Positions 1-64,000 of a stretch of 64,000 nt of DNA are shown here, one piece after another. Source of the DNA: Rhina ancylostomus (taxonomy: Eukaryota). Both the position numbers and the translations under genes were made by a program. Numbering within the stretch: the first letter of the stretch is position 1; each line of letters opens with the position of its first letter. The stretch lies in contig JARFYF010000104.1 in the NCBI GenBank assembly GCA_030265395.1, forward strand, positions 62,587,799 through 62,651,798, in the 5' to 3' direction. The notes under the pieces were generated by a model. The model saw only the letters and a program-made list of their open reading frames with translations. It was not told the origin of the DNA and made no database searches.

Positions 1-160
1 TTCCAAAAACATATGGGTTAGGAAGTTGTGGGTATGCTATGTTGGTGCCAGAAGCGAAGCAACACTTGTGGGCTGCCCCCCGAACACTCTGCAAAAGATT
101 CATTTCACTGTGTGTTTCGATGTATATGTGACTAATAAAGATATCTTATTTTATCTTATT
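1..160 (+). mobile_element. SINE 3' half (same family as 60445-60708 and 61120-61357)
   Basis: Shared gggttaggaagttgtgggc..gaacactct..tttcactgtgtg..gtgactaataaag; tatct-repeat tail. Confidence 0.75.
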
Positions 161-339
161 AGGACTTCTGGTACTAGGTTATTGATGAATGGATAGAAAA
201 TCTAGCACCACACGCCTGTACTCTCATAGGGGTACTTGCCCAATTATCCATTTAATATAAACTTATCTCCAAATTCACAATAGAGGATGTGGTTTGAGAA
301 ATGGATAAGAGCAGAAAGGTTGTTGGTGCTTCATCTAGA

Positions 340-820
340 GCATAAGATGTAGAAGCTGGAGTATGCCATTTGGCTGGTTGTACCTGCTCGTTCAATCAGA
401 TCATGGCTGATCTTTTACCTCAGCACCACCATCCAGCACTGAACTCATGCACTTTGATTCTCCTAATATCTAAAAGTATATCAATCTATGTCATGAACAT
501 ACTCAGTGACAAAGCCTCCATGGTCCTCTTGTGCAGAGAATTACAAAGATTTACTACCCTCTGGGTGAAGAAATTGTTTCTCATCTCATTTCTGAATGGA
601 TTTTCTTTTGAGACTGTGGTTCCTGGTTCTGGGTAACCCTGAAGGGGGAAATATCATCCCTACATCAAACCTGTCAAGTTCTGTAAGAATTTTGTACACT
701 TCAATGAGATTGCCTTTCGTTCTTTTAAAGTCAAGAATATTTTGGCTGAGTTTGCTTAATCTCTCCTTATTCAAGAAAATTGCCATTCGAGGACTGTATC
801 TCGCGAACTTTTGCTGCACT
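340..820 (-). mobile_element. CR1-type LINE 3' fragment
   Basis: KGNLIEVYKILTELDR...RTRNHSLK, typical of the CR1 ORF2 C-terminus. Confidence 0.8.
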
Positions 821-3800
821 CCCTCTATCGTCAGAGTTCAGAAGGTCAGAGCTTTGGGGTATCAGGGGGTCGGACATGATAGGAAATTAGAGCTTTGAAG
901 TCATTGGGGGTTCAGAAGGTCAAGACCTCAAGAGAGCAGAGGGTAAGCGTCTTTGGGAAATCATTAAGTCCCATAGTGAATTAGAAAGTNNNNNNNNNNN
1001 NNNNNNNNNNNNNNNNNNNNNNNNNNNNNNNNNNNNNNNNNNNNNNNNNNNNNNNNNNNNNNNNNNNNNNNNNNNNNNNNNNNNNNNNNTGATGTTCACT
1101 CCCAGGAACTTGATGTAAAAAGAAAGGCTGAGCTAGCTGGTCGTCTATTCCTTGGACCTTAGAAGAATGAAAGGTGATCTTTTGAAACATATAAAATTCT
1201 TTTGAAATATATAAGATCCTGATGTCGTTCCGAAATAAGTTTTTCCCCTTCTGTCCGCTGTAAGTAACACAGTGCGATGAGGTCGATTCAAACCAATACC
1301 TTTATTAGCAATGCACTGCTAGGAGAATTCTCTTTGGCACTCTCGAAGAGTTGCTTTCCGAGTCTCTCCCAGCACACAAGGCAGACAGAGATTTATACAG
1401 GTCTTGTCACGCATACCCCATACATGTGGCACCGTAAGTTTCAGTCAAGTTATAGAGATGCTAAGGCAGCGATCACACTTATTGTCTTTGTATAACTAAG
1501 TTATAATCAAGACATTCAATGCAAGTATCACTCTCCATTGTCCAGACCAAGCCTTCACTTCAATGTTAATTACACCCGGTGTCGCTGCCGTCTGGCAGAC
1601 CTGAAACAATCCCGATGTTAATTTCACTTCCTCGATGTTAATTTCATTTTGTATCACTACCGTATGAAAGGCCCACTTGCATGAAACAGTCTCGATGTTA
1701 ATTTCACCATCTCGATGTTAGTTTCACTAAATATCGCTACCGTCTGGAAAGGCCCCTTACCCGAGACAAAGGCAGTTAACATGCTTTACCTTCCAGCTTA
1801 CTAGTGGGTCAGCAACTTGTTAGCCCTTGTTAGAAATATATATATGTTTTATTTCTTTTCTCTCCCAGCTATATGTATAATTGTAATTCTTTTTAACCCT
1901 TTACTTCCTCAGGAGAACACTAAGAAGTTGAAAGGTGGGTGCCATTGGAGGAATCGGAGAATGGGAACTTCAGTGAATTGGAAGGGTGGGCCAGTAGAGT
2001 GGGAGTTGTGGGGGTAAATATGCCTCAGTTCAATATTTTCTTCACCACATGGTTCCTATGTGCAAAGCCATGTTTTCCTTTGTTGTCATTTGACCACCAG
2101 AAGGAATTAAGCAATAGAATCAACACCTTCCTTGGACTGATTGAGCTAATCGTGGCCATTACCAGAGAGCAATCCATAGATCTCTGAAAGGAGAGAAATC
2201 TCGAACCCCTTGGGCTAAAATGCTTCATAGAATTGAAAGCTCGGGTGTGTAGCTAGGACTCTAGGAGATGTCCGTTTATTTAGAAACTTTGCTCTGTTGA
2301 TGGATAGGAGGTGTTTGCTATCTTCAGCAGCATGAAGACTTCTATAGAAGTAATAGGAAAAGCAAGACTTAGGGCAGATGTGTCAGAAGTCAATGATACT
2401 TTAGAAAATAGAGAAATCAATTTGAAATAATAAATTACGGTTGTGGGGTGTTTGACAAAGTATCTTTTAGGGGAAATAAGAGTGAGGTTTAAATAAAGAA
2501 CAGTGAAGGAAACAATAAGAACAAAAAAATATGAATATGACCCTACCTATGTGCAAATGTATTAAATGCTGGAATATACAGGCTGAGATTCTGCTCTAAA
2601 CCGTAACTAGAAAGAACCAGGAACCATGGAAGACCTGTGAGCCTGATTCCAGCAGAGCTCATAGCTTGCAGTTAGTATCCTTGGCACCCATTAGAGGAAT
2701 GGGCAGGAATTTGTGACACTTGCCATATACTTGAGGGCAACACCACTTGATCTGGGTCCAAAACGGCATAAGAGAGCCAGAACCCTCCTGTGGTCCACAT
2801 GTCTGCTGCTCTACTCTATTGAGCATGATAAGCCAGCAGTGCTTAATACATTCAGCGCAGGAGTGGTGGGAGCTCTTGTGGAAGCTTGCCAACCCTGCCT
2901 CCTTCTGTCAGAGTGGAAAGGGTTTAATAAACACTTGGCCCTGCTCCAGTGTGGATGACGTTGCTGCTGCATGGATCAGCCAACCCCGTCAACAATAATG
3001 TAAACAACAACATCGAAATGCATTTACACAGTTCCTACAAAGTCAGAAAACATCCTGGGTGTGCCCAATTCCACTGCCCCTCCTCTCCTGCCCACCCTCC
3101 ACTCAGGACAAGAAGTGGGTAGGCCTGTGGTCACGCAGATTGACAGCACAGGTTAGGGTCCCAAAAGACAACTGAAGTAAATGGCCAAGACCTTGGCTTA
3201 TCACAGCTGATTCTGGTTCTACATTCAGAGACAGGTCATCGATCCTGATCTGGAGGTATTTCCACGGTAATCTGTGCCAGCTTCCATGAGGGCTCCACCT
3301 CATCTTTAGTCCTTTTTAAACACACTAAAAGTATTTAACAACCAGAGGAATAAATAATGCAGAACCCAGACAATAAATGGGCCTGTGCAAGATAACAATA
3401 AAAAAAAACACATTTGCACAAAGACTTCAGTGATTCTTGTTCATAGCATAAATTGGTACTTATTACTCATATTATGTTGTTTTCAACTAGATTTAAGGTC
3501 TGAAGTAGTGGTTTATGCCAAAAATATGCCCATGATACTGAATTCCATTTAAAAAGATGGTATATTTATGGATTTATTTGAGTGAACTCAAATGTTTCAC
3601 CTCAGACTAGATCTATTGGTGGCAGTAATGATTTCAATTGTAACAAGCATCTGCTGACTGTGGGTTTGTTGAACCTTGGACAAAGAATAAGAAGAGAAGG
3701 TCTAATTGGTCGGTCCCAACAAAGAGCTCTCAGAGTCCATATAATAGACTGAATCTCCTTCTGTGTTGTAAAACTCAATGATTTAATGATGTGCATTTAA

Positions 3801-4679
3801 ATGCCAGGTTGCTCACTGGAAAACAGCAAGATTATTGGCATATTTCTAGATAAGTGGACTTTTCTTCTATTACTTGGAGTACACAGCCATCTGGTCAATT
3901 CATTGATGCCACAATGTTGATGATCCACACCTTTGCACACGAGACACCTTACCATTTTCCCATCACATCAGAGAGCAACTACTGGTAAAATCTTGCAACT
4001 GAATGCAAGTTATTTTCATTATTACCAGAGTAATCCAAAATTATTATTATTACATTATTAATTACAATTAAGTTATCAAAATATATAATTTTCATAGCCC
4101 ATGAAATAGCATCCACATGCTTTTGTCATTGTGCCTGCTAGCCACCTCATGGGGTCGCATAGAAGTTAGGTTATGTAGCACCATGTTTTTGTGTGCAATG
4201 TGATCTACTTTAAATAAAAAGTAAAACATTAATGGAAATCAAGGACTTACTGCAGAGATTGTGAAGTCAGCAAATATTTTTGCAGGGCCCTTCAAAAGCA
4301 TCCTATGAATAACTCATGGAGGACCCCAGATATGTGGACTGGTTTCCAATGATAGGCAGTCTGTGCCTGGATACCATCTTTGGTGTTTGCAGCAGTGTAC
4401 CAGTAGCCTGCGTGGTTCACTGGTCACTTCTACAGAAGCAAGATTTCAGTGTGTCTTTGAGTCCTGCTACCGTGCAAATTAAGCAGACCTCCCTGAGTAG
4501 GTTCCGGGATACTGGTGCAAACTTAATTCAGGGTAGGTCTCCTTTAAGTAAATTTAATTCCCTGTCCCTCCTGTGGGCACTTTCTACCCAATCCCAAGCA
4601 CTCTGTGGTAATCACCCAGATACCCCCAAGCTCTCAAGCCTGATCTGGCCTTCCACTGACCCAATCTATCCCTAACTCT

Positions 4680-4830
4680 AAACTCAAAGTGGCCCCATTT
4701 CCTGCAGTCACTTTACACTCACCAGGGCCCCTTTTCCGTGTTCCCCTAAAACTCACCTGGGCCCTGTTTCCCGCATTCATCTGAAACTCATCGGGGCCGT
4801 TTTCCCCACACTTCCTTTAAACTCACTGGG
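4680..4830. repeat. Degenerate minisatellite (~33-35 bp unit, aaactcacc.gggccc..tttcc)
   Basis: 4-5 imperfect copies visible. Confidence 0.6.
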
Positions 4831-7800
4831 TTCACTGGAAAATTTATTATACTACTATGTCATTTCTTTTTTTAAAAAAATAAAATTAAAAGTGTGTTGG
4901 GATATTATCATTCAATTGTCCAGAAAATATGCCATTGTGGCACCGCCAAAGGCTGGATTAACTGTGTTTCACTATAGTTGCATTGATGTGCTGTATTGTG
5001 TCTCTGAAATTCATTCCATTGAAGTCAATGGAACTGACTTCCAGAGTTAGAGTTCATTGCGTTGTGACTATTATATTAGCATGTTTAGTGCTACCTTCAG
5101 GAGATTAATTTCTAGGCAGCTGGCTTTTATAATTGAGGCCCTACAATCCAAAAGCAAAAGCTAAAGGTGAATTCATACAAAATATTGGGTAGCAGAGGTG
5201 TTGAAAGCATCCTATTACAGAAAGGCTATGAAAGCCTAAAAGAGTTTCAGCTTTAGGTTCACAAAGTTGCTAGTTATAGGAAATCCTTGAGATATTGGGA
5301 CTATTACATTTGCAGTGGGGAAGGCTTCTGCAGTGGAGATTTAATGGGGGGTTAAAACTGTGATAGAGTGACAAAGGAAAGACCATTTCCTTTGGTCAAG
5401 GAATGAGAAATGATGAGTTATTAATTTAAAATTCTCACAAAGACAGTGAGGAAAGTCTTTGGAAGAAATCTCTTTACCCAGAAGAATGCTGGAGCATGGT
5501 TTACTTTGCCTCAGGGAATGGATGAGGAAGAGGTCACTATAGGGAGCAAATTAGGAGAAAACAATCCAGTGACTCATTAAAAATGTAACAGCCTTAGAAA
5601 ATCCTACTCACCCAGGGAAAGATGTTTTATTTCTTTCCCCTTGTCTATCACAACAGTTAATAGCAGTGTGTGAAAAAGACCTTGTGACAATTTCTGTCAT
5701 AGATCATTTGAAGTTATCATTGTTTAAAATAGTTAAAAGCCTTCCCATTAGGGAAACAAATGATGACATTCTCATGTTCTCAGCTGACCAGCACTGAAAA
5801 TAACTTATTGCCTGTCAAATCACATAGCCGTACAATTGTAAAGGGTTGGTCTTGCTAGAAATGTTAGACTTGTGTAAATAAAAGATGTTCCCGAAATTGG
5901 CAACTTCAGCTCTCTATTCAAAAGCTCATTCAGTCACTCCCTGAGAGTTGGAACCTACTGAGCTGCAAAACTATTGCCAAACAATACAAATATGTTCTCG
6001 ACATTTTAATTAACAGCCTCAGTACTGAGTACAGCACTGCACTGGATATGATCTGTTGTTTTTAAATTATTGCAATTGTTGCTATTGCTTGTTCTAAAAG
6101 TTATTCTTGTTGATCCCATTTGATGACGTACATGATAATCATATGTTATTGACAACACCTGGAGTATTGAACCTTGTGTAATGATTGCATGGTTCTCCTG
6201 AAAAGCTGAGCTATGTTTACTGTGGCCTAGACCTTTGAAGTTGGAGTTTAGTTGGTATAAATAGTTCCTGAATTTATTTACCATTATGAGGCCTTGTGCC
6301 AACAGGCTTTTGTTAGTTACACTGTGCTATTTGAGCTCAAAAAGACAACCCACAAAAATTTATTTAATTAACATTTTTAGATGGATTTCTAAAACATTTA
6401 TGAATTTTGGAAAATCTACCTCATTTTGACAGTGGACTTAGATACTAGAACTTAGGTGTAGTATTGGCCAGTGGCATAGAAAATCATCTTATTCTGACCA
6501 ATAATAAGCCTTACCTCCAACATCAGGTAAATTTTTTGTGTTGAATGGTATGACTCATTAGCCTGGATTTTATGGCTAGTATAACAGTAAAACAATCAGT
6601 GTTTTCCATTTTGCTACTGACAACAAATTTGAGATTTTCACACTTGTACAATTTAATATGGAAATTACATAGCTTCTGTAAGTGATTCACACTCCATTAT
6701 ATGCCACATTGTTTTGCAGCTTCCTTCTCTTACTCAAGGGAATTTAGTGAGTTGACAAAAAAATTTAGGTATTTACAAACTATATGTAAAATAACCTTAA
6801 AATACTACACTTTGTTGTATGAGGTGCAGGCACAATTTTTAATGATGTCCCAAATACTGCTTGAAAGTTTTCTGGCCTTCAAAATCTTTTCTTACGTGTT
6901 TAGATCCTAATTCACTTTTTTATGTTTAGTTTTGGTATTTCACTTTATACCTTAATCTTGTATGTCAGTTCCAATATTTATTTTGCACTCTGTAAAATGT
7001 TTAAATAATAGCGTTTAAAAAAAACACCTTCACCTTGATTTGCTGTCTGTGAGAATGTGATAGGCTGCTCAGGCACATGATGTCATCACTGTGGCTGGAT
7101 GTCAGGGATCCTGTTGAACAGACATCAGAAGAGTAGAAATTCATAACAGATGTCAATGAAGCCTCTTGAGCAACTTTCTTCAAGGTTAGTATTGTGTGTG
7201 CTCACTTTGTCACTAACCACAAAATTCAGGCAACTTTTACTCATTTCATGCACTGCTGTCCACATATCCTCTTTGAGTGGGATTGCTTTTTGATACTGTA
7301 TCTGTATCAGTATCACTGGTTTAAAATGTTAATGCTGATGTCAAAGAATTAGTCGCTTATACCCACAATGTTTGCTTTGAGCACTAGGTTGCTTTTGGTT
7401 TAGTGAGTGTACTCCCTTGATATAAATCATGCACTGTTATAAGTCATTAGCACTGTTCTGAGTGCAAGCACTAATACTGTACTGTCACCACTCCCAGAAT
7501 CTTCAACTGCACTGTAGATAACAATGTTTGCTAATTAATTGGCATCTACCAAATTATCCTTGTGTGTGTGCATAAATTTTATTAATGAAGTGCCAAAGGA
7601 GAAGGAACATTTCATAGACTTGAAACAAAAGGCACTGCTGCACTCAGGAGGATTACTGTGCGGCTAACTTGCGTCATAATTTAATCAGTTTGTTCTAGAA
7701 GAATAATTCATTGCATGGAGAGAAACAGTCTGGTTGAAAAAGTAAAGTTCTTCTGTATATTTTTCAAATCTCCAATAGAAATTAAATAACACAATAAAAA

Positions 7801-9424
7801 CGATACAGAGTATCCTGCATTATGGCAGTTTGTGTAATAGAAATTCACTCTCTCAGAATTTACAAATCACCACCAAAATGTTGGAGATAGGGAATAAAAA
7901 TTCACTCTTGGAAGTCCTGTGAAAATAAATAACTGAATAAACAAAAAATATGAAAAAGCAACAATTTTTTTTCCAATTTTTGTGAAAGGTTGGTAGTATC
8001 CTAGGAACACAACCCCTCTAACATGGGGATGTACTGTATTCAGAAAAGGATAATATTGGTCTGAATTATTTATCAAAAGAATATTCATTTTAAGAACTAT
8101 TTGCTTCTCTCTAGCTTTTCTTTACTGTTATTCTCCTGAAGCTAAATAAAACTCATTTGTGAAAGAGTGACAGATAAACTATTGTGATACAGAATTATGT
8201 GACTGCACAAAGGGTACCGAAAATTTTATTAGAATTATATGATTCCAAATGATTAACTGCTGTTTTATGGCACTGAAAGTAATTTGAACTTGATCATTAC
8301 CATTTACTGTAGTTTAAACACAAGATGCATGCTACAACAACCAAGGAACTGTCATTGCACTTACTGAACATAAGGAACTAAATCTTCTTCTTTGTTTTTC
8401 TTTTTCATGGCAGTCCCTTGGGATTGAGGATGAGATGCTTCGGGTCTTGTGGTCCTGAGGTGGCTAAAAAGACTGATGAAGGAGAAGGACACTCTTCCAT
8501 AGATGGGGGCAGGAGTGCCTGACAGGGCAGCAAGAGGGTAATTTGTGAGGTGATGTGCTTCTTTTGCTGCTTACTCAAAGCTTCTGTGTGCTCCTGATGC
8601 ACGGCCTCCAGGGTCTCAACACCATCCGGAATGCTGCTTCTCGAAGTGAAGCAGCTGTGGGCCAGAGATTGCCGCAAGTCAGTGGGGATGATTTCCNNNN
8701 NNNNNNNNNNNNNNNNNNNNNNNNNNNNNNNNNNNNNNNNNNNNNNNNNNNNNNNNNATCACGAGTTAAACAACAAAGGTAGATGGGGAGAAATTCAGAA
8801 TAAACTCTTTTTAAAGGCCCTTACAATGGTGTTTACAATTCTTCAGCTGTCTGATCTTTGTCCTAATATCCTGATAGTTCCCCTGGATTGGGCAGCTATA
8901 TTTTGCCTTCATTCCTTCATGATGTAACTTGTTGAAAAGGGTCACACCACCACCATGTTAATTTGAGAAGGGCAGATAGTATATTGAAGAGCCAAATGGG
9001 GAGGTTTTAGTGACAGGAAAGGTGTTGTCATGAACCAAGTTTCCATTACGGTAGGGATATCAGTGCAATTATCCATAATAATTGCAAGGATTGCAATGGG
9101 CTTGTTTTAGAGTGAATGAAGATTATGGACAAAAGTGTAGAGAAGAGTGAAATTATTGATCAGCTGGCAGATCAAAATAAGACATTACTTGTTCAGATGA
9201 ACATGAAGGACATTGGGGAAAACAGCTCCCTGTGGGCATGCTAGAAACCGAATCAAATGGGAAGAATGGTGAGAAAGAGGTTAATAGGGAAATCTAATTT
9301 GATGCTTATAGGGGGCATTGAATAGTGGCCCTTTTTAAAATGACAAGAGAAGCAGAGATGGAAATGTGGATTGACTCAGCGGATTTAAGATTGGGATGGC
9401 ACTAAAAGTCAGACTTGTTACATT

Positions 9425-10645
9425 GAGCATACAACAGTACAGCACTGAACAGGCCATTCGGCCTGCAATGTTGTGCCGATCTTGATGCCAATTTATACTA
9501 AATGTCCTCCACCTGTGCATAATCCATATCCCTCCATTTCTTTCATATTCATGTGTCTATCTAAAAGCCTCTTAATCTCCACCAAATGGCCTACTTCCAC
9601 TACTATCCCAGTAACCCATCCCATTCCTCTGTTTTTTAAAAAAATAATTGCCCCTCATGCCACCTTTAATCTTCCCCACCCCCAACCTTAAAAGCATGTC
9701 CTCTGGTATTTGACACTTCTACCCTGGTGAACAGATTCTGACTGTCTACCCTATCTATGCCTCTCATAATTTACAAAATCTCTATCAGGTCTCCCCTCAT
9801 TCTCTGACACTAAGGAGAACAAACCAAGTTTGTCGAATCTGGCTTTATGGCTCATACCCTCTAATCCAGGCAGCATCATGGTAAACCTCTGCCCTAAATT
9901 CCCTTTGTACCTCAATACTATTAAGGGGCCTCCCATTAACAGAATACCTTCTACTTTCATTTGACCTCCCAAAGTGCAACACCTCATACTTGCCCAGATT
10001 AAACTCCATCTGCCACCTCTCCGCCCATATCTGTAACTGATCTATATCCCACTGTATTTCTTTGATAGTCTTTTACATGGTCCACAACTCCACCAATCTT
10101 GGTGCCACTGGCAAACTTGCTAATCCACCTATCTACATTTTCATCCAAATCATTGATATATATCACAAACAATAGAGATCCCAGCACTGATCCTTGTGAA
10201 CACCACTGGGCTTGGACTTCTGGCCAGAATAACAGCCTTCCACCCCTACTATGTGCAAGCCAGTTCTGAATCCAAATTTGCAATTTACCCTGGATCCCAT
10301 ACATCTTTATCTTCCAAATCAACCATGAGGGACCTTATCAAATGCCTAATTAAGGCAGTAGATAACATCNNNCACTGCCTTACCCTCATCAACCACCTTT
10401 GTCACCTCCTCAAAAAACTCACTCAAGTTTGTGAGGCATGACCTACCCCACACAAAGCTATGCTGACTGTCCCTAAGCAGGCCATACCTTTCCAAATTTG
10501 CATAAATCCTATCCCTCAGTATCCAACAGCTACCCCGCCACTGATGTGAGGCCCACTGGCCTATAATTACCTGGATTATCCCTATTTCCTTTCTTGAACA
10601 AAGGCACAACCTTTGCTACTCTCCAGTCTATGGTAGGACATGGAT
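9425..10645 (-). mobile_element. CR1 LINE, decayed RT to 3' end
   Basis: PGNYRPVGLTS, GRSCLTNL, QGSVLGSLLFVIYINDLD..ISKFA motifs broken by frameshifts; 3' tail gggccgaatggcctg-like. Confidence 0.9.
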
Positions 10646-13600
10646 TGGCAGATACACAGGAACTGAGCAGAGAAATGAACGAGGGAGTGATTGGTATAAA
10701 GTACTGCGGAACATAGAGCAACAGTGCTGAAATATAAAAGTTTGTCAAACCATGGCTTCCTCAAGAAACTTTTAATAAATCCAAACTGTTCACTGTGCTA
10801 TATGTCTTAAATATATGTTAAAATCTTAAATATCTTAAAAATCTTTTATATCTTAAAATGTTTCAGGAAAATGGATAGTTCAAGAGCTGCACAGGCCCTA
10901 TACTGACTGTGAAGGAGTGTGTTAAATGCATCAAGGATAGCCATTACCTAATCNNNNGAATGGATAAAGCTCTGACTGGACTGTCAGGGAAAGCTGTAGC
11001 TTGCACATTCAGTGATTTTTATGGAAACCATCAGTGATTATTCTAAGGAAAAATGTCTCTAAGGTTCCTAAATCTCTGCTGCAATGAGGACCAATGTTCA
11101 ATCAATAGATTTCCCTGGATATTTGTATTCATTATGATATCTGTGTGTGTTCTTAGCTGCCAATTATCAGTTGTGGGGTCTAGCAAAAATCACTCTGCAA
11201 GTGATAGTTATCTGCGTGTCAAGCTGGTACCATGATCAAGTCAGCAAGATGAGTCTAAAGAACATACAGTTAGTGTATGCAAGTTCAAACTCAAATGGAT
11301 GGATTGCCTAAGGGTTTGGAGATGAATTTTAAGGAATACATTTTTTCTCTGTTGATAATTGGTCTCGTTTCTTTTACCTCTTGGGTGATCATACTGTTGT
11401 GACAGGATATGGGAGTGAAGCAGCATGGAGGAAGGAGATGACCCAACATCATGGCGCTCCAGGTATGATGAGCATAGGCAGGCCTGATGGCCCAGCTAGC
11501 CCTTCCTTGCCTGCCACTTCTGTATGTGCATAACTTGCATTGTAAGCATGGGTCATTGGAATGGTTGCTATAATCTCACTTCTCAGGCACTCAAATTCCC
11601 TCCTCCTGATAGATTGAATTAAATTCTATTTTTATACTTTGTAATTCAAAATTCTGACAATCAGGGATCTTTTGATCTTGTGCATTTTTTTTGTACTATG
11701 GTCATCTTGGAAATTCAGGCAAATGTGTAAAAATAACTCCCATATTTTTTTTTATAGAGCTCAAAATTCTGTAAGAAGATGAAGTCTGAAGCAGTGTGAG
11801 CACTGTTCAACAAGGAGAAGACACCTCTTTGAATGTAAATGAGTAAAGGTCCCAAAAAAGACTTGGCTTGACTTACTTGGCTATTTCCCCTCCTCCTTGC
11901 TGGATCGGTTTCTATTTAGTGCAGTTGAAACAAATTGGGATCACACACTAGTGCAGAATGATAAATGTCCACCTCTACATTGTGGGCACAGCATACTAGA
12001 GCAGAATCATGCCTCCCAGAGGCAGGAATACATTGTTGATTCTGTAAAAATTCTATAATTTGTTTGCCAGTTGCAAAAATAATCTCCTTGGTAGCCCATG
12101 CCATTGATAATTTTTTTTGTAACGCGGCATTACTTTCTACAAACTATGTATTTTAGATTTTTTAACTGCTGTTAGCAATGCTTTCATTTTAANNNNNNNN
12201 NNNNNNNNNNNNNNNNNNNNNNNNNNNNNNNNNNNNNNNNNNNNNNNNNNNNNNNNNNNNNNNNNNNNNNNNNNNNNNNNNNNNNNNNNNNNAGCAATGC
12301 TTTCATTTTAACACAACCACAGTGTATCTATTACCAGAGGTCTGTTTCAAAATTACAGTTCAAAACTTGTATCTGTGGATTGTATCGTGTTTATTTTCAA
12401 ACTAAGGCCATGTGCTGCTGAAAGATACAATGTGCATATTTTACATTTTGCACAGTGAGTGCTGCAGTGAAATAATTTCAAATAATATAATCATAGATCC
12501 TTATTCATTCTTGCAATAATATAACATATCTACATATGATCAACAGTTCTGACTATAGCAATGTAACTGTGGGCATTGCAAAACCCTGAGACCCATCTAA
12601 AATGCTTGCCGCTCTTTCAAAATCTCAACAGTCAAGAAGTCATCCTAGTGATTTGTAAAAAGCACTAAATCTTTGGTCTCACCACTCATAAAATGTCAGG
12701 ATAGAGACTCCTCCTCTGATGCTAGGATCATCCTTAAAGGACCACCCCCCCCCCCCATGGTGCCCTCCTGCCTGGTCAAGCTACGTAAAGGAATTGTGTC
12801 ACCCCTTTATTTGAAAGGTGGCAGAAAGTTAATGTTTCATTAACATAATGAAACATTGAAAATACTTTTAAAAGATATGAAATCGTTGGGGAATTTTGAT
12901 TGATTGGCTCAAGTTTTCCAATGTCACCGAGCACATGCTAAAAATATGTTCAATGTTTCATGTTAATTGGTGACTTTTTTTACTGCTAAATTTATATAAA
13001 TATATTAAAAAGCTGAAATAAACAATAACAGCAGAATTAAAGCCCTACAAGTTAGCTCTTGGACACGTTAATGCTCTGCATTATACCTTTCTCCAGTCAT
13101 AGCCACTTTCTGCTCTCTGCAGAACTCTGAGTTCCTTATTCTTCCCCCTATTCTTTGGGCATGCACCACTCAAACAGAATGCACATCATTGCAATTTACT
13201 TCCACATTTCTACTGCCCAGTTTAGGGCATTCTTCTTTGGGACTTTCAAAGATGTTGGAGTGCAATTTACTTTGGTATAAGGCAGTTACAAGGTGAAAGA
13301 CCTTTATAATACTCTTATTAATCCTAGAAGACATTGTGACATGTGTTTGATATGCAGAGGACAAATCATTACTTTTATTATTAATTTGTACTTTGCATCA
13401 ACTGCCCAAAATTCTAATCTCAACAAAACTCTCTAATATTTTGCATAGCTGCCCTTTTAATTTTGTGAAGTAAACCCACTTTATTGCAGGACCTTTACGT
13501 GTGCAGCTACTGCTGTCATGGTGCGGCTGGCTGTGGGCAACAGCACAGGAAATTCACTGGTGGTGGTATAAAAATAATGGTGAGTAATCTACTTTTGAAA

Positions 13601-16021
13601 AGTTATAATTCAGGTTTGGGAGGGTGTTGAGAACTTAACCAAACTACTTGACCTTCAGCCATCCATTATGAGTGTAGCCATGAAACTGGCTATTTTTAAC
13701 TGGAACAATAAATGAAAGTAGTATAAAAAGGAAGGGCTTGCCAAGATAGAAGTGTGCACCATCTTTAGAAGTGTGGCCCTTTCGTCCTTCTGGAAGTTTA
13801 CTGTTTAGTTCTGCTCCACATAATGTAATAAAACAGCTTGGGTACAAAGTATTGTCCAAGCACTGTTCTTCTTTGTTTAAGAAACTGGCTAACTAAAGTT
13901 AGCTGTAGGCCAAAATACACAGAAGCAGGTTAAAAACTTTACATCAGGTCCACCTTTTCACGAATTGCCTTGTTACCTAGAGAGCCCCTTGACTATAATG
14001 GCAATAAGAAAATTGTGGTAAAGGTCAATTATAATTGGACTTGTGAAAAGAGTGATATGCTTTTTCACAAAAATATGATTTTAAATGATTCAGATATCCA
14101 TACTATATAATTGAAAACAGGCCATATGTGAAAGGCTTTACAATTTCCCCTTCTGCTACCTGTTGTTTCATAATATACTAAGCAAGCCTGCCACATTTGA
14201 TTTAATATTTTCTATAACCTTGTTATGGCAACTATTAATTTCTTCTGCTACTAACACAACAGAACTGGATTTCTATTGTTAACAGATTAATCAGTATTTT
14301 AACTATAGTTCACCATACTGGATAATGTGCTCTGGGGTTTTGTTGCTCTCTCCATTCTGTACCAGGCACTAAATCAGTATTGCTGCTCTTGGCTTCTTGA
14401 GCTAATATTTGCACACACACCACCCATCATCTACTGCCTCTTTACCTATTGCAGGGATATTCAGTACCAGATCCCATACAGTATAGTCACTCTCCTGTCT
14501 TAAGTAGCTTCTTGTCCATACATATATTTTGTAAAATTTAAAATCAGCAGCTATGTTATCATATGCCTGTAAGATACTTTAAAAATGTTCTCTTTTACTA
14601 CTGAAAGATTTTATTTCAAATTTCAACATTCTACTTACTGAAATAAAACCTAGAAAATTCTCCACATTCTGCAAATACAAAGCTCTGTAAAGAGCAAAAA
14701 TAACTAATGTTTCAGCTGAGTTACCCTTCAACCGAGTTACCCTTCAACCAACCTTTCCTTGTTATAGATTCTGACAATACTTCTGTAATTATATTTCCAG
14801 TTTTTGTTCTTATTTCAGATTTTGAATATCTGCATTTGTTCCTTGTTACAAAAAAGATTGCTATGCTTTTTGGAATATTTCTGATAAGAGGTCACTGACC
14901 AAAATGGTTAACTCTCTTTCCATCTCTCCACAGATGCTGCCTGCATAAGTTACAACTTACCTAGAAATACTTGTGATCCTAAGATAGATCTCTAACATTA
15001 CAGAACCAATTGTTACCAATTCAGGGAGAAAGGTTATGAATTCTGAGGCGAGGCAGATGTTGGGAACTAGCAGAGTGAGTTGTTTTCTGTTGAGGAAGGG
15101 TGATAATGCACTCATTCACATCCTAACTTCAATCCAGAGTGCTGCTGTTGATTTAAAAATAAATCAGCACTGGAGCAGATATTGGACAAAGATTTTAATA
15201 CAGGATCCTTAGTTGGTACTGGAATCAGGAGGAAGTGTTAATGGCCATCATAGACCTGGAAGAATATGTGTAAATACTTATAAGCTTTGCTCCAATCTCT
15301 CATGAAAGTTACCATTCTATACTAATTGTAATTAACCATGTCACACCAAGAACTGCAAAGAATTGAATGACACGTTAATTAACAGGACATATGGTTAATG
15401 TTCAGAGGATGGAAGAAGATGGTGAATATTACTTCAGAGAATGACAAAGCTTCCAGTAATGATTTTTAAATTTTGTTAATTTTGTTAGCTTTTTAATGAT
15501 TTTGCAGTAAGTTAAATGGAGATAATGTATCTGTGAAAACTGAACTTGTATTTAACTTATTTATGGGCACATGTGAACTAGGACTAACAATCATATGCTG
15601 GATATTTATACACATGGAATAATAAATATGATTTCAACTTGAAAATTAGAGGCTATGAAAATTATGGAATCCCAATTAAAGCATAATTTGTAACATTGCA
15701 TACTAAAACTACCAATGTAGAAAGTAATGACATGGAACATAAAGGTATTGAAATTATCAAACATCTCAGGCTTCCAGGTAAAAGTTCACAGCTTCAGTAT
15801 AGCAAAATCCATGCAAAATTATCCTTCAGACAAATTTTCTTTAGTGACATGGGAAGATATTTTAACCCAATGGGTTTCAGAGTGACAGGTGCTGGTAAAG
15901 CCAATTAAAGTAACAGCTTCAATACACTGATTTCGTTTCACTGCAAAATGCTGGGCTGTGTGGACACACCCTCGGGAGAGGCAGATTGACAATTACGTTA
16001 AAATTTTTAAAATTAAGATGT

Positions 16022-16243
16022 TTATTTACAGCATGGTAACAGGCCCTTCCAGCCTAACGAGTCCACGCCGCCCATTTTAACCTACCCGTACGTCTTTGGA
16101 ATGTGGGAGGAAACCAGAGCACCTGGAGGAAGCCCACGCAGACACGGGAGAACGTACAATCTCCTTATGGACAGCGACGGTAATCGAACCCTGATCGCTG
16201 GCACTTTAATAGTGTCGCACTAACCGCTACGCTACCGTGCTGC
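16022..16243 (-). mobile_element. tRNA-derived V-SINE (HE1-like) with CR1-type tail
   Basis: A/B boxes (gtagcgtagcggttag; gggttcgatt), V-core ggtttcctcccacattccaaagac, tail gaagggcctgttaccatgctgtaaataaa. Confidence 0.8.
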
Positions 16244-19200
16244 ACAATAACTGTTAAAGCAATATGACAGATTTATCGTCTTAACCTGAGGACCATGGGT
16301 TTCACAGGCTTGCTGAAGTTGGATAGCAAAAACAAGGCATGTACCTTAGACTAATTGGCTGGATCAGTCAATCTCAGGAAAATATCTACACAGTACTCAT
16401 ACCTGATGTCTTACTAAACTGTGAAAGGATTTTCATAGGAATTTTGCTGATGGTTGACTTTCTACACTCAAGATTTGATCTATCAGTTCAGTTTGGCTGC
16501 CTTGGATTGGACATCAGCTGAGGACAGAAATGACCACCAACAAAAGACCAGAAGCTAGGAGATAGATCAGCAGATGAGGAGAAACAGGGATATGAAGGGA
16601 GAAGTAGAGCAGCAGGAAATCACAGGTCAACCAGCTTGCTCTGTGTGTCAGGGGAGCAGTGCCTCTGGCTTGGGTCATTGCAATGACTTGGTGCAGACCA
16701 CTGCAGACTGTTGGAGCAAGACCAACTGCCATGCTGTACCTCTGGTTGTTGTTGTCATTATGGACCAACTTTAATATCTGTGTACACTTTTCTAGTGCTT
16801 TGCTGGAGATGTTTACCAATTGTTTAAGGCATGTGGCTGATGACCAGTTTACCAACACCATCAATGATGTTGACCTAGCCCGTGATTATGCCAGTGTGCT
16901 CAAGTTTCCTTCCTTGTCTGGTTTTCCCACAGGTTACACAATTGGCAATCAAGAGACCTCCAAGTTAACCCAGGAATATTTGTCAAAGACTTCTGTTGCA
17001 TTGAAGTGTCCACAGGGTCATGGACAATTTTCAACAGGCGTCCTGGGAAGCCGTTACAATGCTTTTGTTTTGCAGTAGTCCAATCTCCCTGATGTCCTCA
17101 CCTTAGAGAAGAGAGTGACAAGCTGTCTGCTCAAATGTACCCCCTTCAAACTTGGCCGACGGCATCGCATTAAAACTTGAGAATCCAGGACTAGTACAAT
17201 CTATACCACATCAGCACCAGCTGTGTGTCATTGAATGTCACAGCATGCTTAAAGTGCACTTCTGGTGTTAGGCCAGATGTGGAGGCACCATGAATGAGAA
17301 ATAGAAATCTGGTCACTTTTGGAGGGCTCTCAACTGTCCCATTTCCTGCATTTCTCCTGTCAGCCCTGCTCTTTCCACCTAGAGCAAGGATAACAGCATT
17401 CTCTTATTTCAGATACAAGCAAATGTTGTGCTCTGTATCCCACAGATTCAGCATTATTTTTCTCTCTGATCCTCATTCATCTCCTTTTATTTGCACCTCC
17501 TCCAGACAGATTGTGTGAAATGGTTCTTTTCTGCCTTAAGGATGAAGGACTCTGGTCACAAGCTTTGGAGATCAAAACTAGTTTAATCACAAAGGCAAAC
17601 GTGGGACAGAATGGATGGGAACAGACACACACTCACTTGCAAGATACCATGAACACAAGAGGGGTATTGCAACTAGGATAAGACACTCACACACACTGGT
17701 ACACACAAGCACACCATAACAATGTACAACTTCAGGATATAACACTTCAATGCCTGACCACCCTAGCACAGGCTCCAAAACTGCCCGGAGTCTGAGTGGA
17801 ACACTCCCAAACCACCTGGTGACGCACTCTTACCAGCGATCTCTGCAGTGTTGTTTCACTACTCCTGGGGTCATCAAAGAGGAAGGGCTAGGGGATTGCA
17901 GCCCTTTTTATGGTGCTAGGAGGCTGGGTGGAGCCTCACTTTGAGTGATTTAAACAGACCAATGGTTTGGGGGTCAAAGACAAAGGTACCTGCCACAGAC
18001 AATGGTCACGCAAGTTCAGAGTGGTCAGGCAAGTTCAGAGACAAAAGGTACTCTCACACCTGAGGGGTAGGTGGAGCCACACTTGGATTGACAGTAATAT
18101 CACTACCTAGAGGAGAAATGCTGTCCTCCAAACAGCAGGGGTCAGTGTCATTACTGTCACATGACAGCCATGTGGATTTCTTAATACAGATCATCTGCAA
18201 TTAACAAGTCTTCATCACCTTCCCTCGGCTGATATTGTTCAGTCTTTCCTGGTCTCCACCTATTACAGACATTCCCTTCACTTTCTACCCTGCCCTGCTT
18301 TTCTGCAACTTAAAACATGCTTACTTTCTAGCATTTCCTGGTTTTGATGAAAGATTGTCAACCTGAAAATGTTACTCTCTTTACACATGTTGATGATCTG
18401 TTGAGCAATATTTTCTCAGACATTCTCGAGCATATCCTTGTGAACACACAAAACTCTACAAAAGCAAAATATTACAATTGCTGGGATTAAATAACAGTTC
18501 AGACAGCTAGTACCTGTGGAGAGAGAGAAAAACAGAGTTTGCATTTCAGATTGAGTTTTGATGAAAGCTTATTGAACTGAAAAGTTAACTATTTCTCTCA
18601 TCACAGATGCTGCATGACTTGCTGGGTTTTATTACAATGCTTTCCTCTTTCATCTTCTGTGTTATCAGGACAACAGGCACTGGATGGAGTTCTGAATGTG
18701 GATGGTGCAGTGAGTCAGAACTGGAAATGCTTTCAACAGTCGAGCTCTTTGAGGAAAAATGCCTTCTGTGACCTCTATCAACTATTAAAAATGATGAAGC
18801 AGCATTGACTGTTGCAACTTCTCATCATGTACAGGCTCATATTTCAGTCACTGTTGACTTTAAGCCAACATAATTGAAAGTAATTAAAAGTCCATTGACT
18901 GACTGATATTCATTTGCGCAACCAAGTATGTCTCATGAAAAAATATTAAATTTGTGTTTAACCTTTATATTTATCAGATTACCTTTGGAGAATCAGAGTT
19001 TGCTAAACAGCAATTATGGCTTAGTGTCCCATTAAGAGCTCACTTGGATCTCTTGCAGCAAAGCATAATGTAATCAGGGTATCGTGCAGCAGAGTTAGAA
19101 AACATCTTAAATTTGCATCAATGCAATGGATTTCCTTTGAATCTGTTGGAAAAGGGTGCAAATAGCATAGCCTGTGGGAGAGCACCAAATTACTGACAGC

Positions 19201-19687
19201 AGCTACAGGGCTTCAGATTAACCCCGGGAGGAATGCCCAGAAATCTCAGTTTTTTTCTTAAGTTTCCTAGTGTTATGGCAGAAAATGGAGTTTTGCTATC
19301 ATTTCTAGTTCAAAATGTGTGCTGTTAACTGCTGGGAAAAATCAGCACAGGCCTGGCTATCAAAATACATACCTAGTTTCATAAGTGAACCCTATGATTT
19401 TAACTAAGTCCCTTAAACAAATTCTTATTATAATAGCCCACAAGGGCCATTCTGTAATAGTCACAATGGTGTTATTCAACAAGTTTTATCTTACCATTCA
19501 TTTTAATGGCAGCCAGAATTCTGATAATTAGCTGTTCAATTTTTCCCATCAAGGAGTTCTGGGGAGCAATGCAAAATCTCNNNNNNNNNNNNNNNNNNNN
19601 NNNNNNNNNNNNNNNNNNNNNNNNNNNNNNNNNNNNNNNNNNNNNNNNNNNNNNNNNNNNNNNNNNNNNNNNNNNNNNNNNNNNNNN

Positions 19688-19770
19688 CAGGTAGGTTAAT
19701 TTGGGGTTTAAAATGGGTGGCGCGGACTCGTTGGGCCGGAAGGGCCTGTTACCACGCTGTAAATTTAAAA
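19688..19770 (+). mobile_element. SINE 3' fragment (same family as 16022)
   Basis: aaaatgggtggcgcggactcgttgggccggaagggcctgttacc. Confidence 0.75.
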
Positions 19771-20369
19771 ATTAAAAAAAAATTTCCTAACTTGCAACAT
19801 TTATATTCCCCCACCACCAGGTCTAAATTGGCTCCCACTCAAGCAATGCATGAACTTTAAAATGGTCAAACTGATTTACAAATCCTCTAGAGAATAGAAA
19901 AAATTCAGGATAATAACGAGAGATCTTTAAACTATATTTGGAATCAAGGGGCAAGAATGCACTCTCTCTGATTCAGCTCTTTGCTCTATAATCAGGCTTC
20001 ACCCGAAAGCAACATTTTGATTTTGCATGTGTACAGGCGCAGAAGGTCAATTAACCCAAGGAAGGAAAACATCATGTTTTTCTACTGACTCTAACCTGAC
20101 ATGAGGAACAAAACTCTACCATTTCATGGATTTTAAACCATATTTTAGATTTAGATTACCACTTGAACATGAAAAGTAATATAATGGTTAAATATAGCAG
20201 GGTTTCCAATCAGAATCTGGATCCAGGTCCAGGCTGTTAATGTACTGCCTTAATTGGTTATCTTACCATTTTTACTGTTTGCTCAAATTGGAGGTTAATT
20301 CAGGGTCTAGAAACTAAAATCGACACTTGACAGATTGTTTCAAAATGTCTCTCACACCACCTCCATCCA

Positions 20370-21200
20370 GGGACAGTTGCACCTCCCCTAATATCATCTA
20401 CTGCATTCTGTGCTCCAAGTGTGGCTTCCTTTAATTGGCAAGACCAAACGCAGACTAGGTGACCATTTCATAGAACACGCGCTCTGTCCGTAACTGCAAT
20501 CTGCATCTCCCCGTTGCCGGTCACTTCAACTCCCCCTCCATCACTGATATGTCAGTCCTTAGCCTCCTCTACCGCCAGGAGAAGTCCCAACACAAACTGG
20601 AAGAACAGCAGCTAATTTTTCATTTTGGGACTTTACAGCATGAACATNNNNNNNNNNNNNNNNNNNNNNNNNNNNNNNNNNNNNNNNNNNNNNNNNNNNN
20701 NNNNNNNNNNNNNNNNNNNNNNNNNNNNNNNNNNNNNNNNNNNNNNNNNNNNNNNNNNNNNNNNNNNNNNNNNNNNNNNNNNNNNNNNNNNNNNNNNNNN
20801 NNNNNNNNNNNNNNNNNNNNNNNNNNNNNNNNNNNNNNNNNNNNNNNNNNNNNNNNNNNNNNNNNNNNNNNNNNNNNCACTATCTCTGACCTGCATCTAC
20901 ATGTCACCACTTTGTGCCTGCCCTGCCTCCCCTCTTTCGTCCACCTATCACTGCTGTTTCCTCCCACCCTGCTTTGACTGTCTGCTTTTCTCCACAGATG
21001 CTGCTTGACCTGCTGAGTTCCTTCTGCATCTTGTTTTTTTCATCTAGATTCCAGCATCTGCAGTCCTTTCTCTTGTTTTTTTCTCCCCATTTTCCCAGTT
21101 CTGACGCAGAGCTGTCAACTTGAAACATCATCTCTTTCCAGAGCTTTTGCAATGCAAGTACTTAGAGCATTTTCAACAATTTTACTTCAGATTTCCAGCA
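20370..21200 (+). mobile_element. Penelope-like element remnant (GIY-YIG end plus pLTR-like tail)
   Basis: Decayed IYCILCSKCG...IGKTKRRLGDHFIEH; downstream ccacagatgctgcttgacctgctgagtt motif, with related pieces at ~14700-14940, 18200-18650, 29400-29490 and 46630-46790. Confidence 0.7.
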
Positions 21201-23274
21201 CCCAGTTTTTGTGTTATTTTCATAAAACAATGGCTAATTTTAGAGCCACAGCTCAAGTGTAGGGCATGACCAGAACTACACACAAAAGGGAAATAGATAG
21301 TTCCTAAAAAAGGAATTTTGTAATGTAACACAATAACACTATAAGTAGCATCATCTTACAAAAAATGTACACGTCAAAAAAAAAAGTTAATACAGCATCA
21401 TGACATGATAAATAGTGCCATCTACTTTTCTTTCAGGCATCTCAATTTTGACTTGAATTATTGTCATACTTTGTTTTGTTGGAAGGGAAGTGAAAATATG
21501 CAGATTAAGTGAACGGATGAAAAGATAGCTGATTAGCTTGAGTTTTCTGTCTAAATAATCTGCGTTTCCAAAACCATTGTGCATAAATATCTGTAAATCA
21601 AATCCACTAATCTAAGGTAGTTGTATAAATTAAATTCCATAGCATGTTGTGGATTTATTAAAGCTGATTTAATGTTTTTCTTGTGGGAAAACAGATCTAG
21701 ATATTCTGCTTCAATTATTCTGGCACTTTTGAAGCACAGAATAATTTGCATTGCTTTAGGATTTTTAAGTGGAGGATAAGTTCTGAAAGCATGAAATTTT
21801 CTAAAATAAGACATGTTTTGCATCATTTGTAATCTTATTCAGCCTTTGAAGTTAATTCTTGGGTGGATGTCCAGATAATTTTGGATCATTGTAATTTTCC
21901 TCAGTAACCCTACTATAATTCTTTTAGAAGTACTCACGACACACTTTACAATGCTCTCCAATATAGTTCCGAATAGAATAACTACCAGGGAATACCATTT
22001 CATTCCTCAAGGATGGATGAGGTTTCCTATTACATACTTATGAGTTAAAAGATCCTAAATAAAATCCCATGCAAAAGATCTTCTAATATTAAAAGAAACT
22101 AGGACTTTACATACAAAAACATTTTGTAAATGCATGAGCAGATTGCTGTTTTTAGACCTAAAAGACTCAAACTAAAGTCATGATACATACCCAAAACATT
22201 CATCATAGTAAGTTTCTCCAATTCGGATGCCATAAGTCAAAGAATTGCCAACAAATTCAATCAAAAATTTGAAATGGAAATGTAATATTTGAAGGGGAAG
22301 CATTATGGAGAAAACAGTCGTGAAGGCCTAATTGGATACATCTTTATGCAGACTGACACATGGGCTGAGTCAGTTTGATACAACCCACAGCTGACACAAG
22401 GCCCCCACACTAATTCTGTGGCCATACCTGCGGGATGGGTCAAGCTAGAGGCCTGCTCTGTGTGTTACTCCCAAACTTGAGTGGTCAGTATGGCAACTAG
22501 ATCCCAACACCACGTCACAGAAATCCATTCTGAAAAAACAGCCCTCCTCCACTGCCCTCTATCTTCTATGACCAAGCCAATTTTGGATCAAATTTATCCT
22601 GAATCCCATGTGACATGACACCAGCCTACCATGAGGGACCTTGTCAAATATTTTACTAAATTCCATGTATACAACATCCACTGACCAACCTTCAAATCAA
22701 CTTTGTAACTTCGTCACTCCTTTGTTATGGTTTAATGGAGGTCAGTGTTTCGGTAGCATATTGATGTTGAAAAGCAAAGTATAATTATATTTTGATTTTT
22801 TCTCTACTTCCACTGGAATCCAATTGATAATAGAATTGAACTTAAAAGCTGAAATTTATCAAACCACGTTCAAGAATAAAACGTAGACCCCAAGCCATTG
22901 CATTTATAAATTTCATAAGGCACTTTACAGACTGTTCCTCATCGTTACTGTAATATTTTTAACAGAGCAGTTTAGTTTCTAAACCATCACTAGTGCCTCC
23001 ACCAGCCTTTGCATTCAGATTATGAATTGTCCCCAACAATTCATCAATCTCAATGCAAAGGCTGTGCAGTCTGTGATCAAATAAATGTCTGTCAGGAGAT
23101 AACCTAGACTTCCAGAGAGAACGCTCATGTTTAAGTTCTTTGAAAAAGTAGTGGATATTTCACTGTTGCCCAAGTAGACTATCTCAGTTTGACATTACTC
23201 TCCCGGTGATTTGCTGAAGGTCAAGCCCAGCCAGTTTGCTCAAATATTTGAAATTATTCAACCAGAACACAGTA

Positions 23275-23620
23275 TGGCACAGTAGCATAGCTGTCTGTAA
23301 GGAGTTTGTACGTTCTCCTGTGTCTACATGGGTTTCCTCTGGGTGCTCCGGTTTCCTCCCACATTCTAAAGATGCACGGGTAGGTTAGTATGGGGTTTAA
23401 AATGGGCGGCGCGGACTCGTTGGGCCAGAAGGGCCTGTTACCATGCTGTAAATNNNNNNNNNNNNNNNNNNNNNNNNNNNNNNNNNNNNNNNNNNNNNNN
23501 NNNNNNNNNNNNNNNNNNNNNNNNNNNNNNNNNNNNNNNNNNNNNNNNNNNNNGGTTTAAAATGGGCGGCGCGGACTCGTTGGGCCAGAAGGGCCTGTTA
23601 CCATGCTGTAAATAAAAAAA
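23275..23620 (+). mobile_element. V-SINE (same family as 16022), spans a gap
   Basis: V-core plus CR1-type tail; tail duplicated across the N gap. Confidence 0.75.
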
Positions 23621-25488
23621 ATTAAAAACTGACAAGGCACAAGTGCCAGTGTACAATGGCTGACACTTAAACAGCTATTATGCATTGATGACTAACTTGA
23701 CAATCAACAGGAAATCCTGTGTTTATAGGGTGTAAATTTGCCTGCTGCATTGGGAATACCAAATACAGATTGGGCAGATGTTCAACTTCACACCTCTGTC
23801 TAGTTCAAGAGCGAAGCTTCAGGTTGACCACTTTAATTCTCTACCTTATGCACATTGCATCCTTGGTGTCATATTCTACTCTTAACTAGTCCCTCACGAG
23901 TGACTGGCTTCGGTTGTAAATTCTGTGGGTACTGATATGGCTATTAAGGTCAATGCAGGACTCAGACTTTGCCAAAAGGTGGAGACAGGTGGTACAGGGT
24001 AGTTGTGTGGAAAGTGCTATGCTTGTTTTTTTGCTTGGCTCCTGCAAAAGCTAGGGTCTCGGTGCCTCCCCATCTGCTTCTGGATTAGATTAGTCAATTT
24101 TCTTTCTCTCCTGCCCACCCCCAGACTGGCCTTGAATGTATCCCCAGAGCACTTTGTGATTCTCCTAATATTGGAGTGATTAAGCTCAAAATACCCATTT
24201 CAGGAGTCTGCTGTCCCACGTGCAAACTACACCACCAACTTATCCAAGTGTTCAACCATAAGCACAGCTTTGCCATAGGGACAGTGCCTTAATAGGAAAC
24301 TCAATGAGCTGCTTATCCTACAATGCACTGATATTTTTCAAAGACCAAATTGGTACCAAAACATGCTATTGAGAGCTGCCCTGTGTCTCTAGAATGTAGG
24401 AAACCTACCATTCTACTAATTTAAATGAATAACACTTTGATAATAGGTACAAAGTTTGACCAAGGGACCAACATTAAACAAAAGCAGAAAATTACCCAAT
24501 ACTTGATCCTTATCATTAGGAAGGCCAACCTTCACCTTATTACCTCCAGTTTAGGACCTTCCTTATGGGCCTGTCCTATCCTTTTCCATTACCATCTTAA
24601 GTCTATCAGAATTATGGCCACTAGAGCTAAAGTGCTTCCTGACCACCACTTCTATTATGTTCCAAAACGAAGGTCCAATATTGCACCCTCCCAAGTAGGG
24701 TCCTCTATATATTGAGTAAAATTTGAGTCAATTTCTTTGACATTACTTACCCAAAGTCCAGGATCCACATTTCAATCACAACCCATTCTTTCACTTTCAA
24801 TGGCTGCACCAGCAAGGCCTGCTGATCTGTTTAAACCATTACCCAAATACTTCCAGAACAAAGAAACTGCAGGGTTGGTGCACATCACTTGCATTTTACA
24901 TTCCCTGTTTGCAAACCTTGGGCATTTTAAAGCAGAGGAATTGCAAATAAACCATCCTATTTTACCATCCCAATATGTTAAGGGATTGACAGCTGTCAGT
25001 TACTGTATATCATGGAATCTTAGATGAAATTTTGCACTTCATCCCAGTGAATTTTTGCTAAGTAGCTTTTTAATTGGCACCTAGTGATCAATTTTGGCAG
25101 TAAAATATTCCCATATATCAATCATTAAACCAACATCCTAATTTCAATTCCCCCAAGTCTCCTAAAAGCTTTAGCAGTTTGTTCAAGTTCCCAGGCAGCA
25201 GGTGCAGAGGCCCATGTGAAAAATAATTCTGGAGTTGGACTAAGCCATGTAGCTGCAGGGGACTGCAGGCTAGCCAGAACTCATGCTGTATCCCTGTGTA
25301 GATTGGGTCAGAGTTCACAGGATAGTGCTAATGATTAAATTGGATTCAATCCTTGGGGGAAAATGGCTAAAGACATATCCTGTTNNNNNNNNNNNNNNNN
25401 NNNNNNNNNNNNNNNNNNNNNNNNNNNNNNNNNNNNNNNNNNNNNNNCCACTCAGCAGTGAGAAAACTACAACTGTGAAAATTCACAT

Positions 25489-25494
25489 TTTATT
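25489..25494 (-). promoter_or_regulatory. Candidate polyadenylation signal AATAAA
   Basis: Lies 16 nt past the stop codon; AT-rich context, so may be chance. Confidence 0.35.
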
Positions 25495-25510
25495 CTTTGC
25501 TTTGTACAGA

Positions 25511-25617
25511 TTAATTACTTTGAAAGGCTGGATTCTCAAAATGGGTGTATTTCATGTTTCTCCTCTGCCATGTCTGCCAAGCAAGGTAACCAAGTACGCC
25601 AGCAACAATCAATAGTG
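25511..25617 (-). CDS. Terminal exon: TM end plus cytoplasmic tail
   Basis: ccttttttcag/ [35 protein letters not shown]; aligns with the LDLR-family W..W..KN...F.NPxY pattern. Confidence 0.85.
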
Positions 25618-28600
25618 CTGAAAAAAGGATAGACAAAAGCATTAGAAGAAATATTCACATTTGCCACAAAAAACTAAACCAATTTTTCATTGTTGGTACC
25701 CAGCACTAATTTAGAGATTCTACCCGCAATTCTAAAAGTAAATGGATTATACATGCACATTTAGTACTAGTTTTGCACGGATAGGGTCTTGAACCAACGA
25801 TAAGGTCTTACAAATGGTAAAGATGACCCAAATAGTCGTAGATCCTTTGCTTGACTTTCCAAGTGAAGTATTCAAATGTGTATCTAAAAAGTAGAAAGCA
25901 AATGTTTCATCATTTCATATACAAGAAATTCAAAAAGGTAAGTTAGTTCTAGGCACTTCATAATCTTACTAAAAGCATCAAGTTGCATTCTTAAGGGGAT
26001 TCCATCTGTGTCATAGCCTGAAACATTGCTTCAGAATTTAAACCAAGTTGTTGCAGCTCCTTCATGGATACTTTAACCAGGAGATTAAAACAGTTCCAGT
26101 CAATGATGCAAATAGAGACCTTGTACAATGTCTTGCTTGAAATTTAGAAAAGGTTGAAATGGAAGAGTTTCAATATTACAAGTATCAAATATGCCCACTG
26201 GTATACTAGGATTGAGGTAAAAGCCCAATGCAAATGAAATTAAGGCACAAAGATCTGCTTAAACAGGATTGAAAAATTTCTGCTAGTTACTGTACTACCT
26301 CTGGGGCTAGCCAAAACTGTTGGCAAGATGGTACGTGATCTGGCAAACTCTTCTGAAGCAACACCTGCAGACATCTTTGTTGGAGCTGTATGTTCATTTA
26401 CTGTAAAGGAATAGGAATAGTTATGTACCAATTTTTTTTTGGTGTTAGCAACAAGTGAATAGGTTTTTAAAAAAGTGTTTGTCATCCTTTCTACATTTAT
26501 CCAGTCTTTAATTTAAAGCTAAATTTTCTAGTCTACAGTAGCAACTCAAACTCATTACATGGTATCCTTCAACCAGGAGGTTAAAATAGCTCATTCAACT
26601 CCATTTACAGTTCTAGAGCATCAAACCCAATTTAGGGGTTTAGGGTAGGAGAGAGATAACTTATATACTTGGAAGTGTAAATTATGCCCAATAAGCTTTG
26701 GTGCTTAATTGCTTGCATCAGCCTAGTGGTCAGGAGGTCTTAGACTTTAGATACAAAGTCTAATACTTTTCCTCCATTTTCAGACCTCTAGCGAATAGCA
26801 GGAGCATCACCAAGACCTGTATGTACCCAAGAAATGCCCCATCAATAGCATAAACATTAGCAAACACTTAAATACCTTAAAACACCCTTACATTAACAGC
26901 TAACAATGAACTTTGTCTGCCTTGGTAAACATCACATGGTCCTTCAATGTCTGGAACTGGACAAGGGGATACGGATGCTCACAGATTCCATGGGAGGTGA
27001 ACATAGGAAATACAAGTACACATGTTCCCACTGGAAACCTGAGTTTTTTGGTGCAGCTCAAAATTTTAGAAATTGAGGGTCTAGAGCTACGATTCTTGAT
27101 TACATGGATAGCATAGTGAATAATGAAGATGGAGTTTACGCCACCGTAGGAGAACTTCAGTTAGAACTGAACCCAAAATACTACCTTCCTGACAATGCTT
27201 CTCATCATCCTTCAACACCATTCCAGTTGGACACACGCAGGTATACTTTGGTGATCGACTGTTAATTTGAGGAGCAGGGAGGCACATGTGCTCACAAGTT
27301 CCAAACTCTGCACACCAGTTTTTCCCTAGAATGCACCAAATCAAAATTTCAGAAACATTCAAGCACAGGAATCAGCTTTAACTGGTGCACTGTAACCATT
27401 CATGCTTTACCAGTTTCACTCCATTTTGTTCTGGATTATCAACAATATGCACAAACAGCAAGTCATCATGCAAACAGGATACAAGTTTGGCAATACTGTC
27501 AGCATTTAGGAAGTTATGTTGTGTAGTTTCTCAACTGATGTTAAATTTGAAGAGTAAAGAAAAATTGAAGTGTGCTTTTCCATCTTTGGGCATGGAATGA
27601 ATTTCTGTATAGAAAAAGTGTACAGGAAGACATGCTAGAATACACTTCCACGTACCAAATCTGTCAAGGCAATTATACTGAAAGTTTCCAATAATCCCAC
27701 AAACCTGAAGAATTTTAACATGTCTGGCATTAAGGCAAATTCAAGAATGGACATTCCATAGCTGTTAGCTGTTTTATTGCTAAATATAATCAAGCAGGAA
27801 CCAAGTCACATTTACAGTACATAAAAGGAGGCTGCAGATTTCTTACCAGGTATCTGTATCAGCTCATGATAGATTATGATGTCTCCAGTTTCAACACTCG
27901 AGGCCAAAAGCTTCACATCACCTCCTGTATACTTGTTGGCTCCATAAATTCCTTTTCCCTCATCAGCCCAGTAAATATAATCCTGGAAATGCACATTTTG
28001 GGAAGATTCCACTTCATAAATCCATGGGAGGCTTTAGTTCAAGTATAACAACTCCTCACAAATGGACCATTAGAATAAATTTGAGATGAAGCTTGCAACT
28101 AAAGTTATAATTCTAGTCTTCAGTTGAAAACTTGGACGTCAGCCACTGAATTTTTGAACCATCTACTCTGAAGAGTTTCATCAAAACTAATCTTTAAAAA
28201 AAAAACATAGATTACCTCAAATAGAGTCACAGCACAAGGATGGGCAAGGAATTCTTGTGACTGCAATACTGTTCTTCTGTCCTGACCATTGAGATCTACA
28301 CTTGACAATGTGTGCAACTTTGCATCAATCCAATACAAGCGGGCTTTCATATAGTCTGTGGAAAAAAAGTTAAACCAATATTGACATAGTCCAACACCAG
28401 GCATTGCACCACTAAAAGAACCTTACTTACCAAGTGCAATGCCTTTTGGCCACTCAACTTTGGCAGCAAGCAAAAGTTGGCGATTAACACCATTCATGCC
28501 TGCTTTCTCGATCTTTGCTGGAGTGCCCCAGTCAGACCAGTAAATAAACCTTGAAAGAAATGGATCACACTTTGAACCAGTTTTTGAATGCATCTAGCAA

Positions 28601-31600
28601 GCTGCAACTCCTGCTGCATTGAAGAATAAACTTCAACTTAATGCAAAGGTAAATGAGCATTTTTAGCTGACCAGAGGATTTAAAAAAAGTGGCACTGCAA
28701 TTTAAAGAGACTGCTCTGGAACAAGTGTATAGACTGGCTCACTAGATTACAAGTGCCAAATAGAATGTTGTTAGATTACTATCGAGCCAGTGTTGATTCT
28801 CATGTGATCTGTTACTTATATCAATATTTTGCATAGAAGCAGAGCTTATTTGTTTAATCTTACAGTAATTTACTTCTACCAATTCCAAATTTCCACCTTG
28901 TACCTCAAGCTAATTTGAAAATGCACTACTACCATTTGGTTGGAAAATTGTATCATTACTTTGACTTGATATCAACACTTCACTTTGAAAAGAATAAGTG
29001 GACAGCATTGAAATTTCAAAAGATGAAAATACTGGATAAATCCAAATCAACACTAGTAAATTTACAAAACTAGAGCACGTAGTACCCTGATAGTGGATCA
29101 ACCACAACTGAAGCTGGTTCCCTTAGGTCCGTATCAAAAAGAATCTTCCTTTTCGTTCCATCAAAGTTAGCCACAGATAGTGTTTTAGTGCCACGATCAG
29201 TCCAGTAAACAAGTTTATTGATCCAGTCCACAGCAATTCCTTCAGGGATTTGCAAGTCATTAATTATGGATGTTCCATCTGCACGATCCCTTCCATTCAG
29301 TGACATGCTACAACAGAAGTACAAGGCAATTAGATAGATCTGCAAAATTTGCTTCCAATTTATTGCTAGAAGGATTGGATTTTGCAAACCAACAGTAGTG
29401 CAATAGGGATACTGGAGACTGCAGACACTAGAACCAGGAGCAACACACAAGCTGGAGGAACTCAGTAGGTCAGACAGGATCTATGGAGGGAGGTTGACAG
29501 TACTCAGCACCAACCTTGAAACTACTCGAGTTCCTGGTTTGTGCATCCACAAATTCCATCTTGCAAATGTTAAGTTATTAAAACTGAGGCTGCACTTCAT
29601 TCAGCAAGGGGGCCAGGGAGCAGGGTTGGTTTAAGTTAATCTCCATGATTTTGGCAATATGCTGGAAATCATCTCAACCTGGAGAACTGTTGATACTTCA
29701 AGATTGAGAGGCATCAGTATTTGTGGTCAACATAAAGTGATGAGCAATCAGGTCTTATCATTGGAACTTTAATAGATTAAATTTAATGCAATATGTCCAT
29801 TACCTGAAGATTGCCTGCTGGCCCACATCAGCCCAGAAGATTCTCTCCTCTGCAACATCAGCATCCAGTGCTACAGCATTTCTCAGCTGCACAGCAACTT
29901 GGGTGTACTCCTGGTGATGTAGTCCTAGCTTCCGAATGTCATGGCGATTCGTGAAGATCAAATAAGGCTCTTTTCCTAAAGTTCAAAGTTGTATTCGCAA
30001 CTCAAATTCCAAAATGCTGTTGTTTTACAATTTGGTTTAACAGACGACAAAAATTTAGTTGTGCATCATGAAACCTTGTTTCATTGTTTTGGTCCAAACT
30101 TGCCATTATAGTCCAAGGTGTTCCATTTAATAAAAGCTTACTTTCATATTTGTAATCAATATACCCAAACCAAAAATCTTCTCCCCACTTAAATTTAGGT
30201 AGATTTAAATTAGTGTATTTAATAGGAAATTGAATGGACTTCAAGCCCTGCAGGTAGTTTTATGCCATTGTCAATGACAAGTTGTTAATGAATGATCATA
30301 GATTCTGGATGTCATCTTGAGTAATAAACTGTAATAGAATGATCACAGGATACAAGAGGGAGCATCCAAGTAGCATCTTAAGACAATGCACCAAATCAAG
30401 GTAGAATTTGCTAAATCCAAAAGTAGCCAAAAATACAATTTCATCTTGTATATTAAACTGTTCAGTTAAAAATCTGGTCAATAAGAAGTGCCTGGATGCA
30501 AGGAGTTTAGATCTGCAAAACAGAACACCCCACCCAACCCCAAAAACATTAAGCTACTCCTATATAGGGAAATGGACTAGAAGTATATTAATTATCTTTT
30601 CTCTTGTCCCAGAAAAGACACACTTGTAGCAAATTACCAACACCCATAAGGAGCATTATCTTACATATGCACAGAAGTTTTATACTCGCCTATTGCCTTG
30701 CAAACTCCATTAGCTGGATCCATAAGGTAACCTGCATGACATTCACATTTGTAGCTTCCATCTGTATTAACACAAATTTGACTGCAAGATCCAGGATTGT
30801 GGCATTCATTAACATCTGAAAAAAAAGTCATTGGGTCCTTCATATTTGTAGTTCAGCAAGGCAATGAAGAATAATGGCTCTAACTAAACATCCTTTATAG
30901 TAAGCACCCAACCAATAGCAGTCCATGTAGTATATCCAAAGTCATACCACAGTTCTTAAGGGTTTATTCAAATCCCTATTAGTTTCCAAGTAAAGCCCTA
31001 ATTATGTTATTGGATTGTTCAGCATCTGGCTCACTGGGGTCATCTGTGCTTCCTTTAAACTCACCAGGTTTACCGAACAATAATACAATTTAACATACAA
31101 AAATTTATGTAGGTGTTTTGTCAATAAGAGTAATGCCTAATAGTCTGGGAAAAAATGTTTTACTGTCATCTCTAATCTTGCAATAGACAGGTCAAGGGCA
31201 CTTACCTCCACAGGTAGTCTTGTCAATCAATTCATAACCAGCAGGACATTCACATTCATAGCCAATGACAAGATCATGGCATATGTGGGAGCAGCCACCA
31301 TTCTTCTTTAAACATTCATTCTTTTCTACAGAACACAAATTGTCAAATTTCAATGTTACTACTCCATACACTATCCTCAAGCAGTAAAAAAATACTTGGT
31401 ACAGTTCAAAAGGAAACTGTCACATCCCGACTTAGACATTTCACTTAATTCCATAGCAATTTATAGTGACCAATTCTTGCACTGCATGGGGGAGAAACAA
31501 ATCTCAAAATTTAGTGCAAGTGGAATCACTTCAATATGAATGGATACCACTGCAGAGTTACAATGTTAGTGCACTCCTGATAGAATCGCTTAATCAATTC

Positions 31601-34600
31601 CAAACCCAATTTCATTTATTCTCCAAATCAGTGAATTTCTGTACACTCATTTTCCATAACAGATTAACATTTGAGCTGCAATAGTCAGAAAACTGAATGG
31701 AATCACCATATGGACTTCAGGATTTCATGCATTTCCAGCAGTTTAAATTCAAATATGCATGTTGAAACTATGCTTCAAGACAATGTCACTTACTGCATTC
31801 ACTGAGAATTTCATCACTCCAGTCTTTGCAGTCCTGCTTAGTATCACATACTTGGCTGATGTTTATGCACTCTCCACTATGACATTTGAAGTTAGTCGGT
31901 TCCATGCATTCTGAAACCAAGTATTGGAAGAAATTGTTCCACTCAATTTTTGGGATTAAAAGCATTGCCGGTAACTATACATGGCTCATGCCAAACANNN
32001 NNNNNNNNNNNNNNNNNNNNNNNNNNNNNNNNNNNNNNNNNNNNNNNNNNNNNNNNNNNNNNNNNNNNNNNNNNNNNNNNNNNNNNNNNNNNNNNNNCAA
32101 ACAAAAGAATGAACTTTGATAACATTGTCACGTTTCTCCATGTTAATATGAGCATTGGTTTTAGTGCAACTTTATAGACATGTTGGAAATTTTTGATACT
32201 TTTAGCAATTGACTCAGCAGCTGCTATTTCTGAAATTAGTTCTTAAGGGATGTACCTGCAACTATTATAGGGAGTGCTGCTGCTGCTGCGATGATGGGGT
32301 GGGGGGGGGGGGGTAGTACACTCCCATGGTCTTCAGGAGGACTGGGCAGGCCGATAAGGAACATGCCTGCTCCTTCATAAAACTTGTGGGAGTAGTGGGC
32401 ACAGATCCTTCAGATCCATTCTCAGGTGCTCAAGGGGAAGTTACCCAGGGAAAATCTCTGCAAGGATATGTAATCACTGCATGCCTTCATGATGCAAGTG
32501 CCCATATCTGCACCTGGGGGGTTGAAGGAAGAGAAGGCACCCCTTGTGTGGGTGACTTCACTAATGCAGTAGTGAGCAGCAGAATCCTGGCAGATCAGTT
32601 GCAGCTGCTCAAACTCTTAACACTGGAAAGCCAAAAGTGACGGAAGATTAGAGGGTCACAGGCAAAGTAGTCCAGACATACTGATCAAGTTGTGTTTGAG
32701 CTTTCCAATCAGAACAAATGCTGTTTGCATAGTGGCCCTTAAATAGCATGGCTTCAAGCGAAAATAGTAGTTAGCAAAACTTGGTTGCTTGCCAAGTAAT
32801 ACATTTTCAGAAAAGGTTGAAAATTTCACTGCAATGAAAAAATTTTGCACATTGTACTTTTGTTGATGCAAAAGTCCCCAAATTGCATCTAATGATTAAA
32901 GAAATATCCCAGCAAAATCAAGGAGTTTCCCAATTGGCACCTTGAATTGCTTTACTCAAGGTTAATCTTCATTTTTCAACACCATATTCTTGGGAGGAGA
33001 AAATTTCTAACCCCATATTACTAAACAAAAAGGCATGCTCACTTACTTTCCTGGCAGTTGATTTCATCATCACCATCACTACAGTCTCTAAATTGATTAC
33101 ATCTTTTTCTCCCAGGGATGCAACTGCCATCATTACATTGGAAGTGATCAGGTCTGCATGTACGAGGAGCTAAGAATTAGAATAGAGATACATTTAACTG
33201 CAATCACTTAAAATGGAAGGCCTTAAAGTGTGCAAAAGTGTATCAGTGCCACATTTGATAAATCACTTTTTTGATCAAGAAGAACATTTTTGCTATATTA
33301 AATGAGGCAGTTTCTGAAACCACCAGATTGCTTCCAGCATTTTGCAAGCATCTGTGCAGAATCTTTTCTTGTATCTCAGATCCACAAGCACATATGGCTT
33401 TGTCTAATTAAACTGTTTAGAAATAAGGTATTGAACTGAATAGAGCACAGGCATTTAGTTTTCTGTGCACTTCCCACTTTAGAAGTAGTGACTATTCTCT
33501 TAAAACCCAAACTGATAAACATTTCATCAACTTACAACTCAAATACATGTACTTTTATCAAAAGCCAAATTTAACTTAATTTTACACAGATTTAAGGTGG
33601 CCTTTGGGAACATGTCCAAGGAAGGATTTTCTGTTCATTCACTAAAGCTCAAGTCCAGAACACAAGCCACTAGATGCAATTGCATACTGAAATGTCATCT
33701 TGGCACTGGTAGAAAACAAATAACTTTGAAGTCACTTTCTCAAATCTCCTTAACACTGAATAGAGGCAAACTAAAAATCTATACTTCAAAACATTCATTC
33801 CATTTAACTACAGAAATATGGCAAGAAGGCAATGAAGGAAATAGGAACAGCTCATCAGGCATTTCAAGCCTGCTGTGTCACTTAATATCATGGTGGATCT
33901 ATGCTGCTTTTACTCATGTCATTTCTCCACACTATTCTTTGCTCTTTCAAATATCCATCATCACTTTATGATCTGGCCTCCACTACTCACCAGGGTAGAG
34001 AATTAAGCCCTCTGCAAGAAGAGATTTCAGTTTTAACTGCAAGNNNNNNNNNNNNNNNNNNNNNNNNNNNNNNNNNNNNNNNNNNNNNNNNNNNNNNNNN
34101 NNNNNNNNNNNNNNNNNNNNNNNNNNNNNNNNNNNNNNNNNNNCAGTTTTAACTGCAAGGGGTTGGTCATTTATGTCCCCTAGTTTGAAGGTCTCCCACT
34201 AGTGGGAGCATCCCAACACATATGCCTTAGGATCACTTGTTTGAACAAGATCTCCCCTTATTCTAAACTCAGGAATACAGGCCAAAACCATTTAGTCTCT
34301 TGTTAGGAGCTCTCTCGCATCCTAGGAATTAGCCTGGTAATCCTCCTTTGCTGCCTCCACATGTTTTAAATCAAGGAGACCAAATCTACGCAGTATTCCA
34401 TGCTAGGCTTTAACACCCTGTATAATTATAAAACCTCTCAAACTCCAATTCATTTGCAAATGAAGGCCAACATGCTGTTTACCTCAACTACTTGGACTTG
34501 CTTGCTAGCGAGCTTTGAGAGGAGCACGAACGAGGATACCTAAATCCTACTGTGCCGCGCTCACTTGCGGTTTCTTCATTTAGATAATCTGCCTTTTGAC

Positions 34601-37600
34601 TTCTCTTACCAAAGTGAATGGCCACACACTTCCCCATATTAGACTCCATTTGCCAATCTATATTATGTTGCAGAATCACAGTATCCTCATCACATGGCCT
34701 TCCACCCGTTCTCAAATTTGCAAACTTTACATGCCGTTCCTTCCTTCAGGACAAGGATGTAAATAGTGAACAATTATGGGCCAAGAACTGCTCTGTAGTA
34801 CGCTACTATTACCTCCTTTCAATCTGCAAAGGACCCTTTTATTCCAACTATTATGCGGCAGCTAGTTTTTAATCCATTTCCAAGACTCTGACACCTTGGG
34901 ATTTTAATGTTTTTAATCCATTTCCAAGACTCTGACACCTTGGGATTTTAATTTATGCATCATCCTCATGGTACCTTGTCAAATGCCTTTGAAATCTAAA
35001 TACACTACATCTTCAAGTTCTGCTTCATCAATTCTCCCATCACATCCTCAAATTCAAGCAAATTTGTCAAACTTGAGGCAAATAAATAACGTTGATTAGG
35101 TTTACTTATATTGTTTTTCTAAATGATTAGCATTTCCTGATTGGCATCTTGCCAATAACTATTAAACTAGCCCATTCCCTGCCTTCTACATTTCTTTGCA
35201 CAATTGGCCATTTTCACACTGAGTCACATTGGCCATTTTCCAATCTTCTGGTACCCTCCTAGAGTTTAGTGTTTTATGAAAAATTTCAACCAATGGGTCC
35301 ACATCTCCACAGCCTTTTGAAAACTCCCAACATACAGTCCATAAGGTCCTAGCAATTTGTCCACATTTGGCACAGCAAGACTACCCCCAAATGAGATTTT
35401 TTAAAAATGTAAATTAGCCCATCTGATATCTTGGGGATATAATATCATCCAGTGGTGAATAAATGACTGACAAAGTAATGGCAGATATGCTGAATAAATT
35501 TTGTTTTGCTTGTCTTCACCCTTGTTCTCTAGAGGTCCTCCATCTACCTTTGCTGCCCTCTTCCTATATATCCATAGAAACTTAGGTTTTAGAACCCATG
35601 CAAAGTTCTCTCTTAAATTCATTTTATCCCCAGAGCTTCTTGGACACTTGCAGCTGGATCCCAAAAACTTCCTAGTCTCCTGGTCTCCTACCTTCTCGTC
35701 ACTTTGTATATTCTAGACAATTCCTCCCCTCAGCATTATAATTGCACTTATTCAAATTGAAGACCCTTGTTATGCACCCATGGCCTTTATCCTCAAACTG
35801 CATTTGAATTCCATTATATTGTGGTCACTAACCCCCAGGGGATCTTTAACCACAAGGTTCATAAATCTTTCATTACACAAGAATCTAAAATAACCCATTC
35901 CCAGGTAGACACCAATGTACTGCTCCAAAAAAGCAATCCAACATTTTCCATAAATTCTATGATACCCTTGCCAGTTTGGTTCATCCAATCAATGTAAATT
36001 GAAGTGTGTAACCAGAAAGAAAGACTTACGACAATTAGCTTCATCACTTCCATCTTTGCAGTCAGCATCACCATCACAGTACCAGTTCTGGTGGATGCAT
36101 TCACCTGAAGCACACAGGAACTCATTGGGAGAGCAGGCCAAAAGAGGAAGAGTGTATCCACAGCGGTCTGGAGATTCATCTGATTTATCTCTACAATCCA
36201 CACTGTTATCACACACCCAGTTTAAAGGTATGCATTCTGAACTATTGCACTGAAACTCATGAGTGCCACAGGCANNNNNNNNNNNNNNNNNNNNNNNNNN
36301 NNNNNNNNNNNNNNNNNNNNNNNNNNNNNNNNNNNNNNNNNNNNNNNNNNNNNNNNNNNNNNNNNNNNNNNNNNAGCAGCACAGTGCTTTTCATCACTTC
36401 CATCACCACAGTCATCCATACCATTGCAGGCAAATGCCTTGGCAATGCATCTACCACTGGAGCAAGTGAATTCCAAATGATCACAAGTAACTGTACCTGA
36501 AAAATATAAAAATGGAGCTTACAACAGGTAATGATTGCAAGTATACCATATACTGTTCCCCATATTGTTTTGCAAATTAGACAAATTCAAATATCACACC
36601 AAGATGCTGACCAGCTGGACAGGAAGATTTTAAATATCAGTTACGATGGCAAATTGATGGTAACCTCTGTTGCATTTTAAACTGAAACCAACTCATTCAT
36701 TTTATAACAAATAAATTGATAACCAGTGCCGTAACTGACTTCACAAGTGGTTAAGGGCTCAGAGCAGATTACTGCGCAAAATTTACATTTTAGATTGAAT
36801 TCGATACCTCCTTGAGCAAAAGTGGCAAAGCAAACTTCAGATTATTGCACAGACACCAAGTGATTAAAAACAATTCAAATTCACCAGGATACTAGCCAGA
36901 AGGGGGAAATAAAACATAAGAGTGAAGATACTGAAATCTTATAACATTGTAATAACTTGAAGTTTAGAATGAGGTGGCCACGGTAAAGTGTTAGAACAGA
37001 AGAAACTTACTAATTCATACCATATGTAGAACTTTCTGGAAGCATGAATACCATCAAATTGACCATGTAGTCAATTAGTTAACAAAAGAAAATGTAAATT
37101 CCAGCTACCGCATTGAAGTCATCTTATGCTGGGGGAAATTTTGCAACACCACAAACTGGTCTCAAAATTTGCCCCCTGTCAAATGGACATCAGTTTGAAA
37201 TTTGGTGCAAATACATAGAATGAAAAATGAAAGTCAGTGAAGATTGTTGCCAGCTTGGACATTAGTTAACCTACCACAATCAATCTCATCACCACCACTT
37301 TTGCAGTCCTTCTCTCCATCACACTGCCATGCAACAGGAATGCACTGCAAGGATCCAGGTCCACAGCTGATTTCATGGCTAAGACACACTCTTTGATCTG
37401 GCGGAAAAAGTTGATACTTCATACTGAAGCTGCATTTCAAATAACCTCAAATTTAGTAACTGGAGTGGTAGGCAAATTGTAGCTACGTGCATTCAATACC
37501 ATGAGCTCTGGCACAGAACTGGTCAAGTTAGTGGTACATGCTGTCAAGTAGTTATAGCATTTGATACATCTACTTGGAACATTTACATTTCTAATCTGTT

Positions 37601-40600
37601 GCAATGTCAAGGACAATAGTTGTTGCTCATGACAGGGTCACCCAGATGTGGATCACTGACTAATGCCAGGAAGTTACTATTTGGGAAAATGTCAATATTC
37701 TAAAGCAATACTATAACCTTGGAGGCATGTTTGTGTTCCAAAAATCAGATCACAGCATTCCTTGTTGAAAATCCACCAAATGCTAAATTTTAAACAGATT
37801 GTAGACATGCAAGTGAATGGCAATATGCATTGGGCAAATAGTACACATCCCTTACTAGAATACAAGTGGTACTTACGACAGACTTCTGTACTTTCATCAG
37901 ATCCATCTTCACAGTCAGCTTTGCCATCGCATAACCACCTACTAGGTATACATTGCTTATTGCGGCACACAAAGTCAGATGCTCCACACGTTTTAACTAA
38001 TGGAAAGACAACTAGTAAACCACATTGCTCTCAGTTTACATTCAGCCTCTAATGATTAAATAATTACTGAAAATTGTTTCCTTTGCAGGGGAAGTCAATT
38101 ACCACATTAGATGGACTCAATTTTAACCTAGGTATAAAGCAAATAACTGTTTGTCTTTTCTCCATTCATGCAATACCTAGCCGTTTTGTTAGTCTATGTA
38201 GGGGGAGCTCTGGTTTCAACCTCATTTTAATCATGCAAATTGACACTTAATTGACTTTGTGCCGAAGTTCAGGTTTGTGAATCAAGTTCAAGAATAAAAA
38301 AATCCTCACACAATTAGACTACCAAATAGAAATGGCTTAAATCAATACCTTGCTCTAAGAGTTAAACTCTAGGTTAGATCTAGTGGATGTTGGGCAAACT
38401 CACATATACCCATCCTGCAGTGCTGTCTATCTTCATCCAGCTCCATCCCAGATGGACACACACAGGTATATTTTGGAGAGTCTCTGTCAATTTGGGGAGC
38501 TGGGAGACACATGTATTCACAGCTTCCCATCTTAAGATTCTCACACCAGTTTTTGCCTGTGGATACACAAATCTAGTTTGCAATTGGATCCTTCCAACTA
38601 GGAAAATCAGACTCAGATTATTTAACTCCAGTAAACATCATACAGACCCAAAATTCAGTAAACCAAACAATTCATTCCAATGAGAAATTGAAAATGAACC
38701 TTTTCCAATGTCACTGCTGGACTAGTGGGCAAGAGTAAATTGCCAATGACTGCAGAGGAGCTGGTATCTGACAAAATTTAAAAGCAGAATGCCAGAAACT
38801 GGCAACAGATTTACAGAACACAACTTAAAATACAAGCCAAAGACATGAAGTGGCAAGGCCATCTGCAAGCTGTTGGCAAAATCCTGAACATATTCTTAAA
38901 CACTTAAACTTTCAGACAAGGGCTCAGGCAAAAGTAATATTGCACTTATCACTAAAATATTTAAATGTAGTCAAGTGGTGGATAGTTATGACATGAAGTT
39001 TGACATTCTTTATTCATTTATACAGTGCATTGGAAAGCTTGGTCCCATTCATTCTTAAAGAGGGGGAGAAAAAAAATAACCGAGTTTTTTTTTGGGGGGG
39101 TGCTGTGCAGAGGGGAAGAAAATTGTGGGGGAAGAGTGAAAGAGAATTTGGAAATTCACAAATACAAGGAAGAGTTGAACAAAACTACTGACTGCAATGT
39201 TATATAGTCACCTTCAAGGTGAATTTAACAAGTCAAGAACACAGTCAAAATTTACCTGATGGTTGAGTAAGCTCATGATGAGCAATGAGATCTTGAGGCT
39301 CAATGTTGACAGCTAAAAGCACTGTATCTGAACCTGTAAATTTGTTGGTTCCATAAAGTGCTTTTCTCTCCCCGTCCACCCAGAACACATTATCCTAAAA
39401 GCAGCAGATTATCAAAATTGTTAATGCTTATAAATGCAATAGCAATTTCCAAGTTACTTACTGACGTGATAGAATCACACCAGGTGCAGCTTGAATCTTT
39501 GATCATCATCAGTAATTCAAGACAGAAGTAAGGACCTACAATTGATCAAAGTCAGCTTCAATTTCAACCTAGCAGTTGAAGGATGGCCTCGAGGTTTGTC
39601 TCTCCTACCCGTCATTAAAGTTAAATCATCCAACTTTCTCCCTTCAGTTGCCACACACTAATCAATTACTCATTTAAAAACCCTGATTTCCCCCCGCTGC
39701 CCCAAAGTAGTCTAGAGAACACAGTATTATAGTTTACATTGAGGTGTTAAGTGATAGGTAGTAGCAGAATACAAAATACTGATGTAGGGTGGAAGGTGAA
39801 CATTCTAGTGACAAAGGACCAGATTTTAAATAATTAACATTCAAAATTTGGCCTTGCATGTTAAGTGATTCTGCTTGTTGCAGTGTCCAGAAAGGATGTC
39901 TTAGAATACTTAAAACCGAGGGGGAAGACTAACCAGGGTGGTGGCAGCTTTGTCTGGGCATGGGGAGGGTCATTCTAGATGGGGAAATCTTATTCTGGAC
40001 CAAAAAGTGTTTGGGGGAAGTGGGGGAGAAGAAATATTAGGGATGACTGGTTAAAAAGATGTCCATATCAGAATATGGAATGGAATGCCCCTGGGAGAAC
40101 AGAACAGAATCCCTGCAGGTTGCAAGGAAATTAGACTAAGGTGGTATGGAAGTCAATGGGTTTGTAATGGATGCAAGTTACTGGACTATTTCAGGATACA
40201 AAGGATTAGTAGAGAAGTCAGGTGAATACATTGAACAGATGGACAAGGTACAGACTGTACAGTCAAACTTGCCTCAAATATGGCAATTGCAAGAGCATGA
40301 GCAAGGTATTCCTTTGTCATCAACACAATTCTTCTGTCTTGACCATTTAAGTCTACACTTGATAATACATGCAGTTTTGAGTCAACCCAATAAAGACGGC
40401 CCTTCACAAGATCTGTGGGGGGGGGGGGGGCAGGGAGGGAAAATGCATTGCATTATAAAGTGAAATTATAGTATATAGTACATACTCTAATCAGGATTGG
40501 CAACCTACTTACCAAGAGCAATGCCATGTGGCCATTCAATATCTCTGGTAACCAGGGCATTACGGTCATAACCATTCATTCCTGCTTTTTCAATCTTTGC

Positions 40601-43600
40601 TGGCTCACCCCAGTCTGACCAGTAAACAAACCTTGAAACATAAACAGGAATATCAATTAAAACACTTCAAGATGGTGACCCAAAATTAATGCTGGAGTCA
40701 AACTTTTCCTTAAAAAAAAATCTCAGCATTTGTATTCATGACGATTGGAGGGCTAATATTTATCACTCCAAGTTAAGCAGTTGTTTACAAAGCTTAACAT
40801 TTCTGAAATAAGCACATTTCCGAGTCAGATTTGATACCTCTAGCCTAGAGAAACTCAGGGGTTCATTTCAATCCCACTTATCCTGGACCTGGTCAAAGAA
40901 CTTTATATTTCTAAATGAAGCTTTTAGCTTTAAACTTAACCAGTTAATCACAATCTTTATCATTGTATCTTTAATGACAGACTCACTTCCTAGTTAATTA
41001 GGAGTCTCAATTTTTAAAATAAAGCATTCAGGAATGGTCAAAAGATTTCTCTCAGCCAAAGCTGGAAAAAACTGAAGCCAAAAAGTCAGCTTAGAACAGT
41101 GAACAAAGTTGCCAGTTATCAAAAAAAAAGTCATATGAAGTTAAATATTACCCAGAGAGTGGATTGACAACTATGGAAGTTGGTTCCCTTAGGTCTGTAT
41201 CAAAGAGGATTTTTCTTTTTGTTCCATCAAATTTCACAACAGAGATGGTCTTGGTGCCACTGTCAGTCCAGTAAAGATGCTTATAGATCCAGTCCACAGC
41301 AATTCCCACAGGAACTCCTAGATCTTTGACTATGTTGGATTTATGAACAGAGTTTCCATTTTTATCCATGGACACACTGTTGAGAGTAATTAGGAGTTAG
41401 AAGGGTGCCATTTAGAGCTTATCTATTTAAACATTTTATAATCCATTTCAAGAGCTTTTATCTTTCAAGATCACGAACAGGGGAAGAACACCAGTCTTCT
41501 CAGCTCTGAGCATGGAAAAGCAGGACTGAAGCTAATTTGCCAATATGCAATTTATGCCCAAGAGCAAAATGCTCCTAAAGCTCATGCTTAGAATTATCAT
41601 CATTCACTGATATTTATGGAACAGAACAGCATTCCACATCAGTTTGCAGACGTTGCTCTAGGAAGCAAGTTATCAGGGTAATTAAAGAGAGCATTGTACT
41701 AGGATCAGTTGAGGCTTCTTGCCCAGATCCAACCAGATTGCCAGTTTAAATCCAACAACCAATTTGCCCAAATTAAATGTTCAGACTATACAATAAATAC
41801 CATTGGTTCCAATACACAGTAGCCAGAAATTACACAATATCTATAATGAAATTGTTATTTCATAGATGTAATTCTACATCTATTGCCCCCACCCATTTAC
41901 AATAGGAGGACATGCAGAATGGGTCCATACTGTTCATTTAGAGAATCTAGTGGTTTAGTGCTAATGGCACAATTTGAGCATCAGAAATTTGCACACTTTG
42001 AGACAGCTGTTAAATGCTTTGAAACTTGCAGTCCTCTACAGATTCTTAAACAATGCAATCTGAACATCCAGAAAGTCTCAAGAAAAAGAGTTTGCATATG
42101 GCAGGTTGTTTATTGGAATCCAAGGGACAAATGGAAAATTGGATCCTAAAGTGGCTCAGCAGCAAAATATAATGGCTGATGTTCATTTTGTGATTAGGCT
42201 GTTACTAATGGAGGTCCAAGGCCCAACCTTTTGCCTTCCAATATGCAGCAATAATAATTTAGACTTTAATAGGGGGGCATGATATAGAGCTTGCAAGTGT
42301 TTAAAAAATGGTTGTAGTTAATAGTGAGGAAAGCAGACTGCATGAAGATATAGATGATAGGGACAAAATAAAAGCGGCAAAATGGAAGTTAATCTAGACA
42401 AATGCAAGATTATGCATTGGGGAGGTTCGATAAAGGTAGTCTTCAATAAAGAGGATGGAGTGTTGGAAAGGAGGGGATCAAAAGGACTCTGAGCATACAC
42501 CCCAAGACAAAAGGTGGTAGGATAGGACAAAATACTGGTTGAGGCAGAGAATAAAAGAGCAGGAAATTTATGCTGAAATAGTTTAATTAAAAACTAGATC
42601 ACAGAACTGGTCACATTACAAGCTAGAAGTTACACTGAAGATGCAGGGGAGATCAAGGATACCGCCGGGACTAGAAAATAGTAGCTAGAAAAATCTTAAG
42701 CTAGGGTAGCTTTCAACGGAACAAGGTTTAAACATTTGAGGGAGAACAGTGGAGAATGGGTATAATATTCTGAAGGGATATGAAAATGCAGCAAATTTGG
42801 GTAAGGTAGCATCTGTGGATATGAAATCAAAATTCAGATAGATAGAGGCTGCTAGACTTCTAGCTTCTGTAGGGTTTTTGGCTTTAAACATATGCCCTTT
42901 CATTTTAAAGTAGGTGGTGAGAAAGGAAAGCAAACCATTGTATTCTCTGGACACATTGTGGGATAAAGAGGAGATGATAGAGGCAGAACCTTCATAATAA
43001 AAAGTACAGATCCAAGTAATTTTCAGAGTTGTCACCCATAAGGCTATAGAGCTAGTCCAGAAAGGTGGGATAAGACCGTGATACTTTTCCCTTCCTTCTG
43101 CCCCACACTCCTAACCAGAATGGTCTCATGTCATAATATCCCAATTCTAGAACAAATTGAAACATTTCCTCAAACACTAAATCAATGCAAGTTTACTTCA
43201 AGATAAATGAAGATATTTCAATGAATATCAATACTCAGATGATTATAGTCAAGTCTCAAAAGACTTTACTTTAATTCGCCAAAGTCATACCTAAAAATTG
43301 CTTGCTGTGTTAAGTCAGCCCAGAAGATGGTTGATGTGGCAACGTCAGCATCAAGTGCTACAGCATTTCTCAACCGAGAGACTATCTCTGTGTATTCCAT
43401 TTTGTGCAATCCAATTTTCCTAATATCATGACGGTTAGTGAAAACCAAATAAGGCTCTTTACCTAAAAATAAATCTTAGTTAAGGACATTTTGAAAACAA
43501 GATTTCTAAATTACAATAGCAGCTTCTGCTCCTAGTGACAATTCATTCAAAACCTGGAAAATAATGCTGGCTAACCATTATCTGTTCAAAGCACTCCTTG

Positions 43601-46600
43601 ATCCCCTTCCTAGAGGGTAACTTGGTTTTTAAATAAGCCAATTGAAGTTCTCAGTTTTATCCAAGATATGGTGCCTCATGGCTAAATAACAAGTGTATCA
43701 TCTTAACAAATGCAATTTTAAACTAGGCATCACTTAAAGTTAAAAAAGATAGTTTGAACAGATGTTCTACTTACCCAGTGCCTTGCAAATCCCCTTCACT
43801 GAATCCATGTGGTATCCTTTGTGACACAGGCATTCATAACTCCCCACTCTGTTGATACAAGTTTGACTGCAAGTTCCAGGATTTTGACATTCATCGATGT
43901 CTAGATCAAAATTACCAATATTCATTGTTATCAGCATCAAATAGCAGGAAACAGGTCCTTTAACCCGCCACATCCATGCCAATAAAGCATCTATATTAAT
44001 TTTCATTTTGTATCCTAATTAATGAGCACACCCTCCCTCCCTCCCCCCACCAACCAACTACACAAGAGGGAAATTACAGAATTAACCCAATCTCAGAACA
44101 AAACCAGAGTTTAGGCTATATNNNNNNNNNNNNNNNNNNNNNNNNNNNNNNNNNNNNNNNNNNNNNNNNNNNNNNNNNNNNNNNNNNNNNNNNNNNNNNN
44201 NNNNNNNNNNNNNNNNNNNNNCTTTAAGTATTTCTCATTCTAAGCCATAACAGTAATTAAAATGCATGATGAAAATTTACCTCTGCAGAATTTCTGAAAT
44301 AACTTAAACCCAGGAAGGCATCCACATTTGTAGCCAATGGGAAGATCATGGCAAATATGCGAACATCCACCATTGTTGACTAGACATTCATTCACATCTG
44401 AAAAATGTAGAATTTCAGACTCTATCATTTGAAGCAGCACAAAAAACAGACCAAACAACAGGAAGCTGCACAAGTCTTTTAGTACAAGCTAGATAATCCT
44501 TTTGGAAAAATTTCACTGTGGCACATTGCTTGTGCAGGAACTTAAACTGCTTTGAGGAACAATGAACAGACAAGGGACTTTTAAACAAGGATGCCTGCAT
44601 TCCAACTGAGAAGTAATTATAGGTGACCACATCCCTGACTCAAAACATCAACAATTGCTCCCCCCAACCTAACAGATGCTGCTCAACCCACAAAGTTCCT
44701 CCTGATTGTTTGTTAGTGTATCTATGTGTGTGGAATCATGAGATTAGAGGTCTTAAATGAATACTTCACCTAAATTTACTGTGGAGAAGTTAGCAAATTC
44801 AAGGATGAGAACAGTGATGTCCTGGAGCACATCAATATACAGTAGGTGTTAGTCTTAAAGCACCCACAAAAGGTACGTGAATCTTAAAGGCCTGACTAGG
44901 TGTATCCCAAGACATCGCAGGAAGCTAGGGAAGAAATTGCTGGGGTTCTGGCAGAGGTACTTGTATCAACTTTAGCTATGGGCAAAGTACCAGAGTGCTG
45001 GAGGATGGCTAATATTGTACCTCTAAAGGACTGCAAGGACAAGCCAGGGAACTACAAGCCAGTGAGCCCAAGTGTAGGAAAGTTACTGGAGGGGAGTCAG
45101 ATAGGATCCATTTGGAAATGCAAGGGCTTGTTAGGTATAGTCAGCATGGCTGGCGGGGGGGGGGGGNNNNNNNNNNNNNNNNNNNNNNNNNNNNNNNNNN
45201 NNNNNNNNNNNNNNNNNNNNNNNNNNNNNNNNNNNNNNNNNNNNNNNNNNNNNNNNNNNNNNNNNNGGCTCATGAAATTTGATTTTTTTTTTTAAATTTA
45301 AAAGCTAAGTGTCCAAGAGGATTGATGAGGGCTAGGCATGTAGGCATTGTCTACCTGGACTTTAGCAAAGCCTTTGACAAGATCCTGCATGGGAGGATAG
45401 TCAGGAAGGTTAGATCACATCTAGTGCAAGCTAGCCAATTGAATAGAAAATGTGCCTGGTGATAGGAAGAGGAGGGAGTCAGAAGGTGGCAGTGGAGGGT
45501 CATTTTCCCCAGATTGGAGGCCCTTGACCAATGGTGTGCCTCAGGATTGGTGCTGGGTCCCATTGTGTTATATATTAATGATTTGACTGAGAATCTAGGT
45601 GGCATATAAGTATCTTTTCAGGTTACTGCAAAATTGGTGGTATGGAGGACAAAAATTGCACAAGGTTATAACAGGATCCAGATCAACTGGGAAAGTGAGC
45701 AAAGGAATGGCAGATAGAATTTAACTAAAACAAATAATGTAGTTTGAGAAGTTAAATCAGGGAAGGACAGACAGTGAATGGCAATGCCCTGGGGATTGTT
45801 GTTCAGAGGTATCTAGAGTTACAACTATATAGTTCTGAATGATGACACAGGTAGACAAGGTTTAAAAAAAAGCATATTGTATGCTTGCCTTCATTGGTCA
45901 GGGAATTGATTACAGAATTTGGGATGTCATGTTACAAAATACAGCAAGACCATTTTTTAGAATATTGTGTGCAGTTCTGGTTACCACACTACAGGAAGAA
46001 TACGATTGAGCAAGAAAGTGCAGAAAAGATTCACAAGGGTGTTACCTGAACTGGAGGGCTTGAATTACAAGGAGAGGCTGCGACTCATTTCCCTGGAGGG
46101 AAGGAGGCAGAGGGGTGACCTTAGGTTTATAAAATTATGAGGGGCATAGACAAGGTGAATGGTCAGTCTTTCTCCCCAAGGAGTCCAAAAGTAGAGGGCA
46201 TAAGTTTAAGGTGAGGAGAACAATTTTAAGAGGGGTGAGATGCAAGTTTTAGTCATGCTAAAATTTAACCTAGACTAAATTTTATTCACCTTAAGGAATA
46301 ATGATAGTTCTTTACTTTTAGCTTTTACTGTTTACACTATTGCAGCCACCTGGAGTACAGCATTTAGAATGTCAATCTTGTACAACCCTAGTGCTCACTT
46401 ACTACATTCAGAAGGCTCATCACTCCCATCTCCACAGTCCTGATGGTTGTTGCACACTCTGGTTGCATCTATGCATTCACCACTTTGACATTTGAAGAAA
46501 GATGGCATAGCACACAAAGAATCTGCAAGTGATAAAATGTATCCATTACAATAACACATTTTCTGCAAGTCCTCAAGTGCAAAACACAAAAAACAGTCAC

Positions 46601-49600
46601 TATCCTAGACACATCCCCAATTCATAAAATGCTAGAAATACTGTAACTTAGCAGCATCAGAACAAGTATTTCAGACTAGTCATCTCTTGTCACAACTGTT
46701 TGATGAAAGGTTATTGACCCAAAGCTCTTCTGTACAGATGGTGCTTCACCAGATGTTCCTAGTATCGTTTCCACCATCTGTTTTGCTTTTCAACTTACTG
46801 TTGGAGACATCCAACAAATTAACTGCATTTCTCCCTCAAAGCTCAAGTATCAAAGCCTACTCGAATGTTAGGAACTATATGGCCCAGAGTCTGAACTCAA
46901 GCAAACTTGCATATTAATTGTTGACAAGGGAGTCTGGGATACAAGGCCAACAAGTCCTGCAGTACACAAGCAGCTAGTTTTAATAGTATAAGCATAACAC
47001 ATTTCAACTTCAATGCCAACCTCCAGCAGCATCAATATTTTACCCACCTCCCAAAATAATGGCCAATTTCAGCTGTGCACAAGTGATAATTGCTTTTGCA
47101 CAAACTACATCCTTGAAGAGAATACAACCATCATTTCTGTCAAGATGAAATTTAGATCCATGCAGATTGCCTTCAAAATGGCATCAAAATCAAAGCACCT
47201 CTTTACTCTCTATTCTCATCAGGCTACACAAAGCATCTTTGAATCCCTGCTGTTATCCTTCCATCATGCAAGCCATCCCCTTATTCCAACCCTTTCAAGT
47301 ATCATCCACGTTCAACCTGCAACAACTTGGATGAAAATAGCCTGTTGAGCATATTGTTTATCAAACATTTTAATCTCCATTCTCTGGTAATGCAGCTCAG
47401 ATGTTCACTTTCACCCATAAAGTATCATGCAGTGTTCCAGATCATTGTTCACTCAGCAATGCAAACTAATTCAGTTCCTATTCCATTTCTGCATTTTCGT
47501 GAACTAGTTGGGGGCGAAACGTTAGTTGTTAGTGTTCACATTTGATCCAGAAGAGAAAAAAATCAGAACTTTCATCAGCTTTGGCAATGAGCTCACCTAT
47601 ACTATTGCTGATAATCAGGTGTGACTGACCATTATTCAAACACAAGGCCCATTTGCAAGCCATTTGCCTGTCAAGTCAGACAATGGTCTAAAAGTTCCAT
47701 AATTACAAATCCTCAGTTTATGGCTAAAACCAGCATAAGAATTATTATATTCTTACCATTTTTACAACCAATTTCATCACTTCCATCAGTACAGTCCTTG
47801 TATCCATTACATTTATGGCCTTCAGGGATGCAGGAACCATCACCACATCTGAAATAATCTAGCCGACAAGTCTGCAGCGCTTAAAAGAGACAATGGTCAT
47901 TGACAAGCAACGAATTTAAAAATGTCCATCATCTTTTAACCACCCTCCCCCCTCCACCCCAATAGTCCACTAATCACCTACTGGCNNNNNNNNNNNNNNN
48001 NNNNNNNNNNNNNNNNNNACCACCAACCTCCTATAGCTGCTGCAAGTTACGGACTAGGTAACTATTAGTGAAGGTCCCTTTAAGATAGGGTGAGAGTGTG
48101 GCGTGCTTACATCAGCCAAGTTCCTCCAGCAGGTTGTTTGTTGCTCCAGACTTCTGCAACTGGAACACTTAGAGAGCCAATGCTTACAGAAGCAAAAAAA
48201 TTTTACTTACGGCAGTTGATTTCGTCACTTCCATCCTTGCAATCCCTATCTCCATCACAGTACCAACGGCGATGAATGCATTCTCCTGAATTGCAGAGGA
48301 TCTCATTGGAAAAACAGGTAGGAGGAGGAGAAGGAAGCGTATGGCCACAGCGTTCTACTGATTCATCAGACTTGTCTGTACAGTCAATGTTGTTGTCACA
48401 CAACCAGTTTTCAGGGATACACTCCAAACTACTGCATTGAAACTCATGTAATCCACAGACTGATTGAACACAGCTTTTTTCATCACTTCCATCACCACAA
48501 TCATCTTCACCATTACAAACAAAAGATTTAGAAATGCATCTGCCACTTGAGCAAGTAAATTCCAGAGTACTGCAAGTGGAAATGCCTAGGGAGAACAAAG
48601 TGCTTTGTAAATTTCCTGCTCCTGTAGAGAAAAGTCATCAAGACCCATTCAGAACTGATAACTATAATGCATCTTCATAGAATATTTCAAAGGAGTCATA
48701 CTTTGAAAGGTGTGGGGGAAAAAAATGAAATTCAAGAATAATAGAACAATTTGTAAAGGATAATTGTAGAGTTATTTGAGCAGTAGAAGTGATTTTAAGG
48801 CAACAAACTCAATGACTCTAACAATGTTGGCAACACCACTATTTTTAGTGTTTGTATCAAGTGGCACTTTTGATGGTGTTAGTACTAGTTTTAAAAAGAT
48901 TTAGGCACCAAAATTTAGTCTTTGTGGTGACTGGAGTACTGAGACTTAAAATTGGGAACTGATGTCTTTAATGGAATATAATTTATAGCAGAATATAGAG
49001 GAATTATAGAAATCAACTTTAAGTAATAAAAAGAGCAGATTAATTAGCAAAAAAAAACTTACAGTTCTCCTCATCACCACCATTAGCACAATCCTTTTCA
49101 CCATCACATTTCCAGGAGACAGGAATGCATTGAAGAGATCCAGAACCACAGCTCACCTCATGAATCTCACATGCACTAATATCTAAAAGAACATATACAA
49201 CTGATCCAAAGCCCAAATTTCAGTATTTTAACATTCAAAAATTAGCTTTAAAACATGCAATTAATGTATATGCCAATAATCAAGCCTCAGTTTACAACTT
49301 TAACAAATTTCAAAGTCCCTGCATTAAAACTGCATATTCTGTTCCACTAAAGCACTCATTTTGCTACTCAATTACTAGCCATTCTAAATCTCCAAGCATA
49401 AAAGTTACAAGATGTGTAGACTTTCAAATTGCCTCTGAAGATTAAATTGTTGAAATTCAGATTCAAAATTGAATCAAAATGGAGTGCAAATTAGATAATT
49501 GCCAGATTAAGATTACCTGTTCTACACTGCTGTCCATTCTCCACTTTCATTCCAGATGGACACACACAGGAATACTTCAGAGGGGAAGTACCTTTCAGAG

Positions 49601-52600
49601 GAGCAGGGAGGCACATATATTCACAGCCTCCTTTCAAGGAATCATTGCACCAGTTCTTACCTGCAAAAAAAAAGTTTCCAGATGCAAATTGCCTGGGTGC
49701 AGTAGGTTATACAAGGTATAATGCTTGCACATAATTAAGGTTAAACTTTGCAAATCAGAAGTCCTGCAGCAACTGTTCCACCCAAGTCTTTTTTAGACAA
49801 ACTCAACTCACTGCAAATCACACTGTTAAGCAAATACATTTGCTTCATTTTGGCTACCTTTCACTTGGCAATTTAAATGTAGTTGAAGCCAATGATTTAA
49901 TAAAACCCATCAGATTACAGATTAGTTAGGGATTTAGCTAGTTATTGATCTAGTAGTCAAATCCAGTGATTGGTACAACATCTTGCCAGTTCTTGGAACT
50001 GTTAGAATTTTAAATGGTGAACACTATCAGGAAAGCATAATCTAGTCAAGACTGCCATTAAACTAGTATTGTCAATGCAGCACCAAATCTGACAAGAATG
50101 AAATCCCCCCACCACATTAATTTAATGTACCAATGTTGTTCAATATTTGGCAGCCACAGTTTACTCATGTAATTCAAACTCCCAAAGCACTAGTCCATGG
50201 AATGCAAGTCTCCAGCTAAGACACTGAAAGCAAATGTCAAGTTTGTCAACAATACTAAAAAATATTTGACAGAAGACATGTGACAAGGAAGCAGTCATTC
50301 ACCCATCTTAAAAAAAAGTGGTAGACACTGTGGTAGTGCCTTAGTTGGTACTTTGGAAAGTGAGGCAAAAAAAAATAAATCAAAATCATAGACAACTCAG
50401 ACCACTTACCAAGAGGCTGTATTAACTCATGGTAAATTACAAGATCCTGAGATTTCTGGAGATTAGAAATTAGAACCTGAAGATCTGCTCCTGTGAATTT
50501 GTTGGCTCCATAAATAGTTTCAGTGTCTTCATCAGACCAGAAGACATGATCCTGGAAAAATATTTAAATTTAGTTACTATACTCATTTGTAGAGTCTTCA
50601 ACCAAGTACCTTTCTCTTGTTTAATACACTATGAAATCCACAGTAGAGGATACTTACACGTAAAAAGGTTGCTTGTGAAATTTGTGGCTACTTTTTTTAA
50701 AAAAGCTACAAATGGTATATTTAGTGTATGCAAACACAGTCTTGGGTGTAAATTGAGATACTTCATGTTAAATGGTGAAATTGTTTCTATACTAGAAACC
50801 AGCAGCGGGGTGGGGTGGGGTGATGGGTGGGTAAAGAGGAGAAAGAAAGTGCTAGAAACATTCAGATGTGGCCTGAACTCCTGAGAAAATAAAAATCTCA
50901 GGCCACTGATCTGCAGTGTCTCTCCACAGGCCTGCTAGATGTTTCCTAGTCAGATCAAAAATTTAAAATCCATTCCAGAATTGACAAAGTTTGTCCACAT
51001 GAATGGAAATTAACGTGGACAAATTCGAACAAGTTAAAACAATGGAAAATGAGATAAAGCAACTGAACATTTAAAAATACTTGGAGGTGCAGGGGTAGAC
51101 ACTATTTTCACATGGATAAAGTTCACTTCCCTCCACCAGAAAATGACAATTTGGTCAAATTTATATTGCTCTTAAATCAAGGCTGGTTTTACCCCCAACC
51201 AGCAAAGAAAGAAATTTGAGGGAAATACAAAACATCTTTTAAGTACATGAGCAAAATCAAACTTGGATACATTTACTCAAAACTATTGGTCAAAAGTTGG
51301 TTGTATTAATTCAAATTCCTTCATTTGCCAGCTCGGTGGTATGAAACTAAAAGAAAGAGGACCTGAGTCAATGACTAATTGGCAGCTTCATTTTTGTGAT
51401 AAGTACCTACATGTCAGGGGTTGCACTAATGACATGAAAGTTACAGTGCAATTCTGTGAACAGCTTATTCCAAACTCGGTTTTTTGGGAATTTATAGTAG
51501 TACTTAAACTTGCTTGTAGATAGCTAGAACAAACATTAAATTTCAAAAGCCTTACCTCAAATACTGCAATGCTGTAAGGTTGAGAAAGGAAATCTAGTGA
51601 CAAAAGCACTGTTCTTCTATCCTGTCCATTCAGGCCTACGCTGGATATTGTGTGCAACTTTGAGTCAACCCAATAGAGGCAACTTTTCACAGTGTCTTGG
51701 GAGGAAGAAAATTTAGATTGTAATCCCAAACTAAATTGAAAGTAGAGGATGCTTTTAAAAAGTCATCTTACCAAGTGCAATGCCATTTGGTTTCTGAATC
51801 TCTACATCAACCAGGACCTGTCGATCAACACCATTCATTCCTGCTTTCTCTATCTTTGCTGGTTCACCCCAATCAGACCAGTAAATAAATCTAAAAATAG
51901 TTAAAATCAAGCTTTATGAACATCTCAAAACAATCAAATTCAATGGTTGACCAAAAGTAAATGACAAAAGATAAACCTTGCCAACATGCTGCTAACTAAG
52001 ATTGGTTTGGATTTCTGAAATGAAGCCAGCCCAATTATAAAGCATTACAGTGCTATGAACAAATTCAGAAAACATCCTTCCCACCCACTTTATGCTCAAT
52101 CACAGGAGGATTTCACATTCCTCTCCCTTTGCCCACTACAACCCCATTCTGTTCCAAGTGGCTGTGTTTTCTTGGCCATTTAATTCAGTTCCTGGAGCTG
52201 GGTGCTGCAGGTGAGCATTTCGAAACAGCTAATGCATTAATGACTAATGTTCAATGTTATTTTAAATATACACATCCAATTCCCTTAGAAGCTTTGGTCA
52301 CAATTGTGTTGCCAGGCATGAGAATTCAAAGGCAAGTCAATCTAATTAAAGTACACAACTTAAAATCCCACATGTAGTTAATGGTTAGTCTGCAAATCAC
52401 ATTGAACTATTACATTATGCAAGTCAATGCTTTCTACAAGCCATTAACAAAATAGGATACCCTGATAATGGATCAGCTGCTATAGAGGCTGGTTCTGTCA
52501 TATTGTCATCAAAAAGGGTCTTCCTTTTAGATCCATCCATTGTAGCCACAGATATTGTTTTAGTACCACGATCAGTCCAGTATATGTGCTTGTAGATCCA

Positions 52601-55600
52601 ATCCACTGCAATTCCTGAGGGAATGCTCAAATTCTTAATGAGCAAAGAATGACCTGGAGTACCTTTGTATTTATTCATGGACATGCTGTTAAAAAGCAAA
52701 AAAATCTATATCAAATTTCCCCATACACCTTCATCGTTGTCAAGAGTAAGCAAAATGGTTTTGTAATGTGGAATTGTTATAATAAACTGACAACTTATAG
52801 TGTACTATTGTATACAAACCAGTCTCATACAAATTACTGCTAGAGAAAGATCCAATAGATGCCAGAAGTTTCCCCAGATTACTCAAGGAAAACATCAACT
52901 AGGTACTCCTGGCAAGTGAAAGATTTGCTGCAGGATTTCTACTTTGGGTTCGTAATTGACAAGGACTAATCCAGTTTTGGCTCGAGGGAAAATAATTTGC
53001 TCAACATTTGGATTTCAAGTGCAGCCTGCATTCAAGTCCAATCAAGAATAGAAGTGTTAGCTAAATCAGTGATGACCATTAAAACAAAACAACTTCCACA
53101 AGTATTCCAATAATTCTTCTTACCTAAATATTGCCTGACGTGTTAAGTCAGCCCAGAAAATCCTCTCCTCTGCAACATCAGCATCCAATACTACAGCATT
53201 TCTCAGCCGCATGGTTATCTGCTTGTACTCATGATGATGTAGCCCAAGCTGCCGAATATCATGGTGGTTTGTAAAGATCAAGTAAGGCTCTTTTCCTAAA
53301 GGAAAAATTCCAATCTAATTCCACCACCTTTTGCATTTATGCAAATGTTTTAATCAGTTAAGATAAAAAATTACAATCCAAACCTGCTTACATCAAAACC
53401 TCTGCGGCCCATGACATTGGGATTCAGCCACAATTTGCATTAGAAAAGCTTTACAGGAAGCAGCCAAATTCTGGCAATGTTAGGATGTGGCAAAGTGGTG
53501 CTTTTGGTCATTGTGTAGGCCAACAACCATTGCCCCTTAACACTTCTTTTCTTGACCCATGAAGAAAGAGGGCAATTACACCATCCCATTTAAGTTTTTC
53601 TAAAAATCTAGCCTTATTATCATTTAATCTTTAAACCACCTCCCCCACCCAAAAAACTTCCATATAGTTGGTCATTTGACAGTTGTACATACCTACAGCC
53701 TTGCACACTCCATTAGCCGGATCCATGCGATACCCCTCATGACATTCACATTTATAACTTCCTTTTAAATTGATGCAGATTTGGCTGCAGGTTGCAGTGT
53801 TTAGGCATTCATTGATATCTGTAAGAGAGCAGCATTTTCCTCACCACATTCAAAGGACAGAAGATACAAATTCTGAACATGGATTTAACTAGCACACTTA
53901 CCCCCACAGGTCTTCTCATCAACTAACTCAAAACCAGCAGGACAATCACATTCATAGTCAATGGGAAGATCCCGGCAAATATGAGAGCAACCACCATTGT
54001 TCACTAAGCATTCGTTTAGTCCTACAGAAAAATAAAAAGGTGGATGAGAGGGTAGAGGGATTGGAGACGGAAAAGTTAGTTTTCCCTCCCCACCAAAACA
54101 CTTCATCCAAAAGTAATATTTACCATGCACTTAGTCAATTTGAACTTAATAGCAGCTTCTTTATTGAACTCCTCACACCTTGAAAGAATGCCAGGAGTCA
54201 AATCAATGGATTACATTATAGCAATAGTCTCCTTAAGCACTAGAGGTCACACACATCCATCTTAAAATAGCAAGTAATCAATTTTTCAAATTTCAAAAAA
54301 AAAATCAGATTGATTAGCTGTTGCCAACTCAAATAATCTTTCCAGAACTTGGGAAATTAAATCCAAGTACACCATGAACACTTCTTTTAAACAATCGCTG
54401 CTAATAGCCATGAGGCAAGAACTAGTAATTCCAAGTCTTGGTTACTTGGTCATTTGCTGGAATAGTTTTAAAAAAAAAATGGGGACATGATAGGTTAATG
54501 CATTTTTGGAGTGTTTCAAATCGTTCAATAGCAAAACCAGTTGTAGCAGAAGATATTGGTTCAAGTCCAACAGCTGTATCTGAACAAATGCAATAGCCAC
54601 ATAGACAGGAACACCAGCATCTTGGCAGAGGATTTAAACCAATTTCAGTGTTGAGTACAAACTGAAAAGATGATGGAATTATGCAATCAATCAGTAACAG
54701 TTAAAAAAAAAATCCATGATGGATTAGATGCTTAGTATACCCAACTCAAAATTCCTTTCATTCAGGGAGAGAAGTGTAGCAGTTTAGATTGAATTAAAAG
54801 AGAGTTAGGAAACAGAGTGCCAAGAACAGGTACAGCAAGTTGCTAAACAAGGCAGCTTTAACAATAGCAATTTTGTTCAAGATGGAAGTTTTGAAGTATT
54901 CAGTTTTCTGAACTGTTGTTACACTTTCTGAAAGGAGGCATGGCTAGATCCAATGTAAAGTGGGCAGAAAATAAACCAAGTTGTCAAATGGAGAATGTTA
55001 GAACATCTTGAAGGAATTAAATATTGCAAGGTACAAAGGCCCATCAAAAAAGTAATTGTTCAGAAGGACAGGCAGGATTTGAGGATTTATTGATTTGCTG
55101 TTAACAACATGCACTCAAGTTGGCCTGATCCTCAATTGACAATATTGTCACAGGAGGCTTGACTCGATATCCATTTAAATATCTAACATTTAAACATTCC
55201 AAACTGAAAAAAAATCAAACTACAAAACAGCTAGCTGAATTCAGAGTTCTTTCAAATGCCATTGCTGTATACAGACTTGATACATTTACCCAATATCTCA
55301 TTTCAACATTGAAGCTTATACACATAGTATGCAATGAAAACAAGGCAGTAGAACAGACTACAAATACACTAAAATTGACAATCCCATACCCCCATGACTG
55401 GTGGGAAAAGACAGATTTTCTGAATTGGGTATTACCATTTTACTTTTACACAAGTTAGAGTAATAAATTGTCCAGGTATTGCAGGGAGTTGAGAGTGCAG
55501 GAACTAGGGCTCCAGGTGAGCCACATGCTGAACTGTTATGAAAGCAGACAATTAGTTTTCTGTAGTTTCAGAAGGTATTATAGATTCTACTTTTCTCAAA

Positions 55601-58600
55601 TTACTACTTCTAAGATTCAGGTAAAGTTAACAAGCACATACACCATATACTTTGTAAATTAAAAAGCAAATCCAAAATGTTTAGCCATTTGCTTGTCACT
55701 TATAGAAGTGTGGAGTTTGGGATAGGAAGGGTTCCAGCATCAGACTTGGAAAGATGTAGAATTTGTGCAGAAAATCTAGCGTGTTGTCTAAGCCTTAAAA
55801 ACTTGGACAAATTCTTTATCCAGTTGAAGAGGGCTCAGATTCAAGGTAGGAAAAAGGAGGAAAGCATGTATACGAGATAGGAATTAGACGGCACAAGTTG
55901 GTAGTGTGGAGAATGTGGAGTGAACAAAGCCTTCAAGATTTTGATGAGGGGGAAAATGTTGTAAAGAAACTGGTACCAACAGGATTGGTCCTCAGCAGCT
56001 GAAGTCTACGAGTCAAATATCTGTAGTGCTTTGCTGTTCCAGAGTTCCTCTGCAGGCCAACTCCAAATTGTACTTGCTTTTAATGTAACAAATATTCTAA
56101 TGTGGCAACTATAATGACTAGATCCAGAGTCGGGCATTGGTCCATTATACATGCAAAAGTCACAATGTTTACAATACCAAGAAATTTGGTGTTCGATTGC
56201 AATATTGAAAATGCTACATGCTTCCTTGGGCACGATGGCATTAGGGTGCACCAAGCAAAGACTTAATTTGTTAGGTTAATTTGCTAGACTTGATTTGCTA
56301 GGTTCTCTTCTCCCACCCCCTCCTTTTCAAGTGTATGTTCTTGGATTCAAGGCAGTCAGGTTCCCAATACAGTCCATAACCAGTATTTAAAAGAATGTTG
56401 GAAGATTATACAGTCTCAAGAGGAAAGAGGCAAGGTGATTAGTTTTCTTGGTTGTTTGACAGAAGATGCCAAGCACAAAATGTTTCTTCAAGGCTGAAAA
56501 GTCCACTTACGGCATTCAAAGGGTTCATCACTCCGATCTTTACAGTCCCATTTGTGGTTGCAGACTTTACTTATAGCTATGCATTCTCCACTTTGGCATT
56601 TGAACTCATTTGGACCTGTACAGTCTAAATTTGAAAGAAAACATACAAGTTCAAATCCAATAAAACAGTTACAAATTTGTATACATCTTAAAACTGTGCA
56701 CCTACCATTCTGACAGTGGACTTCATCAGTACCATCAGAGCAGTCTGTAAATCCATTACATTTCTTGGTTCCAGGAATACAACTACCATCACCACATCTG
56801 AAGTGATCTGGTCTACATGTCCGCAGAGCTAAAATCAAGTCAAATTGTTAATCTATAGAAAATAGTAATCAAATATTTATACAATCCTTGTAATTATCCA
56901 TCTTCATTTCAAATAGAAATTCAATTACTTTGTTTTATGCTCCAACAAACTGCTCAAAATATTTAATTATATTCTTGCAACAAACCTCTGGACTAGAGTC
57001 AGAACCAAAGGATATTTTCATCTTGAGAAAAATGCATTTACTATAAATTAAACTAAACATGAAGTATAAAATCCCAAATGCCCATTGACAAGTGGATTGC
57101 TGTCTAAATATCCATTTCAATTAATAACACATTGGTTATTCAGCACAATTTTAAATAAAATCATCCCTTCTCCTGTCGACTGTGACATTTAAAGACTTGC
57201 CCAGAAAACTAAATTCAGACATTTACAAGCTAACTGCATCACAACAATTTAAGTCTGGCTGCAAGTTACTTACAACAATTAACTTCATCACTTCCATCTT
57301 TACAGTCACTGTCTCCATCACAGTGCCAGCCATGATTGATGCATTCGCCAGAACCACAGAAGAACTCACTGGGAGAGCAGGTTGCATGAGGAGGAGAAGG
57401 GTACCCACAATGTTCTGGAGATTCATCAGATTGGTCGGCACAGTCAACATTGTTGTCACAGACCCAACTCAAGGAAATGCATTCAGAATTATTGCATTGA
57501 AACTCATGACGGCCACAGGAATGGGGAACACAGTCTTTTTCATCACTTCCATCACCACAGTCATCTTCACCATTGCAGATAAATGCCTTAGAAATGCATT
57601 GACCACTGGTGCAAGTGAATTCAAGTATACTGCAATTAAAAGAGCCTGAAAATAAGAGGTCTACTATTAGAATTGGCTAAACACTAATAACTTATGAGAA
57701 AACATCAGAAGGGCTTGATAATAATCTATGATTTAATTATGAAAATACATCCAGAGTCACTGGACAAAATCAAGAATGAATGGGAAAGCAAACTCCAGAT
57801 ATCTATACCTACAGAGGCGTGGAAGAAAATTCTTCATTTAGTTAATACATCTTCAATGTGTGCCAGANNNNNNNNNNNNNNNNNNNNNNNNNNNNNNNNN
57901 NNNNNNNNNNNNNNNNNNNNNNNNNNNNNNNNNNNNNNNNNNNNNNNNNNNNNNNNNNNNNNNNNNNGCACAACACGGTGGGCTGAAGGGCCTGTATTGT
58001 GCTGTATTGTTCTATGGTTCAACACAGGTTCCATCAAGTTGGTAGACTGAAAATTTGACCAACTTCAGGATGTAAAAGGACTAAATTATGAGAAAGAAGA
58101 GCTTGCATTTCTTCTGTGGTTTTCAGACCACCCTAAAGAGATTTCCACTCAACAAATGACCTGTTTTAGTGTGGACTCTTTTGTCATGGAGTTGTCCAGC
58201 GCAGAAACAGGCCCTTCAGCCCACCGAGTCCATGCTGACCACCAAGGGCTATCAAAGGCAAGAGAGCATAGGTATGAGAGGAAGGAGTTTTACAGGGGAT
58301 CTGTGGGGGAGAAGCTTTTTTTTTTACACAGAGAGTGGTTGACATCTGGAACTCTAGATTCAGGTTATCAAGATTCAAGAAATAATCTAAGGGGATATTA
58401 AAACAGAAGAAGTCGACAAGCAAGAACTCTACTTACAGGGCATCTGAAGACAGTGCTGGAGCACAGAAACCAAATGTGGGTAGGCATCCGTGTGACTTAG
58501 CTTCTTCCGAATCAGGTCAAACATCTGACTAGCGCTCCTGGTGTCAATGTGTACCTGAAATGTAGCAGGAATGAGCTGCATCTCATTGTTTTACAACAAG

Positions 58601-61600
58601 ACAGGACTGTCGTTCAGCACAACAGTCCACAGGAGGAGGACATCCAGCACTCCAACAAGGTGCATCTTTATAGCGCCTTTAACCATCCTAAACCCTTCTA
58701 AGGTGCTTCACACAGCACTAACTGAAACTGTTACCAAGGCATGAAAGGGCCAGGCCAACAAATGTTCAGTTTTTAAGGTAAGGAGCAGAGAAAGGTAAAT
58801 AGGTAGAAAGATTTAAGAATGGAATTTCAAAGCTTGGGGCTTTGGCAACGCAAGGCATCGCCACCAATGGTAGAGCAAATAAATCTGGGGTGGACAAGCA
58901 GCCAGAACTGGAGTAACACAAAGATCTCAAATTTTTGTGGTTGGAGAGGATTACAGAGGTGATGAGGGCAAAGTAATTGGTAATTGATTTATTAACGTCA
59001 CATGTACCGAGATACAGTGAAAAAACTTTGTTCTGCATGCCATCCATACAGAGCATTCCAAACCATAAGTACACCAAGGTAGTACAAAGGGGAAGACAAT
59101 AACAGAATGCAGAATATTGTGTTACAGTTACAGAGAAAGTGCAGTGCAGGTAGACAATAAGGTGCAAGGCCCATGATGAGGTAGATTGTGAGGGCAAGAG
59201 TTCAATTTTATTGTACAACAGGTCCATTCGAGAGTCTTATAACAGCGGGACAGAAGCTGTCTTTGAGCCTGGTGGTGCATGTTTTCAAGCTTTTGTTTCT
59301 TCTGCCAGAGGGGAGGGGGGAGAAGAGAGAATATTCGGGGTGGGAGGGGTCTTCGATTATGTCGGCTGCTTTCTTGAGGCAGCGGGAAGTGTAGAGCAAG
59401 TCAGTGGACGGGAGGCTGGTTTCCATGATGGACTGGGCTTTGAAAAGGGGCAGCACTAAAATGAGGGCTCTGCTTAATTTGGAGCTGATACAAGGCATAG
59501 AGGAATGATGAGTGAACCAACCTCAGTGAGTTAGGGGGGCATCAGCAACCAAGATTGAGATGGCCTCAAATGTACTGAGAGAAAATTGAATGAGGTTGGC
59601 CAAGCGTTCATTGGGATAATCACATCAAGAAGTATAGGCTGAAGGTTAGCGAATGTTGAGGTACAGTCGATCAAAAGCTAACAGAGCAGCAGACCAGTTT
59701 TGAGGGTTTGAGCAGCCTCCTCCTGAAATGCTATGTCCTTGCAAGCCTTTGAGGCTTGATTAACTATTGCCCTTATACAGGACCACACGTAGCACTGTGT
59801 GCAGTAAAGGTTTACCTACTCAAGGAAAGATACACCTGCTAGAAAGGGGATACAACAAACGTCTTCTGGACCAATTCCTGGGATGGCAGGACTATTGGAT
59901 GAGCTGAGATTGGGTTGATCAGGACTGTATCCAACAGAATTCCGAAGAATGGGAGGGGGATCTCATTGAAACATACATTTTCCATGTACATATGAAAAAC
60001 ATACATGTGTGAAAAACATAATTTTTCACATGATGTAGATCCCCCTTCATTAACTTTTTAATTCGGAGGATCGGAGTTGACGACATAATCGCTTTGTTTC
60101 TATTGGGAAATTTTGGCCCAGTTTTTTTTAAATTTTTGTTTGTTTAGTTTATATTGTTTATAATTTTTTTAATATTTTGATTTGGGTTTTTTCTTTTTTC
60201 TTTTTTTTAATGTATATAATAAACCTTTTTTCTTTCCTTTCTTTTATACTTTCTTTATTAACTAAGAGATTGTTGGACTTTGTTTTTTCTATATTTTATT
60301 GAATGATTATCTAAGATTTGAGTGATAACCAGATCTCTCTGTAAGATATGTACAAACTTTGATGCCATACACCATTTGTATTGATTTGAAACCAATAAAA
60401 AAGATTGAAAAAGAAAGCAATCATTCCTTGGCTACTACATTACAGATAAGATACCTTTATTAGTCACATGTACATCGAGACACACAGTGTAATACATCTT
60501 TTGCGTAGAGTGTTCTGGCGCCAACATAGCATGTCCACAACTTCCTAACCGGCATGTCTTTGGAATGCAGGAGGAAACTAGAGCACCCAGAGGAAACCCA
60601 CGCAGACAGAGGGAGAACATACAAACTCCTTACAGATAGCAGCCGGAATTGAACCTGGGTTGCTGGTGCTTTAATATCATGACACTAACTGCTACATTAT
60701 CGTGCCTCCAGTATACAAACAGCTTTGTGCATTCCTATGCATTAAATGACTATTGCTGTCTGGAATTTCTATTGGCTAGGATCTTAGGATGCAGAAATTT
60801 AGTAATTACATCTCATTGCCATATAAATTAAAGTCCCTTTGTCTTGCATTCATTTTCATCCCCCACATTTCAAAGTCAAAAATACAACACTGGTAATGTC
60901 TCCACAGCCAAATTAACATTTGTGAGAGAATATTAGAATTGATGTAATTTGCAAGCCATGCTTCTCGTGAGCAAGAACATGTCAATGTTCCTTGATTTGC
61001 AACAGTCTAGTCTGTTAATCACTACAAGTAAAAACATGCTAATCTTCTATCTCTGCCCTTCCCCCACCCTCACACACGAAAGGTCAAACTTGCTTTTAAT
61101 ACATTTGACCCTCTGTACAGGCAGGCACAGTAGTGTAGTGGTTAGTGTAACACTTTACAGCGCCAGCGACCTGGGTTCAATTCCAGTTGCTGTCTGTAAG
61201 GAATTTGCACTTTCTCCCCGTGTCTGTGTGGGTTTCCTCTCACATTTCAAAGATGTATGGGTTAGGAAGTTGTGGGCATGCCAATGTGAGCACTGGAAGT
61301 GTGGCGACACTTGCAGGCTGCCCCCAGAACACTCTACGCAAAAGATCCATTTCAGTCTTTAGAGTTAATTTGGTTGGTCTGTTAAAACACAAGCTATTAG
61401 CATACCACAGTTCTCTTCATCACTGCCATTCTCACAGTCCTTTCCTCCATCACATTTCCAGGAATCAGGAATACACTGAAGAGTGCCAGGGCCGCAACTG
61501 ATTTCATTCAAATTACATTGTCTCAGGTCTGAAAAAAAATAAAAAGAGCACAAGTTAATCAAACAATCTGCAGCAGGTCAGAGATACATCATGTACTTGA

Positions 61601-63489
61601 GACTTAAATGCTGGATGAAACTCAAACACCTTCATTGAAGTTAAATTCTTGGGGCAAATTTCTGCAGGTAAATCGGCCAAACCAAAAAAAAAATTCTAGA
61701 TTTTTTTTTATAATTCCAATTCTTGATCAAAATCAACACAATTTTATAGTGTCACTAAAACAGCATATCAATACATTGTGTAAAGAAACAATGCTATGTT
61801 TTAATTTCTGTTTGTAAGGATATGGGTATCTCTAAAATTGACACATCATACAGATATATCAAGCAATTAGAAAGGCAAGAAGTACATTGGCCTTTATTGC
61901 AAGAGGATTGAACAGAAGAGCAAAGATGTCTTGTTCCAGTTGTGTGGCTTTGGTGAGACTATCTGGATATCATACAGGTCTGGTTCCACCTAGCCAAGGA
62001 CATACTTGTGATTGCGTGCAGCAAAAGTACTGCAGATTGATTTTTGGGATTGTGGGTTTGTCATTACAAGGAAATTAAAACAAACTGACTCAGTGGAATA
62101 GATGCTGGGATGATTTTCCTTGGGCTAGGGAAATCTAGAACTAGGAGGCAGTGTTTCACAATAATGAGTCAGCCATTTAAGACAGATCAGAATTTTGCCC
62201 CACTAGGTAGTGAATGCTGGGATTCTCTACCCCAGGAGGGTTGTCAAGCAAATTCAAAATACTAGGTACTTAAAGAAGGGAATCGCCTTAATGCAAGGGA
62301 GACAGACACTGGGGTAAAGTGACNNNNNNNNNNNNNNNNNNNNNNNNNNNNNNNNNAGAGTAGACACAGAGCTAAATTGCCTGCTGCTGCAAAGACTTGG
62401 TAGGATAAATACCAAGTATTGAAGACCACTAGGGGTGTCTCACCTAGCCACAAAGTGGTCAGTTATTTAGGACAAAGCTGTTGGATGGGCAGTTATTGCC
62501 CAAACTCAAAATATTGCTGGAATTTGGCCTCTAGAGGCATTTATTTCCACTTTCCCAAGCCATCAAGACCAACTATGATCTACGGTAAAGTGAAGGCTTC
62601 TGCTGCAGTTATATTGCCATGAAACAGATTGTCAAAATGTAGTATAGTTGAATCTTGAGTGTAAGCAATAAAATCAAAAAGTTAACAGGCAAATAGTTAA
62701 GGTGGAAAATTGCCCTTTATTGAAAAAGCGAGCCGAATTTTAGAAATAAGGAAGTTTTATTACAATCGCACAGGGCACTGGCAAGGTCACTCCTGGGGTA
62801 CTGTACACAATTTGGACAAGGGGACCAAAAAAAAAGAGATAGTAGCATTGGAGGCAGTCCAAAAGAGATTTACCAAGCTAAATCCTGGGATGCAAGTGTC
62901 ATCCTGCAAAGAGGACAAGTGGTTGCGTCCACTTTTTTTTGGAGTTAAGAACAAGGAATGATCTTGTTGAAGTACTCAAAATCCCTGAGGTGGTGTAACA
63001 GGGCAAATGTCAAGATGCTCTCACTTGTGGGAGGGTCTCAAATATGGGGACAGTTTTGAGGCAAGGTGCCAGTCATTTAAAGCCAGAGGTTCATACAAGT
63101 TCCCTCACAAAGGATAGTAAATTTCTGGAATTCTCTACCCCAGAGAGTTGGAATTCATTACAAGTATAAAGCAGCTATGGATAATTCAAGAAAAAAAGGG
63201 AATGGAGAGCTATGGGAATCTGGAAAAGTCACTAAGGCTTGGGGTAGATTAGCCAAGATCATATTGAATGGTAGGGCAGGCTTGAGGGGACAGGCAAGCT
63301 ACACCTGCACCTATCGTGTGCAAAGTGATCTAGAAAGCTTCCATTTCTGCCAAACATTATACTCACGACAGACTTCTGGACTTTCATCTGACCCATCTTC
63401 ACAGTCAGGTGTGCCGTCACATTCCCATTTACTGGGCACACAATGTCCACTGCGGCATACGAACTCAGAAGTTCCACATGTAACCTGAA
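25511..63489 (-). CDS. VLDLR: VLDLR-family receptor with triplicated ectodomain module (41 exons in window, 5'-partial, ~2090 aa); probable chondrichthyan VLDLR paralogue / vitellogenin-receptor candidate
   Basis: All exons join in frame with AG/GT (two GC) sites. Propeller exon sizes of 172/222-225/119/140/136-142 bp match the LDLR/VLDLR gene plan. LDLa sequences resemble VLDLR LA2-LA8 ([22 protein letters not shown]). There is only one TM/tail, at 25511-25883. The symbol denotes the family; the exact paralogue is uncertain. Confidence 0.9.
25812..25883 (-). CDS. Juxtamembrane exon plus start of TM
   Basis: ctttttag/ [24 protein letters not shown] /gtaag; 72 bp. Confidence 0.85.
26299..26400 (-). 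CDS. Ser/Thr/Pro-containing stalk exon (O-linked sugar domain-like)
   Basis: Strong acceptor (ttcctttacag); [34 protein letters not shown]; weak donor G/gtagta; 102 bp, phase 1-1. Confidence 0.6.
27185..27325 (-). CDS. Module 3 exon: EGF-C
   Basis: [47 protein letters not shown]; 141 bp. Confidence 0.9.
27847..27982 (-). CDS. Module 3 exon: YWTD part 5
   Basis: [21 protein letters not shown]...IYHELIQIP; 136 bp. Confidence 0.9.
28216..28355 (-). CDS. Module 3 exon: YWTD part 4
   Basis: [23 protein letters not shown]...[11 protein letters not shown]; 140 bp. Confidence 0.92.
28431..28549 (-). CDS. Module 3 exon: YWTD part 3
   Basis: [20 protein letters not shown]...VEWPKGIAL; 119 bp. Confidence 0.92.
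29086..29307 (-). CDS. Module 3 exon: YWTD part 2
   Basis: [24 protein letters not shown]; 222 bp. Confidence 0.92.
29804..29975 (-). CDS. Module 3 exon: YWTD part 1
   Basis: [24 protein letters not shown]...RIFWADV; 172 bp. Confidence 0.92.
30690..30815 (-). CDS. Module 3 exon: EGF-B (GC donor)
   Basis: [30 protein letters not shown]; 126 bp; donor ATAG/gcgagt. Confidence 0.88.
31206..31325 (-). CDS. Module 3 exon: EGF-A
   Basis: [39 protein letters not shown]; 120 bp. Confidence 0.92.
31794..31910 (-). CDS. Module 3 exon: LDLa (LA8)
   Basis: [38 protein letters not shown]; 117 bp. Confidence 0.9.
33047..33169 (-). CDS. Module 3 exon: LDLa (LA7)
   Basis: [38 protein letters not shown]; 123 bp. 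Confidence 0.9.
33835..35990 (-). mobile_element. Old CR1 LINE (endonuclease to 3' end) in a module 3 intron
   Basis: [12 protein letters not shown] (APE C-terminus), WQME.NM.KC..IHFG and CR1 3' features; heavily decayed. Confidence 0.7.
34865..34952. repeat. Perfect 44-bp tandem duplication
   Basis: gtttttaatccatttccaagactctgacaccttgggattttaat x2. Confidence 0.9.
36030..36496 (-). CDS. Module 3 exon: three LDLa (LA4-6), interrupted by a 100-N assembly gap
   Basis: LDLa coding sequence on both sides of gap 36275-36374. Confidence 0.85.
37275..37397 (-). CDS. Module 3 exon: LDLa (LA3)
   Basis: [40 protein letters not shown]; 123 bp. Confidence 0.9.
37877..37996 (-). CDS. Module 3 exon: LDLa (LA2-like), first exon of module 3
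   Basis: [39 protein letters not shown]; 120 bp. Confidence 0.9.
38404..38556 (-). CDS. Module 2 exon: EGF-C
   Basis: [23 protein letters not shown]...[16 protein letters not shown]; exon ends at 38404 or 38410, both phase 1. Confidence 0.85.
39256..39394 (-). CDS. Module 2 exon: YWTD part 5
   Basis: [23 protein letters not shown]...HHELTQP; 139 bp. Confidence 0.9.
40273..40412 (-). CDS. Module 2 exon: YWTD part 4 (GC donor)
   Basis: [23 protein letters not shown]...[11 protein letters not shown]; 140 bp; donor GAG/gcaagt. Confidence 0.88.
40513..40631 (-). CDS. Module 2 exon: YWTD part 3
   Basis: [20 protein letters not shown]...IEWPHGIAL; 119 bp. Confidence 0.92.
41152..41376 (-). CDS. 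Module 2 exon: YWTD part 2
   Basis: [22 protein letters not shown]; 225 bp. Confidence 0.92.
41990..42800 (+). mobile_element. Highly decayed CR1 RT fragment
   Basis: tggaagttaatctagacaaatgcaagattatgcatt and related CR1 remnants. Confidence 0.55.
43291..43462 (-). CDS. Module 2 exon: YWTD part 1
   Basis: [19 protein letters not shown]...IFWADL; 172 bp. Confidence 0.92.
43775..43900 (-). CDS. Module 2 exon: EGF-B
   Basis: [30 protein letters not shown]; 126 bp. Confidence 0.92.
44281..44397 (-). CDS. Module 2 exon: EGF-A
   Basis: [38 protein letters not shown]; 117 bp. Confidence 0.9.
44745..46250 (+). mobile_element. CR1 LINE ORF2 remnant
   Basis: [33 protein letters not shown] and YINDL motifs with frameshifts. 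Confidence 0.9.
46403..46522 (-). CDS. Module 2 exon: LDLa (LA8)
   Basis: [37 protein letters not shown]; 120 bp. Confidence 0.9.
47757..47879 (-). CDS. Module 2 exon: LDLa (LA7)
   Basis: [38 protein letters not shown]; 123 bp. Confidence 0.9.
48211..48585 (-). CDS. Module 2 exon: three LDLa (LA4-6)
   Basis: ORF 48203..48598; 375 bp. Confidence 0.93.
49063..49182 (-). CDS. Module 2 exon: LDLa (LA3-like), first exon of module 2
   Basis: [39 protein letters not shown](C); 120 bp. Confidence 0.9.
49517..49660 (-). CDS. Module 1 exon: EGF-C
   Basis: [21 protein letters not shown]...[17 protein letters not shown]; 144 bp. Confidence 0.9.
50410..50551 (-). CDS. Module 1 exon: YWTD propeller part 5
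   Basis: [21 protein letters not shown]...IYHELIQP; 142 bp. Confidence 0.92.
51556..51695 (-). CDS. Module 1 exon: YWTD propeller part 4
   Basis: [22 protein letters not shown]...AVFE; 140 bp. Confidence 0.92.
51772..51890 (-). CDS. Module 1 exon: YWTD propeller part 3
   Basis: [39 protein letters not shown]; 119 bp. Confidence 0.92.
52461..52685 (-). CDS. Module 1 exon: YWTD propeller part 2
   Basis: [24 protein letters not shown]; 225 bp. Confidence 0.92.
53124..53295 (-). CDS. Module 1 exon: YWTD propeller part 1
   Basis: [15 protein letters not shown]...RIFWADL; 172 bp. Confidence 0.92.
53693..53818 (-). CDS. Module 1 exon: EGF-B (Ca-binding)
   Basis: [42 protein letters not shown]; 126 bp. 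Confidence 0.92.
53902..54021 (-). CDS. Module 1 exon: EGF-A
   Basis: [39 protein letters not shown]; 120 bp. Confidence 0.92.
56511..56624 (-). CDS. Module 1 exon: LDLa (LA8)
   Basis: [37 protein letters not shown]; 114 bp. Confidence 0.9.
56706..56828 (-). CDS. Module 1 exon: LDLa (LA7)
   Basis: [38 protein letters not shown]; 123 bp. Confidence 0.9.
57274..57645 (-). CDS. Module 1 exon: three LDLa (LA4-6)
   Basis: [13 protein letters not shown]...[10 protein letters not shown]; 372 bp open. Confidence 0.92.
57690..57867 (+). mobile_element. L1-clade LINE ORF2 C-terminal fragment
   Basis: [34 protein letters not shown] resembles fish L1 ORF2; an AT-rich L1-like 3' tail is at ~60040-60415. 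Confidence 0.55.
58975..59430 (-). mobile_element. Rex1/Babar-like LINE 3' end
   Basis: [48 protein letters not shown] followed by a 3' UTR ending aataaa. Confidence 0.8.
60445..60708 (-). mobile_element. tRNA-derived V-SINE with non-CR1 tail
   Basis: B box (gggttcaattcc), V-core, tail ...tcgatgtacatgtgactaataaag. Confidence 0.8.
61120..61357 (+). mobile_element. tRNA-derived V-SINE (same family as 60445)
   Basis: ggcacagtagtgtagtggttag...gggttcaattcc...V-core. Confidence 0.8.
61406..61528 (-). CDS. Module 1 exon: LDLa (LA3-like)
   Basis: [40 protein letters not shown]; 123 bp. Confidence 0.92.
61860..62260 (+). mobile_element. Decayed CR1 3' fragment
   Basis: LAFIARG..; tggaattctctacccc-like 3' region. 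Confidence 0.6.
62680..63310 (+). mobile_element. Decayed CR1 3' fragment
   Basis: [16 protein letters not shown]; 3' UTR-like end just before the LDLa exon donor. Confidence 0.7.
63367..63489 (-). CDS. Module 1 exon: LDLa (VLDLR LA2-like)
   Basis: [39 protein letters not shown]; cag/gtgagt; 123 bp. Confidence 0.9.
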
Positions 63490-64000
63490 CTGTGGAAAGA
63501 ATATATACCATTGAAACAGCAGGACAGAACCATCTTACTGCACTAATCATTTCTCCACACAACTACCCCAATCTACAAGTGTTTTAATTGACTTAACTCA
63601 TTAAAGCAAGAACTCCCAACAATACATTTATAGGTTGACCTAATTTGCAAATTTTGCATTCCAACCATTTCCAATGATGTCAACACTTAAGTTCCAAGTC
63701 TTTTTGAAAAAAAGAATGCAAGCAAAGAGCACTACGAATAAATACCAGAAGTGGAGGGACTTGAAGCTCAATTGTTCCTGTTTAAGTGGTGGTCAAGGAG
63801 AAATGTCACTAGTGTTTAAAGTTTTGGTGGGGGTGGAGGGGGGGTGGTGTTGGTGGTTAAAGGGAAAAAAGTCAGTCAAGAAACAAGAAACAGGCAAATT
63901 ATAGGTGGATGGCATGGATTCAATTGCAGCTTTAAATGGCAGAAGTGGCTAATTTCTCTCCCCTTCCCCACACCACAGAATCTCAAGATAGGATTAACTA

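Follow-up and report, generated by a model that had tools for sequence, protein, structure and literature searches.

Gene Content and Organization of the Window

The window, that is, the whole 64-kb stretch of Rhina ancylostomus DNA analyzed here, contains an intact gene that is the published chondrichthyan VLDLRc2. The tandem set VLDLRc1, c2, and c3 was named by Ohishi et al. 2023 (PMC10015161). As shown in Table 1, the gene lies on the reverse strand, where three VLDLR-type ectodomain units in tandem lead into one stalk, one transmembrane (TM) helix, and one tail. All core features of an LDLR-family type I receptor were found, namely a signal peptide, class A repeats, EGF and YWTD modules, an O-linked region, and a single TM helix. 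The first class A exon is located approximately 2.3 kb past the end of the window and the signal-peptide exon approximately 3.5 kb past it (~67.5 kb). When the Pristis pectinata model was mapped to the locus, 2160 of its 2168 residues were placed at 94.8% identity in 44 segments with no stop within them; this orthologue carries 21 class A repeats. The model itself (P0066) begins without a signal peptide, and a signal-peptide exon that matches those of other orthologues was found in the Rhina genome.

Table 1: Features of VLDLRc2 in the window.
Feature	Position	Strand	Basis or remark
AATAAA, likely polyadenylation signal	25489..25494	-	16 nt after the stop; X1 contig ends at 25477, 12 nt further (a hint only)
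TAA stop, 3 codons past the motif	25511..25513	-	No change listed in X1-X3; position kept in 18/24 tails
Last coding exon: second half of TM helix, cytoplasmic tail of 21-22 aa, TAA	25511..25617	-	Spliced contig, GT-AG intron
Suspected splice donor AAA/GTAATT	25513..25521	-	Read through in X1; weak score
FENPAF, FxNPxF variant of the FxNPxY endocytic motif	25523..25540	-	F, E, N, P, F invariant in 24/24 c2/c3 tails
Stalk (juxtamembrane) and first half of TM helix, exon	25812..25883	-	Spliced contig, orthologue mapping
Ser/Thr-rich exon, likely O-linked sugar domain	26299..26400	-	Spliced contig, orthologue mapping
Ectodomain unit 3: 7 class A repeats, 2 EGF, YWTD propeller, EGF	27186..37994	-	
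Ectodomain unit 2: 6 class A repeats, 2 EGF, YWTD propeller, EGF	38405..49183	-	
Ectodomain unit 1: 7 class A repeats inside the window	49518..63490	-	

Unit 2 opens with a class A repeat of the third type (49061-49183) and therefore contains six, not seven, repeats; the same holds for the Pristis orthologue. In unit 3, the exon that encodes three repeats is interrupted by a 100-nt N gap (36275-36374), the length of which is probably nominal, since the orthologue needs only about 2 residues there. The Ser/Thr-rich exon carries a 6-nt in-frame insertion at 26305 in DNA run X3. Pattern scans of positions 1-25400 found no LDLR-family exon; this part holds retroelement-like fragments (e.g., 9751-10760) and the unexplained open frames 16514-17097 and 18581-18821.

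On the same strand of the genome, a five-unit gene is located upstream and a one-unit gene downstream, giving the order c3, c2, c1. In a tree built from the last 500 amino acids of 23 rows, the window gene grouped with the named catshark c2 (BDQ29912.1; support 100/100) and the upstream neighbor with c3 (100/100), and c2 and c3 together formed one clade (100/99). The Callorhinchus row fell inside the c2+c3 clade, its placement between c2 and c3 being left unresolved by the tree. This model (P0111), labeled c2 in the supplement of PMC10015161, has a TM segment and tail that look c3-like, which may reflect gene conversion or a label that needs review.

The Terminal Exon and Its Short Cytoplasmic Tail

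The last exon begins at 25617 in phase 1, directly behind an acceptor AG at 25619-25618 (reverse strand) with a pyrimidine-rich stretch upstream. The tail that it encodes is 21 amino acids long when counted from Q and 22 when counted from the first W, and the final Phe codon of FENPAF is TTT (25525-25523, reverse strand). The protein of this exon was identical to that of Pristis pectinata (XP_051876531.1) at 33 of 34 residues. The bare pattern FxNPx[FY] occurred twice in the window against 0.85 expected from 40 shuffles; it is not rare, and the evidence for the motif is therefore its position after the TM segment together with its conservation. No Pfam family matched in the tail exon, and a PDB sequence search with this exon gave no match under an E value of 0.05, LDLR chains being aligned weakly.

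Three sequencing runs, from different organisms in the case of X1 and X3, were compared with this region. DNA run X2 showed 0 differences over 25448-26420, and DNA run X3 had two changes listed in the coding exon, both synonymous. A 2077-nt contig from X1 joined 26299-26402, 25812-25883, and 25477-25617 over two GT-AG introns; X1 was taken as RNA from an automated guess and from this spliced contig, a single one from a single study. The contig was seen in a narrow comparison and was not among the matches listed at 85% likeness for 23700-31997. Its terminal piece had 6 differences, of which the 2 listed lay in neither the motif nor the stop, and none of the differences listed in X1, X2, and X3 affects the Phe codon or the stop. 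No run lists a Tyr codon (TAT) in place of Phe. The short tail, its stop, and the AATAAA beyond it, which a preliminary description of this DNA had read from the letters, were confirmed in the sequence and in the X1 contig, and the Phe codon and the stop also in both DNA runs. The short tail and its stop are genuine, and an assembly error is contradicted by X2 and X3. Pseudogene decay or an assembly error could be suspected from the N gaps near the last exon and within one upstream exon; with an intact frame, a spliced transcript, 0 differences in an independent read set, relatives that differ only synonymously, and a tail kept in 18 species, we regard the probability of either as negligible.

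The preliminary description had also pointed to a possible splice donor, CAAA/gtaatt, overlapping the last codons. This site was not used in the transcript seen: the X1 contig spans it with flanks of 99 nt and 42 nt and continues through the stop and AATAAA. Its donor score was equaled or undercut by 7 of 39 gene donors and equaled or exceeded by 308 of the 3522 GT sites of the window, on a matrix that is rough because the 39 donors were picked automatically and approximately 5 of them are probably wrong. Downstream of the stop up to the next gene (40774 nt, 3644 of them N), there was no FxNPxY and no remnant of the c1 distal tail or last exon, so the further NPxY tail exon that had been considered was not found there. 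Blastn likewise gave no support to the c2 end as a deletion remnant of the c1 distal tail. Five further batoid c2 models besides Pristis stop at the identical codon. The main mRNA might still be spliced at CAAA/gtaatt to a further exon with a longer or NPxY tail, as the site is donor-like, part of the downstream sequence is N, and contigs, from which an RNA end is not provable and a rare isoform not excludable, drop rare forms. However, the read-through, the weak score, the empty downstream region, and the shared end of the batoid models make this very improbable.

Conservation of the FENPxF Motif in VLDLRc2 and VLDLRc3

We compared the tail with those of related receptors. In the Rhina genome, the upstream VLDLRc3 exon has the C-terminus FENPAFQYDSLQKP followed by a stop, whereas c1, LRP8, and LDLR carry FDNPVY and long tails; the c1 exon is longer, and a further exon follows it. 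A representative search gave 62 matches, of which 58 had FDNPVY, one FGNPVY, and two FENPAF; the one remaining match was unrelated. Among 55 c2/c3-type models, the tail motif was present in 36, all of them FENPxF; 18 others were fragments that end before the TM segment, and one (Leucoraja c3) reaches the TM segment and stops short of the motif. With each gene of each species represented by a single row, there were 24 tails from 18 species (13 c2 and 11 c3, the chimaera included), in which the motif was FENPAF in 16, FENPVF in 7, and FENPLF in 1. Six of 22 columns were invariant, namely W(-18) and the F, E, N, P, and F of the motif, and the other 16 varied; the spacing from motif to membrane was fixed. 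The rabbitfish c3 in the supplement of PMC10015161 has FENPVF plus 9 residues. Most of the c2/c3 orthologues are predicted models.

These results bear on a check proposed in the preliminary description, the conservation of NPAF and of the stop in orthologues. F, E, N, P, and F held in 24/24 tails, but the x position varied (A, V, or L), and the conserved unit is the NPxF type (FENPxF), not NPAF. The stop stood 3 residues after the Phe in 18/24 tails, whereas six shark c2 tails extend 6 or 9 residues. Nor is the truncation particular to the window gene, as had been implied; it is the ancestral state common to c2 and c3. Searches with FENPAF-bearing queries are biased to the motif, the others less so, and no multi-unit chondrichthyan receptor with NPxY appeared in searches that drew mostly on ectodomain words. 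The occurrence of FENPxF in both paralogues, in chimaera as well as in sharks and rays, places the origin of the short Phe-type tail before the duplication that gave c2 and c3 and before chimaeras and elasmobranchs diverged approximately 400 million years ago.

Two c3 ends departed from this pattern. Rhina VLDLRc3 (1480-1599 of the upstream piece L002) runs 8 residues past FENPAF compared with 3 in 11/11 other c3 tails, probably through a lost stop. The Leucoraja erinacea c3 model (P0119) stops at ...QQSMKL, directly before the motif, which could be a one-base assembly frameshift or a real loss.

Signals Missing from the Short Tail

The c2/c3 tail resembles the canonical VLDLR/LDLR/LRP8 tail in exon phase, in the juxtamembrane W-x-x-W, and in spacing to the motif. 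Within the motif, E stands in place of D and F in place of Y, and the tail is shorter (22-28 aa compared with approximately 54). It also lacks the lysine that follows the motif, the acidic cluster, the distal G-H/Y-x-Y-P segment, and the final exon. An FxNPxY motif with tyrosine was absent, Phe occupying the position in 24/24 tails. Lys at +2 after the motif, the IDOL target position, was found in 0/24 tails; the lysine after NPVY is described as the sole IDOL target in VLDLR (PMC2888382). Lys was present at +3 in 6/24 tails, all shark c2, and Cys at +2 in 7/24, and judging from the sequence either might serve as a ubiquitin acceptor. Only 3-9 residues follow the motif, the acidic cluster and distal tail are absent, and no remnant exon was seen. 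The LDLR basolateral signal is placed at residues 812-828 (PMC2289410), and the expectation that distal sorting signals would be altered was borne out, the distal segment being absent from the tail. SNX17 accepts Phe, and distal acidic residues may strengthen its binding (PMC3976305); those residues are missing from c2/c3 tails. No second known endocytic signal was found in them.

Proposed Function of the c2/c3 Tail

The exon described here is the genuine, spliced terminal exon of chondrichthyan VLDLRc2, and we consider it likely that its ancient minimal tail, FENPxF plus 3 residues, signals uptake without a tyrosine on what is probably a yolk receptor. The c2/c3 tails likely still drive uptake, probably of yolk protein, without the usual degradation and sorting signals. 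Retained endocytosis is suggested because LDLR with Phe at 807 (FDNPVF) has an internalization index of 0.95 compared with 0.2 for Ser/Ala (PMC2133019, Table I), as the preliminary description had stated for Phe at the Tyr position, and because the two conserved NPXF motifs of amnionless engage Dab2 at a level comparable to NPXY in cultured cells (PMC10295476). The amnionless NPXF would engage ARH too according to a review (PMC4194038) that writes the motif as NPXY. In the catshark, expression of c2 and c3 is reported as ovary-only and that of c1 as broad, with c1 also in ovary (PMC10015161); the cargo-receptor role put forward earlier fits this pattern.

In the proposed mechanism, FENPxF would be recognized by a PTB clathrin adaptor, ARH or Dab2, and possibly also by SNX17. 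Adaptor binding would keep the receptor cycling constitutively through uptake and recycling, with vitellogenin or lipoprotein as its cargo in the ovary. With no tyrosine at the motif, tyrosine phosphorylation there would be impossible. Lacking the IDOL-target lysine, c2 and c3 should escape IDOL ubiquitination and so shed sterol-feedback degradation, and lacking the distal segment they should have lost basolateral or polarized sorting. VLDLRc1 retains the regulated canonical tail, which would be a case of subfunctionalization. We infer that c2 and c3 are constitutive cargo receptors, probably for vitellogenin.

The tail might instead serve mainly in recycling or surface retention of the SNX17 type, with c2 and c3 acting as ligand-capturing coreceptors that need VLDLRc1 for uptake. 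Coexpression of c1 in the catshark ovary (PMC10015161), the binding of SNX17 to the same motif type (PMC3976305), and the lack of a second endocytic signal are consistent with this; however, FxNPxF alone gives near-normal LDLR uptake (PMC2133019), and the motif lies at the same distance from the membrane as in LDLR and c1. We regard the coreceptor role as rather improbable, and it, the longer isoform, and the pseudogene are progressively less likely in that order.

It is possible, although we hold this only tentatively, that the motif has been retuned, so that FENPxF is selective for one adaptor, be it GULP, Numb, or an ARH adapted in this lineage, and shuts out others, Dab1 for example; this is compatible with the uptake signal preferred here. 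The invariance of E and F in all 24 tails, compared with the FDNPVY of nearly all canonical relatives in the representative search, argues for retuning, as does the variant motif of Drosophila Yolkless, which is read by Ced-6/GULP and not by ARH or Dab2 (PMC3338440). The comparable engagement of Dab2 by NPXF and NPXY in cultured cells (PMC10295476) argues against it. A further point in favor comes from megalin, whose first tail motif is the ARH site in mammals (PMC4194038) and was FENP[MV]F in 5/5 elasmobranch LRP2 models from four species (P0123, P0125, P0129, P0131, and P0133). Any NPxF was found in 1/42 of the remaining long non-LRP1 receptors; the bony-vertebrate LRP2 rows listed have FENP[ML]Y, and the Callorhinchus LRP2 model is without the first motif. 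Against retuning, megalin often has E at -4 (43/47 long non-LRP1 receptors). A PTB-domain search of the Rhina genome gave at least 24 matches, whose exons we take to be those of GULP, NUMB, Fe65, SHC, and similar proteins; no ARH, Dab1, or Dab2 exon was recognized among these 24, a lower bound.

A broader and more speculative reading, which we think less likely than not, is that c2 and c3 form a dedicated high-capacity yolk receptor pair in which the ectodomain was multiplied and the tail cut to an unregulated, IDOL-proof, unsorted pump that is closed to phosphorylation at the motif. The Y to F change at the megalin ARH site of sharks and rays would then be part of a lineage-wide retuning of PTB adaptors, convergent with insect vitellogenin receptors.

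In c2 and c3, evolution has in effect dissected the LDLR-family tail, and the outcome has long been conserved: FxNPxF was kept at a constant spacing, and the tyrosine, the IDOL lysine, and the distal sorting segment were lost. Tail reduction may have occurred once the duplicate was freed from jobs that VLDLRc1 still does. The tail also offers a handle on how sharks and rays provision their yolk-rich eggs, and the short FENPxF tail is a diagnostic feature for c2/c3 genes, public models of which are labeled LRP1-, LRP1B-, LRP2-, or LRP4-like in databases.

Comparison with Known Systems

The window gene is identical in kind to the VLDLRc2 of Ohishi et al., with three units in tandem with a five-unit c3 and a one-unit c1 (PMC10015161). 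The words "cytoplasmic" and "NPxY" are absent from the main text of that paper, and "cytoplasmic" is absent from its supplement text too. No published description of the c2/c3 tail was found among the literature matches listed, a coverage that mostly leaves out subscription journals, and the relevant passages of two family surveys (PMC11772764 and PMC12480657) give only the NPxY rule.

Compared with human LDLR, the c2 tail is approximately a natural double mutant of Y807F and stop-812, with Phe in the position of residue 807 and a stop that comes one residue ahead of stop-812. The LDLR forms were engineered, whereas the c2/c3 state has been fixed by evolution. LDLR stop-812 went apical in hepatocytes (PMC2289410). 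Amnionless, with NPXF, and stabilin-1, with NPxF, are likewise scavenging receptors with naturally conserved Phe-type motifs, which engage Dab2/ARH or SNX17; both are unrelated to VLDLR proteins, and amnionless has two motifs. A conserved F-x-N-P-x-F in the cytoplasmic tail, the mark of an amnionless-type signal, is present in c2 and c3. Insect vitellogenin receptors are also multicluster LDLR-family proteins with nontyrosine motifs, such as the NPAF of the whitefly Bemisia (PMC4861306) and the FQNPLA of Drosophila Yolkless. In contrast to c2 and c3, they carry dileucine-type signals, and the insect and chondrichthyan motifs are presumed to be of independent origin. The VLDLRc2/c3 genes and the NPxF signal type were already known, and the short Phe-type tail conserved in c2 and c3 is real, ancient, and a variant of that known signal.

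Follow-up and report, generated by a model that had tools for sequence, protein, structure and literature searches.

Results

On the minus strand of the 64,000-nt stretch of DNA analysed here (the window), we placed 41 exons between positions 63489 and 25511, 38 of them coding for an ectodomain and three for the C-terminus. The gene consists of three diverged copies of an array made up of an LDLa cluster, EGF-A, EGF-B, a six-blade YWTD propeller and EGF-C, followed by a single stalk, one hydrophobic membrane span and a short tail bearing NPAF, a variant of the NPxF motif. It displays the core features of the LDL receptor family, namely class A repeats that combine six cysteines with an acidic SDE-type motif, class B YWTD repeats flanked by EGF, one span and an NPxY-type motif, and the window accommodates 20 LDLa repeats, nine EGF repeats and three propellers. 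When the module-3 exon translations were compared by phmmer with all six-frame stop-to-stop segments of the window, matches appeared on the minus strand only, from 63481 to 27186, and amounted to 20 LDLa, three EGF-A, three EGF-B, three sets of five propeller exons and three EGF-C. Region 1-25000 yielded no phmmer match to these exons on either strand and contained no LDLR-type exon and no ORF longer than 156 aa. Thirty-eight of the 40 introns are GT-AG and two GC-AG, the phases are consistent along the exon chain, stop codons are absent from 40 exons (the remaining one bears an assembly gap), and each of the 20 LDLa repeats retains its six cysteines, 120 altogether.

The order of the 41 exons is preserved in their alignment with residues 50-2141 (the equivalent of 2092 residues) of the sawfish RefSeq protein XP_051876534.1 (P0001, 2141 aa), with 1943 of 2054 residues identical (94.6%). 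We consider it very probable that the gene is the orthologue of chondrichthyan VLDLRc2, with 41 of an estimated 43 coding exons in the window, and that it encodes a single type-I membrane protein some 2140 residues long. The LDLa pattern within the window is 7-6-7; the eighth LDLa of module 1 and the signal peptide are known from orthologues alone, which place the exons for the signal peptide and first LDLa at a predicted position upstream of base 64000. With comparably high confidence, the predicted layout of the whole protein is eight LDLa, EGF-A, EGF-B, YWTD propeller and EGF-C, then six LDLa and the same elements, then seven LDLa and the same elements, and finally stalk, span and tail. The initial annotation had proposed three modules with one stalk, membrane span and tail in a single frame, and this was borne out by the phase chain, the ordered alignment to the orthologue and a spliced contig across modules 1 and 2 (see below). 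Its boundaries (63489, 49517/49182, 38404/37996, 27185 and 25511), its nine EGF repeats and three propellers, counted again in the phmmer search, and its estimate of about 2090 aa in the window all agree with the exon model, while its 20 LDLa repeats stand for the window but not for the full protein, which would carry 21, the first one lying upstream.

Module 1 (all exons that follow are on the minus strand) enters the window with LDLa exon 'a' (63367..63489), the second LDLa of the protein, which has AG/GT borders, phase 1-1 and six Cys and is identical to P0001 50-89 at 38 of 40 positions, as is LDLa exon 'b' (61406..61528) to P0001 91-130 (38/40). The triple-LDLa exon (57274..57645, 372 nt; P0001 132-253) matched Pfam Ldl_recept_a over three stretches with 139.6 bits, and among PDB chains it scored 274 bits against VLDLR (8ufb_V) compared with 180 against LDLR and 174 against LRP4. 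LDLa exon 'f' (56706..56828) shares 39 of 40 residues with P0001, and LDLa exon 'g' (56511..56624) was placed by its splice sites, phase and P0001 alignment; the 81-nt intron ahead of the latter (56625-56705) is open in frame and is retained in sawfish isoform X1 (P0151). The EGF-A (53902..54021, 120 nt), EGF-B (53693..53818, 126 nt) and propeller P9 (53124..53295, 172 nt) exons were each identified by phmmer, splice phase and P0001. Propeller P10 (52461..52685, 225 nt) gave 66.7 bits with Pfam Ldl_recept_b and is identical to P0001 473-546 at 72 of 74 positions. The remaining exons of the module have joints in the spliced contig: P11 (51772..51890, 119 nt; 39/39 identical to P0001) has its 3' end, 51772, joined to 51695, P12 (51556..51695, 140 nt) is bounded by joints 51695|51772 and 50551|51556, P13 (50410..50551, 142 nt) has joints at both ends, and the EGF-C exon (49517..49660; joints 49660|50410 and 49182|49517) is spliced straight to module 2.

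Module 2 lacks the 'a' repeat and starts with a 'b'-type LDLa exon (49063..49182) which shows joints at both ends and whose sixth Cys is a split codon. Its triple-LDLa exon (48211..48585, 375 nt; joint 48585|49063) gave 138.3 bits with Pfam Ldl_recept_a and, among PDB chains, 261.9 bits against VLDLR, 170 against LDLR and 159 against LRP4. LDLa exons 'f' (47757..47879) and 'g' (46403..46522) are supported by splice phase and P0001, to which phmmer adds for EGF-A (44281..44397, 117 nt), EGF-B (43775..43900) and propeller P9 (43291..43462), the 3' end of the last coinciding exactly with contig record position 1072, the place expected from the exon lengths. Propeller P10 (41152..41376) matched Pfam Ldl_recept_b with 62 bits and P0001 at 72 of 74 residues; P11 (40513..40631) and P13 (39256..39394, 139 nt) were placed by splice phase and P0001, and P12 (40273..40412) uses a GC donor, GAG|gcaagt, a junction predicted from its agreement with P0001. 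The EGF-C exon (38404..38556), placed by phase, P0001 and Pfam, is followed by a 407-nt intron to module 3.

Module 3 opens with LDLa exon 'a' (37877..37996), 38/39 identical to P0001, and 'b' (37275..37397; splice phase, P0001). The triple-LDLa exon (36030..36496) bears an assembly gap, with 6 and 12 Cys in its flanks and a Pfam match of 106 bits in two stretches on its 3' part. LDLa exons 'f' (33047..33169) and 'g' (31794..31910) were assigned by splice phase and P0001, and EGF-A (31206..31325) by phmmer as well. The EGF-B exon (30690..30815) has the second GC donor, TAG|gcgagt, a junction likewise predicted from its agreement with P0001. Propellers P9 (29804..29975; 55/56 identical to P0001) and P10 (29086..29307, 222 nt; Pfam Ldl_recept_b 67 bits, 72/73 identical to P0001) are followed by P11 (28431..28549), P12 (28216..28355) and P13 (27847..27982, 136 nt), all three placed by splice phase and P0001, and by the EGF-C exon (27185..27325). 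The C-terminus is encoded by a Ser/Thr/Pro-rich stalk exon of 33 residues (26299..26400; AG/GT, phase 1-1; 32/33 identical to P0001 2050-2082), an exon in which the juxtamembrane stretch leads into the opening half of the membrane span (25812..25883; 22/23 identical to P0001) and the last coding exon (25511..25617), which holds the second half of the span, a tail of about 21 residues with FENPAF and a TAA stop at 25513-25511, and is identical to the P0001 C-terminus at 33 of 34 positions. In the Pfam run, made on ten exon translations, the Ldl_recept_a and Ldl_recept_b matches exceeded their cut-offs; against FXa_inhibition (cut-off 33.4 bits), the EGF-C exons scored 28.1 bits in module 1 and 34.5 in module 3, the other being 30.5, so that one of the three passed. 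No Pfam family matched the membrane/tail exon.

Evidence for splicing between modules came from a single contig of 2754 nt found in runs X1 and X2, which are from a related organism other than that of the window (about 3% diverged) and are presumed to be RNA. This contig shows five joints, each with CT..AC ends, that is, GT..AG on the minus strand, and one of them, 49182|49517, joins the EGF-C of module 1 to the LDLa with which module 2 opens. The module 2-3 junction (38404|37996) is predicted from phase, the 407-nt intron, the RefSeq model and contig-length arithmetic. At the DNA level, X3 contigs span 48264-51872 with no differences, and the module boundary is crossed by an 872-nt contig (49030-49893) of X4, which is from a different organism. 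We examined in this light whether the locus could hold two or three tandem genes that were merged by prediction only, modules 1 and 2 being secreted or truncated receptors. Predictors do merge tandem paralogues, as exemplified by Ensembl VTG models according to PMC10015161, and the joint between modules 2 and 3 is a predicted one. However, the 49182|49517 joint at canonical sites directly connects modules 1 and 2, no stalk, span, tail or signal-peptide-like exon lies between modules, the inter-module introns are just 334 and 407 nt and both keep phase 1, and the same three-module models exist in at least six species, the catshark entry being named c2. Separate genes are accordingly extremely unlikely. 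Nor are the modules an assembly duplicate, given that roughly a quarter to a third of their residues differ between them and that other species possess a separate counterpart of each.

Assembly gaps affect the coding sequence at one point. Those at 31998, 34044, 44122, 45167, 47986, 57868 and 62324 are all intronic, the first (31998-32097) lying 88 nt upstream of the module-3 'g' exon, and the gap at 25385 is 64 bases beyond the stop codon. Gap 36275-36374, in the linker between the first and second repeats of the module-3 triple-LDLa exon, is the only one inside an exon. Each flank reads open in a frame of its own, and together they supply 367 read bases, the sister exons having 372 and 375. 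On P0001 the flanks correspond to 1456-1494 and 1497-1576, and therefore at most about two residues would be hidden by the gap. The spliced contig and the window have 22 listed differences, ten of them silent and 12 changing an amino acid, and thus constraint on parts of the LDLa linkers seems to be only moderate. This proportion of replacements, the unread content of the gap that breaks one exon and a search for RNA runs of the source organism that yielded none could also point to a young pseudogene, i.e. a non-functional copy that looks intact. Nevertheless, 40 exons are free of stops, all splice sites are usable, every LDLa cysteine is present, protein identity to the model of a relative is as high as stated above, and the sole indel in the related transcript is one of 3 nt, so that we find a pseudogene very improbable.

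For placing the gene among its relatives, the sawfish protein XP_051876534.1 was the one decisive match, at the top of a single-exon search in a library of 1.84 billion representatives, where the rest of the ranking was mostly multi-propeller LRPs, the scores of which add up over blades. The nearest named relative of XP_051876534.1 is VLDLRc2 of Scyliorhinus torazame (P0158, 2165 aa), with 73% identity across the full (100%) length, while identity to VLDLRc3 (3423 aa) is 62%. Twenty library representatives considered as possible LDLR, LRP8 or LRP13 references proved to be invertebrate LRP4-like proteins, bacterial propellers or entries with no name. Exon by exon, the best catshark match was c2 for 29 of the 41 window exons, including the stalk, membrane-span and tail exons, c3 for eight and c1 for four, with 1469, 1375 and 1324 identical residues, respectively, out of 2014 against c2, c3 and c1. 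We then analysed 56 module cores in a tree that is without LRP1, LRP2, LRP8 and LRP13 and in which, because the window exons had not been joined, the window modules are represented by XP_051876534.1. Its modules fell into the c2 module-1, module-2 and module-3 clades (support 100/99, 100/100 and 100/99), each of which holds sharks and rays, and all 36 c2/c3 module cores formed one clade (97/96) apart from LRP4 and an LDLR-like protein. Of the six c2 proteins, five have the LA8-LA6-LA7 pattern and a short FENPxF tail, the sixth, from Narcine, being LA8-LA5-LA6. A 2154-aa protein of Amblyraja (P0160) that had been taken as a c2 candidate was rejected, its three modules grouping with c3 modules 3, 4 and 5.

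These data bear on the possibility that the window contains only modules 3 to 5 of a five-module VLDLRc3, the other two lying upstream of base 64000. The window stops 511 bases upstream of the first exon, the phase-1 acceptor of which would suit an internal module, and the eight exons closest to catshark c3 would fit as well. Against this, XP_051876534.1 has only one more LDLa before the first window exon, and in four other species the c2 protein begins with a signal peptide (MIPF...) that immediately precedes this LDLa; module 2 has six LDLa, as in c2, and not the seven of c3 internal modules; and both the C-terminal exons and the module cores go with c2 rather than c3. A VLDLRc3 is thus highly unlikely, and VLDLRc2 is the identity that we retain. 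Concerning neighbouring c1 or c3 genes, whose published arrangement with c2 is in tandem, no other LDLR-family exon was found in the 25 kb downstream or the 0.5 kb upstream that the window offers.

The RefSeq names of the relatives ('LRP1-like', 'LRP2-like', 'LRP4-like') and the LRP2 and LRP4 chains that top the total PDB bit scores would instead suggest a member of the LRP1/LRP2 (or LRP4, LRP13) lineage. Those totals, however, are sums over many repeats, and among single-cluster receptors the triple-LDLa exons of modules 1 and 2 favour VLDLR by the difference in bits given above. Propeller P10 alone did not separate VLDLR (93-95 bits) from LRP8 (94-108 bits) among PDB chains. In the tree, which has the composition already described, the module cores group with VLDLR and are split from LRP4 by a branch of 1.08 with support 100/100, and no LDLa follows the last propeller, unlike in LRP13. 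Such a lineage has, in our opinion, a practically negligible probability. The per-module phylogeny that the initial annotation had called for is in keeping with its proposal of a build-up from a VLDLR template, as are summed exon identities of 66% with catshark VLDLRc1, 62% with coelacanth VLDLR and 49% with the LDLR-like protein, and exon lengths that match the LDLR/VLDLR exon plan as a template.

Discussion

Multiple LDLa clusters and propellers in one chain are also present in LRP1, LRP2 and the insect vitellogenin receptors. LRP1 and LRP2 have more than 4400 aa and carry four unequal LDLa clusters between propeller groups, and the insect vitellogenin receptor likewise has a multi-cluster, multi-propeller layout. 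In contrast to the unequal clusters and propeller groups of those receptors, which are not repeats of a whole ectodomain, the gene described here has about 2140 aa in equal VLDLR-type modules. With VLDLR and VLDLRc1 it shares the domain order, the exon sizes of each module, the predicted eight LDLa of the first module and, in orthologues, the MIPF... start. It is nonetheless not a VLDLR proper, because its clusters and propellers number three each and its tail, with FENPAF, is truncated, whereas VLDLR and VLDLRc1 have a single module and a long tail with FDNPVY and about 30 further residues. The VLDLRc3 proteins (P0155, P0153 and P0154; about 3420-3490 aa) have the same module and the short FENPxF tail but differ in having five modules, in clades distinct from those of c2, and a different type of membrane span. 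Catshark VLDLRc2 is alike in its three units, the LA8-LA6-LA7 pattern predicted for the window gene, one span, short FENPxF tail and module-by-module orthology; the differences are that the window gene is from a species of the ray lineage and that its first two coding exons fall outside the window.

Lrp13 of teleosts and amphibians is another ovary-dominant receptor, proposed to take up vitellogenin beside the VLDLR Lr8 (PMC9935665, PMC11772764). It has 7-13 N-terminal LDLa and one extra C-terminal LDLa in about 1234 aa (PMC9935665), and it is reported to cluster far from Lr8 (PMC12480657). Neither phmmer nor the architecture of the window gene revealed an LDLa in the segment that separates the last propeller from the membrane span, a distinction from Lrp13 that is drawn on its description, and a local architecture scan found no Lrp13-like arrangement among the retrieved proteins. 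The kind of gene found here is already known: Ohishi et al. 2023 (PMC10015161) describe VLDLRc2 with three ectodomain units and VLDLRc3 with five, so that the report of extra cartilaginous-fish paralogues mentioned in the initial annotation does exist and the window gene is of the c2 type.

The tail, of about 21 residues, ends in ...FENPAFQSN, three residues past FENPAF, and this motif stands where VLDLR has FDNPVY. While FDNPVY is retained in eight of eight c1 and eight of eight bony-vertebrate VLDLR proteins examined, the truncated FENPxF tail was present in every c2 and c3 protein examined. Phe is able to replace Tyr in LDLR internalisation. With both the tail tyrosine and the distal tail lost, tyrosine-linked signalling of the VLDLR type becomes less likely; the main text of PMC10015161 makes no mention of this loss. 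As to when the c2/c3 lineage split from c1, c1 grouped with the c2/c3 modules with support 74/99.7, and an alternative topology with c1 beside bony-vertebrate VLDLR and the modules outside fits equally well (p-AU 0.54). It is conceivable, although we hold it to be rather unlikely, that c2 and c3 are a separate lineage which branched off no later than the separation of cartilaginous from bony fishes, was lost in the latter and represents an early specialisation for uptake only; this last point is suggested because the truncated tail is shared by all the c2/c3 proteins examined.

By analogy with LDLR and VLDLR, each LDLa cluster would bind lipoprotein-type ligands through calcium-caged acidic residues, and each has its own propeller, an element that in LDLR displaces the ligand at endosomal pH; each module may therefore be a self-contained bind-and-release unit. 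The receptor could in this manner engage several ligand molecules at once, or contact a single vitellogenin dimer at several sites, and its single FxNPxF motif would recruit clathrin adaptors for uptake. According to PMC10015161, c2 and c3 are expressed in the catshark only in the ovary, and multivalent binding of vitellogenin is proposed there. On this basis, vitellogenin or other yolk lipoproteins of the oocyte are the likely candidate ligands, and the putative role in yolk-precursor uptake that the initial annotation proposed agrees with the one suggested in that work.

In this gene, a whole receptor ectodomain, that is, a ligand cluster with its own release propeller, is multiplied in tandem within one protein. 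Since this point was already made in 2023, the window adds no new kind of gene. For annotation, its value lies in an exon-level map of a gene whose models in relatives bear misleading names (LRP1-like, LRP2-like, LRP4-like), in the flagging of an assembly gap in coding sequence and in one inter-module splice that is backed at the transcript level. The small additions are the predicted location of the signal peptide and first LDLa beyond 64000, the truncated FENPAF tail and the module-by-module counterparts in sharks and rays. As far as can be judged from the sequences, the conserved loss of the tail tyrosine and distal tail hints that these receptors may have kept uptake and dropped signalling, and VLDLRc2 is a candidate means by which cartilaginous fishes provision eggs that are very large and rich in yolk.

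Results

Exon translations of module 3 were used as phmmer queries against all six-frame stop-to-stop segments of the window, which is AT-rich (38.9% GC) and holds 17 runs of N. Matches comprised 20 LDLa repeats and, in triplicate, EGF-A, EGF-B, EGF-C and a set of five propeller exons, all confined to the minus strand from 63481 to 27186, and these are the 20 LDLa, nine EGF and three propellers counted in the initial annotation; on either strand of positions 1-25000 the same search gave no LDLR-family exon match. Splice sites were set by consensus and by concordance of the three module copies, and three C-terminal exons were located afterwards, giving 41 exons on the minus strand. Module 1 (63489-49517) has 13 exons, module 2 (49182-38404) 12, lacking the 'a' LDLa, and module 3 (37996-27185) 13; a stalk exon (26400-26299) follows, then two membrane-span exons, the second of which (25617-25511) ends in a TAA stop. 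The exon lengths of module 1 (123, 123, 372, 123, 114, 120, 126, 172, 225, 119, 140, 142 and 144 nt) conform to the LDLR/VLDLR plan (123, 123, 381, 123, 123, 120, 126, 172, 228, 119, 140, 142 and 153 nt).

Phases chain without any stop in 40 of the 41 exons, and all 20 LDLa repeats keep their six cysteines. Thirty-eight introns are GT-AG, and the two that follow 40273 and 30690 require GC donors. These donors (40271-40272, GAG/gcaagt, and 30688-30689, TAG/gcgagt, minus strand) stand in an otherwise strong context, and the exon ends at both match the sawfish RefSeq orthologue P0001 (XP_051876534.1, 2141 aa), as judged from the protein alignment. Pfam class A and class B repeats exceeded the curated cut-offs in ten exon translations, EGF-C exons scored close to or under them, and the membrane/tail exon matched no Pfam family. 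An 81-nt intron of module 1 (56625-56705, minus), between LDLa 'f' and 'g', is stop-free and in frame; sawfish RefSeq isoform X1 (P0151, 2168 aa) retains it, which adds 27 residues between two LDLa repeats.

P0001 was the top match (residues 473-547) when the representative library was searched with one propeller exon, and the 41 exons match its residues 50-2141 collinearly (1943 of 2054 residues identical). Residues 1-48, which include one additional LDLa, have no counterpart within the window. Since that LDLa is preceded by an N-terminal signal peptide (MIPF...) in the orthologues of four other species, two coding exons are expected beyond 64000, and the full protein should, by this comparison, carry 21 LDLa repeats.

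Only one assembly gap falls within an exon (36275-36374), in the linker between repeats one and two of the module-3 triple-LDLa exon. Read bases in its two flanks number 367, compared with 372 and 375 for the sister exons, and the flanks align to P0001 residues 1456-1494 and 1497-1576; about two residues at most are therefore hidden, and the gap was left unfilled. The remaining gaps within the gene range (31998, 34044, 44122, 45167, 47986, 57868 and 62324) are intronic, and that at 25385 lies 64 bases beyond the stop codon. Split codons excepted, the exons span their P0001 counterpart without a missing stretch, and measured against that protein no gap conceals an exon.

No run recorded as RNA carried the stretch. 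Two runs from a related organism (X1 and X2), RNA only by guess, carry 6% of its words and, compared over 48100-54050, each yielded an identical contig of 2754 nt that differs from the window by about 3%. Its five joints (48585/49063, 49182/49517, 49660/50410, 50551/51556 and 51695/51772) are bounded by CT..AC, which reads GT..AG on the minus strand, and coincide exactly with modelled exon ends; the second splices module 1, at its EGF-C exon, to the LDLa exon that opens module 2. The 22 differences from the window that were listed comprise 10 synonymous and 12 non-synonymous changes, and one 3-nt insertion preserves the frame. The contig extends 1729 nt further downstream of 48211. The 3' end of the module-2 propeller exon P9, placed through weaker cross-matches to module-1 exons, lies at contig position 1072, as exon lengths predict, and the same calculation would put the contig end within module 3. 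DNA contigs from run X3 (0 differences from the window, and possibly derived from the source sample) and from run X4 (a different organism, about 2% diverged) cross the module boundary unbroken. At the intronic positions 48119-48150, summed contig depth was about 32,500 (X3) and 37,200 (X4) versus 6-8 elsewhere, with many loose ends, which indicates a high-copy repeat.

The exon model with its phase chain, the ordered alignment to P0001 and the inter-module splice together bear out the initial proposal of three modules in one ORF: the observation is real, and its interpretation right and now verified.

Searches with P0001 retrieved 'very low density lipoprotein receptor c2' of Scyliorhinus torazame (2165 aa, 73% identity, full coverage), the c3 protein of the same catshark (3423 aa, 62%) and three-module proteins of 2075-2164 aa from other rays, sharks and one chimaera, under assorted LRP-like names. 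The best catshark paralogue was c2 for 29 exons, c3 for eight and c1 for four; summed exon identity was 73% to c2, 68% to c3, 66% to c1, 62% to coelacanth VLDLR and 49% to an LDLR-like protein. In PDB searches, triple-LDLa exons scored 274/262 bits with VLDLR, 180/170 with LDLR and 174/159 with LRP4; LRP2 totals were higher solely because many repeats are summed, and propeller exon P10 did not separate VLDLR from LRP8. The suggested identity with the cartilaginous-fish VLDLRc2/c3 genes is confirmed, catshark c2 being the nearest named relative, and triple-LDLa scores and summed identities uphold a VLDLR template over LDLR or LRP4.

A maximum-likelihood tree was built from 56 module cores spanning EGF-A to EGF-C (398 columns) and rooted on LRP4. 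LRP4 cores 2-4, all LRP1/LRP2 proteins and the partial models P0034, P0008, P0162-P0164, P0287, P0288 and P0321 were left out, and LRP8 and Lrp13 were not represented. All 36 c2/c3 modules group in a single clade (97/96), and the three P0001 modules fall in separate c2 clades (100/99, 100/100 and 100/99), each with sharks and rays, so the three-module build is older than the shark-ray split. The module clade may be sister to chondrichthyan c1 (74/99.7) or may lie outside c1 plus bony-vertebrate VLDLR, an arrangement that was not rejected (p-AU 0.54). The per-module phylogeny sustains the unity of the c2/c3 modules and the c2 placement of P0001.

Local HMM scans covered six c2, three c3, eight c1 and eight bony-vertebrate VLDLR proteins. 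Five of the six c2 proteins have LDLa counts of 8-6-7 (Narcine c2, 8-5-6), all three c3 proteins have five cores, and all c1 (8/8) and bony-vertebrate VLDLRs (8/8) have a single core with eight LDLa. Every c2/c3 protein examined (P0001, P0153-P0161) ends in FENP[A/V/L]F plus 3-10 residues. The window counterpart (25514-25580, minus) is a short FENPAF tail, whereas the 16 c1 and bony-vertebrate VLDLRs examined all have FDNPVY and a long distal tail (about 30 further residues). P0160 (Amblyraja radiata, 2154 aa, 'LRP2-like') has three modules, LDLa 7-7-7 and a c3-type membrane span; it was rejected as c2, its modules grouping with c3 modules 3, 4 and 5, so that skate c3 either has three modules or was modelled without the first two. 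The chimaera-type P0161 (XP_007890808.1, 2164 aa) combines three modules in the c2 pattern 8-6-7 with a c3-like membrane span, and its modules lie at the base of the module clade without resolved placement.

No open frame of more than 156 residues occurs in window positions 1-25000, and within the window the 25 kb that follow the gene look intergenic. Decayed reverse-transcriptase-like frames of an interspersed element, named from the motif by eye, occur at 9754-10334 (minus) and at 44900-45166 (plus), the latter inside a module-2 intron and adjoining the gap 45167-45266. Two copies of a short coding-like repeat (...GNRPF.PNESAPPILN...) at 19688-19771 and 23554-23674 (minus) each adjoin an assembly gap; an interspersed repeat situated at contig ends is the probable explanation.

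Discussion

Cartilaginous fishes have three VLDLR genes in tandem, c2 with three ectodomain units and c3 with five, both of these being expressed only in the ovary in the cloudy catshark, and their repeated units have been proposed to let several vitellogenin ligands bind (Ohishi et al. 2023, PMC10015161). This kind of gene has therefore been published before, and annotations exist for its relatives; we found no further report on shark VLDLR and vitellogenin from 2022 onward. The terms 'NPxY', 'cytoplasmic', 'intracellular' and 'LRP13' do not occur in the main text of PMC10015161, nor is the truncated tail mentioned there. Lrp13, a second ovarian vitellogenin receptor described in bony fishes and amphibians, differs in layout from the present gene, having 7-13 LDLa and a further one at the C-terminus (PMC9935665), and is reported to cluster far from Lr8 (PMC12480657).

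The additions made here are small. They consist of the exon map, the identity of the one gap that interrupts a coding exon, a single splice between modules seen in data of RNA type, the truncated NPxF tail and its conservation, the orthology of individual modules between sharks and rays, and the recognition that RefSeq names of relatives are misleading. The product is a single-pass receptor with three LDLa-cluster and propeller units, one membrane span and one short tail. Each unit, in which an LDLa cluster precedes a propeller of its own, would be self-contained for binding and release, and all three would be anchored through the one span and its adaptor-binding tail. By analogy with LDLR/VLDLR biology, ligands would be bound and released in acid, with clathrin uptake through FENPAF, and this biology, taken with the catshark expression data, suggests that the receptor may serve in yolk uptake.
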